From Abditibacterium sp. (GTDB lineage Bacteria > Armatimonadota > Abditibacteriia > Abditibacteriales > Abditibacteriaceae), in assembly GCA_965199495.1 (NCBI GenBank), contig CBDASK010000003.1, positions 1,856,001 through 1,920,000 of the forward strand: a DNA stretch of 64,000 nt. The letters run 5' to 3'. A model generated the notes under the pieces. That model saw only the letters and a program-made list of their open reading frames with translations, was not told the DNA's origin and did not search any database. Each line of letters starts with the position of its first letter. The first letter of the stretch is position 1. The position numbers and the translations under genes are program-made. Positions 1-64,000 of the stretch are shown piece after piece.

Positions 1-37
1 TGAATGGCAACAGCAACTTTGGTTGCGAGGTTTCACC

Positions 38-502
38 ATGAAAAAAACTATTATTTGCGTCGCCATCGGCGCTGTTGCCATGTATCTGCTCGATCCCGAA
101 TTGGGCGCGATTCGCCGTTCGATCTGGGCCGATAAATTCAGCGGCAAAATGCCCAAAACCGGCAAAGCCATCAGCGAAAAAGCCAGTGCCTTGACCAGTA
201 AAGTCAGCGAAGTCGCCACGCACGCCGACGAAGCCGCCGCCGATGCGGTTGATCACGCCGCCGACAAAGCCAAAGAAATCGCGGCGCAAGCGGGCGACAA
301 AGCGGGCGAGATAAAAGACAACGCGGGCGCCGCAGTTGATAACGCGGCGGACAAGGCCAAAGAAGTTGCGGGCAACGTCGCCGACAAAGCGAACAACGCG
401 GCTGATAAAGCCAAAGACGCGACCAACAAAGCCGACGATAGCGCAAAAGACGCCGCCAATAAAGCCGACGACAAAGCGGCGGATGCCGTCGAGAAAGTTT
501 AA
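38..502 (+). CDS. Membrane-anchored Ala/Asp/Lys-rich repeat protein (YtxH/LEA-like stress protein)
   Basis: ATG at 38; hydrophobic N-terminus AIGAVAMYLLDP followed by AADKAKE-type repeats of about 11 residues. Confidence 0.7.
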   Translation: MKKTIICVAIGAVAMYLLDPELGAIRRSIWADKFSGKMPKTGKAISEKASALTSKVSEVATHADEAAADAVDHAADKAKEIAAQAGDKAGEIKDNAGAAVDNAADKAKEVAGNVADKANNAADKAKDATNKADDSAKDAANKADDKAADAVEKV

Positions 503-514
503 ATTCTTCATCGC

Positions 515-555
515 AAAAGCCTCTCCAAAATCGAATTTGGGGAGGCTTTTCGTTT
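515..555 (+). terminator. Intrinsic terminator
   Basis: aaaagcctctccaaa...tttggggaggctttt hairpin with T-tract after the stop at 502. Confidence 0.75.
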
Positions 556-613
556 AACCCCGAAACGCAACAAGCCGCCCAATTTTTGTCTAAAGGGTAT
601 TTCAAACTATATA

Positions 614-1768
614 ATGACACAAAATTTCCGCTCTCAAATCGCCTTGCGCGGTGTTTTCGTCGCCGTGGCTTTAACCAGCACGCTCGCTGTAAACGCGCAC
701 GCTCGTCCGCAATGGACGCCCGCGCAGGCCAACACATGGCACGCCCAAAACGGCAATCAATGGTTGCGCGGCTCCAACTTTTTGCCGTCGAGCGCCATCA
801 ACCAAATCGAGATGTGGCAGGCCAGCACCTTCGACGAACCCACCATTGACCGCGAACTGGGTTATGCGCAGGGTTTGGGCTTTAATTCGATGCGCGTTTT
901 CCTGCACGATTTGCCTTATCAACAAGACCCGCGAGGTTTCTTAAAACGCGTTGACCGCTTTTTAACTATCGCCGACAAACACAAAATTCGCCCGCTTTTC
1001 GTGTTCTTCGATTCGTGCTGGTATCCGATTCCCTACTTGGGTGCGCAGATGGCGCCGCGCCCGTTCACGCACAATTCGGGTTGGGTGCAAAGCCCCGGCG
1101 CCGCCGCGCTGCAAGAACCCGCCGAATATCCGCGTTTGCACAAATACGTTTCGGGCGTCGTCAAACGCTTCGCCAAAGACAACCGCATCGCCGGTTGGGA
1201 CGTGTGGAACGAACCCGATAACTTCGATGGCGGCGCCGTGGCTCGTCCCGGCCTCGACCCGAAAAACAAAGTCGAGTTGGTCAACAAACTGTTGCCGCAA
1301 GTTTTCGCTTGGGCGCGCGAAAGCGACCCGACTCAGCCCCTGACTTCAGGCGTGTGGAAGGGCGACAACTTCGGCGCCGACGCCAATTTGGAAGAGTGCG
1401 CGCGCACCCAATTACAAAATTCGGACGTGATTTCGTTTCACAACTACGGCGATGACGCTTCGATGCGTCGCGCGATTAACTCGCTCAAACGTTTCGGTCG
1501 CCCGCAGATGTGTACCGAATATATGGCGCGTCCCAACGGCAGCACGTTCAATCCGATTCTGGGCACGCTCAAGGCGCAAGACGTGGCTGCTTATAACTGG
1601 GGCTTTGTTTCGGGCAAATCGCAAACGATTTATCCGTGGGATTCGTGGACAAAGACCTATACTTCCGAGCCGCCGGTGTGGTTTCACGACATTCTGCGCA
1701 TGGACGGCACGCCTTATAAACAGGACGAAGTCAATTACATTCGCCAGATTACCGGCGTTACCAAATAA
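614..1768 (+). CDS. Secreted clan GH-A glycoside hydrolase (GH5-like)
   Basis: Signal peptide ending AHA; WDVWNEP acid/base motif and CTEY nucleophile motif. Confidence 0.85.
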   Translation: MTQNFRSQIALRGVFVAVALTSTLAVNAHARPQWTPAQANTWHAQNGNQWLRGSNFLPSSAINQIEMWQASTFDEPTIDRELGYAQGLGFNSMRVFLHDLPYQQDPRGFLKRVDRFLTIADKHKIRPLFVFFDSCWYPIPYLGAQMAPRPFTHNSGWVQSPGAAALQEPAEYPRLHKYVSGVVKRFAKDNRIAGWDVWNEPDNFDGGAVARPGLDPKNKVELVNKLLPQVFAWARESDPTQPLTSGVWKGDNFGADANLEECARTQLQNSDVISFHNYGDDASMRRAINSLKRFGRPQMCTEYMARPNGSTFNPILGTLKAQDVAAYNWGFVSGKSQTIYPWDSWTKTYTSEPPVWFHDILRMDGTPYKQDEVNYIRQITGVTK

Positions 1769-1770
1769 AA

Positions 1771-2355
1771 ATGCTCCCTAAAAAGCCCACGTTTTCTCAA
1801 TTGGTGTGCGGCGCGCCCGACGTGCGCGCCGCGTTTGAGTCGTATGTGCCCGCGCAGTTTTGGTGGCGCCTGATACTGATGTTGCACGGCAAACCCGTGG
1901 CGTCGTCGCTTTCGTGCGCGCAGGAATCGCGGCAAATCGCCGAGGGTTTCCGTTTTTACGCGTGGCTTTACCGATTTTTGGCGGTTGTGTTTCTGTTGTT
2001 GGGGCCGACGTTATTGGCCGCGAACACTAACGAAAACAACGTCAATTATTGGGCGGTGAGCAGCGTGTTATCGGGCATTTATCTGTGGTTTTGTAGCGGA
2101 TTAGGTTTCGCTGGCGCCAGAGATTACGCCATTGAAGCGGCGCACGGCACCATTGTTTTGCTCACATTTATGGTGATGATCGTGGCATTTTTGAGCGCGT
2201 TCGTGGCTGTCATCAGCGTCGTTGCGCAGTCAAATTGGCTGGCAACTGCGCCCAATTTGGCGGCGACGAGCCTGTTGTTTCTCTTCGGTGTCGGTTCTTA
2301 TTTCATCGAAATCGTTTATTTGGCAAGCCGCGCAACGCACGCGACTCGGACATGA
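1771..2355 (+). CDS. Hypothetical membrane protein
   Basis: About four hydrophobic segments; starts 2 nt after the upstream stop and overlaps the next start (ATGA). Confidence 0.6.
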   Translation: MLPKKPTFSQLVCGAPDVRAAFESYVPAQFWWRLILMLHGKPVASSLSCAQESRQIAEGFRFYAWLYRFLAVVFLLLGPTLLAANTNENNVNYWAVSSVLSGIYLWFCSGLGFAGARDYAIEAAHGTIVLLTFMVMIVAFLSAFVAVISVVAQSNWLATAPNLAATSLLFLFGVGSYFIEIVYLASRATHATRT

Positions 2356-3017
2356 AATTTCCTCCCGCACAACAACGAATCCTCGTCGTGGCTGCCCTGC
2401 TCGCCTGGAGCGTTTCTCTCGTGCTTTTTCGGATAGAGGCGAGCAGCGATAAAAACGGATCTGAACTGCTGTGGAATTTATTTCTGGCCGCATTGCCGTT
2501 AGTCTGGAGTTCGATCTTCCAACGCGCCATCACGCGCAAACGCTGGATTGGGGCAAGCGTCACTTTCGTGTTGTGGATTTTATTTCTCCCCAACGCGCCC
2601 TATTTATTAACCGATTTAATTCATCTGGAGCCAAAACCCAACATACCGGAATGGTACATTCTTGCGATGCTGCTCTCGTGTGCAGCCACCGGCACGCTCA
2701 TTGGCTACGTCTCGCTGATGGACGTTCACGCCACCATCGAACGCCGCTTCGGTTTCACCGCGGGCTGGCTGCTCGCGCTGGCTTCGCTCATGTTATGCGG
2801 ATTCGGCATCTATCTGGGCCGCTTTCTGCGCTGGAACAGTTGGGACGCCCTGACGCGCCCGCTCGATTTCGCGCGCACCGTCATCGGCCAATTCGCCGAC
2901 GCGGGGCCGCACCCTCATCCGGTTCCGGTCACGCTGATTTTCGGCGGTGGTTTGGTGATTGGTTATGTGGCGCTTCGCGTATTGACGACGCCCGCGCGGG
3001 CCGAATCGTTGCTGTGA
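2352..3017 (+). CDS. DUF1361-like membrane protein
   Basis: WNLFLA, FLPNAPYLLTDLIHL and GIYLGRFLRWNSWD motifs; start at the ATGA overlap. Confidence 0.85.
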   Translation: MKFPPAQQRILVVAALLAWSVSLVLFRIEASSDKNGSELLWNLFLAALPLVWSSIFQRAITRKRWIGASVTFVLWILFLPNAPYLLTDLIHLEPKPNIPEWYILAMLLSCAATGTLIGYVSLMDVHATIERRFGFTAGWLLALASLMLCGFGIYLGRFLRWNSWDALTRPLDFARTVIGQFADAGPHPHPVPVTLIFGGGLVIGYVALRVLTTPARAESLL

Positions 3018-3031
3018 TAAATTAAAACTCC

Positions 3032-3661
3032 ATGCAAATTCAATCTGAACAACTCGCCTACTGGTATTTTCGGCTGAATGGATTCCTCAACATTCCAAAC
3101 TTTGTTGTTCATCCTGATACCGGCAACGATCAGCGCACCGACGTAGATTTGCTTGGTGTCAGATTTCCGTATAGAGCAGAATTGTTACTCAGCCCTGTGC
3201 CCATGCGTGACGATGATATTTTTCGTCATCCGAGGGACAAAGCGCACCTTATTTTGGCAGAAGTTAAAGTCGGATTGTGTAACTTGAACGGCCCTTGGAC
3301 TAAGCCGGGGAATGAAAATATGCAAAGAGTTTTGCGCGCCGTTGGAATTTTACCATTACAAGAAATCGAATTGGCTGCGGCGGCTCTTTATGAGAAGGGC
3401 GTTTATTCCAATCAGCTTTACAAAGTGTCCCTGTTCTGTCTTGGAGCCAGAAAGAATCCCGAAATCGCGGACAATTACCCGAAGGTAATTCAATTAACAT
3501 GGGAAGATTGCCTGACTTTCATCGACGGGCGATTCAGACAATATCGCGGCAAGAAAGCGGGCCACAATCAATGGGACAAACACGGAAAAGCTTTGTGGAA
3601 TTGCTCCAGAGACAGTTCAACTGTCGAAGAATTTATCGCTCAAGTAGAGGTGATAGGATGA
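3032..3661 (+). CDS. Hypothetical protein, possible PD-(D/E)xK nuclease
   Basis: E...TDVDLLGV...LILAEVK spacing resembles a restriction-endonuclease-like active site. Confidence 0.6.
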   Translation: MQIQSEQLAYWYFRLNGFLNIPNFVVHPDTGNDQRTDVDLLGVRFPYRAELLLSPVPMRDDDIFRHPRDKAHLILAEVKVGLCNLNGPWTKPGNENMQRVLRAVGILPLQEIELAAAALYEKGVYSNQLYKVSLFCLGARKNPEIADNYPKVIQLTWEDCLTFIDGRFRQYRGKKAGHNQWDKHGKALWNCSRDSSTVEEFIAQVEVIG

Positions 3662-4290
3662 ACAACCAAATTGAATGGCGCCGCGCCTTTATTCGTAGTG
3701 GCTTCAACCTAATCGAACTTGATGGCAAATTTGATTTCAATCGGGAGAATCACGGCATTGAATTCTTCTTTCTCTCCATTTTGTCCGAGCTGCAACTCGA
3801 CGCCGAATACAAAAACGGCATCTTCTCGCCAATATCCGCAACCGTTGACGAATCGGCGTGGCTCGCTGCTATCGACAAATTGCACACCGATTCTGAGGGC
3901 GGGCGTTCTGGCATGGACGATATTGATTTGCAAATGATGGACACCTACATGGCTGGCATCGTTCGCTGGGTGAATGCCGCTGGCATCCGAACAAAGCACA
4001 GTTGCGATGGTCATCCGCCTTACGAACGCCGAGGCCCAACTCTGGATTTAGCTAATGTGAGCCAGAGAGTTCCGTTGAACTACTTCCTGCGCCTTGTATC
4101 GGATGGAGACTGGGAATTGATGCGGAATCGCTTTGTGAAAACCGAAGAGCGCCGCCGATCAGCGCGAAACAGTGGGCCGATGTTGACGGGCGACCGATTT
4201 TGGCTGTTGGACGTGGCGGAGAAAATTCACCAACATCAAGACACTTTGCGCCAACTTGTAGAAATCTCAAGCGAGTTGGCCCAGAGCTAA
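3658..4290 (+). CDS. Hypothetical protein with SCDGH motif
   Basis: ATG at 3658 overlaps the upstream stop (ATGA); open frame of 210 aa. Confidence 0.6.
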   Translation: MNNQIEWRRAFIRSGFNLIELDGKFDFNRENHGIEFFFLSILSELQLDAEYKNGIFSPISATVDESAWLAAIDKLHTDSEGGRSGMDDIDLQMMDTYMAGIVRWVNAAGIRTKHSCDGHPPYERRGPTLDLANVSQRVPLNYFLRLVSDGDWELMRNRFVKTEERRRSARNSGPMLTGDRFWLLDVAEKIHQHQDTLRQLVEISSELAQS

Positions 4291-4339
4291 TTTCGATTTG
4301 GGCGCTCAAAAATTTCTCAAGAAATTTCCCAAAAATCCC

Positions 4340-4752
4340 TTGCGGCCTTCCGCGCATCTCCGTATAATTTCTTCTTGCGCCTGACGAAGAGTATCTCGCA
4401 AGGCGCACCGCGAAGTTCAAATCGCTCCACTGAATAGAAAAATTCCTTGAGAAACATTCTAGAAAGTTGGAACCCCGATTTGAGACAAGCATCTGTAAAA
4501 AGCCCGATGAGTGAGGTCGAACTTAGAGCTTCAAGAGAAGCCTAAAATTAAGCCTTGACGAAATCGGCAGAAGAGAGTAAAATTTCTTCTTGCCCCTGAA
4601 GAAGAGAGCTTCGAGATGATTTCAAAAGGCCCTTGACAAGACGGGGAGAAGAGAGTAGAATTTCTTCTTGCGCCGAGCGAAAGCGGGTTGAGTTAGCTTC
4701 TAAAAAAGCCCTTGACAAGCCGAGCAGAGTGCAGTAAAATTTCTTCTTGCCC
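4340..4752 (+). promoter_or_regulatory. Four tandem sigma70-type rRNA promoters
   Basis: TTGCGG-17-TATAAT (4340), TTGACG-17-TAAAAT (4555), TTGACA-17-TAGAAT (4633), TTGACA-17-TAAAAT (4712), each followed by ttcttcttgc. Confidence 0.85.
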
Positions 4753-4797
4753 GTTGCGAAGAGGCCGAATAAAGTAGGCTGAAACGAAGCGATGGCG

Positions 4798-4830
4798 CGT
4801 TCTTTGAAAACTGAATAGTGGAAAGGTAAA
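4798..4830 (+). promoter_or_regulatory. BoxA-like antitermination site and 5' arm of the 16S processing stem
   Basis: cgttctttgaaaactgaatagtg; complementary to cactattcagttttcagag at about 6618-6636. Confidence 0.75.
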
Positions 4831-4972
4831 GCGTGAACGAACAAGCCTCTCATCTTCGGATGAGATATGTAAATGTTGTGCGAGCTTTAGGTCAAGCTTT
4901 GAGCTGTTCAGGGATGAACAGCCAAAAATACCTTGCTGTTGAAATAGCAAAGTGTTCAAACATCCATTCTTT

Positions 4973-6488
<1,516 letters not shown>

Positions 6489-6663
6489 TGGAGCAAACTT
6501 CAAGTAACCTTTCGAGGTGAACGACAGTGTTCTAAAATTTACTCGCCAACATTTGGCGTGTTCGAGAGTCCCAAGATTGAAATATCGGACGGACTCGTGC
6601 TTGACCAGTTTTACCCCCACTATTCAGTTTTCAGAGTGCCTTCATCTTTGGGGCGCAAATTTG

Positions 6664-6697
6664 AAAAAGCCCGTCGCGTAAGCGGCGGGCTTTTTGT
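6664..6697 (+). terminator. Intrinsic terminator closing the 16S-only transcript
   Basis: aaaaagcccgtcgc-gtaa-gcggcgggcttttt. Confidence 0.85.
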
Positions 6698-6751
6698 CGT
6701 TTGTCTCAATTCACGCCCTGATGTGGTATTGGAAGTGCAGCCACGTCCAAA

Positions 6752-7996
6752 ATGCGTCACTTCACTGCAAAATTTCTTGTTCTATTCGTTGCGCTCACTT
6801 CGTCGGCGTGGCTGTGTTATGCCGCTCCTGCTATTAAAACAACGCCTCACACATTTCCATTACAATATGTGGGGTTTTACAAAAATACTCCGATTACTCC
6901 GGTAATCGCCTTAAAATCCGATTTTGTGGCGTATCCCAATTTGCCCTCTTATAAGAAGTTTCTCGACGCTCCCGCAAATTCGCTTGAAAGAACAGTTGCG
7001 CGTTATGTTGAAACACTTTCCGATGGGCGCGATACGCTATCGCCAGAAACGTTGGCTACCGTTGAGAATTTCTACACTGAAGACGAGAAGGAAGGTAATG
7101 AGAAAGCCATCGAAAGTGTTCATAGCCAGTTCAACAAAATCGCGGACATCCGAATGTGGCACCGATATGATGCAGGGCTACTCTCGATTATTTCATTGGC
7201 TTATATTTCGCCCTCGCGCGTTCAACCCTTCAAAACTCTTTATCTGCGTAAAAGCGGCGCCTCTTACTTCATCACGGGACTTCAAAGTGGCTCCAAAAAC
7301 TACAAAGACGGGCAGTCTGTAATCGATGGAATTGCTTTGTCGAGTGTTGTCTCTCTGAACGAAAGCAACTTAGTGTCACGACCCGATTTGGCTAATGTTC
7401 CTCAACCCACCTATCGTTATAATTTTGCTTTACAAAATTCGTTGCCGGAAGATACTTCTCCGGTTAATCATTTGGAAATTCTGTTCACAGGCAAGCCATC
7501 CAACATTCCTGTTGACGAGAACATGATTCCTGCCGATCCGGTGCAAGCGCTAATTAAGCGCGCGGTTCAAGTTAGACGCAAAGGCACGCTGCAAGAATTC
7601 CTCTCTTTATGGACAGACTACGACAAAAACGGCACCTTCGCGCGTAATCTGGCTCTACAAAATAGTCGGAATGCTCCTCACGCTTCGGCTTCCAGCATTG
7701 GTTTCTTCGCCGGTCAGGACGAAGTTCGTATTGTGTTCACCATTGATTTCGAGGTCGGCGCTTTGGTTTTTCTACGAAACAACGATTCCAAGAAGTTGCA
7801 TTTGCTCAAGGTATGGAAACAATCGCCAAACGATTATCGGTTGAGCGAATCAGGTAGCTTAGAAAGAGGCGATGTTCTGCCCGGTAATTTAAATACTCTG
7901 TTCGACTCTTCGGATTTTCAATCTTATGTTAATGGCCAAGTTGACCAATTCATAGAGCAAAATGACACAAAAGCAACTAATTCCATCCGCGACTAA
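6752..7996 (+). CDS. Secreted hypothetical protein
   Basis: 414-aa ORF with an N-terminal signal peptide; more AT-rich codon usage; no family recognised. Confidence 0.7.
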   Translation: MRHFTAKFLVLFVALTSSAWLCYAAPAIKTTPHTFPLQYVGFYKNTPITPVIALKSDFVAYPNLPSYKKFLDAPANSLERTVARYVETLSDGRDTLSPETLATVENFYTEDEKEGNEKAIESVHSQFNKIADIRMWHRYDAGLLSIISLAYISPSRVQPFKTLYLRKSGASYFITGLQSGSKNYKDGQSVIDGIALSSVVSLNESNLVSRPDLANVPQPTYRYNFALQNSLPEDTSPVNHLEILFTGKPSNIPVDENMIPADPVQALIKRAVQVRRKGTLQEFLSLWTDYDKNGTFARNLALQNSRNAPHASASSIGFFAGQDEVRIVFTIDFEVGALVFLRNNDSKKLHLLKVWKQSPNDYRLSESGSLERGDVLPGNLNTLFDSSDFQSYVNGQVDQFIEQNDTKATNSIRD

Positions 7997-8411
7997 TATC
8001 CGTTACTATCCTCAGCCTTCCGAAGCCAGCCACGCCGCCATTGCGCGCGTTGAGAATGGCCAAATTCATCCCGGCTATTATTTAATCGATCCCGCGACTA
8101 AAGCGCGCGTTGTCGCCGATTTGCCGTTGCCTGTCGTGAAATTTATTCATCGGTTCGCTATGTGCTGCTCGCTTGATTGTTGTGGTTGGGCCGCGCTCGC
8201 GTTCGATGAGCCGAGCGCCGACGATGCACGTTGGGCGATTGCATTGCGCGTGGAGGACGAGTTCGCGCGGGCGCGGGACGCAATCGAAAGTTCGGTCGCA
8301 GAATTGTTGTGGTTTCCGCAGTTGGGGTTGGGCGCGACGAAAGAGGTCGCGTTGGTTTTCTTCGGCTGGTTTGAAGCGGGTTTGCGCCGCGTGAAAATGG
8401 ATTTGACCTAA
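7962..8411 (+). CDS. Hypothetical protein with a CCSLDCCG motif
   Basis: 149-aa ORF overlapping the upstream gene end. Confidence 0.5.
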   Translation: MTQKQLIPSATNIRYYPQPSEASHAAIARVENGQIHPGYYLIDPATKARVVADLPLPVVKFIHRFAMCCSLDCCGWAALAFDEPSADDARWAIALRVEDEFARARDAIESSVAELLWFPQLGLGATKEVALVFFGWFEAGLRRVKMDLT

Positions 8412-8421
8412 GATTTCCTCA

Positions 8422-8527
8422 TTCTCCATAAAGATGACGATTTATCGCGTCTAAGAATATCGCTTGCTTCCACTTTATCGGCAAGTCTGACGTTTTAGAC
8501 GCGATAAATCGTCGTCTCTACGGAAAA
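8422..8527. repeat. Degenerate GTAG-AGAC REP doublet
   Basis: gacgatttatcgcgtctaa ... ttagacgcgataaatcgtcgtctctac inverted arms between convergent genes. Confidence 0.8.
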
Positions 8528-8538
8528 CGAAAATTGGC

Positions 8539-9459
8539 TCACTGTTCTAATTTATAATTCGATTCCTCGCCTGACTCACGCGCCGGATGCGCATCAACGC
8601 CATCGAAACTGAGCGTGACCGGCGCAATTGAGCCGTCGGCGCGAAATTCTAAGCGTTCCAGACACGTCACGCGATGGTTGGCGTCGGTTTCGCCCAAAGG
8701 TCGGCGATGATAACAGATCACCCAATCGTCGTCGGTGCCGGGCAATTGCATCACCGAATGATGGCCCGCACTGGTCGCCACGTCGGGGTTGTTCTGCAAA
8801 ATCACGCCGCCGTTTTTAAACGGGCCGAACGGATTATCGGCGCGACCGTAGGCGACGCGATAACTCGCATCGCCCCAACCGCCTTCGCTCCACATCATGT
8901 AATAAACGCCACGGCGTTTGACCATAAACGGGCCTTCGACGTAATCGGGCGAAGGCGTGATTTCGCGTGGCGCGCGGTTAATCGCTTGCATCGTCGGCGT
9001 TAATGGCGCGACGACGCAATGGCCGTGGCCGCCATAATACAAATAGGCGCGACCATCGTCGTCCACGAAACAGTGCGCGTCAATCGGTTGGGCGCCGAAG
9101 AAATAATCGCGCACGAGCGGAATACCGATGGCGTCGCGAAACGGGCCGAACGGATAATCGGAAACCGCGACGCCAATTCCGGCGCCATCGCCCGCCGAAA
9201 AGTAGAAATAATACTTGCCGTCGCGCGGATTGCGCGCGCACGAGGGCGCCCAGGCCGCGAAGTTGGTTGACCAGCGCACGTCGAGCAAGCTCAAAATTAT
9301 TCCGTCGTTGTGCCAGTTGACTAAATCGCCGCTGCTCCAACATTCGTAATGCAATTGCTCGGTGAAAGGCGCCGAGGTCGTCGGATAGACGTAATAACGT
9401 CCATCGAAACAATGGATTTCGGGATCGGCATACCAGCCGGGAAAAATGGGATTGGGCAC
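8539..9459 (-). CDS. Glycoside hydrolase family 43
   Basis: NPIFPGWYADP, WAPS, IDAHCFVDDDG, VEGP and GHHSV motifs. Confidence 0.92.
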   Translation of the reverse strand: MPNPIFPGWYADPEIHCFDGRYYVYPTTSAPFTEQLHYECWSSGDLVNWHNDGIILSLLDVRWSTNFAAWAPSCARNPRDGKYYFYFSAGDGAGIGVAVSDYPFGPFRDAIGIPLVRDYFFGAQPIDAHCFVDDDGRAYLYYGGHGHCVVAPLTPTMQAINRAPREITPSPDYVEGPFMVKRRGVYYMMWSEGGWGDASYRVAYGRADNPFGPFKNGGVILQNNPDVATSAGHHSVMQLPGTDDDWVICYHRRPLGETDANHRVTCLERLEFRADGSIAPVTLSFDGVDAHPARESGEESNYKLEQ

Positions 9460-9506
9460 GCGTTAAAGGATACAGAATCACCCGCGTTCAAACATCAGAC
9501 ACAAAG

Positions 9507-9643
9507 GATCAGTGCCGTTTGTAGAGACACCGACCGTGTGCCCTTTGGGCGGATGTCTAAAACGTAGAAGTAGCGACGATTTTTACGTTTTAGACATCCG
9601 CCCAAAGGGCACACGGTCGGTGTCTCTACAAACGGCACTGATC
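9507..9643. repeat. GTAG-AGAC REP doublet, perfect 60-bp inverted arms
   Basis: Arms 9507-9566 and 9584-9643 are exact reverse complements around a 17-nt loop. Confidence 0.92.
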
Positions 9644-9647
9644 GTTG

Positions 9648-10916
9648 CTAAAGTTCAATCGCCAAATCTTCGCGTTCAGGAATTGGCCCAATCGCCGCTA
9701 AATTCACCAAATTCGCATCGAATATTTCGGTCGCCGCGCTCTGCACGTCTTCCAAAGTCACGGCTTCGATGGCGGCCAAAGTTTCGCGCGGCGAGATTTG
9801 GCGCCCGAAATACATTTCGTTGCGCGCCAATCGGCCCATTTGCGCGGACGAACTTTCTTCCGACAATAGAATATTCACGCGCGCCATCTGTTTGGCGCGC
9901 TTGAGTTCGATGGGTTTCAAGCCGTCTTTTTTGACGCGACGAAATTCGCGCGCGATCAAGTCGGTCGTCTTGGCCGCATTTTGAGGCGAGACGCTGGTTT
10001 CAACGGCCCAGTAACCCGCCGCGCGATAGCTTGCGCTCGATCCGCCGATGCCGTAGCAAAGGCCACGTTTTTCGCGGATTTCCTGAAACAAGCGGCTCGA
10101 ATAACCGCCGGTCATCGTCGAATCCAAAATCCACGCGGCGTAACGGCGTGGATCGTCGTAGGCATAGGCCTGCGTGCCAATCATCAAATGCGCGCACTCG
10201 CTATCGTCGCGCTTGATTTCGTGATGCGCCAAAACGACCGGCGTCTTCGGCGTGGCTGGTCGTTTGCGGTTTTGGCCCGGCAAATTGGCCAGTCCCTTTT
10301 CGGCGAGCTTTACGATTTGTTCGTGCTTCACGTCGCCAACAGCCACGACGACGCAGTTGGATGGCGAATAATGCCGCTCCATGAAACCGCGTAGATCTTC
10401 GGCACCGAACTTTTCGACGGTTTCAGGGAAACCCGCAATCGGGCGGCCCCAGCGCGATTTGGCCCACAAGTTGGAAATGAATAATTCCTCGATTAATTCG
10501 TCCGGCTCGTCTTCGGTCGCCTTAATTTCTTCGATGACGACGCGTTTTTCGATTTCCAACAAATCGGCGTCCAAAATTGGTTCCGTCGCGAACTCGCACA
10601 GCAAACTCAAGGCGGGCGCGACTTGGTCGGATAAGACTTTGACGTGATAGCAAACCCATTCGCGCTCGGTAAAGGCGTTCATGCCACCGCCCAGAACGTC
10701 CATTTTGGCGGCGATTTTGGCCATCGAATGATGCCGCGTGCCCTTGAAAACCATGTGTTCCAAAAGGTGAGCTAACCCCTGCTCGCGCGTGCTTTCGTGA
10801 ATCGAACCGGCCTCGATCCACACGCCCAATGTCGCCGAAGTGATATGCGGATGGTGCTCGGTTAGTACGCGCAAACCGCCCGGCAAAGTCGTTTTCTGGA
10901 AGTTGGTTGGGTTCAT
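9648..10916 (-). CDS. M16 (pitrilysin-family) zinc peptidase
   Basis: GLAHLLEHMVFKGT (HxxEH) and SSRLFQEIREKRGLCY; probable start MNPTNF. Confidence 0.93.
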   Translation of the reverse strand: MNPTNFQKTTLPGGLRVLTEHHPHITSATLGVWIEAGSIHESTREQGLAHLLEHMVFKGTRHHSMAKIAAKMDVLGGGMNAFTEREWVCYHVKVLSDQVAPALSLLCEFATEPILDADLLEIEKRVVIEEIKATEDEPDELIEELFISNLWAKSRWGRPIAGFPETVEKFGAEDLRGFMERHYSPSNCVVVAVGDVKHEQIVKLAEKGLANLPGQNRKRPATPKTPVVLAHHEIKRDDSECAHLMIGTQAYAYDDPRRYAAWILDSTMTGGYSSRLFQEIREKRGLCYGIGGSSASYRAAGYWAVETSVSPQNAAKTTDLIAREFRRVKKDGLKPIELKRAKQMARVNILLSEESSSAQMGRLARNEMYFGRQISPRETLAAIEAVTLEDVQSAATEIFDANLVNLAAIGPIPEREDLAIEL

Positions 10917-11022
10917 CGGACGAGGTAAAGACAGACAAAGTATGACGCGCGGGCGCGCGCCCAAGTCGCTCGAAATCGTTGCTTTGAACTTGGTTTATCT
11001 GCTGCCGTCTGTGGGCGTTCTT

Positions 11023-11958
11023 ATGTCTCAAAACAAATTGATTGTCATTATTAATCCCAAATCCGGTGATGGCGACGACCATTTCCGCGAAGAGGTCGAA
11101 AAAGCGTTGAAACAAAGCGGCGCCAATTATGAAATTCGCGAAACCAAACCCGATTTGCCGGGCGAACAACTGGCCAATAAAGCCATTGCCGAGGGCGCGC
11201 GCGACATCGTGGCGTGCGGCGGCGACGGCACAATTATGTCGGTTGTCAACGGCATCGCCAAAGCGCAGACCGAATCGGGGCAGAACGATTGCACGCTTTC
11301 AATTGTGCCCGGCGGCACGGCTAATCTGGTGGCGACGGCGCTTGGAATTCCGATTGACATCGAAGAATCTATCGCGTGCGCGGCGGGCCAAACCTGCGAC
11401 GAGCGCCTGATCGATCTGGGGCGCTGCGAGCAATTTTATTTCGTGCTGGGCGCGGGCGTCGGTCTGACCGAGCGTTTAGTTTCCAAAACCAGTTCGCGCG
11501 AGAAAGAGACGCTGGGCAAATTGGCCTACGTCAAATCCATGATAGAAGATTTAGGGGCGCGACCAAGCCGCATCAAGTTTAAATTGGACGAGCGCAGTTC
11601 CAAACGTTCGCGCGGCGTGGCTGTTGTTGTCGCCAACGCCGGAACTATCGGCGGCAAACTCGAATTCGCGCCGCAAGCGAAAATGGACGACGGCTTGTTG
11701 GATTTGTGCATCCTACATTCGTTCGGCTTTCGCGATTTGGTGCGCATGATCTGGAATTCGCTCACAGGCCGATTGGAGCACGACCGCAACGTTTCGTTTT
11801 ATCAGGCCAAACGCATCGAAATCGCGACCGATCCGCCGCAACGCGTTCAAATTGATGGCGAACCCGAAGAAGATTTGAAATTGCCCCTCGTCTGCGAAGT
11901 CGTTCCGCGCGCTCTGCGCGTGCGCGTGCCCGTTGATGCCGACGAAGATAAGAAATAA
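11023..11958 (+). CDS. Diacylglycerol/lipid kinase family protein (YegS-like)
   Basis: IINPKSG, GGDGT, PGGTAN, DDGLLD and QIDGE motifs. Confidence 0.92.
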   Translation: MSQNKLIVIINPKSGDGDDHFREEVEKALKQSGANYEIRETKPDLPGEQLANKAIAEGARDIVACGGDGTIMSVVNGIAKAQTESGQNDCTLSIVPGGTANLVATALGIPIDIEESIACAAGQTCDERLIDLGRCEQFYFVLGAGVGLTERLVSKTSSREKETLGKLAYVKSMIEDLGARPSRIKFKLDERSSKRSRGVAVVVANAGTIGGKLEFAPQAKMDDGLLDLCILHSFGFRDLVRMIWNSLTGRLEHDRNVSFYQAKRIEIATDPPQRVQIDGEPEEDLKLPLVCEVVPRALRVRVPVDADEDKK

Positions 11959-12011
11959 CAGGGCAACTCGCGCGTCGAAAAAAGGTCACAGAAAAGCGTA
12001 GATTTATTTCG

Positions 12012-12920
12012 ATGAAACCTTTCGCCCTACGCGCTCTTTTCGCCGCAACAATTTTAAGTGTCGCCGCGAGCGGATGCCAATCCAAAAACGTTGCGCCCGA
12101 TGTCGCCGCCGCCGCAACGCAGCCACGTCCGACGCCCAAACCCAAACCGCGCGTCATGCCCGCCAATCTCAAAGGCGAAATGATGCCCGGCGTGTGGGTT
12201 TTGTGCTACCATCGCATTGACGAAAAGCCCAAGCAATACACGGTTTTGCCGCCCGCCGACTTTAAGGCGCAGATGGAATATCTGAAAAAGCACAACTTTA
12301 ACGTTGTGCCGCTCGATACCATCGTGGACGCCGTGCAATATGGCACCAAACTGCCGCCACATACTGTCGCCCTCACTTTCGACGATGGTTACAAAGATAA
12401 TTACACGGTCGCTTATCCGATTCTTAAGCAATATAAATTTCCGGCGACTTTATTTATTTATCCGTATTACGTCAGCAACGGCGGCGCGGCGATAAAATGG
12501 GAGATGCTCAAAACAATGGTCGCCGACCCGTTGATTAAAATTCAATCGCATACTTTCACGCATCCCAATTTAAATAAAACGACGCGTCAGGGTAGCGCGG
12601 CGATTAAACATGAAATTGTGGATTCCAAGAATACGTTGGAACAAAAATTGGGAATTAAAATTGATACGTTAGCCTATCCCTACGGTGTTTTTAATCCGAA
12701 AATTTTGGCGGCGACCAAAGCGGCGGGCTACCGTAGCGCGTTCAGCATCGGCACGATTCCGATCGATTACGCGGGCGCCGCGCCGACCGATATGTGGACG
12801 ATTCCGCGCATCATGGTCAATCGCGGCGACTCGCTGGCGGTCTGGGCCAAGCGATTGGAAACGCCTGCGCCGCGCCACAAGAAAAAGAAAGTCTCGCCGA
12901 TGAAAAAATCACGAGTTTAA
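12012..12920 (+). CDS. Polysaccharide deacetylase (CE4) lipoprotein
   Basis: Lipobox-like ASGC; LCYH, LTFDDG, SHTFTHP and AYPYG motifs. Confidence 0.9.
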   Translation: MKPFALRALFAATILSVAASGCQSKNVAPDVAAAATQPRPTPKPKPRVMPANLKGEMMPGVWVLCYHRIDEKPKQYTVLPPADFKAQMEYLKKHNFNVVPLDTIVDAVQYGTKLPPHTVALTFDDGYKDNYTVAYPILKQYKFPATLFIYPYYVSNGGAAIKWEMLKTMVADPLIKIQSHTFTHPNLNKTTRQGSAAIKHEIVDSKNTLEQKLGIKIDTLAYPYGVFNPKILAATKAAGYRSAFSIGTIPIDYAGAAPTDMWTIPRIMVNRGDSLAVWAKRLETPAPRHKKKKVSPMKKSRV

Positions 12921-12975
12921 AGTGGGAACAAAAACGCGCCGCGCCTTGTCGAACCCTTCGTAACGGAGGTTTGCT

Positions 12976-13734
12976 ATGGAAAAATCATTCTGGCGCGGCG
13001 TTTTAATCGCCGCCATCGCGGGCGTGGCTGTCGTCGTCAGCGCGGGCATTCTGGGGCGTTCGTTTGTGCGTGGGCGCACTTCGGACGATATTATTCGCGT
13101 CGTTGGCAGCGCACGGCGACCGATTAAAAGCGATTTCATCATCTGGCGCGGCAAAATCGGGCGCACGGCGCCGCAGATGGGCGCGGCCTATACCCAACTC
13201 GAAGGCGATATGGGCAAAGTCACGCAATATCTCAAGTCGAAGGGCATCGAAGGCAAAGAGATTTTCCCGCAGTCCATTTCGACGCAAACTTTGTATCAGC
13301 GCACGCTCGACGCCAACGGCAATCCGGTTGACGATTCTTCGACGCTGCGTCCGGTCGCGGGTTACCGGTTGGAGCAGGAAATCGAAGTGCGTTCGACCAA
13401 GCTCGATTTGCTGGACGATTTGTCGCGCAAATCGAGCGAACTGTTGTCGCGCGGCGTGCCATTTGAATCGGAGGCGCCGCTTTATCTTTATACCAAGCTC
13501 TCGGATTTGAAAGTCGAAATGCAGGCCGAAGCCGCCAAAGATGCGCGCGGTCGGGCGCAGGGCATCGCGCAGGCGGCGGGCGCCAATCTGGGCGAAGTGC
13601 GCTGGGCGCGCATGTCGGCGCCGAGTCTGACGCCGCTCTATTCCGGCAACGACAACGACGGCGGCGTGGACGATACCAGCAGTCTGGAAAAGAAAATCAC
13701 CGCGATTGTCACGGTCGGTTACGGCGTGAAATAA
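12976..13734 (+). CDS. SIMPL/DUF541-like protein
   Basis: N-terminal TM helix, IRVVGSA, EAAKDARGRAQGIA; SD ggagg upstream. Confidence 0.8.
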   Translation: MEKSFWRGVLIAAIAGVAVVVSAGILGRSFVRGRTSDDIIRVVGSARRPIKSDFIIWRGKIGRTAPQMGAAYTQLEGDMGKVTQYLKSKGIEGKEIFPQSISTQTLYQRTLDANGNPVDDSSTLRPVAGYRLEQEIEVRSTKLDLLDDLSRKSSELLSRGVPFESEAPLYLYTKLSDLKVEMQAEAAKDARGRAQGIAQAAGANLGEVRWARMSAPSLTPLYSGNDNDGGVDDTSSLEKKITAIVTVGYGVK

Positions 13735-13739
13735 AAGTG

Positions 13740-13776
13740 AAAGCGGGCGATTCCCGAAAGAATCGCCCGCTTTTTT
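13740..13776 (+). terminator. Intrinsic terminator
   Basis: aaagcgggcgattc-ccgaaa-gaatcgcccgctttttt. Confidence 0.85.
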
Positions 13777-13788
13777 GTTTCTCACAAC

Positions 13789-13878
13789 ACAGCGGGGCTT
13801 GCGCCCTCTTCCAATCAAGCGCTCTCTTCTCAAGCGCTCTCTTCGCACCCGATTGGAAGAGGGCGCAAGCCCCGCTGT
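13789..13878. repeat. Palindromic repeat family GATTGGAAGAGGGCGCAAGCCCCGC, copy 1
   Basis: Inverted 28-bp arms; spacer holds a short direct repeat aagcgctctcttc x2. Confidence 0.88.
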
Positions 13879-13903
13879 TGTTGCCTCTTCACGGCAAATG
13901 GCT

Positions 13904-14653
13904 TTAAGTAGCCACCGCCAAACGCCGGTTGATTTCGTCCCAATTCGCGACGTTCCACCACACTTTGAGATAGTCGCCGCGCCGGTTGTTATATTTCAAA
14001 TAGTAGGCGTGTTCCCACACGTCATTGCCCATCAGCGGGAACAAGCCGCCGTATTCTTTCATCATCGGGTTGTCCTGATTGGGCGTGGACATGATGGAAA
14101 GTTTGCCTTTGCCGTCGCGCACCAGCCACACGAAACCACTGCCGAACCGGTTTTCTCCGGCGGTTTGAAATTGAGTTTGGAAATTCGCAAACGAACCAAA
14201 ATCGCGTTTAATCGCGGCGGCAATTGGGCCGCCGGGCGCGCCGCCGCCTTTGGGCGACATGATTTGCCAGAACATCGCGTGATTGACAACGCCGCCGCCG
14301 TTATTGCGAATTGCATTGCGCGCGCCCGATGGCAAGGCGTCGAGATTAGCAATTAATTCCTGCGGCGTCTGCTTCATCAAATCGGGGTAACCCGCGACGG
14401 CGGCGTTGAGTTTTTTGATGTAACCCGCGTAATGTTTGTCGTGATGCAAACGCATCGTCAAAGTATCAATCGTATCGTTGAGCGCATCGTAAGCGTAAGG
14501 CAACGGCGCGACGTTGTAGGGAGCCACGGCGCGGCCTTGCTTGCCGAAAACCTGCGCGTGGGCGGGCAAACGCGTCAAAGCGATGGCGGGCACAGCGACG
14601 GCAGCGCCGATGAGCAATTGGCGACGCGAAATTTGAAGTTCCTGGGGTGTCAT
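13904..14653 (-). CDS. sodA: Mn/Fe superoxide dismutase with Tat signal peptide
   Basis: LPYAYDAL, HHDKH, FGSGFVWL, DVWEHAYY; N-terminal SRRQLL...AHA. Confidence 0.92.
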   Translation of the reverse strand: MTPQELQISRRQLLIGAAVAVPAIALTRLPAHAQVFGKQGRAVAPYNVAPLPYAYDALNDTIDTLTMRLHHDKHYAGYIKKLNAAVAGYPDLMKQTPQELIANLDALPSGARNAIRNNGGGVVNHAMFWQIMSPKGGGAPGGPIAAAIKRDFGSFANFQTQFQTAGENRFGSGFVWLVRDGKGKLSIMSTPNQDNPMMKEYGGLFPLMGNDVWEHAYYLKYNNRRGDYLKVWWNVANWDEINRRLAVAT

Positions 14654-14662
14654 AGAACCATT

Positions 14663-15961
14663 TCATGTCGCGATTTGCTTGCCAGCATTTTGAATTTTTG
14701 TGTGTTTGCTCCAACGATATAACAAAATGCAGTTCGCAATCCATAACGCCAGCGCGCCCAGCCAGCCGATGCCCCACAATCGTAGCGGCGACGGCGTGAA
14801 CGCGAGCAGCGTCAGGCAAACTAAAATCAACGCGCTCCACGCGTAAAATGTGGGCTTTCGATTGAGTTTTCGGGCGGCGAAGGCGCAACATAAAAGCGGC
14901 CAGAACGCGGGAAACGCGTAAATTGCGTAGCGCGTTTTGGCGCCCGGCAAAATGACGTAGAGCGCCGCGCACATCAAAGCCAACAGCATCGCTTGGCCCC
15001 ACAACGGTGCGAGCTGGCCGCGTCGCCAGAATCGCCAACCGATAAACAGCGAAACCAAAACGACCAATCCGCGCGCGCCGTTAATCAGCGTCATCACCGC
15101 CCTGCGCGGCCAATCGAGATGCGGCAATTGCGGATGCTCTTTTTGGATGGTTTGCCCGCTCGTCAGGTAACGCAACGCGACGGTATCCAAACCCTGATTG
15201 GCGGGCGAATCGGCGCGTTGCGCCTCGGCCACGCGCCCGCCGCTCGACGCGATGGCATTGTGCCAGAACGACGCGCTGAGTGCGGGCGTGCGCGCGCCGT
15301 AAACCAAAAACGGCGAAACGCTCCACAGCGCGACGAAAACTAAAGTGCCGACGAAAAATTTCGGGCGCCGCGCTAAAAGCGGCACGGCCAACAACAGCGC
15401 CGGATAAATCTTAATCGCAATCGGAATCGCTAAAGGCGCGCCCGCCAAATCGCGAAAGCGTGTGGCTAAAAGTGCCAGCGAAAAAATCCAGCACGCCACG
15501 AATAAAACGCTGAACTGCCCGACTTGAATCGAAGCGGGCGCCATCGCCAATAATAATAAAATGTTAGTGGGCCAAATCGCGCCGAAAACGCGGCTTTTGC
15601 CATCCAAGCGCAGCGTAAATTCGCGCAATGCCGCCGCCGTGGCTGCTAAAAGCGCCAGATTGAAAACGCCCCAGCCAATCGCCGCCGCTTCGACGCTGCC
15701 TTGCTCAAACGGTCGAATTACCGCTTGACCGAATGGCGGAATCGTGCGCAGCCATTCGGTGGATTCGTCTTTGCCGCGATACAATTCGGCGCCCGCTCCG
15801 GCGTCTAACAATTTGCCCGTGTTATAAAAAACCGTGAAATCCGTGCCCTTGGGCGCGCGATGCACGAGGGAAACGCATTGCGCAATGTTGAAGAGTATCA
15901 GCAACGCCAGCAAAAACAGCGTGAGCGGATTCCATCGGTGGGGCAAATTTCTCTTGAACAT
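14663..15961 (-). CDS. Polytopic GT-C glycosyltransferase (GT87/DUF2029-like)
   Basis: DFTVFY, PPF, GQFS, IKIYP and NQGL motifs with many TM segments; start MFKRNL. Confidence 0.78.
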   Translation of the reverse strand: MFKRNLPHRWNPLTLFLLALLILFNIAQCVSLVHRAPKGTDFTVFYNTGKLLDAGAGAELYRGKDESTEWLRTIPPFGQAVIRPFEQGSVEAAAIGWGVFNLALLAATAAALREFTLRLDGKSRVFGAIWPTNILLLLAMAPASIQVGQFSVLFVACWIFSLALLATRFRDLAGAPLAIPIAIKIYPALLLAVPLLARRPKFFVGTLVFVALWSVSPFLVYGARTPALSASFWHNAIASSGGRVAEAQRADSPANQGLDTVALRYLTSGQTIQKEHPQLPHLDWPRRAVMTLINGARGLVVLVSLFIGWRFWRRGQLAPLWGQAMLLALMCAALYVILPGAKTRYAIYAFPAFWPLLCCAFAARKLNRKPTFYAWSALILVCLTLLAFTPSPLRLWGIGWLGALALWIANCILLYRWSKHTKIQNAGKQIAT

Positions 15962-15970
15962 AAACAAAAA

Positions 15971-16035
15971 GCGGGGCTTGCGCCCTCTTCCAATCGGTTG
16001 TGAGACAGGCGATTGGAAGAGGGCGCAAGCCCCGC
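15971..16035. repeat. Palindromic repeat family, copy 2
   Basis: gcggggcttgcgccctcttccaatcg ... cgattggaagagggcgcaagccccgc. Confidence 0.88.
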
Positions 16036-16053
16036 CCTGAGAAGTCAAAAACT

Positions 16054-17109
16054 TTAGTCGAAGCGAACTTCGCGGCCCTGCTTGGCCGATTCATACAGAC
16101 CGTTCAAAATCGTCTGCACGTCGAGCGAGTTCTCCGCCGGAACCGGCGAGGGTTTGCCGTTGGCAATCGCGTCGGCGAACGCGACGCATTCGGCGGCGTG
16201 CGCTTCCATGCCCTGCCCGACTTTGCCCAACGAAATGTTCATCGTGCGTTGGGTTTCGTTGTCCGATTGTAGCAGCAAGTTGGCGGGCCATTCGATGCCG
16301 CCGCCCGTGCCATAAAGCCACATACGCATATCTTCGCTTTCGGTGTTGTGATTGAGCAACCACGAAACTTCGAGAATCAAGCTGGCGCCGTTGTCGAAGC
16401 GCACCATCGCCGCCGCGAACTCTTCGACATCCATATCTTGCGGCACCGGATTGAGTCCCCAGCCCGAATAGGCGCCGGGCAATTTGGCGAGTTTGTCCTG
16501 CGTGATGCCCGACACAGCCACCGGCTTGGGATGGTTCATCATCCACAGCGTCAAATCGAGGATATGCACGCCGATGTCAATGCACGGGCCGCCGCCCGAA
16601 TTTTTCTTGTAGATAAAACCGGGGCCGGTCGGCAGCCAGTTGCGGCGCAGCATCCACGAACGGGCGTGATAAATATCGCCCAAAACGCCGGTATCGAGCT
16701 GACGCTTGAGCGCCTGCGTATCTTTCTGAAAACGGAAATGTTGCGCCGTCATCAGCAATTTGCCGGACTCGTCGCGCGCGGCGATCATCTCGTTAATCGC
16801 TTCGGGCGTGGGCGCCAGCGGTTTTTCCGAAATGACGTGCTTGCCCGCCTTGAGCGCGGCAATCGCGAGGGGCGCGTGATAAGCCGAGGGCGTGCAAATG
16901 TCAATGATGTCGATATCGGGATCGGCGATCAATTCTGCCGGGTCGGTGTAAGTCTTGGTGACTTCCTGGGCTTTGGCAACGCGCTCCAAAACGGGCGCGA
17001 CCGGATCGGCTAAAGCGACCAATTCGGCGTCAGGGGAGGCTTTCCAGCCGGGAAAATGCGTTCCGGCGATGCCGCCGACGCCAATAACTCCAACTTTGAG
17101 GGGATTCAT
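16054..17109 (-). CDS. Gfo/Idh/MocA oxidoreductase
   Basis: GVIGVGGIA, GKHVISEKP, GGGPCIDIGVH; start 17109 or 17139. Confidence 0.92.
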   Translation of the reverse strand: MNPLKVGVIGVGGIAGTHFPGWKASPDAELVALADPVAPVLERVAKAQEVTKTYTDPAELIADPDIDIIDICTPSAYHAPLAIAALKAGKHVISEKPLAPTPEAINEMIAARDESGKLLMTAQHFRFQKDTQALKRQLDTGVLGDIYHARSWMLRRNWLPTGPGFIYKKNSGGGPCIDIGVHILDLTLWMMNHPKPVAVSGITQDKLAKLPGAYSGWGLNPVPQDMDVEEFAAAMVRFDNGASLILEVSWLLNHNTESEDMRMWLYGTGGGIEWPANLLLQSDNETQRTMNISLGKVGQGMEAHAAECVAFADAIANGKPSPVPAENSLDVQTILNGLYESAKQGREVRFD

Positions 17110-17168
17110 GAAAAGCCCAGTTTGACCGAAATTGGTCACGCGCGTAAAGGTTATTTTGGGTTTTTCCC

Positions 17169-17197
17169 TTGACGATTGTTGTGGGTAGCGATAAAAT
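17169..17197 (+). promoter_or_regulatory. Sigma70 promoter of tRNA-Val
   Basis: TTGACG-17-TAAAAT. Confidence 0.75.
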
Positions 17198-17220
17198 TAA
17201 ACGTTGTCACAACGTTGTCC

Positions 17221-17292
17221 GGGCGATTAGCTCAGTGGTAGAGCGCTTCGTTCACACCGAAGAGGTCGCTGGTTCGATACCAGCATCGCCCA
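17221..17292 (+). tRNA. tRNA-Val(CAC), CCA not encoded
   Basis: Acceptor GGGCGAT/ATCGCCC, anticodon arm CTTCG-TTCACAC-CGAAG, T arm GCTGG-TTCGATA-CCAGC. Confidence 0.97.
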
Positions 17293-17300
17293 ATAATTAT

Positions 17301-17338
17301 AAAGCCGCGCCTCTCTTTTTGAGAAGCGCGGCTTTTTT
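17301..17338 (+). terminator. Intrinsic terminator after the tRNA
   Basis: aaagccgcgc...gcgcggctttttt. Confidence 0.8.
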
Positions 17339-17371
17339 ATGTTACCCGTCTCATCTCAATTGTTGGCGTCC

Positions 17372-17620
17372 GCCCGTGGGGGCTTGCCGCGCAAGCAAGC
17401 CCAACATAACGCCCACCACGGATGTTGGGTTCGCCCGTAGCGTCCGCCCGTAGGGGCTTGCCGCGCAAGCCCAACATAACTACGAATGTTGGGTTCGCCG
17501 TGACGTAATAACCAATATAACATTGGGCTTTCTTGCGCGGCAAGCCCCTACGGGTGTGCGGGCAAATTATTAGGGTTGCGGAGGGCGATACATTGGACTT
17601 GCGCGGCAAGCCCTACGGGT
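17372..17620. repeat. REP cluster GTAGGGGCTTGCCGCGCAAGCCC upstream of the transposase
   Basis: Four copies (two forward, two reverse) with a GTAG/GTGG foot and internal palindrome. Confidence 0.9.
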
Positions 17621-17675
17621 GTGACGGGTGTCGTTCTAATTGTCAATTTCTCGTCGAATTGGGCACACTGAGGCG

Positions 17676-18191
17676 ATGTTTGCTCCCAGATTTCACGGAC
17701 GCCGCTCGGTTCGCAGACTGAATTATGATTACGCCGGATGTGGATGCTATTTTGTGACGGTGTGCGCGGCTCGCCGTGGCTCACGTTTGGGCCACATCGA
17801 AAATGAAACGTTTCATTCCAACGCTCATGGCCGCATATTGATACGGCATTGGTTGGAAACGCCTGGCTTGCGCGGCGATGTAACTCTGGATGAATGGGTT
17901 TTGATGCCCGATCATTTTCACGCGTTGATTTGGCTCAATGGCGAAGCTGTGACCTCAACTCCAACTTTTGGACACCGTGTGCCGGGTTCTCTCGGCGCAA
18001 TCATCGGCGGCTGGAAATCGGCTTGCACCAAGGAATTCAATTGGCACCGACAAACTCACGGCTGGCCAGTCTGCAAATTGTGGCAACGCAATTATTACGA
18101 TCATATCGTGCGCGACGAACGCGAACTCAATCTGATTCGACAATACATTCAAACCAATCCCGCCCGATGGAAAACCGACGAACACTGGTAA
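17676..18191 (+). mobile_element. REP-associated tyrosine transposase (RAYT, Y1 HUH family)
   Basis: RRSVRRLNYDY, YFVTVC, VLMPDHFHALI (HUH), LWQRNYYDHIVRD, YIQTNP; flanked by REPs. Confidence 0.92.
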
Positions 18192-18223
18192 CGTCTGCCG
18201 CAACGTTACCATTCGCCCTCCAA

Positions 18224-18488
18224 CGTAACGCCCGACGCACCCATAATAATTCGCCCACAACCGCCAACCGTAACGCCCGACGCACCCAACATAATTCGCC
18301 CACAACCGCCAACCGTAGGGGCTTGCCGCGCAAGCCCAATGTATCACCCGCCGCAACCCTAATAATTTGCCCGTCACGCCCGTAGGGGCTTGCCGCGCAA
18401 GCCCAACATAACGCCCACCACGAACGTTGCGTCCGCCGTAACGTGACGCCCGATATAACATTGGGCTTGCGCGGCAAGCCCCTACGGG
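18224..18488. repeat. 45-bp tandem duplication plus REP cluster downstream of the transposase
   Basis: Units 18224-18268 and 18269-18313, then three REP copies near 18315, 18382 and 18463. Confidence 0.88.
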
Positions 18489-18522
18489 TTCACAGCGGGG
18501 TTGGCGTTCACTTTCCAGCGTT

Positions 18523-19605
18523 TCATCGTCGTCGCTTCGGTTTCACGCGCGTTTGCGCCAACAACGGCGCGCTTAACGCTTCGTAGCGGCTTAACAAATG
18601 TTCGACGCGTTCGACATCGTTTTGGAAGGGCGCGGCCCAATAACTTTGAGAATGTTGCGCTCGCTGGTATAGTGCGCGCCCTGCTGACGGCGCTCGCGGG
18701 CGTCCATGACCGACTGAAACAAGGCGCCAAAAATCGCGGGCGAAATCGCCGCCCAATCGAAGGCGCACGCTTCGAGCAAACGCGCTCTCATCTGTCCGTT
18801 GAACGCGGGCACGCGCAACCGCTCGGTGAACAAATCGCCGTTGACGTAGGGAAACGCCCGCAAATCAGCATCGAGATTGGTCTGGCGCGCATTTTCCGGC
18901 TCGTTCAAAACATCGAACAACTGCGAAAGCCACAGCCCGACATCGCTGCCGTTTTCGTTGGTGCGCTCGGAAATCAACGTCTCGAACAGGCCGCGCGTCT
19001 CGAAGATGCCGGTATCGTCGGCGAACAGGCAAAACAGCAAGCGCACCAGCAACCGTTCGAGTTCGTGGCCGCCATAACCCGCGCCTTCGAGCGCGTCGTG
19101 CAGTTCGCCCATGAGTTCCGACGCGGCGAGGTTGACTGGGTCTTGGTCGCGGAACTGGCGTTTTTCGACGCCGATCATAAACCCGAACGCCTCGACGTGG
19201 CTGCTCAGGTCGGCGAGTTTAAATTTGGTTTCGGTGCCCAATTCCAAATCGGTCAATTCAAAGGTTTGAAAGTCGCAAACCAAAACGTAGCGCGGCAATT
19301 CGTAGGGTTTGAGGCCGGGAAAATAATCCAATGCCTGTTCGCGCGCGGGCTTCAAATCGCGCCCGGCGCTTTTCTGCTCGACCAACAAAGTGCCTTTCCA
19401 AAACAGGTCAATAAATCCCTGTTTGTTGCCCAGTTTTTTGACGGGTTCTTCAAAGGTAGCGACCTGGCGCCGCTTGACACCGAAAATTTGGAAGAAATCG
19501 TTATAAAACGTCTGGGTTTCGCCGCGTTCCGTAGCGCGCGTCGCGGTAATCGTGCGCGAACTGGGCGGCGTTGGCGCGGATTTGCGGCCAGGAAAGTCGG
19601 TTCAT
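18523..19605 (-). pseudogene. MmeI-like (Type IIL) restriction-modification gene, frameshifted and internally deleted
   Basis: MNRLSWPQIR start, extra base at 19529/19530, then ETQTFYNDFF...FIDLFWKGTLLVEQKS...GAHYTSERNILKVIGP joined out of frame to the C-terminal PFQNDVERVEHLLSRY. Confidence 0.88.
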
Positions 19606-19617
19606 TGCGCGAGCAGT

Positions 19618-20721
19618 TTAATGCGCGCCCGGCGTCTGCGACGGCACGGCGCGCGCGATTTGCCAACCCAATTCGTTGAGCGCCTTCAAACTGCCACGGC
19701 TGTTGCTGTTGATTAAAATCGCCCAACTCAAGCCCGATTGGAGTCGCACCAACAGCGCGTTGCTGCCCGCAATGCCGCCGCTATGCCAAATCGTGCCCTT
19801 GTCGTTGACGCTCCAACCGCACGCGATATTGGGATTTAAAGCGCCCGGCGCCGTCATAATTTTCACGGTTTCGGGTTTCAATAATTCGGGAAAACGCGTG
19901 GCGAAACGCACCAAATCGGTCGGCGTCGCCAGCCAACCGGCGCACGCTTCTAATCTCGCCATGTTGCGCGCATACGGATCATCGCCGGTTTGGTCGAAGT
20001 AGCGCACTTCGCCCGGCGATTGCTCGCGCGTCGCCAAACGCATTTGCGTAATTTTGCAGGGCGCCAAGACGTTTTCGCGTGTCCAATCGGCGTAACTCTG
20101 CGCGGTCAATTTGCCAATAATCCAGCCCAGCAAACAGTAGCCGACATTGGAATAAACGTATTTTTCGCCCGGCGCGTATTGCAACGGGCGCCGCCGCAAA
20201 ACCCATTCGAGCCACTCGCGTTGCGCCATTTCGGGATGGCGCAAAGTCGGGCCGCGCCCGTCGTTGGGCCAGCCGCCGCTTTCGTGCTGGAGCAGATGAC
20301 GCACGGTAATCGCGTTCAAATTGTCGGGCAAATCGGCGCCGAATTCGCCGTCGAGCAGACCGCCATCACCGAAAACTTTATCTTCTAATTTCAAAAACCC
20401 ACGTTCAATCAGAATAAAAATCGCGACCGCCGTAATCGGCTTGGTCACGCTGGCAATGCGAAACAAATTGTCCGCCGTGGCTACCTCGCCGCCCGGCTCG
20501 ATTTCGCCCCACGCGCGGCGAAATACCAATTCGTCCGGGCGCGCGAACGCCAGCGAAAGCGCGGGCACTTGGTGCGCTTTCATCCAATCGCCGACCAATT
20601 CGTCAACTGTCACGCTCGATTGTTGCGGTTCGGCCCCTGCAGCCACGGCGCCGCGCCCGGCCAGAGCGCCTGCGAGTGGAATCGCTGCGAGAGCGTTAAG
20701 AAGTTTGCGCCGTGTCGTCAT
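19618..20721 (-). CDS. Serine hydrolase, beta-lactamase class C-like family, Tat signal
   Basis: FRIASVTK (SxxK), YSN, HSGG motifs; N-terminal TRRKLL. Confidence 0.88.
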   Translation of the reverse strand: MTTRRKLLNALAAIPLAGALAGRGAVAAGAEPQQSSVTVDELVGDWMKAHQVPALSLAFARPDELVFRRAWGEIEPGGEVATADNLFRIASVTKPITAVAIFILIERGFLKLEDKVFGDGGLLDGEFGADLPDNLNAITVRHLLQHESGGWPNDGRGPTLRHPEMAQREWLEWVLRRRPLQYAPGEKYVYSNVGYCLLGWIIGKLTAQSYADWTRENVLAPCKITQMRLATREQSPGEVRYFDQTGDDPYARNMARLEACAGWLATPTDLVRFATRFPELLKPETVKIMTAPGALNPNIACGWSVNDKGTIWHSGGIAGSNALLVRLQSGLSWAILINSNSRGSLKALNELGWQIARAVPSQTPGAH

Positions 20722-20726
20722 CCTTA

Positions 20727-20882
20727 GTGCCTATCCCAATAGGAAGCGAAATCTTGAAGAGGCGGGGCTGACGCACCCTTCCAATCTGGTGCAAGTTCGA
20801 ACAAAGCCCGCCGATTGGAAGGGTGCGTCAGCCCCGCCCCGTCACTTAATCGTATTCTGGTTTTGCCTATTGGCATAGGCTC
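20727..20882. mobile_element. Putative 156-bp MITE enclosing a palindromic repeat variant
   Basis: Terminal inverted repeats GTGCCTATCCCAATAGG / CCTATTGGCATAGGCTC flanked by TTA on both sides; internal inverted pair 20761-20838. Confidence 0.65.
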
Positions 20883-21272
20883 TTAACCGGACGAAAGAGC
20901 GCCGTCAAAGACGCCTTTACCTCTATTTTTCGGGGCCGCAAACTTCGCGCGTGCGCCGCTTATTTCGTCCAAGCGCGCGTTCAGCGATTTCAATTCTTCG
21001 CCCGCCAATTTCGCCCGCGCCTTGTCCGCTTCGCTCCACTGTTTTTTGGCGAATAGCGCGCTATAAGTGCGTTTATATTGCTCGATGTCGCGCCCCAGTT
21101 TGTCGCGCTCAACTTCAATCGAATTCAATTCGATTTTTTGCTGCTGGCGCACTTGGTCGCGCTGAACTTTGTCGAAATGCGACCAGCCGATGAGCGCCAG
21201 CGAAAACAGCAGCCAAACGTAGGGAGGAAGCCGCCAGAACCAGAGCCACGCCGCCTTGAACTTTTGCTTCAT
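20883..21272 (-). CDS. Hypothetical membrane-anchored coiled-coil protein
   Basis: N-terminal aromatic/hydrophobic helix followed by a charged helical region. Confidence 0.6.
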   Translation of the reverse strand: MKQKFKAAWLWFWRLPPYVWLLFSLALIGWSHFDKVQRDQVRQQQKIELNSIEVERDKLGRDIEQYKRTYSALFAKKQWSEADKARAKLAGEELKSLNARLDEISGARAKFAAPKNRGKGVFDGALSSG

Positions 21273-21292
21273 GAACTGATTTTATCGCAAAT

Positions 21293-21910
21293 TCAATCCG
21301 TCGCCGAGGCGCCGACAACTGTCAACAATCGCGTTTGCGGCGAGTAAACCGTCCACCAAAACGCGCCCCACCATTCGTGTCCAGCATCGAAATAATTCGA
21401 CCAATTGGTTGACCAACTGTAAATTGCGCAATCGCTCAAATCGCCGTTCCATAATTGCTTGTTGACGCGCTCGAAAAGCTCGATCTGCTCTTTGGGCGAC
21501 AGTCTCAGAGGATACGGCGGATTGAAAAACGCGGTCTTGTAGCCGTCTCTTTCGGGAATCAAAAAGGAACTTTTTCCCGTCGGTGTGGGAAACGCGTCGT
21601 CGTTGCCCCAAAACTGCGCGGCACGAATCAGCGCGCCATTTAATTTGGCGGCGTCGAAACTCACGCGCCAAAACTGTTCGAGGGGAAAATCTCGGTTGCT
21701 CAAAGTTTGCGCGCGATGATCGTAAAACGCGGCGATGCGCTCCATCGCTTCGAGCGCCATTTGGGCGTGGCTGCTTTGGTCGGGCGCGTCGTTTTGTCGA
21801 AACGGCACGTAATTTAGCACGCAACCGATGTTATCGAGAACATCGAGCGTTTCGTTTAGATGCGGTTCGTCTGGCAAGGCAACAAATTGAGGAAAGGTGA
21901 GCGTTTGCAT
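21293..21910 (-). CDS. Hypothetical protein
   Basis: Trp-rich C-terminus WSTNWSNYFDAGHEWWGAFWWT...GASATD; co-oriented in a gene run. Confidence 0.7.
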   Translation of the reverse strand: MQTLTFPQFVALPDEPHLNETLDVLDNIGCVLNYVPFRQNDAPDQSSHAQMALEAMERIAAFYDHRAQTLSNRDFPLEQFWRVSFDAAKLNGALIRAAQFWGNDDAFPTPTGKSSFLIPERDGYKTAFFNPPYPLRLSPKEQIELFERVNKQLWNGDLSDCAIYSWSTNWSNYFDAGHEWWGAFWWTVYSPQTRLLTVVGASATD

Positions 21911-21929
21911 GAACGTTTTACGCGCGCGT

Positions 21930-22496
21930 TTACGCTTCAACTTTTAAATTGCCAAAACGCAGCCGCGTTTTCTCGATCATACGCGCAATCGAATCTTCGC
22001 CGCTCAACTTTTGCGCTTCGTCGAGGGAAACCCATTTCACCGCGCGCGATTCTTCGCTGACGACTGGCGCCTGTTCCAAATTGGCGCGCAGCAAAAAACG
22101 CACATCGTAATGAACGTGCGCGGGCGTGTTCCAGTATTCTGGAATATCGTGCGCGTCCACATCGAAAATCGCGTTGTCGTGCGCCCACACATCCAAACCG
22201 GTTTCTTCGCGCGCCTCGCGCACGGCGACGCTTAAAACGTCGCTTTCGTCTTCGCAATGTCCGCCGGGTTGCACCCATTTTTGCAGCTTATTATGAAACA
22301 CCAAAACCACGTTTTCGCCGCTTTCGTCCACGATCCACGACGAGCCGGTGACGTGCCCCCAATCGGGAGATTCGCCCGCCAAATCGCGCCCGAAGTGCGC
22401 GCCTTCAATCGCCAGAAACCGTTTTAATCGTTCGACCATCGCGCTTTCGTGCGCGTCGAAGGGCTGGTAATTTTCCAAAAGTTCGTTTAAATTCAC
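21930..22496 (-). CDS. NUDIX hydrolase
   Basis: PGGHCE...AVREAREETG Nudix box; HVTGS and HYDVRF motifs. Confidence 0.92.
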   Translation of the reverse strand: MNLNELLENYQPFDAHESAMVERLKRFLAIEGAHFGRDLAGESPDWGHVTGSSWIVDESGENVVLVFHNKLQKWVQPGGHCEDESDVLSVAVREAREETGLDVWAHDNAIFDVDAHDIPEYWNTPAHVHYDVRFLLRANLEQAPVVSEESRAVKWVSLDEAQKLSGEDSIARMIEKTRLRFGNLKVEA

Positions 22497-22596
22497 AATT
22501 TCAGTTTAGCGCGCTTGAAGCCGCTCCAAAACTTGAATGAGCACAAAAAACGCCGCGACAAATCCATATCGCGGCATTTTCTCGTTGGCTGTTCGC

Positions 22597-23793
22597 TCAA
22601 GGAGTTTGTAAATTCGGCAACTGATTGATAACGCCCGGTTTCAACACGCCCGGCTTGATGATAATGCCCGGATTTATGATGAGGTTGGGCGAAACGGTTT
22701 TGATGTAATAACCGTATTTGGCGTAGGTGCGGATGTAATCGTAGGAGAGATAGCCGTAGCCCGAATGTTGCCAATTCGCGCCCCACGAGTTTTTCACGAT
22801 GAAATACTTTTTGGCCGAGTCGAATCCGCAAATTACCATCGCGTGGCCCGCCGTGGCTGCCATCGGCTGGTTGGTCGCCGAGTTGATGACGACATCCAAA
22901 ACGCCGTCGGCGTTGGCGCTGCCCCACGCGACGAAAGTGCCGAAAACGATGTTGTTGCCCGCGCGCAAAACCGATTCCAGATAGCGCGGATTTTTGATGC
23001 TGGCCGCGCCATCCGCACCGCCATCGCTAATCAACTGGTAGGACGTAATTTTATACTTCTGCGCGGCGGCAGCGGCGGCGGGCACCGTCGTGTTGGCGGC
23101 TGGAATGCTGTTGGTATAGGGCCACAGGCTTTCCACGACAGTGCCATCGGCCAGATAAATCGCCGATTGGGTCGTTACGATGCCCTTGTCGTAATCGGGT
23201 TTGCGGTTCTCTTTGCGCATGAACAGATCGTAAGAATACTGTTCCGACAGGTCGTCGGGAATGGACTTGAAGGCCTCCATCGCGGCGTTGGCGGCATGGG
23301 CGACGCAGGTGCCGCGCGGCCCCTGATCGCGAATCGGCGTCATATCCGCGCGATGGTCAACGACCGTCGGAATGAAAACTTTGCCCAGCACAAACGGCGA
23401 TGTGCGAATCGTAGCGAGCGGCTCTTTGAGGCGAATATAGGGCGCGAACTCCTGCAAATCGGCGGGCACTTCGTCGGTGTTGACTTCGGGCGCTTGCATC
23501 AAATCCAGCGGAATCAGCGCTTTTTCCTCGCCGTTTTCCAATTTGATAAAGGGAATATCGGCTCTCAGGAAAAACCGGTTGTCGAAAGTGGCGGGCGCGA
23601 CTTTGAGTTTGGTCGCCAACAAATGCGCCTGAAGTTGCGGCGAAACGTTGACCTGAAAAGTTGGGACGTTCCTAATCTGCAAATTCGGTTGCAGATTTGG
23701 AATTTGAGCTTTGGCGGGCGCGCTCGCCAACAGACTTCCAGTCACGGCCAAGGCAAGTGGCAACGCGTGACGCGAGGAAAAAGATTTTAACAT
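22597..23793 (-). CDS. Secreted papain-like (C1) cysteine peptidase
   Basis: Signal peptide; IRDQGPRGTCVAHA, GHAMVICG and IVKNSWG catalytic motifs. Confidence 0.92.
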   Translation of the reverse strand: MLKSFSSRHALPLALAVTGSLLASAPAKAQIPNLQPNLQIRNVPTFQVNVSPQLQAHLLATKLKVAPATFDNRFFLRADIPFIKLENGEEKALIPLDLMQAPEVNTDEVPADLQEFAPYIRLKEPLATIRTSPFVLGKVFIPTVVDHRADMTPIRDQGPRGTCVAHAANAAMEAFKSIPDDLSEQYSYDLFMRKENRKPDYDKGIVTTQSAIYLADGTVVESLWPYTNSIPAANTTVPAAAAAAQKYKITSYQLISDGGADGAASIKNPRYLESVLRAGNNIVFGTFVAWGSANADGVLDVVINSATNQPMAATAGHAMVICGFDSAKKYFIVKNSWGANWQHSGYGYLSYDYIRTYAKYGYYIKTVSPNLIINPGIIIKPGVLKPGVINQLPNLQTP

Positions 23794-23956
23794 GGTTCTC
23801 TCCAGAGTAAATTCGCGCGATTCTAATCATTGACAATGACAAAATTATTTGTTCTATAATTAATGATTATTGAATTGCACATCTCTACTTTTACCACATT
23901 TACCAAAAAAAACAACCCGCGATAAAATCGCGAGTTGTTTTTATTTATCTTCGGCT

Positions 23957-24436
23957 TTAACCGGTGATATTGACAGTGATTTTATAAACCTTTGCAGGTT
24001 CTTTATCGGTTTCCCACGGGCGCGCATATTTCAGTTGCAGCGCGACTTTGCCGATACTTTTGGCCTTGAAGAAAAGCGTCTGAATGGTCGGCGCGCCGTC
24101 CAAATCATTGTCGGTCACGTCGAAGGCGGTTTCGCCATCGGGCGCCAGCAGTTTCTCGTCGGATTTGTCCACGCTCCACTCGTAGCCGGTCGAAGGATTG
24201 CTGCCCAGTTTCACCAACAAACGTTGGCCGACTTTGACCGAAACGGCTTTTCCGTTTTCCTTGTCGGTGACGATGACATCGTCTAATTTGGGCGTCAGGG
24301 GTTTTTCGGGCATGGCGGGTTTTTCGGGTTCGGGCACTGCGGTCTGCGCGTTGGCGCAACCGCCGAAAAGCGCGAGCGCAATTGTGGGCAACAAAGCGCC
24401 CGACACAGAAAGTCGAAAGAGTCGTAATTTTCGCAT
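23957..24436 (-). CDS. Chagasin-family (I42) cysteine peptidase inhibitor, probable lipoprotein
   Basis: NPSTGYEW and YARPWE loops; LFGGC lipobox-like site. Confidence 0.9.
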   Translation of the reverse strand: MRKLRLFRLSVSGALLPTIALALFGGCANAQTAVPEPEKPAMPEKPLTPKLDDVIVTDKENGKAVSVKVGQRLLVKLGSNPSTGYEWSVDKSDEKLLAPDGETAFDVTDNDLDGAPTIQTLFFKAKSIGKVALQLKYARPWETDKEPAKVYKITVNITG

Positions 24437-24587
24437 GGTTTCCTCCGCAAATTGGTTTGATAATTCAGACTATTTTATCAAGGGCGAGTTGCAAAATACG
24501 ACCACTTCACGTTCGGGAATGTTTCAACTCTCGCCCAAAGCGCCTTATGTAACAATCGGCATTACAATTGCCCTACACGCTCGCTCT

Positions 24588-25133
24588 ATGTCACCCCTTC
24601 AACTTGCCGGACAACCTTTGCCCGCCATCACGTTGCCGACTTTGAGCGGCGACCAAATCACGCTCGGTCAGGGTGGGGCGAGCGATTGGCACGTCGTTGT
24701 GGTTTATCGCGGCTTGCACTGCCCAATTTGCAAAAAATATCTGAGCCAACTCGAATCGCTCCAGAGCCAGTTCGCCGATGCCGGAGCCGACGTGATAGCT
24801 GTCAGCGCCGACCCGCAAGACAAAGCGCAACGGATGGCCGACGAAACCGGCGCAAGATTCCCCGTCGCCTACGATTTATCGCTGGAACAAATGCAGTCGC
24901 TGGGGCTTTTCATTTCCGATCCGCTTCCCGGCGAAACCGACCGGCCTTTCGCCGAACCAGGCCTATTCGTCGTCAATGCGCAGGGCATCGCCCAGCTCGT
25001 TGACGTGGCCAACGCGCCCTTTTTGCGGCCCGACTTGGACGGTTTGCCCGGTGGTCTGGCGTTCCTCAAGGCCAAAAATCATCCGGTGCGCGGCACCTAT
25101 TCTGCGGGTCAAACGGGCGACATCGCCGCATAA
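24588..25133 (+). CDS. AhpC/TSA peroxiredoxin-like redoxin
   Basis: YRGLHCPIC, FAEPGLFVV motifs; start MSPLQL. Confidence 0.85.
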   Translation: MSPLQLAGQPLPAITLPTLSGDQITLGQGGASDWHVVVVYRGLHCPICKKYLSQLESLQSQFADAGADVIAVSADPQDKAQRMADETGARFPVAYDLSLEQMQSLGLFISDPLPGETDRPFAEPGLFVVNAQGIAQLVDVANAPFLRPDLDGLPGGLAFLKAKNHPVRGTYSAGQTGDIAA

Positions 25134-25203
25134 AAATACGCAACGCGCGCGAACTTCAAGTTACAGTTTGGCGAGTTGCACGTTCAGAACAACTTCAAAA
25201 ATC

Positions 25204-25914
25204 ATGTCAAAAATCGCATTAATTACCGGCGCCAACAAGGGCATCGGACTCGAAACGGCGCGCCAACTGGCGCGCGATCACGGCTTCACCGTGTTGGTCG
25301 GCGCGCGCGACGAAGAGCGCGGCACAACTGCCACAAATGAACTGAAAAGCGCGGGGTTGGACGCGCAATTGTTAATCCTTGACCCGACCGACGCAGAATC
25401 TATTGCGAAAGCGGCGGCCAAAGTCGAGGCCGATTTCGGCCATCTGGACGTGTTGGTCAATAACGCGGGCACCGGCTCGAAAGAGGATGGCGCGTTGGTC
25501 GAATTGGACGCGTTGCGCGAGATTTACGATCTCAACGTTTTCGGCTTACACGCCGTCACGCGAGCGTTTTGGCCGTTGCTGGAAAAATCCGATGCCGCGC
25601 GTCTGGTCAACGTCTCCTCGATTTTGGGCAGCCTGACCTTAGTTAAAAACGGCGAATTTGGCGACCATAACGCTCTCGCTTACGATTCGAGCAAAGCCGC
25701 TGTCAACATGATGACGCTCCATTACGCACAAAAGTGGAAGGACACGCCGCATCGCGCCAACACGATTCATCCGGGCAGCGTTGTCACCGATCTCAATCCC
25801 GGCGGCGATATTCCGGTCGAAGAAGGCGCCAAAAGTTCGGTCGAAATGGCGACGGTTCCCAACGACGGGCCAAACGGAACTTACACGCATTTGGGCGAAA
25901 CTTTGCCCTGGTAA
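25204..25914 (+). CDS. Short-chain dehydrogenase/reductase
   Basis: TGANKGIG, LVNNAG, YDSSK. Confidence 0.92.
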   Translation: MSKIALITGANKGIGLETARQLARDHGFTVLVGARDEERGTTATNELKSAGLDAQLLILDPTDAESIAKAAAKVEADFGHLDVLVNNAGTGSKEDGALVELDALREIYDLNVFGLHAVTRAFWPLLEKSDAARLVNVSSILGSLTLVKNGEFGDHNALAYDSSKAAVNMMTLHYAQKWKDTPHRANTIHPGSVVTDLNPGGDIPVEEGAKSSVEMATVPNDGPNGTYTHLGETLPW

Positions 25915-25992
25915 CTTGCGAATTAATTCCAATCAAGGCGCCGTGGCTTATAGCCGCGGCGCCTTGATTGCGACGGATTAATGCTTAATTTT

Positions 25993-27078
25993 ATGTCTCA
26001 TTACCTTTTTACGCCGCTTCAAGTCGGCGCTTTTAACTTGCCCAATCGCGTCGTGTTGGCGCCGCTCACGCGTTGCCGCGCCGATGCTGGTCGCGTGCCG
26101 AGCGCGCAGGCCGTCGAGTATTATCGTCAACGCGCCAGCGCCGGTTTGATGCTGAGCGAAGCCACAGCGGTCATGCCGATGGGCGTGGGTTATCCCGATA
26201 CGCCCGGCATTTGGTCAGACGCACAAATCGAAAGTTGGAAGAAAGTTACCGAAGCGGTTCACGCGGCGGGCGGGCGTATTTTGCTGCAATTGTGGCACGT
26301 CGGGCGCATTTCCGATCCGATGTATCTGGACGGCGCGTTGCCGGTGGCTCCTTCGGCGATTGCGCCCGAAGGTCACGTTTCGCTCGTGCGCCCCCAAAAG
26401 CCGTATATTGTGCCGCGCGCGCTGCAAACCGACGAAATTCCTGCCATCGTCGAAGCGTTTCGCGTGGGCGCCCAAAACGCCAAAACCGCCGGTTTCGATG
26501 GCGTCGAAATTCACGGCGCCAATGGTTATTTGCTCGAACAGTTTTTGCTGGCCAAATCGAATGCGCGCACGGATAATTATGGCGGTTCGACCGAAAACCG
26601 CGCGCGTTTCCCGCTCGAAGTCGTGGACGCAGTGTTGTCGGTCTGGCCGTCGAATCGCGTGGGTTATCATCTGTCGCCCAACGCCGATGTCGGCAATTTG
26701 GCCGACGAAACTTCGGATGATTCGTATTTATACTTGGCGCGCGAACTGGGAAAACGCAATTTGGCGTTCATTTTCACGCGCGAAAGTCGCGACGGCGATT
26801 ATCTACAACCGAAAATCAAAGCCGAATTTGGCGGCATCACTATCGCCAATCAGGGTTTCACCAAAGCCGAAGCCGAAAAATTGCTGGAAAGCGGCGAGGC
26901 CGACGCCATCGCGTGGGGGCAATTGTTCATCGCCAACCCCGATTTGCCGATTCGTCTGCAAACCGACGCGCCGCTCAATGAACCAAATCCGGCAACGTTT
27001 TATCAATATCCCAGCGGCGACAAAAACGAAGGTTACACCGATTATCCGTCGCTGCGATTGACCAATTCCAGCTCGTAA
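25993..27078 (+). CDS. Old yellow enzyme alkene reductase (NemA-like)
   Basis: LAPLTR, QLWHVGR, EIHGANGYL, FIANPDL, GYTDYP. Confidence 0.93.
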   Translation: MSHYLFTPLQVGAFNLPNRVVLAPLTRCRADAGRVPSAQAVEYYRQRASAGLMLSEATAVMPMGVGYPDTPGIWSDAQIESWKKVTEAVHAAGGRILLQLWHVGRISDPMYLDGALPVAPSAIAPEGHVSLVRPQKPYIVPRALQTDEIPAIVEAFRVGAQNAKTAGFDGVEIHGANGYLLEQFLLAKSNARTDNYGGSTENRARFPLEVVDAVLSVWPSNRVGYHLSPNADVGNLADETSDDSYLYLARELGKRNLAFIFTRESRDGDYLQPKIKAEFGGITIANQGFTKAEAEKLLESGEADAIAWGQLFIANPDLPIRLQTDAPLNEPNPATFYQYPSGDKNEGYTDYPSLRLTNSSS

Positions 27079-27107
27079 AAGTAAACTGCGCGTTCGAGTC
27101 AATCCCG

Positions 27108-27689
27108 ATGCCCGACGCCGAATTTACCGACGAGACTTCTGCGCCCGACCCCAGCTACGGCGCCCGTGGCTGCGTGTTGTTTGCGAGCTTAAAGCACGTC
27201 TTCTGGCGCGCACCGCGCCGCTATGAATGGTTAATTTGCGCGCTTTTGCCGGTAGTTTGGCTGGGGTTTGGCGCGACGCCAATTCAATTACTATTGGTTT
27301 TGTGCGGTGCCGCGTTGGGAGTGCGCGGCGTAGAATTGGCTGACTATTACGGGCGAAATCAATGGCCGCACGACCAGCGCAAGCAACAATATCCGATCAA
27401 GGTTTATTACGCGATTTGGCTGCTGTTGCTACTTAGCGGACTCATCAAAGCCTTTTTCGTTCAGCTTTTCACAGAACCCGGCGAGACGTTAATCGGAATC
27501 GGAATTGTCGCCGCGTTTCTGGCGTGGTTGGCTCCGATGATGTGGTCGCTCGACCGCGTTTTCAAACCGTGGGCGCAGCGCGGCGGCGACAAAGTTGCGC
27601 CCGCACTTGTCTTCGTATTTTTGTGCGGATGTTGGTTTTTCGTTTCGATGTTTTTGCTATTGCACGTCACCGGCAAGCTGACTTCGTAG
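27108..27689 (+). CDS. Hypothetical membrane protein
   Basis: Four to five hydrophobic segments. Confidence 0.6.
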   Translation: MPDAEFTDETSAPDPSYGARGCVLFASLKHVFWRAPRRYEWLICALLPVVWLGFGATPIQLLLVLCGAALGVRGVELADYYGRNQWPHDQRKQQYPIKVYYAIWLLLLLSGLIKAFFVQLFTEPGETLIGIGIVAAFLAWLAPMMWSLDRVFKPWAQRGGDKVAPALVFVFLCGCWFFVSMFLLLHVTGKLTS

Positions 27690-27761
27690 AAATCTTATTG
27701 CAATGCTCGACTCCACTTCGCTCCCGCCGCCATCGCTTGTTGCAAGCAAAGGCATTTTCCC

Positions 27762-28298
27762 ATGAACCTTCCCGATTTATGGCGCTCGTTTTACGCGGGA
27801 AAATCGCCAATCGCGTATTTGTTGCGCGAGCAAATTCCTGACAAGTGGTTGCGTATCCACTCGCTACCAGAATCTAAGCGTTATGCGGAAGACGAGACCG
27901 AATCGTGCGAGATTTTGCGGCGCTATAATTGTGTGGCAAGCGATGTTTTGGGCGAAAACGCGGCGTGCGTTATTTTTCTCTCTGGATGGGAAGTTCACGA
28001 GTATCCCGATTTGTTCAACCAGTTCGAGCGCCAATTTTTTTATAGATTTCGCACCGAAGAGTTGCGTTTCACGATGTTCGCGGCGCAAACGCAGTGGCAA
28101 AGCCATCAGTTTGACGAGATATTGCATCGGGTTGCGAATTGGGAAATCGCCTCTCTTCCCTGGATGAACGCGCAAACCGGCGAAATTTTCGCGCCTTACG
28201 ACGGCGGCGCTGACTTATTTTTGAGTTCGACCGAACGCCGCAATGCGATGCGCGCCCGCTACTCCGATTGGCTTTCAACTTATCCCGGCGGGCTTTGA
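27762..28298 (+). CDS. Hypothetical protein (DUF3885-like)
   Basis: WLRIHSLPESKRY, APYDGGADL and YSDWLS motifs. Confidence 0.7.
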   Translation: MNLPDLWRSFYAGKSPIAYLLREQIPDKWLRIHSLPESKRYAEDETESCEILRRYNCVASDVLGENAACVIFLSGWEVHEYPDLFNQFERQFFYRFRTEELRFTMFAAQTQWQSHQFDEILHRVANWEIASLPWMNAQTGEIFAPYDGGADLFLSSTERRNAMRARYSDWLSTYPGGL

Positions 28299-28321
28299 AA
28301 ATTGCGTAGCAATTAAAGTGA

Positions 28322-28355
28322 AAAAGAGCGGCGTCAATTGTGACGCCGCTCTTTT
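28322..28355. terminator. Bidirectional intrinsic terminator
   Basis: aaaagagcggcgtca-attg-tgacgccgctctttt between convergent genes. Confidence 0.88.
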
Positions 28356-28361
28356 GCCAAT

Positions 28362-30314
28362 TTAATCCTCGACTTTCTCGAAGCCCAAAAAACTCTTGAG
28401 TTTTTCCCACCAGCTCTGCGCGGCGGTCTCAGACTTTCGCCCACTTTTGGCGGGCGGCGAATCGGTGCGGCGAAAAATATCCTCGGCGCGATTTCGACCT
28501 GTGCCCTCCGAATCATTGGCACCTTCAGCGCGGGCGCCACGTTCGGTTGTCGCGGCGGAAAAACGTTCCGCGTCGCCTGAATTTGAGGAGGCGGTCGCAT
28601 TCGTTTGCTCGGACGAGCGCGCGGCGGGGCGTAAAGACGTTCGTGAAAAAATGCTCTGGCCCGACGATTCGCCAGTTCTCGTGCTTTCCGGGCGTATCAC
28701 TTCGCCGCGCACACCTTCGCCGCGCGGTGGCGTTGTCCGGGCCTCGAAGCGAGGCGCCTCGAATGGGGCGCCATTGCCAGCAGGATTCGCATTCGCGTCG
28801 CTGGCGACGGGCGGCGTGGCTGCTGTTTCGGCGGAGGGACTTTGCGATGCTGACGCCTCTTTTGCAGCAGCCACCGGCGCGCCGGATTCCGATGTTCCAG
28901 TGGCGGCAGTTTGAGGCTGTGCGGGAGCCTTGGAAATCGGCGACGGCGCGAGCGGCGACGATTCCATGATGTTGGGCACGATATTAAGGAGCGGCTCGCC
29001 CTTGCCAGATTCTCTGGGCCGGGCCTCGGAGACGCGAGCTTCGGAAGCGCGGGCGGCGGAGGTAAAGCCGGGCGCCGTGGCTGCGTTTTCGCCGGAAGCG
29101 ATGGCGCCCCAGATGCGACGGCCTTCGAGCGTGGCGATGCGCGGAATCACGGCCTGATTGTTGGGCGATTGGCGTTGCGTCAACGCGAAGCGGCACAAAC
29201 CAACGCCCGTCGCCAGTTGCGGCATCGCGACTTGATCGCTCCAACCGGTCACGCCGTGCGGGTAGCCCAAGCGCACTGGCATCGCGAAAACCGTGCTGGC
29301 CAATTCGATGGCGCCCGGCAATAAGGCGCCGCCGCCGCTCAAAATCACGCCGCCCGGCACGCGCTGGGGCGCGCCACTGCTGTGCATCATTTCGTGCGCC
29401 AACTCGAACAGCTCGCTCATGCGCGCCTCGATGATTTCGCCCAAAATCGCGCGCGGAATCCGCAGACGCTCGTGCGTGCCCGACATCGTGACTTCGAGCG
29501 CCTCGCCGTGCGGAATCATCTCGCGCGTGGCCGCGCCCGACTCCAACTTCAAATCTTCGGCGACCTCGAACGGCGTGCGCAGTCCAATCGCGATGTCGCG
29601 CGTGACGTGATTGCCGCCGACCGGCAACACGCCCGAATAGACGATGGTGCCGTCGTGGAAAACCGCGATATCCGACGTGCCGCCGCCGATGTCAATCAAA
29701 ATCACGCCCATCTCGCGCTCGTCCGCCGTCGTGACGGCTTCGGCGGTGGCAATCGGCTCCAAAACCAGCGCGTCCACTTTCAGGCCCGCGCGCTCGACGC
29801 ACTGCACGGCGTTTTGCAGATAGGGCGCTTTGCCGGTGACGATATGAGTTTCGACTTCGAGTTTTTGGCCGGTCATGCCGATGGGCCGGTAAACGCCGCC
29901 GTGGCCGTCAACGGTGAAAGTGCGCGGCAGCGAATGAATAATTTCGCGGTCGCGCGGCACTTCCAAAGCCGCCGCCTGCAAAACGCGGCGCACATCGTCG
30001 CGGGTGATGGCGCCCTGCCCGCCCGCAACTGTCACGGCGGCGTGACGATTCGACGATTCGATATGTTCGCCGGTGACGCCGACGATGACGCCCCGGACTT
30101 TGACGCCCGCCATATGCGCGGCGCGCTCGACCGAGTGTTGGATGGCGGCGACGGTTTCTTCGACATCCACGACGACGCCGCGCTTGATGCCGCGCGAGGG
30201 CGTGCTGCCCACGCCGATGACGCGCAGACTGCCTTCGGCAGCCCCGGCGGCGATCACAGTGCCGACCTTGGTCGTGCCGATGTCGAGTCCAACAACAATT
30301 TCTTCGCGCGTCAC
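28362..30314 (-). CDS. ftsA: Cell division protein FtsA with a long C-terminal linker
   Basis: GLDIGTTKV, IDIGGGTSD, GGNHVTRDIA, IIEARMSE, LSGGGA; terminal WWEKLKSFLGF; probable GTG start at 30314. Confidence 0.95.
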   Translation of the reverse strand: MTREEIVVGLDIGTTKVGTVIAAGAAEGSLRVIGVGSTPSRGIKRGVVVDVEETVAAIQHSVERAAHMAGVKVRGVIVGVTGEHIESSNRHAAVTVAGGQGAITRDDVRRVLQAAALEVPRDREIIHSLPRTFTVDGHGGVYRPIGMTGQKLEVETHIVTGKAPYLQNAVQCVERAGLKVDALVLEPIATAEAVTTADEREMGVILIDIGGGTSDIAVFHDGTIVYSGVLPVGGNHVTRDIAIGLRTPFEVAEDLKLESGAATREMIPHGEALEVTMSGTHERLRIPRAILGEIIEARMSELFELAHEMMHSSGAPQRVPGGVILSGGGALLPGAIELASTVFAMPVRLGYPHGVTGWSDQVAMPQLATGVGLCRFALTQRQSPNNQAVIPRIATLEGRRIWGAIASGENAATAPGFTSAARASEARVSEARPRESGKGEPLLNIVPNIMESSPLAPSPISKAPAQPQTAATGTSESGAPVAAAKEASASQSPSAETAATPPVASDANANPAGNGAPFEAPRFEARTTPPRGEGVRGEVIRPESTRTGESSGQSIFSRTSLRPAARSSEQTNATASSNSGDAERFSAATTERGARAEGANDSEGTGRNRAEDIFRRTDSPPAKSGRKSETAAQSWWEKLKSFLGFEKVED

Positions 30315-30431
30315 TTCGATAGCTTTAAACTCCCAGTTAGATTTTACCCGACAAAAACCGGCGTCTTTCGTGGATGCGCCCAATTCGAGGCATCAACAAA
30401 GCCACAAAGCGAGGCTTTGTGGCTTTGAAGT

Positions 30432-30866
30432 TTACCCGACGCTTACGATTTCGGAATTGTCGGTTTCGATACGGACTTTCCCACGTTTGTAGCGCCATCT
30501 TTCGATTACCAAACGCCGCAATACAGCCAAATTGTTGAGAATACGCCCCGAAAACACCACGACCGCCGCGATCATCATCACCGAAATGCGGCCATCGCCG
30601 ACGCCGGTTTCCAAGCCCAAACGCTCGCCCAGCAAAACTAAACCGACGGCCAAGACCGAATTGATGACAAATCCCGACAAAAATATCGCGTTATCGAATT
30701 TATCGGTCAAGAAAGAACGTAAGCCGCCAATGACGGTATCCATGCCCGCCAGAAGCGCGACCGCGATGTAGCGGGCGAAGGCTTCGTTGGCGGGCAAAGC
30801 CATGCTCGACGAGAGCCAAAAGACGGCAAAACCCAGCGCTAAGGCTAAAAAAGGAAGAAGAAACAC
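30432..30866 (-). CDS. Small basic protein Sbp/DUF1290-like membrane protein
   Basis: YIAVALLAGMDTVIGGLR, FLSGF, GRILNNLAVLRR; position upstream of ftsA. Confidence 0.85.
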   Translation of the reverse strand: MFLLPFLALALGFAVFWLSSSMALPANEAFARYIAVALLAGMDTVIGGLRSFLTDKFDNAIFLSGFVINSVLAVGLVLLGERLGLETGVGDGRISVMMIAAVVVFSGRILNNLAVLRRLVIERWRYKRGKVRIETDNSEIVSVG

Positions 30867-30956
30867 GGGGAAAGGATAAAGGATTAAGGCGCAAGGATAA
30901 AGGTGGAAAACGCGACACTCGCTATGAATGCCCTAATTTTTATCCTTTATCCACGT

Positions 30957-31862
30957 TTACTGCTGTGCGTCCACTTTTTTGGCGGCTTCTTTGTTGATGT
31001 GGCTAACTTTTTCGGCGTCGGTCGGTTCGGCCTGCGCGACGCGCATTTTGGGCACGCCGCCCGTGGCTGCGGGCAACTCGATGTTGTCCACTTTCTCGAC
31101 TTTGACGCCGATAGTCGCGCTGGATTTCAGGTTGTCAACGATGCCGCCCGCCATCGTCATCGCCGAAATCAGCGTGTTGGGATTGCCGATGGCTTCGATG
31201 GTGAATGGAGCAGCCACGCCCTCCCAGTTGACCATGATCGTGGGGCCGACGCAGCGAATTGGCGTGTAGCCGGTCACGCGCACCGGGTCGCCGCCCGCGC
31301 CATAAATCGCGATGGCTTCGGCTTTGGCCGAGCGCAGTTCGTTGACGACCTGCTGCAAATCGAAATCGTGAACCAATCCCGGCATCGCCTGCGACGGATC
31401 GCCACCCGCGACGGCGGGGTCATCCGACAGCGTGATGCGAATGCCCGGCCCGCGCAAATTCGTCAGGCCCGCGACGGTTTGCAATTCTTTGATTTGCCCG
31501 TTGAGCGCGGTGATTTGCGTGGTCGTGAGCTTGCCGCCATCAACCAATTTCCTTTTGAGCGCGCCCAGTTCCGCGTCCATCGTCAGGCGCTCGCGGTCGG
31601 CGGCGGCGGCTTTGGTTTTCATCTGCGCCGCCAGCGCCGTCGCTTCGATAGTGCCCTTTTTTTCTTTGACCTGATTATCGCGCATCTGCTGCGTCGCGCG
31701 CAGTTGCATCGCGACCAGAGCGCCGAAAATAAAACAAACGCCGGTCAACGAAACCATCCACGATTTGCCTTTGCGCGCCCGTGGCTCCTGTGGAGACGTT
31801 TCGATAATGACCGGCAAATCGGAAGATTGGGGCGGGCGGGGAGCAGTGAGAGGAGCGTTCAT
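30957..31862 (-). CDS. DUF881-family protein
   Basis: AGLTNLRGPGIRITLSD, VHDFDLQQVVNELRSAKAEAIAI, IRCVGPTI, PFTIEAIG. Confidence 0.88.
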   Translation of the reverse strand: MNAPLTAPRPPQSSDLPVIIETSPQEPRARKGKSWMVSLTGVCFIFGALVAMQLRATQQMRDNQVKEKKGTIEATALAAQMKTKAAAADRERLTMDAELGALKRKLVDGGKLTTTQITALNGQIKELQTVAGLTNLRGPGIRITLSDDPAVAGGDPSQAMPGLVHDFDLQQVVNELRSAKAEAIAIYGAGGDPVRVTGYTPIRCVGPTIMVNWEGVAAPFTIEAIGNPNTLISAMTMAGGIVDNLKSSATIGVKVEKVDNIELPAATGGVPKMRVAQAEPTDAEKVSHINKEAAKKVDAQQ

Positions 31863-32079
31863 GGAAAAACCTGAGACAAACGGAATTCATGTTGACGCGC
31901 AACCAAGTCCGGCAATTCCAAAGATTTGGCAAGCCGCATTGATTATTTTGGGGCCGCGCACCAATGAGTTTAACCAACCGCGTTAGTCATGCTTTGTGTT
32001 GGGATTGAGTAGTTCGTGCCATCGCGCCTGTGTTGTTATTTTGAGGCACGGAACGCGTGTGCAATTGAACAGCATTGCC

Positions 32080-32227
32080 TTGCCCCTTATCTTTGCTTTT
32101 GCCTCCGTAGAGACACCGACTTGTCGTGTCTAAAACGCTGAAGTCGCCATGATATTGAGGCGAATCTTACGTTTTAGACACGACAAGTCGGTGTCTCTAC
32201 GGAGGCAAAAGCAAAGATAAGGGGCAA
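32080..32227. repeat. GTAG-AGAC REP doublet, perfect 58-bp inverted arms
   Basis: Arms 32080-32137 and 32170-32227 with core gtagagacaccgacttgtcgtgtctaaaacg. Confidence 0.92.
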
Positions 32228-32243
32228 AACAAAGAATTACGAT

Positions 32244-33596
32244 TTAATCCCGCGTCGTCACAGCCAAATCTTGGCTGGTCGCTTCGCCATTCACAGTTTC
32301 CGCGTCCGATTTCTCCCCTTCAACTTTGGGACTCCAGCGCGGGTGTTCGCTCGAAACCAAATCTAACTCGCTGGCCTGTCGTCCGGTGCGATCAAAATAG
32401 GCGAGGGCCACGCGCGCCTGTTTGAGCTTGGCGGGCCAATCCTCTTCGCCCAGACGAATCAGCATTTCGGAGTGCGCTTTGAGGTTGCCGCTATCGCCGA
32501 GGCGTAAAGCGGCGGCGCCATCTTTATCGAGATAAACGCGGCGCAAACTCCAATATTTATCACCATTTGCGCCGCCCTTTTCTTTGGCGGCCAGAGCGTT
32601 ATCAGCGTCGAGCGCACTCGCCAATTCGCGGGCGCGCTTCCAAGTGTCGGCGGGCAACGGCTTGCCGGTTTGCGGTTTGAATTGGTCGGATGTCAGCCTG
32701 TCCAGCGCACTATCGTTGCGATTGGCGCGACGAAACGCGACGCCCTGCGCGTCGGCGACCCACCAGGTCGTGCCGTAGCCGACCTGCAAAATCGGTTGGC
32801 GCTCGACGATTGTGGCGCGCATATGCGGCGGCCATGTCCAGGCGCGCTCGATGTGCGCGCTTTTGATGGTCGGAATCGCGGCGATGGCGGCTTCGACCTG
32901 CGCGCGCGGCGCGCGAAAGATGTTTTTGCCGATAAGTTTCTGCGCCAACGCCTCGACGGGCGCGCTCGGCGTCTCGCGTAGGCCGCTGACTTCGACTTTC
33001 GCGACCTCGAACTGCGGCGCCGTCAGCGCCGTCACGGCGCCCCAACCCGCTAAACCCAGCACGCCCACCAGCAAAACGCGTCCGACGAAACGGCGCATGC
33101 GCGCGCGTTTGCGCGCGAGGGCCGCGCGCGCCATCGAATTTTGCGCCGCTCTGTCCCAATCGTTTTGCGGCCCGGTTTCGCCGCCGGGCGCTGGATGAAT
33201 CGGTGTGTGGGCGACCGTATGCGGCTTTTTCTCGTGATGATGCGGCGCGTGCGGTTCCAGTTGGCGCCGCGCGCGCCGCGACTGCGCACCGCGATACTTA
33301 CGCGATGGTGGCGCCGACTGAGCGCTCGCGTCGCGCGGCAAAGGCTGAAACAGATCGGTTCGCTGCTCGCGCGGTGGCTCCAGTTCGGCGTCTTCGCCGC
33401 TCGCATCGGGAATTATATTGGGCAACGCATCGAACGACGATTGCGACGCATCCGAGTCCAAATCGCGCGCGACTTCTCCGGCTCGAAACCGCTCGGCAGG
33501 CGTTTTCAGCCGCCGCTCCGCAAGAGGAGCCACGTCGGACATATCGATTTCGGGCGGGTTGTTTTGGAACGGAGAGCGGGACGAAAACTGTGACAT
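32244..33596 (-). CDS. ftsQ: Cell division protein FtsQ/DivIB (POTRA) with a long N-terminal tail
   Basis: Basic stretch, TM helix, FEVAKVEVSG, IKSAHIERAWTWPPHMRATIVER; upstream of DUF881-sbp-ftsA. Confidence 0.8.
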   Translation of the reverse strand: MSQFSSRSPFQNNPPEIDMSDVAPLAERRLKTPAERFRAGEVARDLDSDASQSSFDALPNIIPDASGEDAELEPPREQRTDLFQPLPRDASAQSAPPSRKYRGAQSRRARRQLEPHAPHHHEKKPHTVAHTPIHPAPGGETGPQNDWDRAAQNSMARAALARKRARMRRFVGRVLLVGVLGLAGWGAVTALTAPQFEVAKVEVSGLRETPSAPVEALAQKLIGKNIFRAPRAQVEAAIAAIPTIKSAHIERAWTWPPHMRATIVERQPILQVGYGTTWWVADAQGVAFRRANRNDSALDRLTSDQFKPQTGKPLPADTWKRARELASALDADNALAAKEKGGANGDKYWSLRRVYLDKDGAAALRLGDSGNLKAHSEMLIRLGEEDWPAKLKQARVALAYFDRTGRQASELDLVSSEHPRWSPKVEGEKSDAETVNGEATSQDLAVTTRD

Positions 33597-33750
33597 GGCG
33601 GCTATGGTTGAAAGCAACGAGCGAAGGGGACGATGTGCAGACGTGCCTTCTTATTTTGCCAGAGAATCGAGCATCGTGCGCGAAAAATAGAAATTACAGC
33701 CGATTAAATTTTACAATTTGTTCAGGCCTCACTGCTCAAAGCAGAGGGTT

Positions 33751-36252
33751 TCACAAAATCGTCAGCGCGTCCACGTCAACTGTCAAACCTTCTTTCTCTT
33801 CGCGCGGCAAATCGTCGTAAATTTGGAGTCTGCGATGCAGACGGGGCCGCGAACGGTCGCGCAGCAACAGATGAAACCGAAACTTATTCTTGACGCGCGC
33901 CAGAGGGCAAGAAACCGGCCCCAACAAATCGGTGCCCGGCTCGCGAACAATCGCCGCCTGAAAGCGCGCCGCCAGCCGTTCGAGTTTGGTGCGCGCCGTG
34001 GCTTCGTCTTCGTGGCTGGAAATGACGTTGACGACGTGCGAAAACGGCGGATTGGGAATCATTTCGCGATTCTCGATTTCCTGCGCGACAAACGTCGCGA
34101 AATCGTGTTGCGCTGCCGTCGTAATCGCGATGTCGTCGGCGGCCAAAGTCTGCACCAAAACGCGCCCCGGCGTCGCGCCGCGCCCGGCGCGCCCGGCGAC
34201 TTGCGCCAACAATTGAAACGTGCGCTCACTCGCCCGAAAATCCGGCACGTTGAGCGCGGTATCGGCGGAAATGACGCCGACCAAAGTCACACGCGGGAAA
34301 TCCAAACCTTTGGTCACCATCTGCGTGCCGATCAAAACCTGCGCGCGGCCCGCGCGAAAATCGCCCAAAATTTGGCCGTGCGCGCCTTTGTTAGAAGTCG
34401 TATCGCGATCCAAACGCAATGATTTAATGCCGCGTAGTCCGCGCTCGGCGAACAGTTCGTCCACGGCTTTCTCGACTTTTTCCGTTCCCGAACCCGAAAA
34501 TGACAGCATCCAACCGTCGCAAACCGGGCAGTGCCCCGGCACGGGCGCGACGTGATCGCAGTGATGGCAACGCAACGTGCCCTCGGCTTTGTGGTGCGTG
34601 AGCGAAACGTCGCAATTGGGGCATTTTTCGGCGTGACCGCAGCCCAGACATTGCACGTAAGTCGCGAAGCCGCGCCGGTTGAGAAACAGAATCGCCTGTT
34701 CGCCGTTGCTCACCGTGGCGCACAACTCGTCTTTGAGCCGCTTCGACAAAACCGGCAAGGCGCCCTGCTGCGCTTCCGATGTCATATCCACGATTTCGAC
34801 GGCGGGCATCGCGCGATTTTCTACGCGCTTACGCATCATAACGTGACGATATTCGCCGCGCGTGGCGCGCGCGAACGATTCCAGACTCGGCGTGGCTGAT
34901 CCGAGCAGCAAGACCGCGCCTTCGAGGGCGCACCGGCGCAACGCGATTTCGCGCGCGTGATAGCGCGGCGCTTTGTCCTGTTTATAGGAGCCGTCGTGCT
35001 CCTCGTCAATAATAATCAGGCCGACGTTGCGAAGCGGCGCGAAAATCGCCGAGCGTGCGCCCACCACAATCGGCGCGTCGCCGCGTCCCGCACGGCGCCA
35101 TTCATCGAAGCGTTCGCCCGCCGACAACGCCGAATGCAAAATCGCGACTTTGCTGCCGAAGCGCTTCTGAAAAATCTCGACCGTCTGCGCCGTCAAAGCG
35201 ATTTCGGGTACCAGCAATAACGCGTTTTTGCCCAACTCCAGACATTTCTCGATGGCCGCCAGATAAACCTCGGTTTTGCCCGAAGCCGTCACGCCCTGCA
35301 GCAAAACGGTTTGCGGCGCGCCGTGATTGCATAGCGAATCGGCGATTTGCGCGACGGCGTTCGCCTGTTCATCGGTGAAAACCACGTTTTTCGCTTGCGG
35401 ATGCACCACGCCGTTGGGCAAACGCAGCGATTCGATCTGCTCGATGGCGACCAAACCACGCGCCGCCAGCGAACGAATCGCGCCCGAATCCACGCCCGCT
35501 TCGCGATGCAATTGCGGAATCGGCAGCCAATCGTGGGTGCGCGCGGCGATGGGAGCCAATTTACACAACGCTTCGGCTTGTTTGGGAGCGCGCTTGCTCA
35601 ATGCAGCCACGGCGTCCGGGTCGGCCAACAAATCCAATCCGGCGCGCGCGATTTTGACTGACGAAACCAACTTGGCGCGCACCGGAGGGCGCGGCGCTTC
35701 GCTCGAAATCGCCAAAACGCCCGTTTCGCACAAACGGCGCAGTTGGTCGGGTTCCGCCGTGCCGCCGATTGCTTTGCCGATTTCCTTGGCGTTCAACGGC
35801 TTTTTGGCTTCCCAAATCGCGTTGGCAATCGAGAACAATTTGGGCGTGCGACTCAAATCGCGCAATGCTCGCAGCGGTTCTGGGGCCACGATTTGATAGT
35901 GCATATCGAGCGCCGGAGTCGCGCCCGCCGGAATCCATCCGGCCAGAGCATCGGGCAAAGGACAATGATAATACGCGCTCATCCAACGCGCGATTTTAAG
36001 CGCCAATTCGTCGAATAACGGTTCGTCGCTCAGGCGCGCGTCAATTGTTTTGAGTTGCGAAACGTCGAAATCGAGTTGGTCGGTGAAACCAGTGATAAAC
36101 CCGACGGCGCGCCCACGGCGGAGCGGCACCACGACCGGTTGGCCGATTTGCCAATCGCCGATGCCGGGCGATAACGCGTAAGTCAATTCCGTGTCGAGAC
36201 CCGCGATGGTGCGTTCGAGCGAGATCAATCCGTAACGGGCGGGCGCGGGCAT
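33751..36252 (-). CDS. priA: Primosomal protein N'
   Basis: GVTASGKTEVY, LVPEIALT, IIDEEH, GSATPS, four CxxC pairs, QVAGRAGR. Confidence 0.97.
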   Translation of the reverse strand: MPAPARYGLISLERTIAGLDTELTYALSPGIGDWQIGQPVVVPLRRGRAVGFITGFTDQLDFDVSQLKTIDARLSDEPLFDELALKIARWMSAYYHCPLPDALAGWIPAGATPALDMHYQIVAPEPLRALRDLSRTPKLFSIANAIWEAKKPLNAKEIGKAIGGTAEPDQLRRLCETGVLAISSEAPRPPVRAKLVSSVKIARAGLDLLADPDAVAALSKRAPKQAEALCKLAPIAARTHDWLPIPQLHREAGVDSGAIRSLAARGLVAIEQIESLRLPNGVVHPQAKNVVFTDEQANAVAQIADSLCNHGAPQTVLLQGVTASGKTEVYLAAIEKCLELGKNALLLVPEIALTAQTVEIFQKRFGSKVAILHSALSAGERFDEWRRAGRGDAPIVVGARSAIFAPLRNVGLIIIDEEHDGSYKQDKAPRYHAREIALRRCALEGAVLLLGSATPSLESFARATRGEYRHVMMRKRVENRAMPAVEIVDMTSEAQQGALPVLSKRLKDELCATVSNGEQAILFLNRRGFATYVQCLGCGHAEKCPNCDVSLTHHKAEGTLRCHHCDHVAPVPGHCPVCDGWMLSFSGSGTEKVEKAVDELFAERGLRGIKSLRLDRDTTSNKGAHGQILGDFRAGRAQVLIGTQMVTKGLDFPRVTLVGVISADTALNVPDFRASERTFQLLAQVAGRAGRGATPGRVLVQTLAADDIAITTAAQHDFATFVAQEIENREMIPNPPFSHVVNVISSHEDEATARTKLERLAARFQAAIVREPGTDLLGPVSCPLARVKNKFRFHLLLRDRSRPRLHRRLQIYDDLPREEKEGLTVDVDALTIL

Positions 36253-36362
36253 GAGTGGGAGAGTTTATCGTTCTACCAAAACGCAGAACTAAACCTACAA
36301 TGGGACGCCGTAACGCCCGCACAAGCGCCGCCTTTTCTAATTTAGATTTGCTCGCAAAACGC

Positions 36363-36394
36363 AAAAAGGACGAACCCGAAGGCTCGTCCTTTTG
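36363..36394 (-). terminator. Intrinsic terminator
   Basis: aaaaaggacga-acccgaaggc-tcgtcctttt after the gene ending at 36412. Confidence 0.75.
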
Positions 36395-36411
36395 CGATGG
36401 CTAAACGGAAT

Positions 36412-37422
36412 TTACATTCCGTTGTTCATCATCGTGCCGTTGCTATTCATCATGGTGCCGTTATCCATAGCGCCATTATTCATCGTACCGTTGTTCATCA
36501 TGGCGCCGTTGTCCATAGTGCCGCCCATGTTATTGGTCATGTTGTAGGGCATATAACCCATCGAGTTGGTTTCGGTGCTCAAGTCTTTGGGCGGCTTGCC
36601 ACCTAAAAAGTTGATGTTGAAACCAAGCAGTGGTTTGCGGTTCGACATAACCTTGCCAAAGCCCAAGGGGCCAAGCGTTTGGCCATTCACCGAAATGCTA
36701 TTGGCAGCCACGCGCTTATCGAAGGGGCTGACAACACCGTAAAGCGGGGACTCTTCGTAGCCGCGAACAACGATTTCAGAGTTAGCCAGCAACGGCGTAA
36801 TGCCGGTGGGCGAAGTCGAAGCCTGCACCAAACGGTTGGAATCCGGGACGCGCACCAAAGTTTTGTTATCCAGAACCAGACCCAAAACTTCGCCGTTCAT
36901 CGGGTCGGCCAGATAGCCGGTCAATTTGCCCGACAAAGTCATCTCTTTGGTACCGATTTGAATGTAGGGCGTGGCCTTCAAAACGTCAATCGGGCTGATG
37001 TTGGACGGCATCATCATCGTGGACGGAGTGGGCATATCGGGGCCAACGCCAGCCAAATCATAGTTGGTCATTTTGCCCATCATGCTCGAAGTTACGTAAA
37101 CGCTGGCGCTCGATCCAACCGGATAAAGCGCGGTCACGCGCTGCGCCATCGAAGGCGAAAAGCGCACCATTTTGACGCCATCGGCGGTTTGCACGTCCAT
37201 CGCGCTGACGTATCCGGCGCGATCCACGTAATAATTCTGCACGGTGCCCGAAACCATCATCGGCATCATCGTCGGCGTAGTCATGGTCGAGTTCATCATC
37301 GAACCATCGTTCATCATCGTGCCGTTGTCCATCATCGAGCCCTGCGCCTGAACGCCCGTAGCGCCAGCGAAAGCCATCGCGGTCATTGCAGTTCCAATTG
37401 TCAGTTTCTTGAGTAGTGTCAT
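36412..37422 (-). CDS. Secreted Met-rich repeat protein
   Basis: Signal peptide ending VQA; (D/N)NG(T/A/S)MM repeats at both ends; SD ggag upstream of ATG 37422. Confidence 0.8.
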   Translation of the reverse strand: MTLLKKLTIGTAMTAMAFAGATGVQAQGSMMDNGTMMNDGSMMNSTMTTPTMMPMMVSGTVQNYYVDRAGYVSAMDVQTADGVKMVRFSPSMAQRVTALYPVGSSASVYVTSSMMGKMTNYDLAGVGPDMPTPSTMMMPSNISPIDVLKATPYIQIGTKEMTLSGKLTGYLADPMNGEVLGLVLDNKTLVRVPDSNRLVQASTSPTGITPLLANSEIVVRGYEESPLYGVVSPFDKRVAANSISVNGQTLGPLGFGKVMSNRKPLLGFNINFLGGKPPKDLSTETNSMGYMPYNMTNNMGGTMDNGAMMNNGTMNNGAMDNGTMMNSNGTMMNNGM

Positions 37423-37541
37423 TTTATTTTCTCCGTGAGGATTTTCTGCCGTCTCACACTTTAATTCTTTTAAAATAAAAGTGCAAGCGACAAGTCGGTT
37501 GAGGTGACTTGCAAATGGAAGACCAATTGCGGATGCCGAAA

Positions 37542-38258
37542 TTACACTCCGCGTTTGTTGCCCCACAGCAAAACGTGGAGTTGCGGCGTCAGCGTCACGT
37601 CGAACCACTTCTCCCGCGCGCACCGTTCCAGCAACCACTCCAATTTTTGCGTCAACGCGGCGTTGTCGGCGTTCTGGCCAGTCATCACCGAATCGTTGCC
37701 GATGGATAAATAAAATGGCACATCAGAATGCAACTCGTAAACGCGGCGCGCGAACCCGAAATCGGCTTCATCGAATACGACAATTTTAATCGAAATCTGC
37801 GTATTTTTCGTTCCGCCGCGCGCGATTTCCAGACAGCGCGCCAAATTTTCCGCCGAAAACTCCATTTTCGACGACGGCGGCTTGGGCGACAAAACCAGAT
37901 GATCCAATTCGCCCAACCAATCGGGCGCTTTGGACGCCTGCGTTTCGAGCGCGAACGTGTGTCCGCGCGCGTGTCCGATTTCCAACAGCTCGCGCAGTGG
38001 CTGCAACGCTGGGTTGCCGCCCGAAAGCGTGATTAGAATCGGTGCGCCGCCGCTCAACCGTTCGACTTCTTCGAGAATTGCGGGCGCACCCATTTTTGTC
38101 CAATCGCTTTTGTGTTCGGGCAAAACAGCGTAAAGCGTATCGCACCATTGGCAACGAAAATCGCAGCCACCGGTGCGCACAAAAACCGTCGGGCGCCCGA
38201 TGAGCGCGCCCTCGCCTTGAATCGTTGGGCCGAAAATTTCGGAAATTAAAATCGACAT
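37542..38258 (-). CDS. queE: 7-carboxy-7-deazaguanine synthase
   Basis: EIFGPTIQGEG, CDFRCQWCD, LSGGNP, LSPKPPSS, PQLHVLLWG. Confidence 0.95.
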   Translation of the reverse strand: MSILISEIFGPTIQGEGALIGRPTVFVRTGGCDFRCQWCDTLYAVLPEHKSDWTKMGAPAILEEVERLSGGAPILITLSGGNPALQPLRELLEIGHARGHTFALETQASKAPDWLGELDHLVLSPKPPSSKMEFSAENLARCLEIARGGTKNTQISIKIVVFDEADFGFARRVYELHSDVPFYLSIGNDSVMTGQNADNAALTQKLEWLLERCAREKWFDVTLTPQLHVLLWGNKRGV

Positions 38259-38317
38259 TGGCTGAACTTGATACTTTTAGTTTGACGAGAACACGTCAAA
38301 TAGAGCATACTCCCCCG

Positions 38318-38758
38318 GTGCATAATAATTGGGGCAGAATCTGGCTAAGCGCGGCGTTATTGCTGTTGTCCGGCCTGTCGTCGCCCCTGACGTGGCTGGC
38401 CTCGGCGGCTCCGTCACCATGCGCGATGCCGTGTTGTTGCCCGCAAGCAGCGATGGCAGCAGCCACGCCGTACGCACCGTGTTGCCAAATGCAGCCCGCG
38501 CCGTTGCCAATCGGCGTCGCGATTGTCGCTCCGGCGCGCGCGAGTTGGAGCAAAGCGTCGCTCGACGCGATTGCCGCTCCCGCGATTGCCGTTTCCACGC
38601 CGAAATTCACTTTTACTGCGTCTGCGCCGCTAATTTTCCCCGCCGAATCCGCAATTTCTCCATCTAATGCGGCGGAGCGGCGGATTTATTCTTGTCGCGC
38701 TCCACCTGCAAATGGCGGACATTTACTAACGCTTCAAGAAGGAGGAAAACTCACATGA
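38318..38758 (+). CDS. Exported Cys-rich leader protein with a RAPP motif (DUF2946/CutF/CruR-like architecture)
   Basis: Probable GTG start 38318; signal-like helix, CAMPCCCP...PCCQM, Ala/Pro linker, SCRAPP; TTGACG-18-CATACT just upstream. Confidence 0.65.
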   Translation: MHNNWGRIWLSAALLLLSGLSSPLTWLASAAPSPCAMPCCCPQAAMAAATPYAPCCQMQPAPLPIGVAIVAPARASWSKASLDAIAAPAIAVSTPKFTFTASAPLIFPAESAISPSNAAERRIYSCRAPPANGGHLLTLQEGGKLT

Positions 38759-38853
38759 TTATCGAACTCACCGTAATGGCGTCCGATTGCTGCGAAGGTT
38801 GCGGCGGAAGCTGCTCCGACGGCACCTGCACTTGCAACTGCTGCGGCAAATAG
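38755..38853 (+). CDS. 32-aa metallothionein-like peptide (not in the ORF track)
   Basis: MIIELTVMASDCCEGCGGSCSDGTCTCNCCGK; AAGGAGG SD; ATGA overlap with the leader stop; terminator follows. Confidence 0.8.
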   Translation: MIIELTVMASDCCEGCGGSCSDGTCTCNCCGK

Positions 38854-38865
38854 GCCCACACAACT

Positions 38866-38906
38866 CAACGCCTCGCAATCCAAAAGATGCGGGGCGTTGT
38901 TTTTTA
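38866..38906 (+). terminator. Intrinsic terminator
   Basis: caacgcctcgca...tgcggggcgttgtttttt. Confidence 0.8.
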
Positions 38907-39428
38907 GTTCAGCAAATCGCGTTGCCGCAAAAATTCATGCAACGGATGAGCGGGCGCCGTATGGGCGGCGACGGCTTGAGCAAAGCCGCGCGGGTCTCGC
39001 AAAATAAGAGGAATTGAAATACGTTTGCCGTTTGCCATCGAAATGACAGCGTAGGGCAAAAAGAACCACTTGAGTTCGACACCAACGATTTGCGACCATA
39101 CAAATTCGCGCCACGCAAACCATCTGTCGAGAATAATAATTCCTTGGGCGCTTACCTCAACTGACAGCGCCCACATAAAGCACAAACACAATAAAAGTTC
39201 CGTCGCCGTCAGGAGAGCTATCGCAGTGACCATCGCCATATAAAAATCAGCCGTGCGGAACATAAACACCGGGCGAATCATAACTCCAATCACAATGGCC
39301 GAAGGCACCACGACTTGAAGAAATACGGCGAAGAAATACGGCAGAAATCGGCGTTGAAACTTCAGAACTCCACCCGCTTCGGGTTGGCTTTTCTGTGTTT
39401 CGTGCGGATCGGCGATGGGCGGTTTCAT
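38904..39428 (-). CDS. Hypothetical membrane protein (paralog of 39432-39959)
   Basis: Two TM helices then VSAQGI...REFVWSQI...IPLILRD. Confidence 0.7.
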   Translation of the reverse strand: MKPPIADPHETQKSQPEAGGVLKFQRRFLPYFFAVFLQVVVPSAIVIGVMIRPVFMFRTADFYMAMVTAIALLTATELLLCLCFMWALSVEVSAQGIIILDRWFAWREFVWSQIVGVELKWFFLPYAVISMANGKRISIPLILRDPRGFAQAVAAHTAPAHPLHEFLRQRDLLN

Positions 39429-39431
39429 CGC

Positions 39432-39959
39432 TCAAGTTTCGTCATTCTCAAAGAACGCGCGCAACGCGCAAGTCGGCGGCGCCCACTGCTTCACCAAACT
39501 TTCAAATTCGCCTTGTTCGCGTAAAAATAGCGGAAGCCAGATGATATTACGACAGTTCGGCGTCGAGAGCCGGGCGAATCGCGTAAAAAATAGCCAGCGA
39601 ATTGGCGCGACTTTGACGATTTCGTCCCACGAAACCTCGCGTGCTTGTCCCCAGAAGTTACGCGCGCGCAGACCGTTTTGGTTGACGATAACCGGAAAAC
39701 AGCGCGAGACAATCGCTGCCACCAAAACACCGCCGACCGCGATTTTAAGCGCCAACAACAACGCGAAGACAAAGCGCAAATGGCTCGGCCCCTGCCACAA
39801 CAGTAGCAACAGCGGCCACGCGCCCGGCACGGTTTGCGACAACGCGAACGGTGTGAATTCCAGCCGAAACGCGCGCCCGGCAAAACCGCCGCGCGGCGCG
39901 AGCGCGCGATAAATCGCGGGGCCAATCGAATTTGCTCGCATGAAAATTGGGGCCGACAA
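39432..39959 (-). CDS. Hypothetical membrane protein (paralog of 38904-39428)
   Basis: Two TM helices then VNQNGL...REVSWDEI...LPLFLRE. Confidence 0.65.
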   Translation of the reverse strand: MSAPIFMRANSIGPAIYRALAPRGGFAGRAFRLEFTPFALSQTVPGAWPLLLLLWQGPSHLRFVFALLLALKIAVGGVLVAAIVSRCFPVIVNQNGLRARNFWGQAREVSWDEIVKVAPIRWLFFTRFARLSTPNCRNIIWLPLFLREQGEFESLVKQWAPPTCALRAFFENDET

Positions 39960-39960
39960 T

Positions 39961-40629
39961 TTACGAGTAAATCGTCGGGTCGCTCACGCCCGCATCGCGA
40001 AACGCTTCGATGCGTTCGACGCACGTCCCGCATTTACCGCAGTGCAAAGAGCCGCCTTCGTAGCAGCTCCACGTTTTCTCGAACGGCACGCCCAGACGCG
40101 CGCCCTCGCGCACGATGCCAGTTTTATCGGTCTGGGTAAAGGGAGCGTAAAGTTCCAGATCGGGCGCGCCAAAACCTTGATTGGCCAATTTTTCCATCTG
40201 CTCGAACGATTCGATAAACGCCGGGCGGCAATCGGGATAAACGAAATGATCGCCGCCGTGAACGCCAATCGCCACACAATTCGCATTACACGCGACCGCC
40301 GCGCCGTAAGCCAGCGCCAGAAAAATCGCGTTGCGATTGGGCACAACCGTAATTGACATATTGGGCGCCGCGTAATGTCCGTGCGGTACCGCGATATTTT
40401 CATCCGTCAAAGCCGAGCCGCCGATGAGCCTGCCGAAATTACTCAAATCAACGATGTCGAAATCGGCACCTAAATCTTGCGCGCAAACACGGGCAAATTC
40501 GAGTTCTTTACGGTGTTTCTGTCCGTAATCGAAGGCGAGCAGATGCAAATCATAACGTTGCGAATGGAGCGAATAAGCGAGCGTGACCGAATCGAGGCCG
40601 CCCGAAACAATGGCGATGGCGCGTGGCAT
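39961..40629 (-). CDS. queC: 7-cyano-7-deazaguanine synthase
   Basis: SGGLDS, YGQKH, VPNRN, YPDCR, TWSCY...CGKCGTC. Confidence 0.97.
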   Translation of the reverse strand: MPRAIAIVSGGLDSVTLAYSLHSQRYDLHLLAFDYGQKHRKELEFARVCAQDLGADFDIVDLSNFGRLIGGSALTDENIAVPHGHYAAPNMSITVVPNRNAIFLALAYGAAVACNANCVAIGVHGGDHFVYPDCRPAFIESFEQMEKLANQGFGAPDLELYAPFTQTDKTGIVREGARLGVPFEKTWSCYEGGSLHCGKCGTCVERIEAFRDAGVSDPTIYS

Positions 40630-40701
40630 AAAAGATAGTTTGAACGATTCGCGCGTGTTCGGGACTTTCGCAACTTTACTATCCTAAAGAACCACAAAAT
40701 T

Positions 40702-42183
40702 ATGCGTTGGCGCGACCTTTTACAACTCCAAACCGAATCTCCTTTGCCGTCCGATTTCTTCGCGACGCCACGCCGCGTGCATTTCATCGGCGCGGGCGGC
40801 ATCGGCATGAGCGCGCTCGCGTTGCTCCTCCAAGCACGCGGCCACGACGTTTCTGGTTCCGACGAACGCGATGGCGCGATGCAGAATAAATTGCGCGATG
40901 CGGGCGTCTCTGTTCATATCGGCCACGCCGCCGAAAATGTCGCGGGCGCCGAGGCGATTTTTTATTCGTCGGCGATTCCGGGCGATAATCCCGAATGGAT
41001 TGCGGGCCAAAACGCGGGCATTCCGTTTTATCATCGTTCGCAGTTGCTGGCGCACATTTCCAACGCGGCCAAAGTTTCGATTGCGGTTTCGGGCACGCAC
41101 GGCAAAAGCACAACGAGCGCGATGATCGCGCATATTTTGACCGAAACCGGCCACAATCCGACCGCGATTTTGGGCGCGGTTTACTCGCCGTTCGACAGCA
41201 ATTTGCGCATCGGCGACCCCGATTTAGTCGTCGTCGAAGCCGACGAATCGGACGGCTCGTTTACCCTTCTCAAGCCGACGGTTGCGGTCGTTTTGAACGT
41301 CGAACCGGAGCATTTGGAAAACTACGACGAAAGCGAAGACGAACTCTGGCGCGCATTTGAGATGTTTGGCAATGAAGCTGAAGTTTTAGTTCACAATGCC
41401 GACCAATCAGAATTGCGCGGTTTAAGCGAAAGGGATTTCGGATATGGTTTTGAAAACGGAAGTTTGCGAGCCGTTGATATTCAAACCAAAGCCGGAGAAA
41501 CGCAATTTGTCGTTCGTGCCATTCATTCGCCGAAACAAATCGTGGATTCGAACGCGACTTTGCGAGTTCCGGGCAAACACAATGTTTCCAATTCTTTAGC
41601 AGCAATTTTAGCAATTGACGTTGCTTCTTTCGAGCAAGGTTCGATGATTACTCCGCATCCTTTGCACAATGTTGGCAATCCCAAAATCGTGGCCTCCAAA
41701 CTCGAATCTTTCGCCGGAACGTTACGTCGCTTCGAGCGCAAAGGCGAGGCAAATGGCGTGTTGGTTTACGACGATTATGGCCATCATCCAACCGAAGTGC
41801 GCGCGACTTTGGGCGCGGCGAAGGAGTTTTTGAATCGTCCGATTTGCGTGATTTTTCAGCCGCATCGTTATTCGCGTACGCAGGCGCTTTATCGCGATTT
41901 CGGGACGGCGTTCGCCGATGCCGATACGATTATTATCACGCAACTTTATTCGGCGCACGAAGAGTCAATTGCGGGCGTTTCCGGGCGTTTGGTTTTCGAC
42001 GAAGTGCGCGCGCATAATCCCGGCAAACCGGTGTTTTACGCCGAGAACTTGGACGAGGCGTTGGCCGTGGCTGTAGCTAACGTCAAGACGGGCGACGCGT
42101 TGTTGACGATGGGCGCGGGCGACGTAACGACATTGGGATCGCGCGTATTGGAGGCGCTGGAAAAACGTCATACTTCCCTCTAA
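40702..42183 (+). CDS. murC: UDP-N-acetylmuramate--L-alanine ligase
   Basis: HFIGAGGIGMSALA, GTHGKSTT, EADESDGSF, DDYGHHPTE, FQPHRYSRT. Confidence 0.97.
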   Translation: MRWRDLLQLQTESPLPSDFFATPRRVHFIGAGGIGMSALALLLQARGHDVSGSDERDGAMQNKLRDAGVSVHIGHAAENVAGAEAIFYSSAIPGDNPEWIAGQNAGIPFYHRSQLLAHISNAAKVSIAVSGTHGKSTTSAMIAHILTETGHNPTAILGAVYSPFDSNLRIGDPDLVVVEADESDGSFTLLKPTVAVVLNVEPEHLENYDESEDELWRAFEMFGNEAEVLVHNADQSELRGLSERDFGYGFENGSLRAVDIQTKAGETQFVVRAIHSPKQIVDSNATLRVPGKHNVSNSLAAILAIDVASFEQGSMITPHPLHNVGNPKIVASKLESFAGTLRRFERKGEANGVLVYDDYGHHPTEVRATLGAAKEFLNRPICVIFQPHRYSRTQALYRDFGTAFADADTIIITQLYSAHEESIAGVSGRLVFDEVRAHNPGKPVFYAENLDEALAVAVANVKTGDALLTMGAGDVTTLGSRVLEALEKRHTSL

Positions 42184-42188
42184 CGCCC

Positions 42189-43112
42189 ATGTCCGCCTTC
42201 CAATCGCTGCTTGCCCTGCCCTTCGCGCGCGCCGACGAACTTTTGTCGCGCCACACCACGATTAAAGTTGGCGGCCCGGCGCGCGTCTGGGTCGAGCCAA
42301 ATTCGCCCGACGAATTGGCCTATTTTCTCGAACTCAACGCGCAGGTCGGCGCGCCGCTCTACGTTTTGGGCGCCGGTTCCAACGTCGTGCCCGCCGCCGA
42401 CGGTTACGAAGGCGTCATGCTGCATCTGGGCAAAAATTTCGCTTATAGTCGCGTCGAGCGTAACCGATTATTGGTCGCGGGCGGCGCGGCGATGTTGCCC
42501 AAGTTGACGAGCTTTGCCAACAAATGTAATCTGGGCAATTTCGAGTGGGCGTGCGGCATTCCCGGCAGCGTCGGCGGCAGTTTGTGGGGCAACGCCGGGG
42601 CGCGCGGCTTCAACGGCGAAGGCTTCGAGAGCCGCGACAGCGCCGCCGATTTCGCCGGTTGCGTCGCCTACGACCGCGCCGGAAAACGCGTAGAACTCCA
42701 CCGCGACGATGTCGAATTCGCCTATCGCAAATCGAGTCTGGGCGAACTCATCATCGTCGAAGCAACGTTTGCGCTCAAACCTTTGACAGACGAACAGACT
42801 TTGGAACATAAACAGGCGATTCGCGATTTGCTCGAAAAGCGGCGCAATACGCAACCGGTTTCGGCGGCTTCGGCGGGCTGCATCTGGAAAAATCCCGCCT
42901 CGCCCGACTACGCCGGAGCGGGCGCTTTAATCGAACAATTGGGCCTCAAAACCGAAACTGTCGGCGGCGCTTCGATCAGCGAGATTCACGGCAATTTTTT
43001 AATTAACAATGGCGGCACAGCCGCCGATGTGCGCGAGTTGGCCAGCAAAATTGAAGCGCAGGTCAAAGCGCAAACTGGCATCGAACTGGAACGCGAAGCG
43101 CGGTTTCTTTAA
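42189..43112 (+). CDS. murB: UDP-N-acetylenolpyruvoylglucosamine reductase
   Basis: HTTIKVGGPA, LGAGSN, GIPGSVGG, SAGCIWKNP, HGNFLIN. Confidence 0.95.
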   Translation: MSAFQSLLALPFARADELLSRHTTIKVGGPARVWVEPNSPDELAYFLELNAQVGAPLYVLGAGSNVVPAADGYEGVMLHLGKNFAYSRVERNRLLVAGGAAMLPKLTSFANKCNLGNFEWACGIPGSVGGSLWGNAGARGFNGEGFESRDSAADFAGCVAYDRAGKRVELHRDDVEFAYRKSSLGELIIVEATFALKPLTDEQTLEHKQAIRDLLEKRRNTQPVSAASAGCIWKNPASPDYAGAGALIEQLGLKTETVGGASISEIHGNFLINNGGTAADVRELASKIEAQVKAQTGIELEREARFL

Positions 43113-43210
43113 AGTGACAGGGAGCAAGGGACAAGGATTCGCGCGAGTCGAGTTCCAGCGCTTTGAGTGATCCTGTTCCTTGTCCCTTGTTCCCTGCCCC
43201 TTACCAAACA

Positions 43211-44215
43211 ATGCAAAATCAACAACAAACTGTCGCCGTTTTAATGGGCGGCGATTCTTCCGAACGCCCCGTTTCGTTTTCGTCGGGCCGCGCCGTGGCT
43301 GATGCTCTGGCCGATGCCGGTTACACCATCACTTGTTTCGATGTGTCGGATCAAGGCTATCGCGGCGACATTTCGCGCGCCGATGCGATGGGTCGCCGTC
43401 CGCGCCACGCGATTTTCCCGCTCGCGTGGGATCATCTGGTCACCGCACTTTATACCAACGGTTTCAACGCGATTTTCCCGGTTTTACACGGCGGGCGCGG
43501 CGAAGATGGCACGCTGCAAACTCTGCTCGAAGTCGGCGGTTTGCCGTTCGTCGGTTCTGGGGCGCGCGCCTGCGCTATCGCGATTGATAAACCGCTCGCC
43601 AAAGCCTATTTGCGCGATTTTAACATCCAATCGCCGCGCGGCGTTTACGTTTCGGATGTGGACGAATTGACCGACGAAATCTCCATTCCCTGCGCGATTA
43701 AACCGGCGAGCGGCGGCAGTTCGGTCGGCACCACTATTTTGAAAAGCGGAACAACCGACGATTTGCGCGGCGCCGTCGCGCGCGCGCTGACTGATGGTTC
43801 GGGCGCTTTAGTTGAAAAATTGATCGAAGGCGTCGAAGTGACGTGCGCCGTAATGGGCGAGGGCGAAGCAGCCACGGCGCTGCCGGTGATTGAAATTGTG
43901 CCGCAAAAGGGCGGCGGATTTTACGATTTCGAGGCCAAATACAGCGCGGGCGGCTCCGATCATTTGATTCCACCGCGCTTATCGGATGAAGTTCAAGCAC
44001 AAATCCGCGCGCAATCCGAGAAAGTCCATCGCGCTTTGGGTTGTCGCGGCGTGACGCGTTGCGACTGGATCGTCAACGACGATGGTTTATGGTTTTTGGA
44101 AATCAATACCACGCCCGGCATGACCGAGACTTCGCTTGTGCCCGACGCCGCGCGCGCGCTGGGCATCGAATTTTCGCAGTTGGTCGGTGATTTAATCAAA
44201 AGTGCCGTCCGCTAA
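43211..44215 (+). CDS. ddl: D-alanine--D-alanine ligase
   Basis: GGDSSERPVS, LHGGRGEDG, GSSVG, YDFEAKY, LEINTTPG. Confidence 0.96.
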   Translation: MQNQQQTVAVLMGGDSSERPVSFSSGRAVADALADAGYTITCFDVSDQGYRGDISRADAMGRRPRHAIFPLAWDHLVTALYTNGFNAIFPVLHGGRGEDGTLQTLLEVGGLPFVGSGARACAIAIDKPLAKAYLRDFNIQSPRGVYVSDVDELTDEISIPCAIKPASGGSSVGTTILKSGTTDDLRGAVARALTDGSGALVEKLIEGVEVTCAVMGEGEAATALPVIEIVPQKGGGFYDFEAKYSAGGSDHLIPPRLSDEVQAQIRAQSEKVHRALGCRGVTRCDWIVNDDGLWFLEINTTPGMTETSLVPDAARALGIEFSQLVGDLIKSAVR

Positions 44216-44236
44216 CGCATCAATTTTCCCAACTTC

Positions 44237-45403
44237 GTGAAGCCCCACATTTGTTATCTGCTGCCGCCCTTCGAGCATTATTCGCCGTCGTCGGGCGGCG
44301 CTTTAGCGACGATTGTGCTCAATCACCGCCGCGAACTGCTCAAACGCGGTTATCGCGTCAGCGTGCTGGCTCCCGAATTTGAAGGCGAAAAGTATCGCGA
44401 CGAGAACATCGAATTCTTGAAGATTAAACAGCGCGCCGATTTAAATATCGCTCAACGTTTTTTTTCTTCAAGAATTCGCGGGCAATTCAAACATTATGAT
44501 TTGCCTTATTACGAATATTATCTGAGATTAATCAAACCAGCCTTGCGAGAAATTAAAGCTGATATTATCATCGCGTTCAACGATTTTTCTTCTTCCTACG
44601 AAATCAAAAGTGTTTTGCCGAATGCGCAAGTTATTATTTATCTACAAAACGAGCATTCGCGCATTCGTCAATCGGAAACCTATTTAAACAGGAATCTCGA
44701 TGCGACCGATCAAATCTGGGGAGTTAGCGATTACATCAGCGACCGCACCAAAACCGATTTTCCGCGCGCAGCAAATAAAATTTCGACTTTATATAACGGC
44801 GTTGACAACCAAACATTTTTCCCACGCGAAAACAACTTGCAATCGTCCGATTTAAATGCTCCAATTCACGTGATTTACGTTGGTCGCACCGACGCGACTA
44901 AAGGCACCGATTTGGTGCCGCGCGCCGTTTCTCAACTGAAATCTGAAGGTGAAAATGTCGAATTAACTATCGCTGGCTCGACGTGGTTTTACGATCACGA
45001 GAAACAAAACGCGCGGCCTTATATTCGCGAACTGCGCGCAGCGATGGACGCGGCGGGCGCCAATTATCTGGGTCACGTCGCGCGCCCTGATTTGCCCGCG
45101 CTACTTCGTCAGGCCGACGTGGCTTGTGTTCCCTCACGGTTCAATGAACCTTTCGGTTTAACCGCGCTCGAAGGCATGGCTTCGGGTTGCGCGACCATCG
45201 TTTCCAATCGCGGCGGCTTGCCCGAATTTTGCGCGGGCGCGGCCTTAGTCATCGAACCCGACGCGCCCGACGAATTTACCGACGCTTTGCGCCGGTTAGT
45301 GCGCGACCGGGCTTTGCTCAATCGCTATAAAGAATTGGGCCGCGCTCGCGCGTTAGAATACGATTGGAGCGTCGCGGTTGACCGGTTGGAAACTTTAATT
45401 TAA
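44237..45403 (+). CDS. Glycosyltransferase family 4
   Basis: YNGVD, YVGR...KG, EPFGLTALEGMASG. Confidence 0.9.
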   Translation: MKPHICYLLPPFEHYSPSSGGALATIVLNHRRELLKRGYRVSVLAPEFEGEKYRDENIEFLKIKQRADLNIAQRFFSSRIRGQFKHYDLPYYEYYLRLIKPALREIKADIIIAFNDFSSSYEIKSVLPNAQVIIYLQNEHSRIRQSETYLNRNLDATDQIWGVSDYISDRTKTDFPRAANKISTLYNGVDNQTFFPRENNLQSSDLNAPIHVIYVGRTDATKGTDLVPRAVSQLKSEGENVELTIAGSTWFYDHEKQNARPYIRELRAAMDAAGANYLGHVARPDLPALLRQADVACVPSRFNEPFGLTALEGMASGCATIVSNRGGLPEFCAGAALVIEPDAPDEFTDALRRLVRDRALLNRYKELGRARALEYDWSVAVDRLETLI

Positions 45404-45414
45404 TCCGACTAAAT

Positions 45415-46371
45415 TTATCGCTGCGGCAAATTTTCGACGTTGTTTAAAAACCAATCGTAAGTGCTTTGGACGCCCGAACGCAAATCAATATTCGCTTTCC
45501 AACCCAAATCATTAATTTGCGAAACGTCCATCAATTTGCGCGGCGTGCCATCGGGTTTGGAGGCGTCGAAGGCTAATTCGCCCTCGAAACCGACGATTTC
45601 GCGAATCAACAGTGCCAGATCGCGAATCGAAATATCTTCGCCATAACCGACGTTAAGCGGGCCGGGCGCGGAAAAATTTTCCATCAAAAACAGACAGGCT
45701 TGCGCCAAATCTTGCGAATGCAAAAATTCGCGCAATGGCGTGCCACTGCCCCAGATAGCCACGTCGGGCGACTGGTTGATTTTGGCCTCGTGCATTTTGC
45801 GCATCATCGCGGGCAAAACGTGCGAGTTTTTCAAATCGAAATTGTCAAATGGGCCATACAAATTGGTCGGCATCGCCGAAATAAAATCGTCGCCGTATTG
45901 AACGCGATACGAATCGCACAATTCAATCGCCGCGATCTTAGCCACGGCGTAGGCGCGATTGGTCGCTTCGAGCGGCCCGGTGAGTAGCGCCGATTCCCGC
46001 AAAGGCTGCGGCGCTAATTTCGGATAAATACAACTCGAACCCAGATTGAGAAGTTTGCGCACGCCAGTTTGGTGCGCCGCCTCGATGACGTTGGCGGCGA
46101 TCATCAAATTGTCGTAGATGAACTGCGCCGGATAAGTCGAGTTCGCCAAAATGCCACCCACGCGCGCGGCGGCGAGCAGAACGTAAACCGGTTTTTCTTC
46201 GGCAAAAAACGAGTTGACCGAGCTTTGATTTCGCAAATCAAGTTCGCCCGACGTGCGCGTGACGATGTTAGTAAAGCCCGCGTTTTGCAGTTGGCGCAGC
46301 AAAGCGCCGCCGACGAGGCCGCGATGGCCAGCCAGATAAATTTTCGCGTCGCGATCCAATTGTTGAGACAT
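45415..46371 (-). CDS. fcl: GDP-L-fucose synthase
   Basis: AGHRGLVG, AARVGGI, LGSSCIYP, YAVAK, MPTNLYGP, KPDGTPRK. Confidence 0.97.
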   Translation of the reverse strand: MSQQLDRDAKIYLAGHRGLVGGALLRQLQNAGFTNIVTRTSGELDLRNQSSVNSFFAEEKPVYVLLAAARVGGILANSTYPAQFIYDNLMIAANVIEAAHQTGVRKLLNLGSSCIYPKLAPQPLRESALLTGPLEATNRAYAVAKIAAIELCDSYRVQYGDDFISAMPTNLYGPFDNFDLKNSHVLPAMMRKMHEAKINQSPDVAIWGSGTPLREFLHSQDLAQACLFLMENFSAPGPLNVGYGEDISIRDLALLIREIVGFEGELAFDASKPDGTPRKLMDVSQINDLGWKANIDLRSGVQSTYDWFLNNVENLPQR

Positions 46372-46433
46372 GGGAAAAGGATGAAGGATAAAATGGGACT
46401 AAAAAAATTTCATCCTTCAGCCTTCATCTTCTC

Positions 46434-47495
46434 CTAAATATCGGCGGGCACCGGATAAATTTCGCTGACAGTCGGCACGGGCTGGCCATCCATATCGGCG
46501 ATGATTTTTTCGCGGCGTGCCACTTCCATATCGGCCTCGACCATTTCGCGCACCAGTTCATCAAAGCTGGTTTTGGGGCGCCAATCCAACTCGGAAAACG
46601 TGTCGGTCGGGTCGCCCAATAAATACTCGACTTCGGCGGGGCGGAAGAATCGCTCGTCCACTTCGACGTATTTTTCCCAATCCAAATCTACGAGTGCAAA
46701 CGCTTTTTCGGCGAACTCGCGCACCGAGTAAGCCTTGCCGGTGGCTACCACGTAGTCGCGCGCGGTGTGATGCTGCAACATCGCGTGCATGCCTTCGACG
46801 TAATCGCGCGCGTGGCCCCAGTCGCGTTTCGCGTCCAAGTTGCCCAGATACAACTTCTTCTGCAAACCGTGCCGGATGCGTCCCACAGCTAAAGTTATTT
46901 TTCGCGTTACAAAATTGTCACCCCGACGCGGGCTTTCGTGATTAAAAAGTACGCCGTTGACCGCGAACATGTCGTAGCTTTCGCGGTGATTGACGGTTTG
47001 CCAGAAGCCGTAAACTTTGGCGCACGCGTAAGGACTGCGCGGGTGAAACGGCGTGTGCAGCGATTGCGGCGGCGGCGCGCTACCGAACATTTCCGAACTC
47101 GACGCCTGATAAAACTTGATTTGTTTTCCAGTCAAATCCTGCGTTTCGCGAATTGCTTCGAGCAAGCGCAACACGCCCACGCCGGTCACGTCGGCGGTAT
47201 ATTCGGTCTGATCCCACGAAACTTTGACGTGCGATTGGGCAGCCAGATTATAAACCTCGTCTGGTTTAATTTGGCCCATCAAACGCGACAAACCAGCCGA
47301 ATCAGACAAGTCGCCCAGATGCAATTGCAAGTTGGGATGCTGATTTTCGTCGAGCAGATGGGCGATGCGTCCGGTCGTGACGGTCGAAGCGCGGCGGATG
47401 AGGCCGTGAACTTGATAACCCTTGTCGAGCAGCAGTTCGGCCAAATAAGACCCGTCCTGCCCGGTGATTCCAGTAATGAGTGCGGTGCGATTCAT
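46434..47495 (-). CDS. gmd: GDP-mannose 4,6-dehydratase
   Basis: ITGITGQDGSYL, AAQSHV, YQASSSE, FNHESPRR, KRDWGHA. Confidence 0.98.
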   Translation of the reverse strand: MNRTALITGITGQDGSYLAELLLDKGYQVHGLIRRASTVTTGRIAHLLDENQHPNLQLHLGDLSDSAGLSRLMGQIKPDEVYNLAAQSHVKVSWDQTEYTADVTGVGVLRLLEAIRETQDLTGKQIKFYQASSSEMFGSAPPPQSLHTPFHPRSPYACAKVYGFWQTVNHRESYDMFAVNGVLFNHESPRRGDNFVTRKITLAVGRIRHGLQKKLYLGNLDAKRDWGHARDYVEGMHAMLQHHTARDYVVATGKAYSVREFAEKAFALVDLDWEKYVEVDERFFRPAEVEYLLGDPTDTFSELDWRPKTSFDELVREMVEADMEVARREKIIADMDGQPVPTVSEIYPVPADI

Positions 47496-47601
47496 AGATA
47501 TAGCCCTCGAACGGGCACAGATTTAACCTTTGTTAAGCGTTGCAAGTTAGACGGTTTTACAATCGGGCGTCAAGGTTATTTTCGCATTAACTGCGTTCTT
47601 T

Positions 47602-48252
47602 CTATTGTGGCGAAGCGGAACTTGGCGGCGCGTTTCTCAATTCGCGCTTTTTAATGAAGCGCGCCGGGTTACCACCGACGACAACCCACGGCTCGACATC
47701 GCGGTAAACGCTGGAGCGCGCGCCGACGACGGCGCCCTCGCCAATCGTGACGCCCGGCCCGATGAAAACATCGGCGAAAATCCACGCGCCCGCCTTGATA
47801 ACGATGGGCGCCGAAGTCAGGGCGCCCGCCGGGTCGGTGATGTCGTGCGAGGCGCTGCACAAAAAGCAATACTGGCTGACCGTCGCACCCTTTTCCAGCG
47901 TGATGGGCGCCACGCAATAACAATCTACATCGTTGGCCAGAGTCGAGCGCGCCTCCATCGTCAGGTTCCACGGCGCCCAGAATTTGACGTTAGGATAGAT
48001 GTGCGCGCCGCGCCCGATGCGCGCGCCAAACAAACGCAACAACCACGCGCGCCAGCCGAACAACAATCGTGGCGAAGGCCGAAACAAAAACAGCCAGACC
48101 CAGCCCCACAACACGCGCAACACTTTGTTCTTGAGCGAGTGCGGATTGGCGAACTCTTGCAGCTGATCAAGCGAAGGCGCCGTCGAAGTTGCATCCTTTG
48201 GCGGCGCATCCGCCGTGGGCGAAACGGCGGCGGCAGAAGCGGTGGAATCCAT
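47602..48252 (-). CDS. WcaF-like hexapeptide-repeat acetyltransferase
   Basis: LLRLFGARIG, WAPWNL, SQYCFLCSASHD, GVTIGEGAVVGA, GGNPA. Confidence 0.88.
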   Translation of the reverse strand: MDSTASAAAVSPTADAPPKDATSTAPSLDQLQEFANPHSLKNKVLRVLWGWVWLFLFRPSPRLLFGWRAWLLRLFGARIGRGAHIYPNVKFWAPWNLTMEARSTLANDVDCYCVAPITLEKGATVSQYCFLCSASHDITDPAGALTSAPIVIKAGAWIFADVFIGPGVTIGEGAVVGARSSVYRDVEPWVVVGGNPARFIKKRELRNAPPSSASPQ

Positions 48253-48385
48253 CAGTGTGAGTTTAAATCGTCGGAAAAAAGAAGCGCGGGAAATTCAACT
48301 CAAACCAGCGAATGAATTCGCTCGACAGGAGACAAAATATCGCCCAACATCTTTCTAATAACTTAGTTTGTCACAGTCGCGGCAC

Positions 48386-49621
48386 TCAAGCCACCGGGCC
48401 GGTGACCTCGTGAAAAATTTGCGACATGGTGGCGGCGTTGGCATCCCAAGTCAATTTCTCATTCGATAACGCTTTAGAGTTGGCGCCAAAGCGTTCGCGC
48501 AAGGCGTCGTCGGTGAGCAATTTCTCCAACATGCCCGCCGTGGCTGCACTGTCGTGGGGCGGCACTTTGAAACCTTGAACGCCATCTTCCAACACGTCGT
48601 TGATGCCGCTATCGTCGGGCCAGATTAGCGGTTTGCCCGCCGCCAGAGCTTCTAAAATTACCGTCGGAAACGGGTCGTCGCGCGAGATTAACGCGAAAAT
48701 ATCGGCCCAGACCATTTCCTGCATCAACGTTTCGTGCGACAACGCGCCCGCCATTTGCACGCGCTTTTCCAAATTCAATTGAGCAATCGCCGCCTCAATG
48801 TTGGGGCGGTCGCTGCCGTCGCCCACGATGCGCAGAATTGTGTTGGGAAAGCGCGCCTCGATTTTTGCCCACGCGTGAACAAGGGGCACGAAACCTTTGG
48901 ACGGATACAAAATGCTGGCACCTAAAATCACGCGTTTGCCGATGATTTCGGGTGGACGCGGCGCGCTGAGTTGCGCTGCAGTCGGAGTTTGGGCGCCGTT
49001 ATGAACCGTCGCGGTTTGGGCGCACGGAAAAATGCGTTTGGTGTCCTGCTCCATGCGAGTCGCCACGGCGACCATCTTCGCGCTGCCATTGATGACGCGC
49101 TCGAAGGTTTGAAAGCGCGCGGGCATAGTTTCGCAATCGATAATTTCGCTAAATAGATGATCGGTGACGACATAGGGCACGCCAAAACGCCGCTTGAGGT
49201 GCATCGCCAAATAGCCGTTGGCGCCGGTGTGATGCGCGAAAATCACGTCCGGCTTGTATTCGCGCATCACGCGCTCCAAAGCGCGCCGCGCGCTGATCCA
49301 GCCCAAACGCAAAAACGGTTCGGGATGGCGATAATTCAGGCCCAGATTAGTGTGCCCCATCGGATAGACCAGCCAGTGCGGATAATCCACGCGCAAGCCG
49401 TCCCAATCGTAGTTCGGCGGGCAATCCGAATAGGCGCGCGCGCCTTTTTTAATCGCGCCGACAAAACGCGGAATGTAGGCGTTGCACGAGACCACGCGCA
49501 CTTCCAAATCTTCGCGCCGCGCCAACGCTTTGGCCTGCTCCAACGCCCAAGTGCCAATTAAGGGATTGCCGGGTTTGGGGAAATAAGCGGCCAGAAACAG
49601 CACGCGCAGGGGACGTTTCAT
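48386..49621 (-). CDS. Glycosyltransferase family 4
   Basis: PDVIFAH, VHNG, KGF, DPFPTVILEALAAG. Confidence 0.88.
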   Translation of the reverse strand: MKRPLRVLFLAAYFPKPGNPLIGTWALEQAKALARREDLEVRVVSCNAYIPRFVGAIKKGARAYSDCPPNYDWDGLRVDYPHWLVYPMGHTNLGLNYRHPEPFLRLGWISARRALERVMREYKPDVIFAHHTGANGYLAMHLKRRFGVPYVVTDHLFSEIIDCETMPARFQTFERVINGSAKMVAVATRMEQDTKRIFPCAQTATVHNGAQTPTAAQLSAPRPPEIIGKRVILGASILYPSKGFVPLVHAWAKIEARFPNTILRIVGDGSDRPNIEAAIAQLNLEKRVQMAGALSHETLMQEMVWADIFALISRDDPFPTVILEALAAGKPLIWPDDSGINDVLEDGVQGFKVPPHDSAATAGMLEKLLTDDALRERFGANSKALSNEKLTWDANAATMSQIFHEVTGPVA

Positions 49622-49832
49622 GCGGGATGAGAATAAAAAGGCAGTGTTGCAATGTTTTGGTCGTTCGCACCAGAGCGCGCGGCTCCAAACGCGACAAGAA
49701 CCGGCGTTTCACGGCGAATATTGGGAGTTTTTGTGTCCCTCAGGCTTTTGAGTCAGACTTTCTAACCCTGTCAAGTTTTTGATTTACTTTCACGACCATG
49801 TTCTATTTTCCAGTTGCCGCGAGGCTTTTCCG

Positions 49833-50417
49833 ATGAACCGCGATGCCTTTATTAATCGGGCGCTGCGGTTGCCCGGTTCGATGCGGATGCGCGCGCGCAT
49901 TCGGATGTGGCGCGCGATGGGCGCGCGCATTGGCCCCGGTTGCTGGATTCGCGATGTGCAAGTGCCCGCCAATCCGTGGAATATCGAACTGGCCGAAGGC
50001 GTGATGCTGGAGCAAGATGTCGCGCTCATCACTCTCGAAACGCGCCGTGCGCGACCGGCTATTTCGTTGGGCCAAGCCGTTTTCATCAACCGGTTTACCG
50101 TTCTCGACGCTGCCGAACACATCGAAATCGGCGCTTATACCATGATTGGGCCGCTCTGTTTTTTGACCGATCACGATCATGGCACCGAACCGGGCACGTT
50201 GAGCCGCGATCAAGAGCCGGTTGTCGCGCCGCTCATCATCGGCTCGAACGTTTGGATCGGCGCGGGCGCGCTGATTCTCAAAGGCGTCACCATCGGCGAC
50301 AACGCGGTTATTGGCGCGGGCGCCGTCGTCACCCGCGATGTGGCGCCCGGCGCGCGCGTTGTCGGCGTGCCCGCGCGCGCTCTGGCGGCGCGCGATGTCG
50401 CCCCCGAAACTCGCTGA
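49833..50417 (+). CDS. Hexapeptide-repeat acyltransferase
   Basis: TDHDH, IIGSNVWIGAGALILKGVTIGDNAVIGAGAVV, GVPAR. Confidence 0.9.
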   Translation: MNRDAFINRALRLPGSMRMRARIRMWRAMGARIGPGCWIRDVQVPANPWNIELAEGVMLEQDVALITLETRRARPAISLGQAVFINRFTVLDAAEHIEIGAYTMIGPLCFLTDHDHGTEPGTLSRDQEPVVAPLIIGSNVWIGAGALILKGVTIGDNAVIGAGAVVTRDVAPGARVVGVPARALAARDVAPETR

Positions 50418-50419
50418 AT

Positions 50420-51553
50420 TTAGGCCGCCGAACGCGCGCACCGCACCAAGCCTTCGCCGAATTTTGACGCGGGCCAGCGCGCGATAATCTCGCGTGAAGC
50501 CGCGCCCAATTGCGCGCGCTCATCGTCCGAAATTTCGTGCGCCAAATGATTCATGCGCGCGCTTAATTCGCTGGCGTTTGTGGGGTCGAAGCTCCAGCCG
50601 TTGCGTCCGTCTTCCAAAAGTTCGGGCGCGCAACCGCAGGTCTGCGACAGCAAAATCGGCAGACCGCACGCCATCGCCTCGTTGACGACCAAACCCCACT
50701 GCTCCTGCAAACTGGCGTGAACGAACGCGCCCGCATGGGCCATCCAGCGCGCGACTTCGTCTTCTTGCACGAAGCCGGTGAAATGAACGCCGTCCAACCC
50801 CAACTTCTCGACCTGCGCGCGCAAATTCGCTTCTTGCTCGCCCGCGCCGCACAAAACCAAATCCCACGGCGTCTGAGCCGCGAACTGTCGGGCGGCGTGG
50901 CTGCGGTAAGTCGCCCAAGCCTCGACGACGCGCGCCAAATTTTTGCGCTCGATAAATCGGTTGACCGTCAGAAAATAAGGCCGTTCGATTAATCGCGGTT
51001 CGCCGCGCCATTTTTGCGCGCGCGTGGCGAAACCTGCGTTGTCCACCACATCGTAGCCCTCGAAAATGCGCCCGGCGGGAATGCCCAACTGCACCAAGTA
51101 ACGTTTATGCGCCGCGCCGCCGACCAATCCGGCGTCGAAACGGCTGACGATGCGTTTTTTGATTGCTTCTTTCAACGCTTTGCGCGGCGCGTCGTCGCGT
51201 TTGCTTTCCGACATCAAAACCGCGATTTTGTCGTTGCGATTGGCCCAGCGAAGCGCCGCGCGCATTTCGGCGCGCTCGTATCCGCAAATCGCCACAACGT
51301 CGGGTTGCGCTTTACTTAAATACGCTTCCAATTTGCTTTTTATCTCTTTGGCCGGAATCTCTTCGAGCGTGCCATCGAGCAGCGTTTCGAGTTGCAAACC
51401 CAAATTTTCGCGATCCGTCTGCCACGGATAAAGCGCTTCCTGCGCCGCGATTTCCAAACCGACGCACGACGAAAACTCGCGTTGAGAGGCCGCGCCGCGC
51501 AGACGCGCCAGATGATAAGGGCCGAAATTGGGGAAGAGAATCAGAAGTTTCAT
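50420..51553 (-). CDS. Glycosyltransferase family 4
   Basis: GPYHLAR, RFIERKN, EQWGLVVNEAMACG. Confidence 0.9.
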   Translation of the reverse strand: MKLLILFPNFGPYHLARLRGAASQREFSSCVGLEIAAQEALYPWQTDRENLGLQLETLLDGTLEEIPAKEIKSKLEAYLSKAQPDVVAICGYERAEMRAALRWANRNDKIAVLMSESKRDDAPRKALKEAIKKRIVSRFDAGLVGGAAHKRYLVQLGIPAGRIFEGYDVVDNAGFATRAQKWRGEPRLIERPYFLTVNRFIERKNLARVVEAWATYRSHAARQFAAQTPWDLVLCGAGEQEANLRAQVEKLGLDGVHFTGFVQEDEVARWMAHAGAFVHASLQEQWGLVVNEAMACGLPILLSQTCGCAPELLEDGRNGWSFDPTNASELSARMNHLAHEISDDERAQLGAASREIIARWPASKFGEGLVRCARSAA

Positions 51554-51751
51554 GCGCGAAAGTCCTCATAGTATAAAGTCGCCTTTCGCGCGCGCGGATT
51601 GTGACGGAACGGAGCTTTGGGCAAAGCAGAATCTGTTTTGATAAAATTGTGGCATCCACTCGTAAATACCCAAAAAGTCTTGGACGCGAAAGCAACGTTA
51701 AGGCCAATTAATTGTCCTTAGCAAACAAAGCGAACACTATTCGCCTTTTTT

Positions 51752-52738
51752 ATGCGACATTATTGCACCTATTTTGATAAAAACTATTTACTGCGCGGTC
51801 TGACGCTTTTTCGCTCGCTGCAACAACACGAAAAGGAATTTGTGCTGTGGGTTTTGTGCTGCGACGAGGTTTCGTTCACCACATTACAAACGTTGAACGT
51901 GGAGAATCTGCGGCCCATTCGCCTGAGCGAAGTCGAGGAGTTTGAACCGCGCCTGGCGCCGCTCAAAACCCAGCGCAGTCGCGTCGAATATCTGTGGACG
52001 CTGTCGCCGATTTGGCCTTTATTTCTGTTCGAGCGCGACCCGCAAATCGAACTTTTAACCTATCTCGACGCCGACCTGTTTTTTTATGCGTCGCCGCAAC
52101 CGATCTTTGACGAGATGGGCGACAATTCCATCGCGATGTTTTCGCACCGCTTTCCCACGCACCACAAACAGCAGATGGAAGTCAACGGCATTTATAACGT
52201 CGGCTGGCTGTCGTTTCGGCGCGACGAAAACGCCTTCGCCTGTTTGCACGAGTGGCGCGAGCAATGCCTGGATTGGTGCTATGACCGCTGCGAAGACGGC
52301 AAATACGGCGACCAGACTTATCTTGACAATTGGCCGCGCGACCATCAAGGCGTTCGCGTTTTGGAACACGAAGGCGCGGGCATCGCACCGTGGAATTGGA
52401 CGCTTTACCAATTCAAGCGGCGCGGTCAACAACTTTTTTGCAACAACGAACCGTTAATTTTCTTTCACTTTCATGGTTTGCGATTTCTCAATTCGTGGCT
52501 CTACGACGCGTTTTTTTCCAGCTACTTGCATGGCGAAATGTCGCCGCAATTGCACGGTTGGATTTTTGGCCCCTATTTGCGCACGATGTCGCAGACCGCC
52601 AGTTGGGCGCGCGCCAAAGGTGGCCGCATCCAATGGGGACACATGGGCTTTAAAGGTTATATGCGCGCCTATGGCAAACGCATTTTGTTTTACAAACTCA
52701 GCAAACGTTCGTTCTCGCTTTGGCCGGGCATGAAGTAG
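51752..52738 (+). CDS. GT-A fold glycosyltransferase
   Basis: YCTYFDKNYL, YLDADL (DxD), YNVG, GDQTYLD, FFHFHG. Confidence 0.82.
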   Translation: MRHYCTYFDKNYLLRGLTLFRSLQQHEKEFVLWVLCCDEVSFTTLQTLNVENLRPIRLSEVEEFEPRLAPLKTQRSRVEYLWTLSPIWPLFLFERDPQIELLTYLDADLFFYASPQPIFDEMGDNSIAMFSHRFPTHHKQQMEVNGIYNVGWLSFRRDENAFACLHEWREQCLDWCYDRCEDGKYGDQTYLDNWPRDHQGVRVLEHEGAGIAPWNWTLYQFKRRGQQLFCNNEPLIFFHFHGLRFLNSWLYDAFFSSYLHGEMSPQLHGWIFGPYLRTMSQTASWARAKGGRIQWGHMGFKGYMRAYGKRILFYKLSKRSFSLWPGMK

Positions 52739-52893
52739 ATCGTCCACTCTTCGTCCAATGCGAAACCGCGCGGCGCGAAGGTTGATTTGGGTTATCTGCC
52801 GATTTCCAAATCCATGAAAAATTATGGCGTGCGCGCTTCGCTCAAAAAGCTGGCGCGCCGCCAAATGGCCATTCATTGCGGATTAAAGTGAAT

Positions 52894-54420
52894 TTACCGG
52901 CGCAAATTCGAGCGCCGAATCGGCAGCGGCCCGCGTTGCTGAATCGCGGGCCGCGCCAAAGGCGGGCGCGTGGCTGCTCTTGTCGCGGTTATTTGTGTGG
53001 GCTGCGTTTCAACTATCGCCGGTTCGTAACGCGTCGGCGCGTCGGGGTCGCGCGAAAGCCAGACGAACGCCATGAAGGGGACGAAGACCGTCGGCAACCA
53101 GAAAAAGACCGACCACGCTAACGGGTGAATCATCTCCATGCCGCCCAGACCTGCCGAAGCGACCAAGAGAATAACACCCGTGACATAGTGCAATTGGCGC
53201 TGCAAAAACTCCCATAACAGACGAAAGCAAAAGCCGCTGAATATTCCGCCCAAAACCAAACCGATCCAACCGCCGATGTAGAAATATTTGCCGACCATCG
53301 TCGGCGAGGGGCCGCCCAAAAATCCCTGCAAATTTTCTGCGTTGCTAATTTTAGAGACGCGATGAAATCTGTCCCATTCCTCGGCTTCGGGATAAATTTT
53401 GTTCGCCCAAAGCCCGCGCGGAATGCCGTGCGTGAACACTTCGAGCAGCATGTAACCGTAATCGTAATTAACGCGCTGCGGCACGTAATAAGCCACCGAA
53501 ATCGCCATGCCAAAGTCGCTCCACAAATCGGGGCCTTGCTCCGGTTTGTAGGCCGAGGGCGCTTGAGAACCGAAATCGGGATCGCTGAAAAAGCCGAATG
53601 ACCGGTCAACAACAACTGCGGGTTTATCTTTGAGATTGAAACTCATGTCGCGAAAATCGCCGCGATAGGTCGGGATAAAACCAAAAATAAAGAAGATCGT
53701 CGGCAGCAGAAGCGCGACTGTCCACGCGGGCGGGTTGCGGCGCAGGGCCGCGAAAATCGAACCGAACAGAATCACCAACATCATGATGGTGCCTTCGCGC
53801 GTGCCGGTATAAGCCTGCCACAACAAATTCGTCAGCGCCAGCGCGACAACGCAAAATTTGTAGATGTAGGCTTCGCGCTGCGAAAACGCGTGGCACAGCA
53901 ACACCATCAGTCCGAGAGTCGCGATGCGCGGCATGGTATAGACATAGGCCGATAACTCGAAGTTAGTGTTCTCGCGCGGCGCGGAAATATAGTAAGCGAA
54001 ACCGCCCGATGCGTCCATCACCAGATAATAGCCCAACAGGCCGATGCCCAAAAGTAATAATCCCGTCCAGAAGATTTTGGGTTGCGAAGGCGCGGGAAAA
54101 TCGGGAATAAAGCGACTGGCGCGAGCAGCCACCGGCAAACCATAGCCAACCGCGAAGGCGATGCCCACCACCACGAACATCAAAAGCGTTTGCAGATAAA
54201 CCGATTGGCCGTAAAAAGGAATCCACTTGTCGTCGGACAACATCGGTTGCGCCACGCCCGCATAAACGAAGGTCAGCCAAAACGCGTTGACCGGATTGAG
54301 AAAGTGCCAACTACCCGCCAATCGCCATTCGCGCGCGAGAGCTACCACGGGAATGGATGCGATGGCGAAAAGAAGGAGGGCTTCCATTGTTTTTGGGTGA
54401 GCAGGGAACAACGCCCGCAA
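52894..54420 (-). CDS. Wzy-like polysaccharide polymerase (polytopic membrane protein)
   Basis: About 11-12 TM segments with a large periplasmic loop; directly downstream of the Wzc-like gene; start uncertain. Confidence 0.65.
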   Translation of the reverse strand: MRALFPAHPKTMEALLLFAIASIPVVALAREWRLAGSWHFLNPVNAFWLTFVYAGVAQPMLSDDKWIPFYGQSVYLQTLLMFVVVGIAFAVGYGLPVAARASRFIPDFPAPSQPKIFWTGLLLLGIGLLGYYLVMDASGGFAYYISAPRENTNFELSAYVYTMPRIATLGLMVLLCHAFSQREAYIYKFCVVALALTNLLWQAYTGTREGTIMMLVILFGSIFAALRRNPPAWTVALLLPTIFFIFGFIPTYRGDFRDMSFNLKDKPAVVVDRSFGFFSDPDFGSQAPSAYKPEQGPDLWSDFGMAISVAYYVPQRVNYDYGYMLLEVFTHGIPRGLWANKIYPEAEEWDRFHRVSKISNAENLQGFLGGPSPTMVGKYFYIGGWIGLVLGGIFSGFCFRLLWEFLQRQLHYVTGVILLVASAGLGGMEMIHPLAWSVFFWLPTVFVPFMAFVWLSRDPDAPTRYEPAIVETQPTQITATRAATRPPLARPAIQQRGPLPIRRSNLRR

Positions 54421-54432
54421 TTTCCTATTGCT

Positions 54433-56838
54433 CTATCGCACGCCGCCGCGCTCGTCCAACGGTTGCTCTGGATCGAACGGGCGCGTAATTTCGTCGCCCA
54501 CTTTGACCGGAACATAACTCTGTTGAGGCACAATCGCGCGCTCGCCCGGCCCGCGCAAATTGGCGGTCGAATGATGTGAGCGATATTCGCTATACGATGC
54601 GTGCGCGCCCAACTTCGGCGCGACTTTGGTCAGCACGATGCCCAGCACGCGCGCGCCCGTCTGGTGCAGCATATTGGTCGCGCGCGCGATTTCGGGTTTG
54701 GTCGCCTCGCCGCACGCCACGACCAAAAGCGTCGCGTCGGTCATCGTCGCCAGTACGGTCGAATCGGCGATAATTAGCGTCGGCGGGCTGTCAACAATGG
54801 TCAAATCGGCGAGCGCCGACAATTCGTCAATCAACTGTTGCGCTTCGGTTGACTTCAAAAGTTCGAGCGGGCTTTCGTGCGGCGAACCCGCCGTCAAAAC
54901 GCTGAGGCCGGGAATGCGCGTGGCTTGCACGGCTTGCTCTAATGGGGCGTGTCCCAAAACCACATCACTAAATCCGATTTCGTTGCTCAAGCCGAAATAA
55001 TCGTGCAGCGATGGTTTGCGGCCATCGCAGTCAATCAGCACGACTTCTTCGCCCGCCCACGCCGCCGCCGCCGCCAGATTGACGCAGCTCAGCGATTTGC
55101 CTTCGCCGGGCAGGGCGCTCGTCACCAAAACCGAACGCAACGGCACTTCGCGCGCGGCCAGAGCCAGTTGCGCGGTCAGCATCTCGAAACTTTCGCGCAA
55201 AAACGGCGCGTTGCCGGTCAACACCGATTGGTCGGCGCGCCGGTTGATGCGCGGCACGTTAATCAAAATCGGCAACTGCGCCGCCGCGCGCGCCTGAGTG
55301 GCATTGTGGATTTTATCGTCGAAGCGATCCACCAACAGCGCGGCCAGATAAGCCAACAGCGAACCTAACGCCAGCGCCATCAAAAGTGTCGTGGTGCGCC
55401 CGCGTCCCGATGGCGCGCCCGGCGGCGTAGCTGGTGAGGTGATGCTACCGTTGGCGAGTTGCGAGGCCGCGCTCAATTGCAGCGTTTGCGCTTTTTGGCT
55501 CAGGGTATCGTAGGTCGCTTGCAGTCCCGCCAGCGTGTTGGTGAGCTGGGTAATGCGCGAAGTTTTGGCGGGCAACTGCGCTTGCGCGGTTTGGGCGCGT
55601 TGCAGATTCGTTTCTAAAATCGGGATGCGCGCGCGCAACGCTTGCAGATCGGAGCGCGCCGTCGCCAAGTTTTGCGCCGCCGTGATGTAAGCCGGGTTGG
55701 GCGAGCGCTGGGCGGGCGTGGTTTCGTTGGCGGGTTCGCGGTCGAGTTGCGCTTGCACGCGCCCGATCTGGCCGTCAATTTGGCGCACGATGGTGCTGTC
55801 TTCGGTATATTCGGCGCGCGCGGCGATGCGGTCGAGGCGCAGTTTGGTCAGTTCGGCGCGCAGCGAAACCACCGCCGGGCGCGTGACGGTCGTGTAGCTG
55901 ACGATTTCGCGCGGCGTGTTGGCTAACACGTCCTGCTGCACTTTCAAACTCGCGGCGGCGGCGGCTTGCGCGGCGCGCGCCTGGGTCAAATCGCTTTTGG
56001 TGGTTTCAAGCGTCGTCGCCACGTTTTGCGCTTGTTGCACGCCGTCGGTGATGCCGACTTTGGCTTGATAATTTTTCAGTTCGTCGCGCGCGTTACCCAG
56101 GTTTTCGCGCACGGTTTGCAGTTGCCCGCGCGCCGAATCGGCGGCGGCCTGAATCGCGCGGCGGTTGTTCTTCTGGCTCTGCTCGATATACGAATCGCAA
56201 ATCGCGTTCGCCAGCGCCGCGCTCGCGGGCGCCGAGGGCGAGCCGACGGTGACTGTCACCAAATCGGTGTTGCGAATCGAGCCGATATTCAAATTGTAAG
56301 ACCGCTCGATGGCGGCTTTATCGTCGGGATTGAGGCTGTTTTTGGCGGCCTCGACAACGCTATCGGTTTTGACGATTTCGAGTTGCGTTTCCAAACGGCG
56401 CGCCTCGTCCACGCCGGGCACATCGGTCGGCGGCGCGTCGGGCGAGGCGTTGGGGTCGTCGGGCCGTTTTTCGCCCGCGAGCGGCGAAGTGTTGACGAGT
56501 AATGTCGCCGTGGCTTGATAGGTGCGTTGCGAACGCAACGAATAAAGTAAACCCAGCAAGAGCGCGCCGAGCAGAATTGGCAACACCAAATAGCGGCGGC
56601 GCCACAGCAAATCGAAGAGGCGACGCAACGGATCGGAGCGCGTCGCGGCGCCTTCAGTTTCGCCATCGAGTCGGGCCGGTTCAGGCGCGCCATCATCGTG
56701 ATAAGGCGCGAGTGCCGTTTCCTTGGGGCGCGACAGAACGCGCGCGCCCTGCGTGGTGGCATCGGACGTGCCGCTCCCGTTTTCGGGAGCGGGCGAACGA
56801 TGCTCGATGTAAGAATCGAAGAATTTTTTCTCTCTCAA
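54433..56838 (-). CDS. Wzc/GumC-like polysaccharide co-polymerase with tyrosine kinase domain
   Basis: Two TM helices flanking coiled coils; SALPGEGKS Walker A, LIDCD, IVDSPP. Confidence 0.9.
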   Translation of the reverse strand: MREKKFFDSYIEHRSPAPENGSGTSDATTQGARVLSRPKETALAPYHDDGAPEPARLDGETEGAATRSDPLRRLFDLLWRRRYLVLPILLGALLLGLLYSLRSQRTYQATATLLVNTSPLAGEKRPDDPNASPDAPPTDVPGVDEARRLETQLEIVKTDSVVEAAKNSLNPDDKAAIERSYNLNIGSIRNTDLVTVTVGSPSAPASAALANAICDSYIEQSQKNNRRAIQAAADSARGQLQTVRENLGNARDELKNYQAKVGITDGVQQAQNVATTLETTKSDLTQARAAQAAAAASLKVQQDVLANTPREIVSYTTVTRPAVVSLRAELTKLRLDRIAARAEYTEDSTIVRQIDGQIGRVQAQLDREPANETTPAQRSPNPAYITAAQNLATARSDLQALRARIPILETNLQRAQTAQAQLPAKTSRITQLTNTLAGLQATYDTLSQKAQTLQLSAASQLANGSITSPATPPGAPSGRGRTTTLLMALALGSLLAYLAALLVDRFDDKIHNATQARAAAQLPILINVPRINRRADQSVLTGNAPFLRESFEMLTAQLALAAREVPLRSVLVTSALPGEGKSLSCVNLAAAAAWAGEEVVLIDCDGRKPSLHDYFGLSNEIGFSDVVLGHAPLEQAVQATRIPGLSVLTAGSPHESPLELLKSTEAQQLIDELSALADLTIVDSPPTLIIADSTVLATMTDATLLVVACGEATKPEIARATNMLHQTGARVLGIVLTKVAPKLGAHASYSEYRSHHSTANLRGPGERAIVPQQSYVPVKVGDEITRPFDPEQPLDERGGVR

Positions 56839-56965
56839 CGTGAAGCTCCGTGGTTGCTTTTAACCTAAAAAATCCGCTTTAGTTTGAACGAAATCACTGT
56901 CAAGCGTCGCGCAGCGCGTCAAGAGTTGGTAAAAGAGCGAATTTCGAGCGACATTTCTGGCCGCA

Positions 56966-57000
56966 AAAGCGGCGTGGCTCTTGGAGCCACGCCGCCACTT
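56966..57000 (-). terminator. Hairpin built from an inverted CGTGGCT pair
   Basis: aaaagcggcgtggctc-ttg-gagccacgccgc; the A-run gives a T-tail on minus after the gene ending at 57021. Confidence 0.75.
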
Positions 57001-57020
57001 TAAATTCTGCGTGTCCTAAA

Positions 57021-58103
57021 TCAACTTTCCGTTTCCGCCGTTTGCGCCAAGACTTCGCCGCCCAACTCGTTGTTTTGCGCTGCCGCTTTGTCCACTGCCG
57101 CCGTCAATTTGCTGGTCGCGACCTGCGCTTCCAAAGCCGCGCCCGCCAACGTTTTATTGCCCGCATCGCCCGGCGTCGGGCCGGGCAAAAAGCGCGTGAC
57201 AAACCCCAACAACTCGCCCGCGACGTTGGGAAACATCCGGTATAAAACGCTGCCCCACAATATAGGCAACGGAAAGGCCAATTGCGGATCGCCGTAACGC
57301 GCCGCGTCCACGATGAGGCGCGCCGCGCTAACCGCGTTGGTCGAACCGCCCGGCATCACGGCGGCGGTTTTGAACATCTTATATTCCTTGGCCTGTTGCC
57401 CCTTGAATTTGGCCGCGACGTGCGAGCCGGTGCGAATCGGGCCGGGACAAACCGTCGTCACTTTGATTTTATCTTTCGCCAACTCGTTACGCATCGCGTC
57501 CGATAACCCGACCATGCCGAACTTGGAGACCGCGTAGGGCGCCATGTGCGGCATCGCGATAAGTCCGCCGCTCGAAGCGATATTGACGATGCGGCCCTGC
57601 CCCGATTTTTTCAAGTGTGGCAACGCCGCGCGCGTCAGGCGGAGCGGCCCCCAAATATGCAAATCAATCGCGGCTTTAAAATCCGAATCTAGCATATGTT
57701 CGAGCGGCCCGACCTGAATAATGCCCGCGTTGTTAATCAAAACGTCAACACCGCCAAAGCGCTCGATGACGCGGTTGATAGCAGCCACGTCGTCGTGCGG
57801 GTCGGTGACATCGGCGATAACGGTGAGAACTTGCGCGCCCATCGCTTCGAGTTGGGTTTGCGCGGTTACAAGTTCGTCTTCGTCGCGCGCCAGCAAAGCT
57901 AACTTGGCGCCCAACTTGGCAAATTCGCGCGCGATACAAAGTCCCAACCCGCGCGAGCCGCCGCTAATCACGACGACGCGCCCGTTAAAGTCCACGGCTT
58001 TTCGGTTGCGTAATAAGCGTAAGCCGACCATCGCGCCGCCGAAGAGAAACGCCAATTTAGAAGTCAAAGAAATGCCGCGCCTGGCGGTTTGGAGTGCGTC
58101 CAT
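57021..58103 (-). CDS. Short-chain dehydrogenase/reductase
   Basis: SGGSRGLG, LINNAG, YAVSK. Confidence 0.92.
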   Translation of the reverse strand: MDALQTARRGISLTSKLAFLFGGAMVGLRLLRNRKAVDFNGRVVVISGGSRGLGLCIAREFAKLGAKLALLARDEDELVTAQTQLEAMGAQVLTVIADVTDPHDDVAAINRVIERFGGVDVLINNAGIIQVGPLEHMLDSDFKAAIDLHIWGPLRLTRAALPHLKKSGQGRIVNIASSGGLIAMPHMAPYAVSKFGMVGLSDAMRNELAKDKIKVTTVCPGPIRTGSHVAAKFKGQQAKEYKMFKTAAVMPGGSTNAVSAARLIVDAARYGDPQLAFPLPILWGSVLYRMFPNVAGELLGFVTRFLPGPTPGDAGNKTLAGAALEAQVATSKLTAAVDKAAAQNNELGGEVLAQTAETES

Positions 58104-58186
58104 AAGTGAACGCGCGATGTTGCCAATCGCGCGCCCAAGGCCGTAACAACGTAGATTTCGCGCCCGTTTGAGGTCATCTTACTGCT

Positions 58187-58723
58187 ATGAAATTATTTGG
58201 CGAAAACAGCCGGTTCGCGAGCTTGAGCTACAACGCGATGGCAGTCGTGGGCGTAGTTTTAACGCTCACTCAGTGGGCGTTGTGGATGCTGATTTTGCCG
58301 ATTATCGCGGCGGATTGGGGGCAGAGCTTGAACGTCGTCACGTTCCCACACGCCCCCGGAGAATTCGACGTGGCTCCGTTTATCTGCGTGATGTTATGCG
58401 CGATTGTCGGCCTGTTGATGGGCGCCGGAACGCACAATGTCCGCGAACTACTGCGCCGTGGCCACAGGCGCGAAGCCCGCACGCGCTGTTTTTCTGCGGG
58501 CTTGAGTTGGATCGTCAGTAGCGGATTTTTATTTCACGTCGCGACGCACAATTTACCCAGCGCCCGCAATTCTGGCGCTCTGCTCAATATCGAGTTGCAC
58601 TTCGGCGCCCTGTTGCTGACGCTATTGTCGCCCGCGTTGGCGTTGTTGCTCACCTCGCTCCTTTTGTCGCGACAAGATGCGCGCACGGCCCCGGTAATTG
58701 CGCCGCGCAAAGACCCTTTTTGA
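58187..58723 (+). CDS. Hypothetical membrane protein
   Basis: Four hydrophobic segments. Confidence 0.6.
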   Translation: MKLFGENSRFASLSYNAMAVVGVVLTLTQWALWMLILPIIAADWGQSLNVVTFPHAPGEFDVAPFICVMLCAIVGLLMGAGTHNVRELLRRGHRREARTRCFSAGLSWIVSSGFLFHVATHNLPSARNSGALLNIELHFGALLLTLLSPALALLLTSLLLSRQDARTAPVIAPRKDPF

Positions 58724-59075
58724 GGCGCAGATGGCACGACCGATGTGCTGTTGCCCTGCAAGCGATGGATCGAATCGAGCGAATAGATCGAATGGATACG
58801 GTTGCCCGACTGGCCTATCGAGCAACCGTTGACGGCTTGGGTCATTGGCGCGTCGAACCAATCGGCCACGAAAACCGCGTTGGCGGCATTGCGCAGATGA
58901 CGCGCACCAATCCAGAGTCGCCGACTTCGGGTATCGGCCCAAAATGTAGGTCGGAGTTTGCTTGCGCTGATTATCAGCGAGCAAAATTGTGCCGAGTAAA
59001 AGTGCGCCAACCGCGCCGAAAAATGCGAATCGTTTCAGAGCAGCCACGGGCAAGCGGAGCGTTAGTTTCGTGATG

Positions 59076-59378
59076 TCAGGATGAAGCCAAATCGCGGTAT
59101 TTCGCGGTCAGCTCGCCGTTTTCGTCCCAGACGCCCGCGCGTTGCATCGCGCTCTTACCGATTTCCATGTCGGCGCGAATTTGCTGGGAAACTAATTCTA
59201 TGTAATCGCAGAACACTTCATTTTCCCGTTGTTGTGCGTGCGCGCGCTTCCAATTATGGACGAGTTTGTATTTTTTATTGAGCTTTTTGTATCTCAGATA
59301 GATGAACGCTTTTTGGGCGCCAATAAATGCCGAAATTGCCAGCACGAGGAGCGCGAGCCAGAGCAGTTTTTTGTTCAT
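59076..59378 (-). CDS. Small membrane-anchored protein, paralog of 60024-60224
   Basis: N-terminal TM helix; C-terminal MQRAGVWDENGELTAKYRD; SD gagg. Confidence 0.75.
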   Translation of the reverse strand: MNKKLLWLALLVLAISAFIGAQKAFIYLRYKKLNKKYKLVHNWKRAHAQQRENEVFCDYIELVSQQIRADMEIGKSAMQRAGVWDENGELTAKYRDLASS

Positions 59379-59428
59379 GTTTCCTCAGTGAAAGCAAAAA
59401 GCGCGCGGGGCTAAATTGGCGCTCGAAA

Positions 59429-60067
59429 TCAGAGTGGGCGAAAGTAGCCCAAGACGCAATCGAGGTTGCGCACGCAGATTTGCGTGTGATCGGCAGATTG
59501 AAAACCGGCGTTTGGATAAAGCGGGCCGCCTTCCCAAAACGCGGCGCGCACGCTGTCGTAGGGCGTTTGGCCGCTCTCTTCGATGAGCAAGTGCATCAGG
59601 TTGAAAGTGGCGCAATCGAGTCGGCGCGCCCGCAGCGTTTGGCCATTGGTGGGAAGCGAGATATTTCTATCTTGGGTGTATCTGACGAGCGATTGATACG
59701 CATCTGCAAGTCGTGTGAGCGCACCCATTTCGGTGGTGATGAAACAATGTCCGAGGTTGATAACTGCGCCGACGATGAACGGTTCGTAAATCGTGCCGCG
59801 AGAATTACGCCCGCCCTGCGCGCGTTCACGGGCGAAATCGAGCGCGCGGGCGGGACTGGATTCCCAAAAATAGACGCCTTGGCCCAGCCAATCGTAATCG
59901 TTGCGCGAAAACTCGAGATGTGGAATTTCGCCGCTCAATACGGCTTCGCCAACAGAGCGGTCGCAACCGTGAAAGCCCAAAACGAATGAGGGATAAATCT
60001 CGTAACGTTCCCATGTTCGCGGGTTAGGATTGCTCTGGATCACGATATTTCTTCGCCAATTCGCCAC
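59429..60067 (-). CDS. Putative ADP-ribosyltransferase-fold protein
   Basis: GFHGC, WLGQGVYFWE, HTQICVRN motifs; start 60067 or GTG 60043, overlapping the upstream small gene. Confidence 0.7.
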   Translation of the reverse strand: MANWRRNIVIQSNPNPRTWERYEIYPSFVLGFHGCDRSVGEAVLSGEIPHLEFSRNDYDWLGQGVYFWESSPARALDFARERAQGGRNSRGTIYEPFIVGAVINLGHCFITTEMGALTRLADAYQSLVRYTQDRNISLPTNGQTLRARRLDCATFNLMHLLIEESGQTPYDSVRAAFWEGGPLYPNAGFQSADHTQICVRNLDCVLGYFRPL

Positions 60068-60224
60068 TTTCGTCGATGATGCCAGCGCGTTGCATCACTC
60101 GCCGCAGAATTTCAGGATCGGTTTCGCTTTGCTTCAACAGGTTTTGCACGTAATCGTGAAACTCTTTGGCTTCCTGCTCCGCCGTCGGGGTGCGATTCCA
60201 TTTGGTGCCGGGTTGATATTTCAT
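60024..60224 (-). CDS. 66-aa protein, putative antitoxin
   Basis: GGAGG SD; C-terminal MQRAGIIDESGELAKKYRD; overlaps the downstream gene. Confidence 0.75.
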   Translation of the reverse strand: MKYQPGTKWNRTPTAEQEAKEFHDYVQNLLKQSETDPEILRRVMQRAGIIDESGELAKKYRDPEQS

Positions 60225-60298
60225 GTTGAGGTTTTCCTCCGTCGCAATTAAAGAAGCGAAGCGCGTGATGATCGCTCCGCTTTTGTAGGTTGAGCTTG

Positions 60299-61051
60299 CT
60301 AATCCCTGACTACTTTCAAAAGGTGACAGACCGCCCTGCCATCTGGCTCCAGTGTTATGTCTGCCGATACAACTTGTCCAACGGCGATATCGGAGAATTG
60401 AATTCGAGTTGAACGCGTAAAAGTCATGGTTTCCGGCTTCAAGACGGTTAGCATAACTCCATCGCCCGGTTCGCCAAATTTGAAAGCGCCTGTTTTGGGA
60501 AGGTAATCGGGTTTGGTAACAGTGATGATTCCCAGGGTTACTCCACCATTTTGAGGAGCGTCTGGGCCATTTCCATAAGTGGTTTTAGACATTCTATCGC
60601 CAAATTCAAACTGCGTGATCCCGGCGCGAACTGAGGAAGAGAAACCGGGCGTCCAGAAGAAAATTTGATCTGGGTCTGTGGCGGCTTTACGCTCCAGCAC
60701 AAAGGGCGCCAGCGAGGTCAGTGGCAAAGAACCTTCGTTCATCAAGAAGTCGAAATCATCGTTGCGAATTTCGGACAACGTATCGCCAATTTTGAGATCG
60801 GCCAGCGAAAGTCCTCGCTCTTCTCTAACGAACTTCGCGGAAGCGATCCATAGACTTAAAGTGCCGTTCGGTGTTGCAACTCGCAGACTATCGGTCGCGG
60901 GAGAAATCTCTACAATTGTGGTTTCGGGCGTGCGGAGAGTGTCTTTCGATTGTTGGCTTAGAGCAGGAAACGCGGTGCTTAAGAGCAAGGCGCCGGAAAA
61001 TAGCGAAACACCGAAAATACGGCTTACTTTTGGAGAGAAATGGCTTTTCAT
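60299..61051 (-). CDS. Secreted hypothetical protein
   Basis: Signal peptide; LADLKIGD and FSDIAVGQ repeated beta-type motifs. Confidence 0.65.
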   Translation of the reverse strand: MKSHFSPKVSRIFGVSLFSGALLLSTAFPALSQQSKDTLRTPETTIVEISPATDSLRVATPNGTLSLWIASAKFVREERGLSLADLKIGDTLSEIRNDDFDFLMNEGSLPLTSLAPFVLERKAATDPDQIFFWTPGFSSSVRAGITQFEFGDRMSKTTYGNGPDAPQNGGVTLGIITVTKPDYLPKTGAFKFGEPGDGVMLTVLKPETMTFTRSTRIQFSDIAVGQVVSADITLEPDGRAVCHLLKVVRD

Positions 61052-61079
61052 TGGAGCATTAAGAAAATTTTCACCATTG

Positions 61080-61113
61080 AAAAAGGGCGCGAACCAAAGT
61101 TTCGCGCCCTTTT
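61080..61113 (-). terminator. Intrinsic terminator after the thiC fragment
   Basis: aaaaagggcgcgaa-ccaaag-ttcgcgccctttt. Confidence 0.85.
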
Positions 61114-61116
61114 ATT

Positions 61117-61521
<405 letters not shown>

Positions 61522-61524
61522 TTA

Positions 61525-62652
61525 TCACAATGAGTTTTCGTATTCCACTATTGGAGTGAGTAGCATCTTGCCAAAAGCTGGCGGCACAGCGTTGCCTATT
61601 ACTTTATATTTCCTATCGAGACTACCGCTTGGAATTGTTGTTTCGGGCAAGCCTTGGATTGCAGCGCATTCCCTCCAAGATAAACGCCGATTGAACTCTC
61701 CTTGTAACGCCCATTCATCTACGCCAACCGACACCATAGGACTCCCTCCTGGATGTAATGGAACATGGTGCGCATGGGCCACAATCGTAAAACTCGGTTC
61801 TTTCCAAGAGCGTTTTCTATTTCTGGTCAAATAATGACCGTGAAATGAAGTGTCACAGTAATCATCATCACTCCACGTTTTGCCCATTATAGCTTTCTCC
61901 AAAGTTTGCGGTTCTGAGCCGATCACGCCCTGTTCCAACTCTTCTTCAAAAGAACGCAACGCCAACCCTGTCCATTTGCAGCTACCTTTGTAAACGCGCT
62001 TGCGACATGCAGATGCTTTTTTTCCTTCAACCTGAAGTTCCAAAGTCCGCGCAATATTTCTTGCCCTCTCACGCAGATAGAAGTCCGCATGAGTAGGCTT
62101 GACAAATTGATACTTGAACTTAATATCTCGGCGCACACCAACGATAAAAACTCGTTCTCGATTTTGAGCAACGCCGTAACGCGAGGCATCCATCTGAGCG
62201 AAAGTAATTTTATAGCCGAGTTCTTTAAAACTGCGAATCTGGTCTTGAAAGAACCAACCATCATCAGCAGATAGCATCCCTCTTACATTCTCTACGAACA
62301 AGTAGCGCGGTTGTACTTGTTTTAACACTCGTAAGAATTCTTTGTAAAGAAAATTCCCCTTGACTTCTTGTAAATCTCGCGGCTCTATGGCGCCAGATGA
62401 GCGACGGCGCGATCCGAGGCTGAATCCGGTGCAAGGATAGCAACCAATGAGCACATCAGCGTTGGGGAATTTCTGAAGGCGAATAATATCAGATTCGTGA
62501 AAGTCGACGTTAGGGAAAGTGTTTTGGTAAGCGTGAGCGGCACTGGTATCTATATCGTTAGCCCAGATTATTTTTGCTCCGGCCTGTTGAGCGCCCCAAT
62601 CGAAGCCTCCACATCCCGAAAATAGCGAAATTGCTGTTAATTCTTTGCGCAC
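61525..62652 (-). CDS. C5 cytosine DNA methyltransferase
   Basis: SLFSGCGG, GCYPC, ENV, QNRERVF, IGNAVPP; start GTG 62652 (AAGGAG SD) or ATG 62721. Confidence 0.95.
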   Translation of the reverse strand: MRKELTAISLFSGCGGFDWGAQQAGAKIIWANDIDTSAAHAYQNTFPNVDFHESDIIRLQKFPNADVLIGCYPCTGFSLGSRRRSSGAIEPRDLQEVKGNFLYKEFLRVLKQVQPRYLFVENVRGMLSADDGWFFQDQIRSFKELGYKITFAQMDASRYGVAQNRERVFIVGVRRDIKFKYQFVKPTHADFYLRERARNIARTLELQVEGKKASACRKRVYKGSCKWTGLALRSFEEELEQGVIGSEPQTLEKAIMGKTWSDDDYCDTSFHGHYLTRNRKRSWKEPSFTIVAHAHHVPLHPGGSPMVSVGVDEWALQGEFNRRLSWRECAAIQGLPETTIPSGSLDRKYKVIGNAVPPAFGKMLLTPIVEYENSL

Positions 62653-62720
62653 AGAAATACACTCCTTTTTCTCATCATCTCTCTTTTTATCATATATGGG
62701 CACGCATGGCCAGTCGCACA

Positions 62721-63743
62721 TTAATAATTTTCTCTTCTTTCTTCAAGAGCGCGTTGCACTAATGCGCGGGCTGGCTCCGCCTCAAATGTAGCCAAACTGT
62801 TGGCCAGTAGCTTCATCAATCTCTCTCGATCAACCAATATACTGCGCACCATATCCTTCAGTTGCCATCCTCCGCTGGTCTGTCGAAAGCAGTAGGGAAT
62901 GAATACCATATTGCAAGCAGGAGTTACATAGCTAATTCTTTGTTGCCACAGTTCATATCCAGAACTGCTTTGTTTTTTCTCCCATTGAGGTGTGCAACCG
63001 CATTGTGCGAATACCACTAAAAGGCCACTATTTTCGTCTTGCATCGGAAGCCAAGCCACCAAATCTAATCCGCCATCTCCAGTGTTAGTCGAAGGATATT
63101 CATCCTCAAGCAGAAGTTTTCCACGAGTATCCTCAGCCAAAGCTCGAACTTTTTGAAAGAAAGTTCCTTTATAACGCCCATTCTCGGACGTTCCAAAAAT
63201 ATGCACTTCGGGATTTCCAGGTAGATAGTTTCGTAGAGCCTGCGCACATAACCGTTCAAACGCAAAGCCAAAGGATTGTATGTTCCCTTTCCCTACTACA
63301 TACCCTTGACAAGAGCAGAGAAGAAACAAAACATATAACTCGCTTTTCACATCGAGATTTTCTTTTCTAATTAATGTTTCCTTGTCTGCAGAAAGCGTAA
63401 AAGGATAGGCTTGAGAGAACGCATTAACACGATAGTCCAAGTAGCGAAACCAATCGTTTACCTTCTCAATATGTTTTTGGTTGTATTGAGCTTGGTCTCC
63501 AGCAGAAGTCGAGTCAAAACCACTTTCCAAAACCTCATTTTCTTCCAATTCGCTTTCTGGCAACCAAATGTCCAACACATCAGATTGTGAAAGCCGTCCA
63601 TCTGGACTTGTCAGGCAGAGTAATTCTATACCGTCAATCCAATGATGAGACAAATAGTCCGCAGCGGGAGGAGTTCTCTCTACACCGGCCAAAACAGGAC
63701 CTTGAACTTTGTTCTTGACAACTTTTTGCTTGCTCTTGCTCAT
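62721..63743 (-). CDS. Hypothetical protein, putative restriction-endonuclease-like
   Basis: FERLC...GDGGLDLVAW...FAQCGC, resembling a PD-(D/E)xK variant; adjacent to the methyltransferase. Confidence 0.6.
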   Translation of the reverse strand: MSKSKQKVVKNKVQGPVLAGVERTPPAADYLSHHWIDGIELLCLTSPDGRLSQSDVLDIWLPESELEENEVLESGFDSTSAGDQAQYNQKHIEKVNDWFRYLDYRVNAFSQAYPFTLSADKETLIRKENLDVKSELYVLFLLCSCQGYVVGKGNIQSFGFAFERLCAQALRNYLPGNPEVHIFGTSENGRYKGTFFQKVRALAEDTRGKLLLEDEYPSTNTGDGGLDLVAWLPMQDENSGLLVVFAQCGCTPQWEKKQSSSGYELWQQRISYVTPACNMVFIPYCFRQTSGGWQLKDMVRSILVDRERLMKLLANSLATFEAEPARALVQRALEERRENY

Positions 63744-64000
63744 TATTCATCGTCCTCATCTTCTGACAAGCGTAATCTCACCGCATCACGCACGGTTTTT
63801 GTCAACATGAACAACGTCTGCAAATCATTCAAGTCTGTCGAAGATAATTCCAGTTTATGACTCAGGTTATCTTGAGCATCTTTCACTCTTGCAATGGCAT
63901 CAGAAATCGCCTGCTTGAAATTTTCAGTAGGTGCTCCAGTCAAGAGCAATGCTTCCACTAATGGGCGTCCACTGCGAAAAGCATCCACCGCTTGAGGCGT
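63743..64000 (-). CDS. C-terminus of a gene running off the window
   Basis: Open frame to the window edge; TAATG overlap with the next gene. Confidence 0.6.
   Translation of the reverse strand, partial: TPQAVDAFRSGRPLVEALLLTGAPTENFKQAISDAIARVKDAQDNLSHKLELSSTDLNDLQTLFMLTKTVRDAVRLRLSEDEDDE

Follow-up and report, generated by a model that had tools for sequence, protein, structure and literature searches.

A DNA word in Abditibacterium whose copies avoid one another on the same strand only

We find that a short DNA word with the core GTGGCT forms a genome-wide, clade-specific signal in an Abditibacterium genome (G000), and that its copies avoid one another on the same DNA strand only. The explanation we favour, at a probability of roughly 0.45, is that the word is a 'self' tag that is spread by natural transformation and read one strand at a time by a putative reader protein. 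In the window, a 64-kb stretch of the chromosome, CGTGGCT occurs 57 times (38 on the plus strand and 19 on the minus strand, ~0.9 per kb), compared with a mean of 8.61 (sd 2.85, maximum 15) in 100 dinucleotide shuffles. The over-representation that the initial annotation had claimed is therefore real, and its count, split by strand and coordinates all match. More than half of the copies extend with G, as it had stated (35 of 57).

Table 1. Features of the word in the window; strong copies are the 11-mer CGNCGTGGCTG.
Feature	Position	Strand	Remark
Dispersed 7-mer CGTGGCT	664..59048	both	57 copies; density like the whole chromosome (0.96 per kb)
Strong 11-mer, 13 copies	starts 2384, 6804, 10248, 11613, 15635, 19193, 22849, 28812, 29073, 34888, 43291, 48536, 50893	+	within 2384..50903
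Strong 11-mer, 7 copies	lowest plus-strand coordinates 8027, 10340, 20640, 35604, 38460, 43869, 57782	-	within 8027..57792
Perfect hairpin from inverted word pair	56969..56995		TTTT on the minus strand after it
Intergenic hairpin	25937..25963		exact copy 25942-25948 plus a second copy differing by one base
Close same-strand pair, 14 bp apart	33997..34017	+	inside priA; rare configuration
Copy within 16S rRNA gene (4971-6487)	5448..5454	-	one of the 57
Word-free tail	59049..64000		part of 8.4-kb gap C3:1915041-1923431

Several of these features deserve comment. Both inverted arrangements that had been described hold in the sequence, one as a perfect pair and the other as a near pair whose second arm carries one changed base. 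The perfect hairpin sits behind an SDR gene ending at 57021 and appears terminator-like. The copy in the 16S rRNA gene is probably incidental and ordinary rRNA sequence, since it falls in what we take to be a conserved 16S stretch. The absence of copies beyond 59048, also noted earlier, coincides with a fall in GC and with genes for a ThiC C-terminal fragment (61117-61506) and a C5 cytosine methyltransferase (61525-62721), and the tail likely marks the border of an integrated element.

Chromosome-wide, the 7-mer has 4,533 copies, 2,277 on the plus strand and 2,256 on the minus strand. The 2:1 skew noted earlier is thus true of the window but not of the chromosome, where one of 73 non-overlapping 64-kb windows is skewed as strongly. 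Copies are co-oriented with KOPS-defined replichores in 50.8% of cases, compared with 78% for KOPS, and the two chromosome arms divide 1,104/1,059 and 1,173/1,197 for the word but 136/33 and 51/160 for KOPS, which speaks against the strand-skewed, Chi-like behaviour that had been entertained. Over the whole genome the word is the top outlier against Markov models at k=6-9, the k-mer check that had been suggested. Its full form is CG-V-C-GTGGCT-G-C-W, with a strict core and graded flanks: 17 of the 18 single changes in GTGGCT drop to 0.3-1.8 of the null, and the remaining one stands at 3.6 (17 copies).

Coding sequence holds 4,216 of the 4,553 copies in G000 (93%), which lie singly, and density is 1.0 per kb in genes and 0.48 per kb between them. 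The initial annotation had itself raised the danger that Val-Ala codon pairs might account for the excess, and 1,835 of the coding copies (44%) do lie in the x-Val-Ala frame. However, the 4,216 copies in called genes compare with 642-757 across four codon- or peptide-preserving shuffles (5.6- to 6.6-fold), all six reading frames exceed the null, and the 11-mer is found 2,025 times in genes versus 47 under the codon-preserving null (43-fold). GCT makes up 10% of Ala codons overall but 47% of those after GTG, enrichment between genes is 4.6-fold for the 7-mer and 14-fold for the 8-mer, and 10 of 13 genomes of the genus are without the word. The shuffles refute a codon or dipeptide artefact, whose remaining probability is negligible. 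Peptides are altered as well: AATA stands at 3.28 versus 0.79, and [AGD]VAA at 2.65 versus 1.17, in three word-less samples from the genus. Such changes are likewise reported for USS and DUS (PMC2817400).

The spacing of the copies carries our interpretation. Same-strand pairs occur at 0.17-0.54 of expectation over 7 to 500 bp and return to ~1 by 1.5 kb, whereas opposite-strand pairs stand at 0.76-1.16 from 20 bp upward; same-strand copies avoid each other to about 1 kb, and opposite-strand copies do not. Among 337 frequent 7-mers, this word has the lowest same-strand value (the median of the others is 1.24). At 7-19 bp, the chromosome has 8 same-strand pairs versus 28 expected, and inverted pairs are 2.8- and 3.5-fold above expectation, mostly within genes. 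Stronger copies have the longer reach (0.10/0.34/0.63 versus 0.70/0.67/0.99), and the exclusion is reproduced in the sister species G011. We saw no difference in divergence or composition between the 5' and 3' sides of the sites, and the sole directional asymmetry concerns strong-weak pairs (203 versus 252 at 700-1,200 bp). Because the spacing follows the DNA strand across oppositely directed genes and not gene direction (28 versus 55 pairs; 307 versus 290 at 2.5-3.3 kb), we reject an origin at the level of RNA or transcription.

Same-strand pairs are also direct repeats, and deletion between direct repeats is distance-sensitive, which resembles the reach of ~1 kb. A word that is favoured everywhere but acts as a recombination hot spot might therefore have its close direct copies deleted and purged. 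We consider this very improbable, given that identical and non-identical 11-mers exclude one another alike (0.23 and 0.26), that other frequent 7-mers are not depleted, and that the positive pressure for the word would be left unexplained. The same equality leaves slippage between identical repeats unsupported.

Turnover relative to the sister species is compensated strand by strand. Copies found only in G011 lie near same-strand copies found only in G000 (7 versus 2.9±1.6 within 300 bp) and shun shared same-strand copies (10 versus 20.2±3.6 within 1 kb), and the opposite-strand comparison is near null. A hand-tuned toy model with a saturating gain per strand yields 0.11/0.29/0.69/0.98, compared with 0.13/0.23/0.57/0.83 observed, although any per-strand saturating benefit fits, including that of a break-repair signal. 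A strand-blind version depletes both pair classes.

The word is nearly missing from the plasmid, phage-like contig and islands, in line with the depletion in foreign DNA anticipated for an uptake sequence. The 11-mer is absent from the 24.7 kb of contig C1, occurs once in the 64.6 kb of contig C2, and has a density of 0.10 per kb within the comM island, versus 0.46 per kb on the chromosome; the CRISPR spacers, a small sample, hold one 7-mer in 8.6 kb. The competence genes that such a role would call for are present as homologues of pilB, pilC, three pilT, pilQ, comEA, comEC, dprA and comM. However, these genes fail to predict the word, because comEC (27 of 27 family genomes) and comEA (25 of 27) occur with and without words.

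On the self-tag explanation, kin DNA would enter through the pilus, ComEA and ComEC with one strand imported. At this step or later, a protein that recognises the sequence might give a strand bearing the word an advantage in import, survival or RecA loading. Events on the top and bottom strands would sum independently, and a new copy would gain only if its own strand had no copy within the fragment length. Biased recombination could then place copies at codon positions that tolerate them, until both strands are tiled separately, and a site with an inverted pair or a palindrome, like those of the relatives, would serve both strands at once. This proposal goes beyond known systems because the DUS sample shows no such strand rule, and the USS sample, being prophage DNA, is too small to reveal one. 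Several observations count against it: word-less family genomes have competence machinery too, genes hold the word at a higher density than intergenic DNA, unlike DUS and USS, G004 copies outside a REP-like element show no same-strand exclusion, G000 sites are not kept in G004 above control level, and the surroundings of the sites lack the 5'/3' asymmetry looked for.

A classical uptake system would involve a pilus-tip receptor that binds the double-stranded word in either orientation. The uptake-sequence idea in the initial annotation is partly supported: the word lies on both strands, is scarce in foreign DNA, forms a few terminator-like stems and has dialects, peptides are altered, and competence genes are present. 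The minor-pilin cluster might add to this with a protein of 1,300 aa that two neighbouring genes encode in each of G000, G004 and G011, and that is 88% identical between G000 and G011 and diverged in G004 (60%, with different flanks of the word). What does not fit is the spacing, since orientation-blind binding should deplete both pair classes and opposite-strand pairs are at expectation; the DUS sample has no comparable rule. Furthermore, the large protein, for which no Pfam or PDB match was found, is encoded by 25 of the 27 genomes of the family, with two copies in several word-less ones, and is rejected as the reader. We judge a classical system improbable.

The relatives bring a different class of signal into play. 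Within the genus the word is found in three of 13 genomes (G000, G004 and G011), and AddA was found in all 10 word-less genomes and in none of the three bearers, a pattern that is one loss event. AGTAC-based words occur in seven other genomes of the family, in none of which AddA was found, six relatives carry palindromic AGTACT words, and the dialects include inverted-pair and palindromic forms, with palindromes of 10-16 bp. In G000 itself, no RecB, RecC, RecD, AddA or AddB was found: RecB and AddA queries match only its single UvrD-type helicase, and E. coli RecC and RecD and the AddB of G002 have no match. The failure to find AddA in the word-bearing genomes and the per-strand spacing would suit a Chi-like signal for end processing that neither RecBCD nor AddAB but another machine reads. 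At a two-ended break, stopping resection or loading RecA would take a correctly oriented copy on each side, and thus both orientations would be tiled independently, with no replichore skew. G000 also encodes recJ and two recQ, and an AddAB-independent Chi-like role has been proposed for HIP1 (10.1101/2024.09.10.611283). We nevertheless consider this unlikely. No candidate machine tracks the words: NurA is found in one of five genomes tested and is absent from G000, and a 1,421-aa nuclease-helicase is found in five of 27, including word-less G016, and is missing from six AGTACT genomes. Seven further AddA-less family genomes show no word in their samples, and we know of no Chi site that resembles the palindromes of the relatives.

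A HIP1-like, methylation-linked word would have an orphan methyltransferase mark one strand (the A of AGCCAC, or a C), with the mark directing mismatch repair or methylation-dependent uptake. The all-or-none 6-bp core, the palindromic AGTACT words of relatives, and the presence of mutS and mutL agree with this, as does a density near 1 per kb, which Elhai's repair model predicts (PMC4390886). However, mutH was not found in G000, and four-fold-site divergence from G011 and G004 within genes is flat with distance from sites (30,794 and 26,072 sites), although a divergence of 0.27-0.30 restricts the sensitivity of this test. The within-gene residuals are flat against both relatives, with no sign of the lower neutral divergence near sites that would mark a Dam/GATC-type trait. 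If the mark sits on one strand, we reason, Elhai's ratchet should produce opposite-strand exclusion, the reverse of the data. We compared 14 methyltransferase-type proteins of G000 with 23 loci from four relatives; no protein has a close match in both G004 and G011, and the N6/N4 cluster common to the three bearers is present in six word-less genomes of the genus. A mismatch-repair signal is disfavoured, and the methylation link that had been suggested gains nothing from the methyltransferases compared; we think it quite unlikely.

No reader protein was found among the candidates compared. D12, Eco57I-type, C5 and N6/N4 methyltransferases do not track the words, the presence of comEA and comEC does not mark them, and a degenerate ComEC nuclease motif is shared by word-less G009 and G003. 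G004 has an intergenic, REP-like hairpin repeat headed by GTAG whose stem consists of the word, and G000 sites are kept in G004 no more often than controls (63 of 220).

We can also imagine, though we consider it doubtful, a third type of genome-wide self signal: a family-wide system with a swappable word (GTGGCT-, AGTACT- or GTACGG-based) that is read strand by strand and, where AddAB or RecBCD has been lost, assumes the self recognition of recombining DNA. If so, the asymmetric word might reveal a rule by strand which would stay hidden in palindromes like HIP1. Two families are known to have sequence-specific uptake tags, and what HIP1 does in cyanobacteria has been a puzzle for three decades. 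Nature has set up an experiment in this family: sister species have or lack the word, there are at least three words, some forms are asymmetric and others palindromic, and in one genus the word coincides without exception with genomes in which AddA was not found. An asymmetric word permits single-strand and orientation tests that palindromes cannot. If the proposal is true, its reader, shifting in specificity, would add a new protein to those that handle DNA in a sequence-specific way, and efficient transformation of these bacteria may require the word. The literature searched, mostly outside subscription papers, yielded no description of CGTGGCTG as a whole word and nothing on natural transformation in Abditibacteriota or uptake oligonucleotides in Armatimonadota; among the matches listed, no Abditibacterium genome paper deals with motifs.

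Of the known systems, the DUS of Neisseriaceae, with eight dialects (PMC3630211), and the USS of Pasteurellaceae (PMC2817400 and PMC7811141) share with the word thousands of non-palindromic copies, equal by strand at ~1 per kb, a core with flanks, preferred frames and the family dialects, peptide changes, some terminator-like pairs, foreign-DNA scarcity and competence genes set out above. The word differs in its unrelated sequence and lineage, its higher density in genes, and dialects that include perfect palindromes. Its strong same-strand exclusion has no counterpart in a 698-kb DUS sample. The REP element of G004, presumably of the GTAG type, uses the word as a hairpin stem, whereas G000 copies are mostly single in coding sequence and the GTAG repeats of G000 do not contain it. 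Chi sites, such as GCTGGTGG and AGCGG for RecBCD and AddAB (PMC5101192), are oriented, non-palindromic, strand-read and tied to recombination, as our word would be on the reading proposed here. However, a classical Chi is excluded, because the word shows no replichore skew comparable to KOPS and no RecBCD or AddAB was found; the word occurs where AddA was not found. HIP1 (GCGATCGC) of cyanobacteria is also hyper-abundant in genes, at ~1 per kb, conserved between species, replaced by alternate HIPs in some lineages and tied to transformation (PMC4390886, PMC5861425, 10.1101/2024.09.10.611283 and PMC13756078). The AGTACT palindromes of the family look HIP-like, whereas the word of G000, G004 and G011 is not palindromic, and no methyltransferase among those compared is exclusive to these three genomes. 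HIP1 is missing from picocyanobacteria (PMC4390886), most of which have recBCD (PMC5101192). This loosely parallels the AddAB and word pattern but is imperfect, as PCC 7002 has both addAB and HIP1.

The over-representation of CGTGGCT that the initial annotation read from this stretch persists against shuffled DNA (57 exact copies, 38 + and 19 −, versus 8.61±2.85 in 100 dinucleotide shuffles), and its description of a majority extending with G (35 of the 57), an inverted pair in a hairpin, a near pair and a copy-free tail of the window was likewise accurate. The window corresponds to G000:C3:1856001-1920000. The 4.72-Mb chromosome (contig C3), accompanied in this genome by a plasmid-like C1 and a phage-like C2 (contig types judged by eye from protein sequences), carries 2,277 copies on the plus and 2,256 on the minus strand. 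The word tops the outlier lists of the Markov check at k=6-9, has the consensus context CG-V-C-GTGGCT-G-C-W, and occurs 315 times between genes where 68 copies are expected.

Codon or dipeptide usage, raised at the outset as a possible source of the signal, does not account for it. Our own gene calling gave 3,989 genes and 86% coding sequence for C3; the 4,216 coding copies in this set compare with 745, 757, 642 and 713 in four kinds of shuffle, each run three times. Observed and null counts are 1,835/165 in frame xVA, 1,250/170 in xAT, and 408/132, 138/17, 419/139 and 166/122 in the others, and the strong 11-mer form CGNCGTGGCTG occurs 2,025 times versus 47. Seventeen of the 18 single changes to the GTGGCT core drop to 0.3-1.8 of the null and the remaining one to 3.6, and forms altered at the three outer flank positions are still 1.1- to 15-fold enriched. 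The encoded peptides are also more frequent than in three genus samples lacking the word (156,000 residues): AAT 1.50/0.95, SH[AGVD] 1.67/0.93 and AATA 3.28/0.79. The word is real and is selected or driven, and codons offer no explanation.

Its most distinctive property is a spacing rule that operates on each strand separately. Same-strand pairs of the 7-mer occur at 0.17-0.54 of expectation at 7-500 bp, 0.65 at 500-700 bp, 0.86 at 700-1,000 bp and 1.05 at 1.5-2 kb, and at 0.04-0.30 for the 11-mer; opposite-strand pairs stay at 0.76-1.16 from 20 bp on, with an excess only at 8-16 bp. The same-strand ratio of 0.41 is the lowest among 337 frequent 7-mers (median 1.24). In oppositely directed neighbouring genes the exclusion tracks the DNA strand (28 versus 55 pairs; control 307 versus 290), and it reaches farther from strong than from weak copies, to an equal extent in either direction within 700 bp. 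It is also independent of the identity between the two copies (0.23, 0.26), and a reading of the word as a deletion hot spot appears very improbable.

The rule recurs in the relative G011 (430 kb, 8-mer solo copies), with same-strand pairs at 3/8, 6/17 and 17/28 and opposite-strand pairs at 10/9, 20/18 and 33/30. Across 233 kb aligned between the two genomes, 175/255 sites are conserved, compared with fractions of 0.36-0.57 among five control 7-mers, and gains and losses of copies offset each other on the same strand. In 400 kb of the relative G004, copies outside a REP-like element show no exclusion and conservation of our sites (63/220) is not above controls; flank preference there is shifted, which may explain both. 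As a control, the Neisseriaceae uptake sequence (DUS; 40/55 long DUS-bearing metagenome loci after overlap removal, in which 390 of 777 copies over 698 kb were solo) gave same-strand pairs at 11/16, 35/34 and 50/56 and opposite-strand pairs at 23/16, 32/34 and 60/55, and a small sample for the Pasteurellaceae sequence (USS; 39/68 viral loci with USS, holding 192 solo copies in 630 kb) gave 12/15 and 13/13 at 60-500 bp. Classical uptake of duplex DNA seems an improbable basis for the word.

In a hand-tuned simulation, a per-strand saturating gain matches the spacing curve, and a strand-blind version depletes both pair classes. To account for the spacing, the benefit of the word must accrue separately to each strand and must level off over roughly 1 kb. 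Two settings yield such a benefit: single-strand entry in transformation, and a two-ended break at which both ends require a stop in the proper orientation. We favour a per-strand self tag spread by transformation, at a probability of roughly 0.45. In transformation a single strand enters the cell (PMC7811141). If a protein gave preference to an incoming strand bearing the word, events on the top and bottom strands would be additive, and only same-strand neighbours would determine how strongly a new copy is favoured on balance. We prefer this setting because scarcity on resident mobile DNA, dialects, rewritten peptides, and terminator and REP forms are all common to uptake sequences, and because none of the end-processing machines compared tracks the words.

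The distribution bears on these choices. A replichore skew, the Chi-like trait, is absent, since the two arms carry 1,104/1,059 and 1,173/1,197 copies. These arms are defined by GGGNAGGG, which we take to be KOPS and which is itself skewed (136/33 and 51/160); it flips strand sharply at about 2.1 Mb and 4.3 Mb of C3, and GC skew is weak. The 11-mer, at 0.46 per kb on the chromosome, is missing from C1, has a single copy in C2 and is reduced to 0.10 per kb within the comM island. Several of the 25 largest word gaps, the window tail among them, have low GC.

Among the genomes compared, CGTGGCTG outnumbers its reversed control 8- to 11-fold only in G000 (the source genome), G004 and G011 (3/13 genus genomes, 0/48 others), which form one RpoB clade in a quick tree of 26 rows. 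The closest MurC matches in 15/64 parts of the genome collection are two 'Abditibacterium sp.' records (68% and 64% identity; next 40%); one of them has the 7-mer 16 times in 21 kb, the other not at all. Other dialects exist in the family. Six genomes (G014, G018, G020, G022, G024, G026) carry 2,813-4,733 copies each, about 1 per kb, of a word with the palindromic core AGTACT (TCGAGTACTCGA in G020, TGCAAGTACTTGCA in G014), and in G017 the word is AGTACGGTCGA, which mostly takes the form of a 23-bp palindrome (loci for these seven genomes: L109-L121, L165-L169 and L180-L183). AGTACT is nearly missing (1-21 copies) from several word-less relatives. Coding copies exceed codon nulls in G004, G011, G014, G017, G020 and G022, and samples of the other 17 family genomes, six of only 10-16 kb, hold no comparable outstanding word. 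TTCGAA, CGGCCG, CTCGAG, CCGCGG, GCCGGC, GGACC, CTAG and GTAC are strongly avoided in this genome (0.01-0.11 of expectation), largely in common with family samples.

The competence genes looked for are present as homologues (pilB, pilC, three pilT, pilQ, comEA, comEC, dprA, comM), together with recJ, two recQ, mutS and mutL. Queries with RecC, RecD, MutH and AddB found no match in this genome, and RecB and AddA matched only a single UvrD-type helicase. An AddA query from G002 matched 10/10 genus genomes lacking the word, 0/3 bearing it (G004 and G011 being 92% and 87% complete) and 0/14 other family genomes, 7 of which carry words; AddB-type frames agree with this except that G015 has one and G003 does not. 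This complementarity is a lead rather than a statistic because it reflects a single loss within the genus. It strengthens the two-ended break, which we still consider rather unlikely. The methyltransferases, NurA, nuclease-helicase and competence genes compared across genomes do not track the words. The methylation-linked signal suggested initially is unlikely. Four-fold-site divergence within genes does not rise with distance from word sites.

Coordinates of features in the window, the source genome (G000) and a relative
Feature	Position	Observation
Hairpin with inverted pair	window 56969-56995	
Near pair	window 25937-25963	
Likely restriction-modification island	window 61117-63743	ThiC C-terminal fragment, C5 methyltransferase, 340-aa ORF without Pfam match
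16S rRNA gene	window 4971-6487	lone; only 16S match in genome; no 23S, 5S or tRNA beside it in window (Rfam)
FtsA	window 28362-30314	650 aa; FtsA domains end near residue 372-383, then long C-terminal extension
comM region	G000:C3:1120676-1255883	three comM 3' fragments and intact comM; elements integrated at comM; word-poor
ComEC (L038)	G000:C3:3065496-3068075	metallo-beta-lactamase motifs with histidines lost here and in G004, G011, G009, G003; intact in remaining full-length family copies aligned
1,300-aa paralogues	G000:C3:872853-880963	two adjoining, 52% identical, closing the minor-pilin cluster; neither Pfam nor PDB gives a match; G004 and G011 likewise have such a pair side by side
N6/N4 methyltransferase and small partner gene	G000:C3:2187698-2189498	directly behind mutS; also in G011
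CRISPR-like array	G000:C3:2766484-2775007	131 repeats
REP-like hairpin of G004	e.g. L081 near 3026	GTAG-headed (GTAGGACGTGGCTGGTGTC...), word inside, often inverted doublets; G000's own GTAG repeats lack the word (GTAGAGACACCGAC 118 copies, GTAGAGACGCCGAT 81)

In the literature searched, we found no description of this word. A reading as a classical Chi site of RecBCD or AddAB (such sites are named in PMC5101192) is ruled out. The word is like DUS and USS (PMC3630211, PMC2817400, PMC7811141) and the cyanobacterial palindrome HIP1 (PMC4390886, PMC5861425, 10.1101/2024.09.10.611283, PMC13756078) in abundance and evolution, and it is a candidate, rather than an established, member of the DUS/USS class. 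We regard it as a new form of hyper-abundant self-word.

Follow-up and report, generated by a model that had tools for sequence, protein, structure and literature searches.

A leader gene with an RAPP motif and a small Cys-rich ORF form a conserved unit and a likely translational control device in Abditibacterium and two sister genera

A small leader gene with an export-type N-terminus, a Cys cluster and a RAPP motif near its C-terminus overlaps an ORF for a 32-residue Cys-rich peptide in the window, the stretch of 64,000 nucleotides of Abditibacterium DNA analysed here. Comparison of related genomes supports the two genes as a conserved bicistronic unit. On balance we think it likely that the unit is a self-contained two-gene device for translational control, of the class of CutF and CruR, and that it controls a metallothionein-like peptide. 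This reading draws on how the unit is built and conserved, on the selection seen in the small ORF and on the presence of leaders of the same build before metal genes. The unit is distinguished from chance by its conservation and not by evidence from the window alone. Its features are as follows.

38282-38287 and 38306-38311, + strand: promoter-like site, TTGACG, an 18-nt spacer and CATACT (consensus scan, 9/12 matches)
38318-38758, + strand: leader gene (uORF), 146 codons, GTG start, TGA stop at 38756-38758
38339-38410, + strand: putative export-type hydrophobic N-terminal segment of the leader, IWLSAALLLLSGLSSPLTWLASAA, residues 8-31 after Arg7 (sequence reading)
38420-38485, + strand: leader Cys cluster, C35, C39, C40, C41, C55 and C56, within CAMPCCCP (35-42) and PCC (54-56)
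38690-38707, + strand: SCRAPP, codons 125-130, with RAPP at codons 127-130 (38696-38707), 16 codons before the stop
38708-38758, + strand: post-RAPP tail, 16 codons and the TGA in overlap with the start of the small ORF (G000/G004 alignment)
38740-38746, + strand: Shine-Dalgarno (SD) site AGGAGGA of the small ORF (sequence reading)
38755-38853, + strand: small ORF, MIIELTVMASDCCEGCGGSCSDGTCTCNCCGK, 32 codons, 8 Cys, no signal peptide, its ATG in ATGA overlap with the leader TGA
38866-38905, + strand: intrinsic terminator, a hairpin (38866-38899) followed by U6 (folding)

The initial annotation had described the promoter, a leader ORF with CAMPCCCP and PCC, an Ala/Pro linker and RAPP, the TGA/ATG overlap, the eight Cys in the last 21 residues of the second ORF and the SD site, and each was found where it had been placed. 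Taken alone, the promoter-like site is weak evidence; the 1.2 kb scanned held two such sites against 0.8±0.8 in shuffles. Its -10 element ends 6 nt 5' of the GTG start, suggesting that the leader mRNA may be leaderless. In G004, another genome of the genus, the -10 element is kept as TATACT, 6 nt 5' of the leader ATG, and the -35 element is not conserved. Residues 7-31 of the leader are basic and hydrophobic. By eye, a hydrophobic run (8-27) is followed by an ASA-type site, and hydropathy over a 15-residue window fell below the chosen cut-off of 2.0. The hydrophobic segment is the best conserved stretch among the leaders of the window's genome (G000), G004 and P0004, and is probably a Sec signal peptide or membrane anchor. 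The Cys cluster, the presumed sensing site, lies 70-91 residues before the Arg of RAPP, and the stretch between the cluster and SCRAPP is rich in Ala and Pro. By analogy with characterised leaders, SCRAPP is the presumed arrest site; stall geometry was adopted from published work (PMC10951233). The leader had no Pfam or NCBIfam match at E≤1.

All eight Cys of the small ORF lie within its last 21 residues (25% Cys overall, 38% in this core), and the peptide has no Phe, Tyr, Trp or His. Spacing of Cys as CC, CxC and CxxC, with aromatic residues absent, is characteristic of metal thiolate clusters. High Cys content in these motifs and the absence of aromatics fit a metallothionein in the broad sense; we call the peptide metallothionein-like, metal binding being suggested by composition alone. 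MymT is a bacterial metallothionein, as are SmtA and BmtA (PF02069), which the peptide resembles in being small, Cys-rich in CC/CxC/CxxC motifs and free of aromatics. It is however below the length of SmtA-type proteins, whose PF02069 model alone spans 51 positions; it has no His ligands and shows no sequence match to them, and unlike SmtA and BmtA most of its relatives bear a signal. No Pfam or NCBIfam family, PF02069 included, matched the small ORF at E≤1, and PF02069 had no match in the whole genome. The peptide had no sequence match in the PDB, no Rfam family reached threshold in the region, and atlas look-ups returned only unnamed clusters (scores 0.78-0.85). Folding confirmed the terminator that had been proposed downstream, with a hairpin of -21.5 kcal/mol (z -4.55) that none of 200 shuffles equalled in stability. 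A consensus terminator scan missed this hairpin because its loop is longer than 8.

Conservation of the pair was studied in related genomes. G004 carries the same two genes, with the leader 59% and the peptide 83% identical to those of the window. The small ORFs of the two genomes differ by in-frame indels, and the ATGA overlap, SD and terminator are all kept. A further leader homologue is P0004. The pattern CRAPP...GGAGG...ATG matched in 6 of the 13 genomes of the genus, where a reversed-pattern control matched none. In each of the six, an ORF with signal and Cys cluster ends with SCRAPP and is followed by a small Cys-rich ORF with its SD and, beyond it, a terminator-like hairpin; in the five other loci first found, a hairpin and T-rich stretch 3' of the small ORF were recognised by eye. 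Outside the family there were 21 pattern matches in genomes, and these are mostly probably due to chance, as the reversed control matched 10 genomes. Since this search was defined by the motif, a reverse test took the peptide as its starting point. At E≤0.1, a profile built from the small secreted peptides had 21 matches in the 27 family genomes, and nine of these were small Cys-rich ORFs with a signal. Every one of these nine peptide genes has a same-strand upstream ORF with signal and Cys that ends in R[AG]PP, one of them RGPP. The reverse test added G007 (the RGPP case), G010, G012, G014 from another genus and G021 from a third. In total, units are present in 11 of 27 genomes of the family, in Abditibacterium and two sister genera. 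Synteny, Cys and RAPP or RGPP are conserved in these genomes, which was the check that the initial annotation had asked for. The genera beyond Abditibacterium that carry units are g3 and g5. One further profile match, L062 in G011 (E 0.059), is a 56-residue frame with 6 Cys and no upstream RAPP ORF; it does not look like a member of the peptide family and was rejected.

The leader family is small. A leader profile search of 1.84 billion representatives returned nine proteins at E≤0.001; the complete ones share the same build, and all of these have RAPP or RGPP. A word-indexed protein search with the leader gave one relative, and such a search of a 5.8-billion protein collection gave five unnamed members of the peptide family. 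Only the G004 locus was matched in a genome-collection scan, for which the query was a three-sequence alignment, and two metagenome scans gave no matches. Across the small ORF, metagenome contigs from three runs show 0-3 differences. No RNA run was among the sequencing runs listed for this stretch.

Purifying selection acts at the protein level on the small ORF. Its pN/pS was 0.25 between G000 and G004, 0.00 between G005 and G006 (four synonymous and no non-synonymous changes), 0.32 and 0.26 in two further close pairs, and 0.49 in the more distant pair G005/G001. For the leader, pN/pS was 0.26-0.60.

Units differ in the form of the peptide and in the spacing of the two genes. The small peptide bears a signal in 9 of 11 units, with 6-11 Cys, and is without one in G000 and G004. 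In the periplasm, secreted Cys-rich peptides would be prone to oxidation, and this fits the redox reading considered below as well. The core of the G000 and G004 peptides can be aligned with the secreted peptides of relatives (CCxxC...C.DGxC...CCG), and the peptide profile found no secreted-type copy in either of these two genomes. Most relatives have a post-RAPP tail of 2-6 residues; it is 33 residues long in G009 and 16 in the window and G004. Despite this moving leader stop codon, RAPP and the AUG of the small ORF are 55-85 nt apart in 9 of 11 units. Since the distance holds wherever the stop falls, it suggests that the conserved landmark is the stall site and not the stop. G010 and G012 are exceptional, with a RAPP-to-AUG distance of about 430 nt. 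In these two the peptide gene lies about 410 nt 3' of the leader stop, and close coupling is thus not universal.

A device of this kind is already known. RAPP and RGPP arrest translation, and uORFs with these motifs are reported from many phyla, upstream of metal and thioredoxin genes (PMC12992588). In CruR and CutF, a stalling motif and a Cys motif together make downstream expression copper-dependent (PMC9426467, PMC9973294, bioRxiv 10.1101/2025.02.05.636593). The window's leader has the sequence traits given for the RAPP/RGPP arrest-peptide uORFs that include ApdA, ApdP and CruR (PMC10951233, PMC12992588): it is a small protein of under 300 residues, its motif is conserved near the C-terminus, and it lies directly upstream of, and co-directional with, its partner gene, in ATGA overlap. 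A survey of such uORFs across GTDB likewise describes proteins of under 300 residues with a localisation signal, conserved Cys and RAPP or RGPP near the C-terminus, whose downstream genes serve metal homeostasis or thiol redox, as for the leaders here (PMC12992588). The downstream classes annotated there are TonB receptors, YcnI, PCu(A)C, PepSY and DsbA/thioredoxin; an unannotated Cys-rich peptide of 32-62 residues is not among them, although the supplements may list more. To the initial annotation, the pairing of a RAPP leader with a tiny Cys-rich peptide was not known to be described. In agreement, the pairing, the target peptide, its sequence family and the signal-less form were not found in the literature searched, supplements being outside its scope.

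CutF of the Rhodobacter capsulatus cutFOG operon (DUF2946/PF11162) is a small exported protein that combines a Cys metal motif with a proline stalling motif at its C-terminus, a build similar to that of the leader here with its putative export signal. It lies directly upstream of the gene whose translation it controls in cis, in the position that the leader here has to the small ORF (PMC9973294). CutF-like genes are also reported before OEP/RND efflux genes, where paralogous leaders stand in this genome too, and some CutF-like genes overlap their downstream gene, comparable to our ATGA overlap (PMC9973294). By contrast, CutF has CxxxC where the window's leader has CxxxCCC...CC, and its target is a multicopper oxidase rather than a 32-residue Cys-rich peptide. 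CutF also differs in its SD-masking stem-loop, of which this locus has none beyond chance. Published lists of CutF are dominated by Pseudomonadota and Bacteroidota, and the phylum here is a different one.

CruR (Bp2923 of Bordetella pertussis, DUF2946) is a uORF with signal, Cys motif and RAPP that heads an operon, as does the leader here with its putative signal. RAPP is needed for its control of downstream genes, and copper is perceived by the nascent chain (PMC9426467). The geometry is different: the CXXC of CruR lies 45 residues before RAPP against 70-91 in the window's leader, and its RAPP lies 3 residues before the end against a tail of 16. CruR works through Rho-dependent termination in a 162-bp intergenic region, whilst the unit here has no intergenic region. 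The sign may also differ: copper lowers the CruR target (PMC9426467), but for a metal buffer one would expect an increase.

The leader had been likened to CutF, CruR and DUF2946. The likeness in build stands, but membership of DUF2946 was rejected, given no HMM match at threshold, another Cys motif and spacing, and a longer tail. The spacing from Cys to RAPP in DUF2946 is about 45 residues, conserved within 1-2 residues (PMC9426467). From the last Cys of the cluster to the RAPP Arg it is 70 residues in the window's leader and 56-81 across the leader family. In DUF2946 only a few residues follow RAPP, compared with 16 in the window and G004. The curated PF11162 cut-off of 23.7 bits was not reached by the window's leader, and the best score of a six-frame search of the whole genome was 10.4 bits, at another leader (L046). 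Among 17 distinct leaders, four of which were scanned only to E≤0.01, sub-threshold end-to-end matches were seen for P0011 (16.3 bits) and L046 (11.9 bits).

Six further ORFs of this genome combine a basic, hydrophobic N-terminus and Cys/His clusters with xRAPP followed by 1-4 residues. Three of them precede operons of the OEP / CusB-type / (AcrB) RND kind, one precedes a 667-residue copper-binding protein of plastocyanin type, and one a cluster with a cupredoxin and a YtkA-CusB-cupredoxin fusion. The paralogous leader L043 is 33-36% identical to the leaders of the Cys-rich peptides in G010, G012, G014 and G021. Leaders of the same build thus precede metal-efflux and cupredoxin genes in this genome. 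The sixth paralogous leader precedes a Redoxin/AhpC-TSA gene. This last case fits a different reading, in which the leader would sense redox or disulfide state in oxidative folding at the envelope and the peptides would be disulfide-rich products or thiol sinks. RAPP/RGPP uORFs are also reported upstream of DsbA and thioredoxin genes (PMC12992588), and the nine signal-bearing peptides would meet an oxidising compartment. Set against these points are the five of six paralogous leaders that stand before metal-efflux or cupredoxin genes, the CC, CxC and CxxC motifs of a peptide free of aromatics, as is typical of metal thiolate clusters, and the window's own peptide, which has no signal peptide and would stay in the reducing cytoplasm. 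We consider a redox sensor unlikely.

We also checked whether RNA pairing could couple the two genes. The initial annotation had noted that TCCACCT (38701-38707), within the RAPP codons, can pair with the SD. Pairing at 6 of 7 positions is indeed possible and appears in one minimum-free-energy fold, but it is no better than in shuffles and is altered by synonymous changes in both RAPP Pro codons, in G004 and in the metagenome contigs from three runs. The opening energy of the SD at this locus was 6.27 kcal/mol against 6.71±1.55 in shuffles, 85 of 150 being at least as high, and the gain from a stalled ribosome was 1.82 against 0.43±1.22, a value reached by 19 of 150 shuffles. In one fold, a second candidate anti-SD segment, UUCUUGUCGCG at 38689-38699, pairs beside the SD. 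Both segments fall within 38687-38717, the span that a ribosome positioned on RAPP would occupy. Unmasking of the SD by a stalled ribosome beat shuffles in G021 (0/50) and G014 (0/50) and did so marginally in G005 (3/50); in G004, G006, G001, G009 and G007, masking and relief were within the shuffle range. An RNA switch common to all units was rejected, as two of nine units clearly beat shuffles and one did so marginally. We therefore discount the anti-SD pairing as evidence, although it may contribute.

The lack of an RNA switch beyond chance at this locus would suit a plain two-gene operon, with a stable exported Cys protein as the first product, for instance one that chaperones or anchors the peptide, and with a RAPP that is structural and causes no arrest. 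ATGA overlaps are common in operons, and a leader of 146 residues is within the size range of real small proteins. The pattern of constraint in the leader argues otherwise. In seven of seven aligned leaders P38, C39 and C40 are invariant, as are S, C, R, A, P and P of SCRAPP. The data support an export-type N-terminus, the Cys cluster and RAPP/RGPP as the conserved parts of a fast-evolving leader, whilst its middle and tail drift. Compensating 1-nt indels between G000 and G004 keep the ATGA overlap but change the frame in which the tail is read, and the peptide sequence of the tail is thus not conserved. RAPP is replaced only by RGPP, which is the other strong arrest motif (PMC12992588). An AGGAGG-type SD ends 8-12 nt before the ATG of all 11 small ORFs of related units, against an SD-like tetramer at none of 13 leader starts, the window's leader among those without an SD; this would fit a regulatory ORF of low output. 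A plain operon is for these reasons improbable.

It is very unlikely that the small ORF encodes the precursor of a modified peptide (RiPP) or a bacteriocin, with the first gene as an accessory or immunity protein. Its short leader-like N-terminus (MIIELTVMASD) is followed by a Cys/Ser/Thr-rich core, and a radical SAM gene adjoins the unit. That neighbour, however, reads as queE from its length (238 residues) and an adjacent queC-like gene, and has only sub-threshold matches to Radical_SAM and Fer4_12. Moreover, the genes that flank the units are not conserved (FkbM methyltransferase, CinA, glycosyltransferase, HAD hydrolase and others), and no known peptide-modifying enzyme or exporter is common to all. 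That the two reading frames are open by chance in intergenic DNA would suit their lack of any family match, but has almost no probability given conservation of both ORFs, in-frame indels, synonymous-biased change and an SD and terminator kept across 11 genomes.

We thus favour a two-gene translational control device of the CutF/CruR class, in which stalling, its effector, the sign of the control and the binding of metal by the peptide are inferred. In such a device, the nascent chain of the first gene would be exported co-translationally through its N-terminal signal. During a pause at RAPP, the Cys cluster 70-91 residues upstream would be outside the ribosome and able to reach the periplasmic side. 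What it meets there, most likely a thiophilic metal such as copper, would alter the duration of the pause, and the length of the pause would set the output of the Cys-rich peptide downstream. Two routes can be proposed. A ribosome stalled on 38687-38717 may keep both anti-SD segments off the SD, or ribosomes released from the pause may terminate at the ATGA overlap and re-initiate. The peptide would act as a metal buffer, cytoplasmic here and in G004 and periplasmic in most relatives.

A more specific version of this scheme, which we put forward tentatively and regard as doubtful, is that in this species and in G004 a nascent chain, its Cys cluster sampling the periplasm while the ribosome pauses at RAPP, sets the level of a cytoplasmic metallothionein-like peptide of 32 residues. 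The cytosol would then be buffered before metal enters it, and relatives would use the same sensor for a periplasmic version. If this relay were true, the peptides would form a hitherto unrecognised class of bacterial metal-binding peptides of very small size, both exported and cytoplasmic, and the unit a feed-forward use of an arrest peptide.

Metal-sensing arrest leaders have so far been tied to annotated genes for oxidases, receptors, efflux pumps and chaperones. The presumed target in this unit, a tiny and mostly unannotated Cys-rich peptide, would be missed by surveys that rely on annotation. The genus Abditibacterium has a cultured member. If our reading is right, the unit would represent a new output class for arrest-peptide switches, and its peptides a candidate family of very small bacterial metal-binding peptides, exported and non-exported. 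It would also provide a natural pair, a signal-bearing and a signal-less target behind the same type of sensor, useful for asking how a periplasmic signal becomes the output of a cytoplasmic protein.

Six further Cys/His-rich exported leaders with an xRAPP end were found on contig C3 of the window's genome, at these positions in their extracted loci:

L043, 394-882, plus strand
L044, 181-585, plus strand
L045, 227-640, plus strand
L046, 6982-7410, minus strand
L047, 7006-7440, minus strand
L048, 6975-7439, minus strand

All six end in xRAPP followed by 1-4 residues. They head OEP/CusB-type RND operons (three leaders), cupredoxin/copper-binding sets (two) and a redoxin (one). Three of the six are clustered, lying at most ~40 kb apart (C3:456682-500300), and this stretch of the genome has the appearance of a metal-resistance island.

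A Shine-Dalgarno site was absent from all 13 leader starts. In the window (38259-38320) and in related genomes G004 and G001 (equivalents in loci L019 and L016), a -10-like hexamer ends 6 nt 5' of the leader start codon. The gene calls of P0004 and P0014, two protein relatives of the window's leader, have extra N-terminal residues, YTPPVH or HTPPVH, put there by gene callers; the corresponding codons would represent the same -10 and spacer. Taken together, these sequence features suggest that the leader mRNAs of this subgroup are leaderless.

In genome G005, the leader has ATA (L014 1114-1116) at the position of the ATG start in its near-identical relative G006; the ATA may serve as a non-canonical start, or it may mark recent leader loss or a sequencing error. 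P0014 is a 311-residue metagenome protein whose beginning resembles the window's leader and which continues in shifted frames across the expected positions of SCRAPP and of the small ORF. This gene call may stem from a copy of the signal-less unit with a frameshift, or else from an assembly error.

Genomes G010 and G012 have ~410 nt between the RAPP leader and a secreted Cys peptide gene, the spacer running from leader stop to small ORF start:

L058 (G010), minus strand, leader-to-peptide spacer
L066 (G012), minus strand, leader-to-peptide spacer

Folding predicted long stable helices in this spacer, which may be the remnant of a degraded gene or a further regulatory RNA, or may have no role.

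In the window, the plus-strand unit and two tandem genes lie between putative queC and queE (37542-40629; names read from sequence). The surrounding genes are:

36412-37638, minus strand, 408-residue ORF with signal-like N-terminus
37542-38258, minus strand, putative queE
38904-39428, minus strand, weakly bPH-like membrane protein, first of tandem pair
39432-39959, minus strand, weakly bPH-like membrane protein, second of pair
39961-40629, minus strand, putative queC

The 408-residue ORF had no family match. It has Met/Asn/Gly/Thr-rich repeats at both ends, with runs such as MMNNGTMNNGAMDNG, and its Met-rich runs suggest metal binding. The genes flanking the unit are not the same in any other genome, a pattern that suggests movement of the unit as one self-contained cassette.
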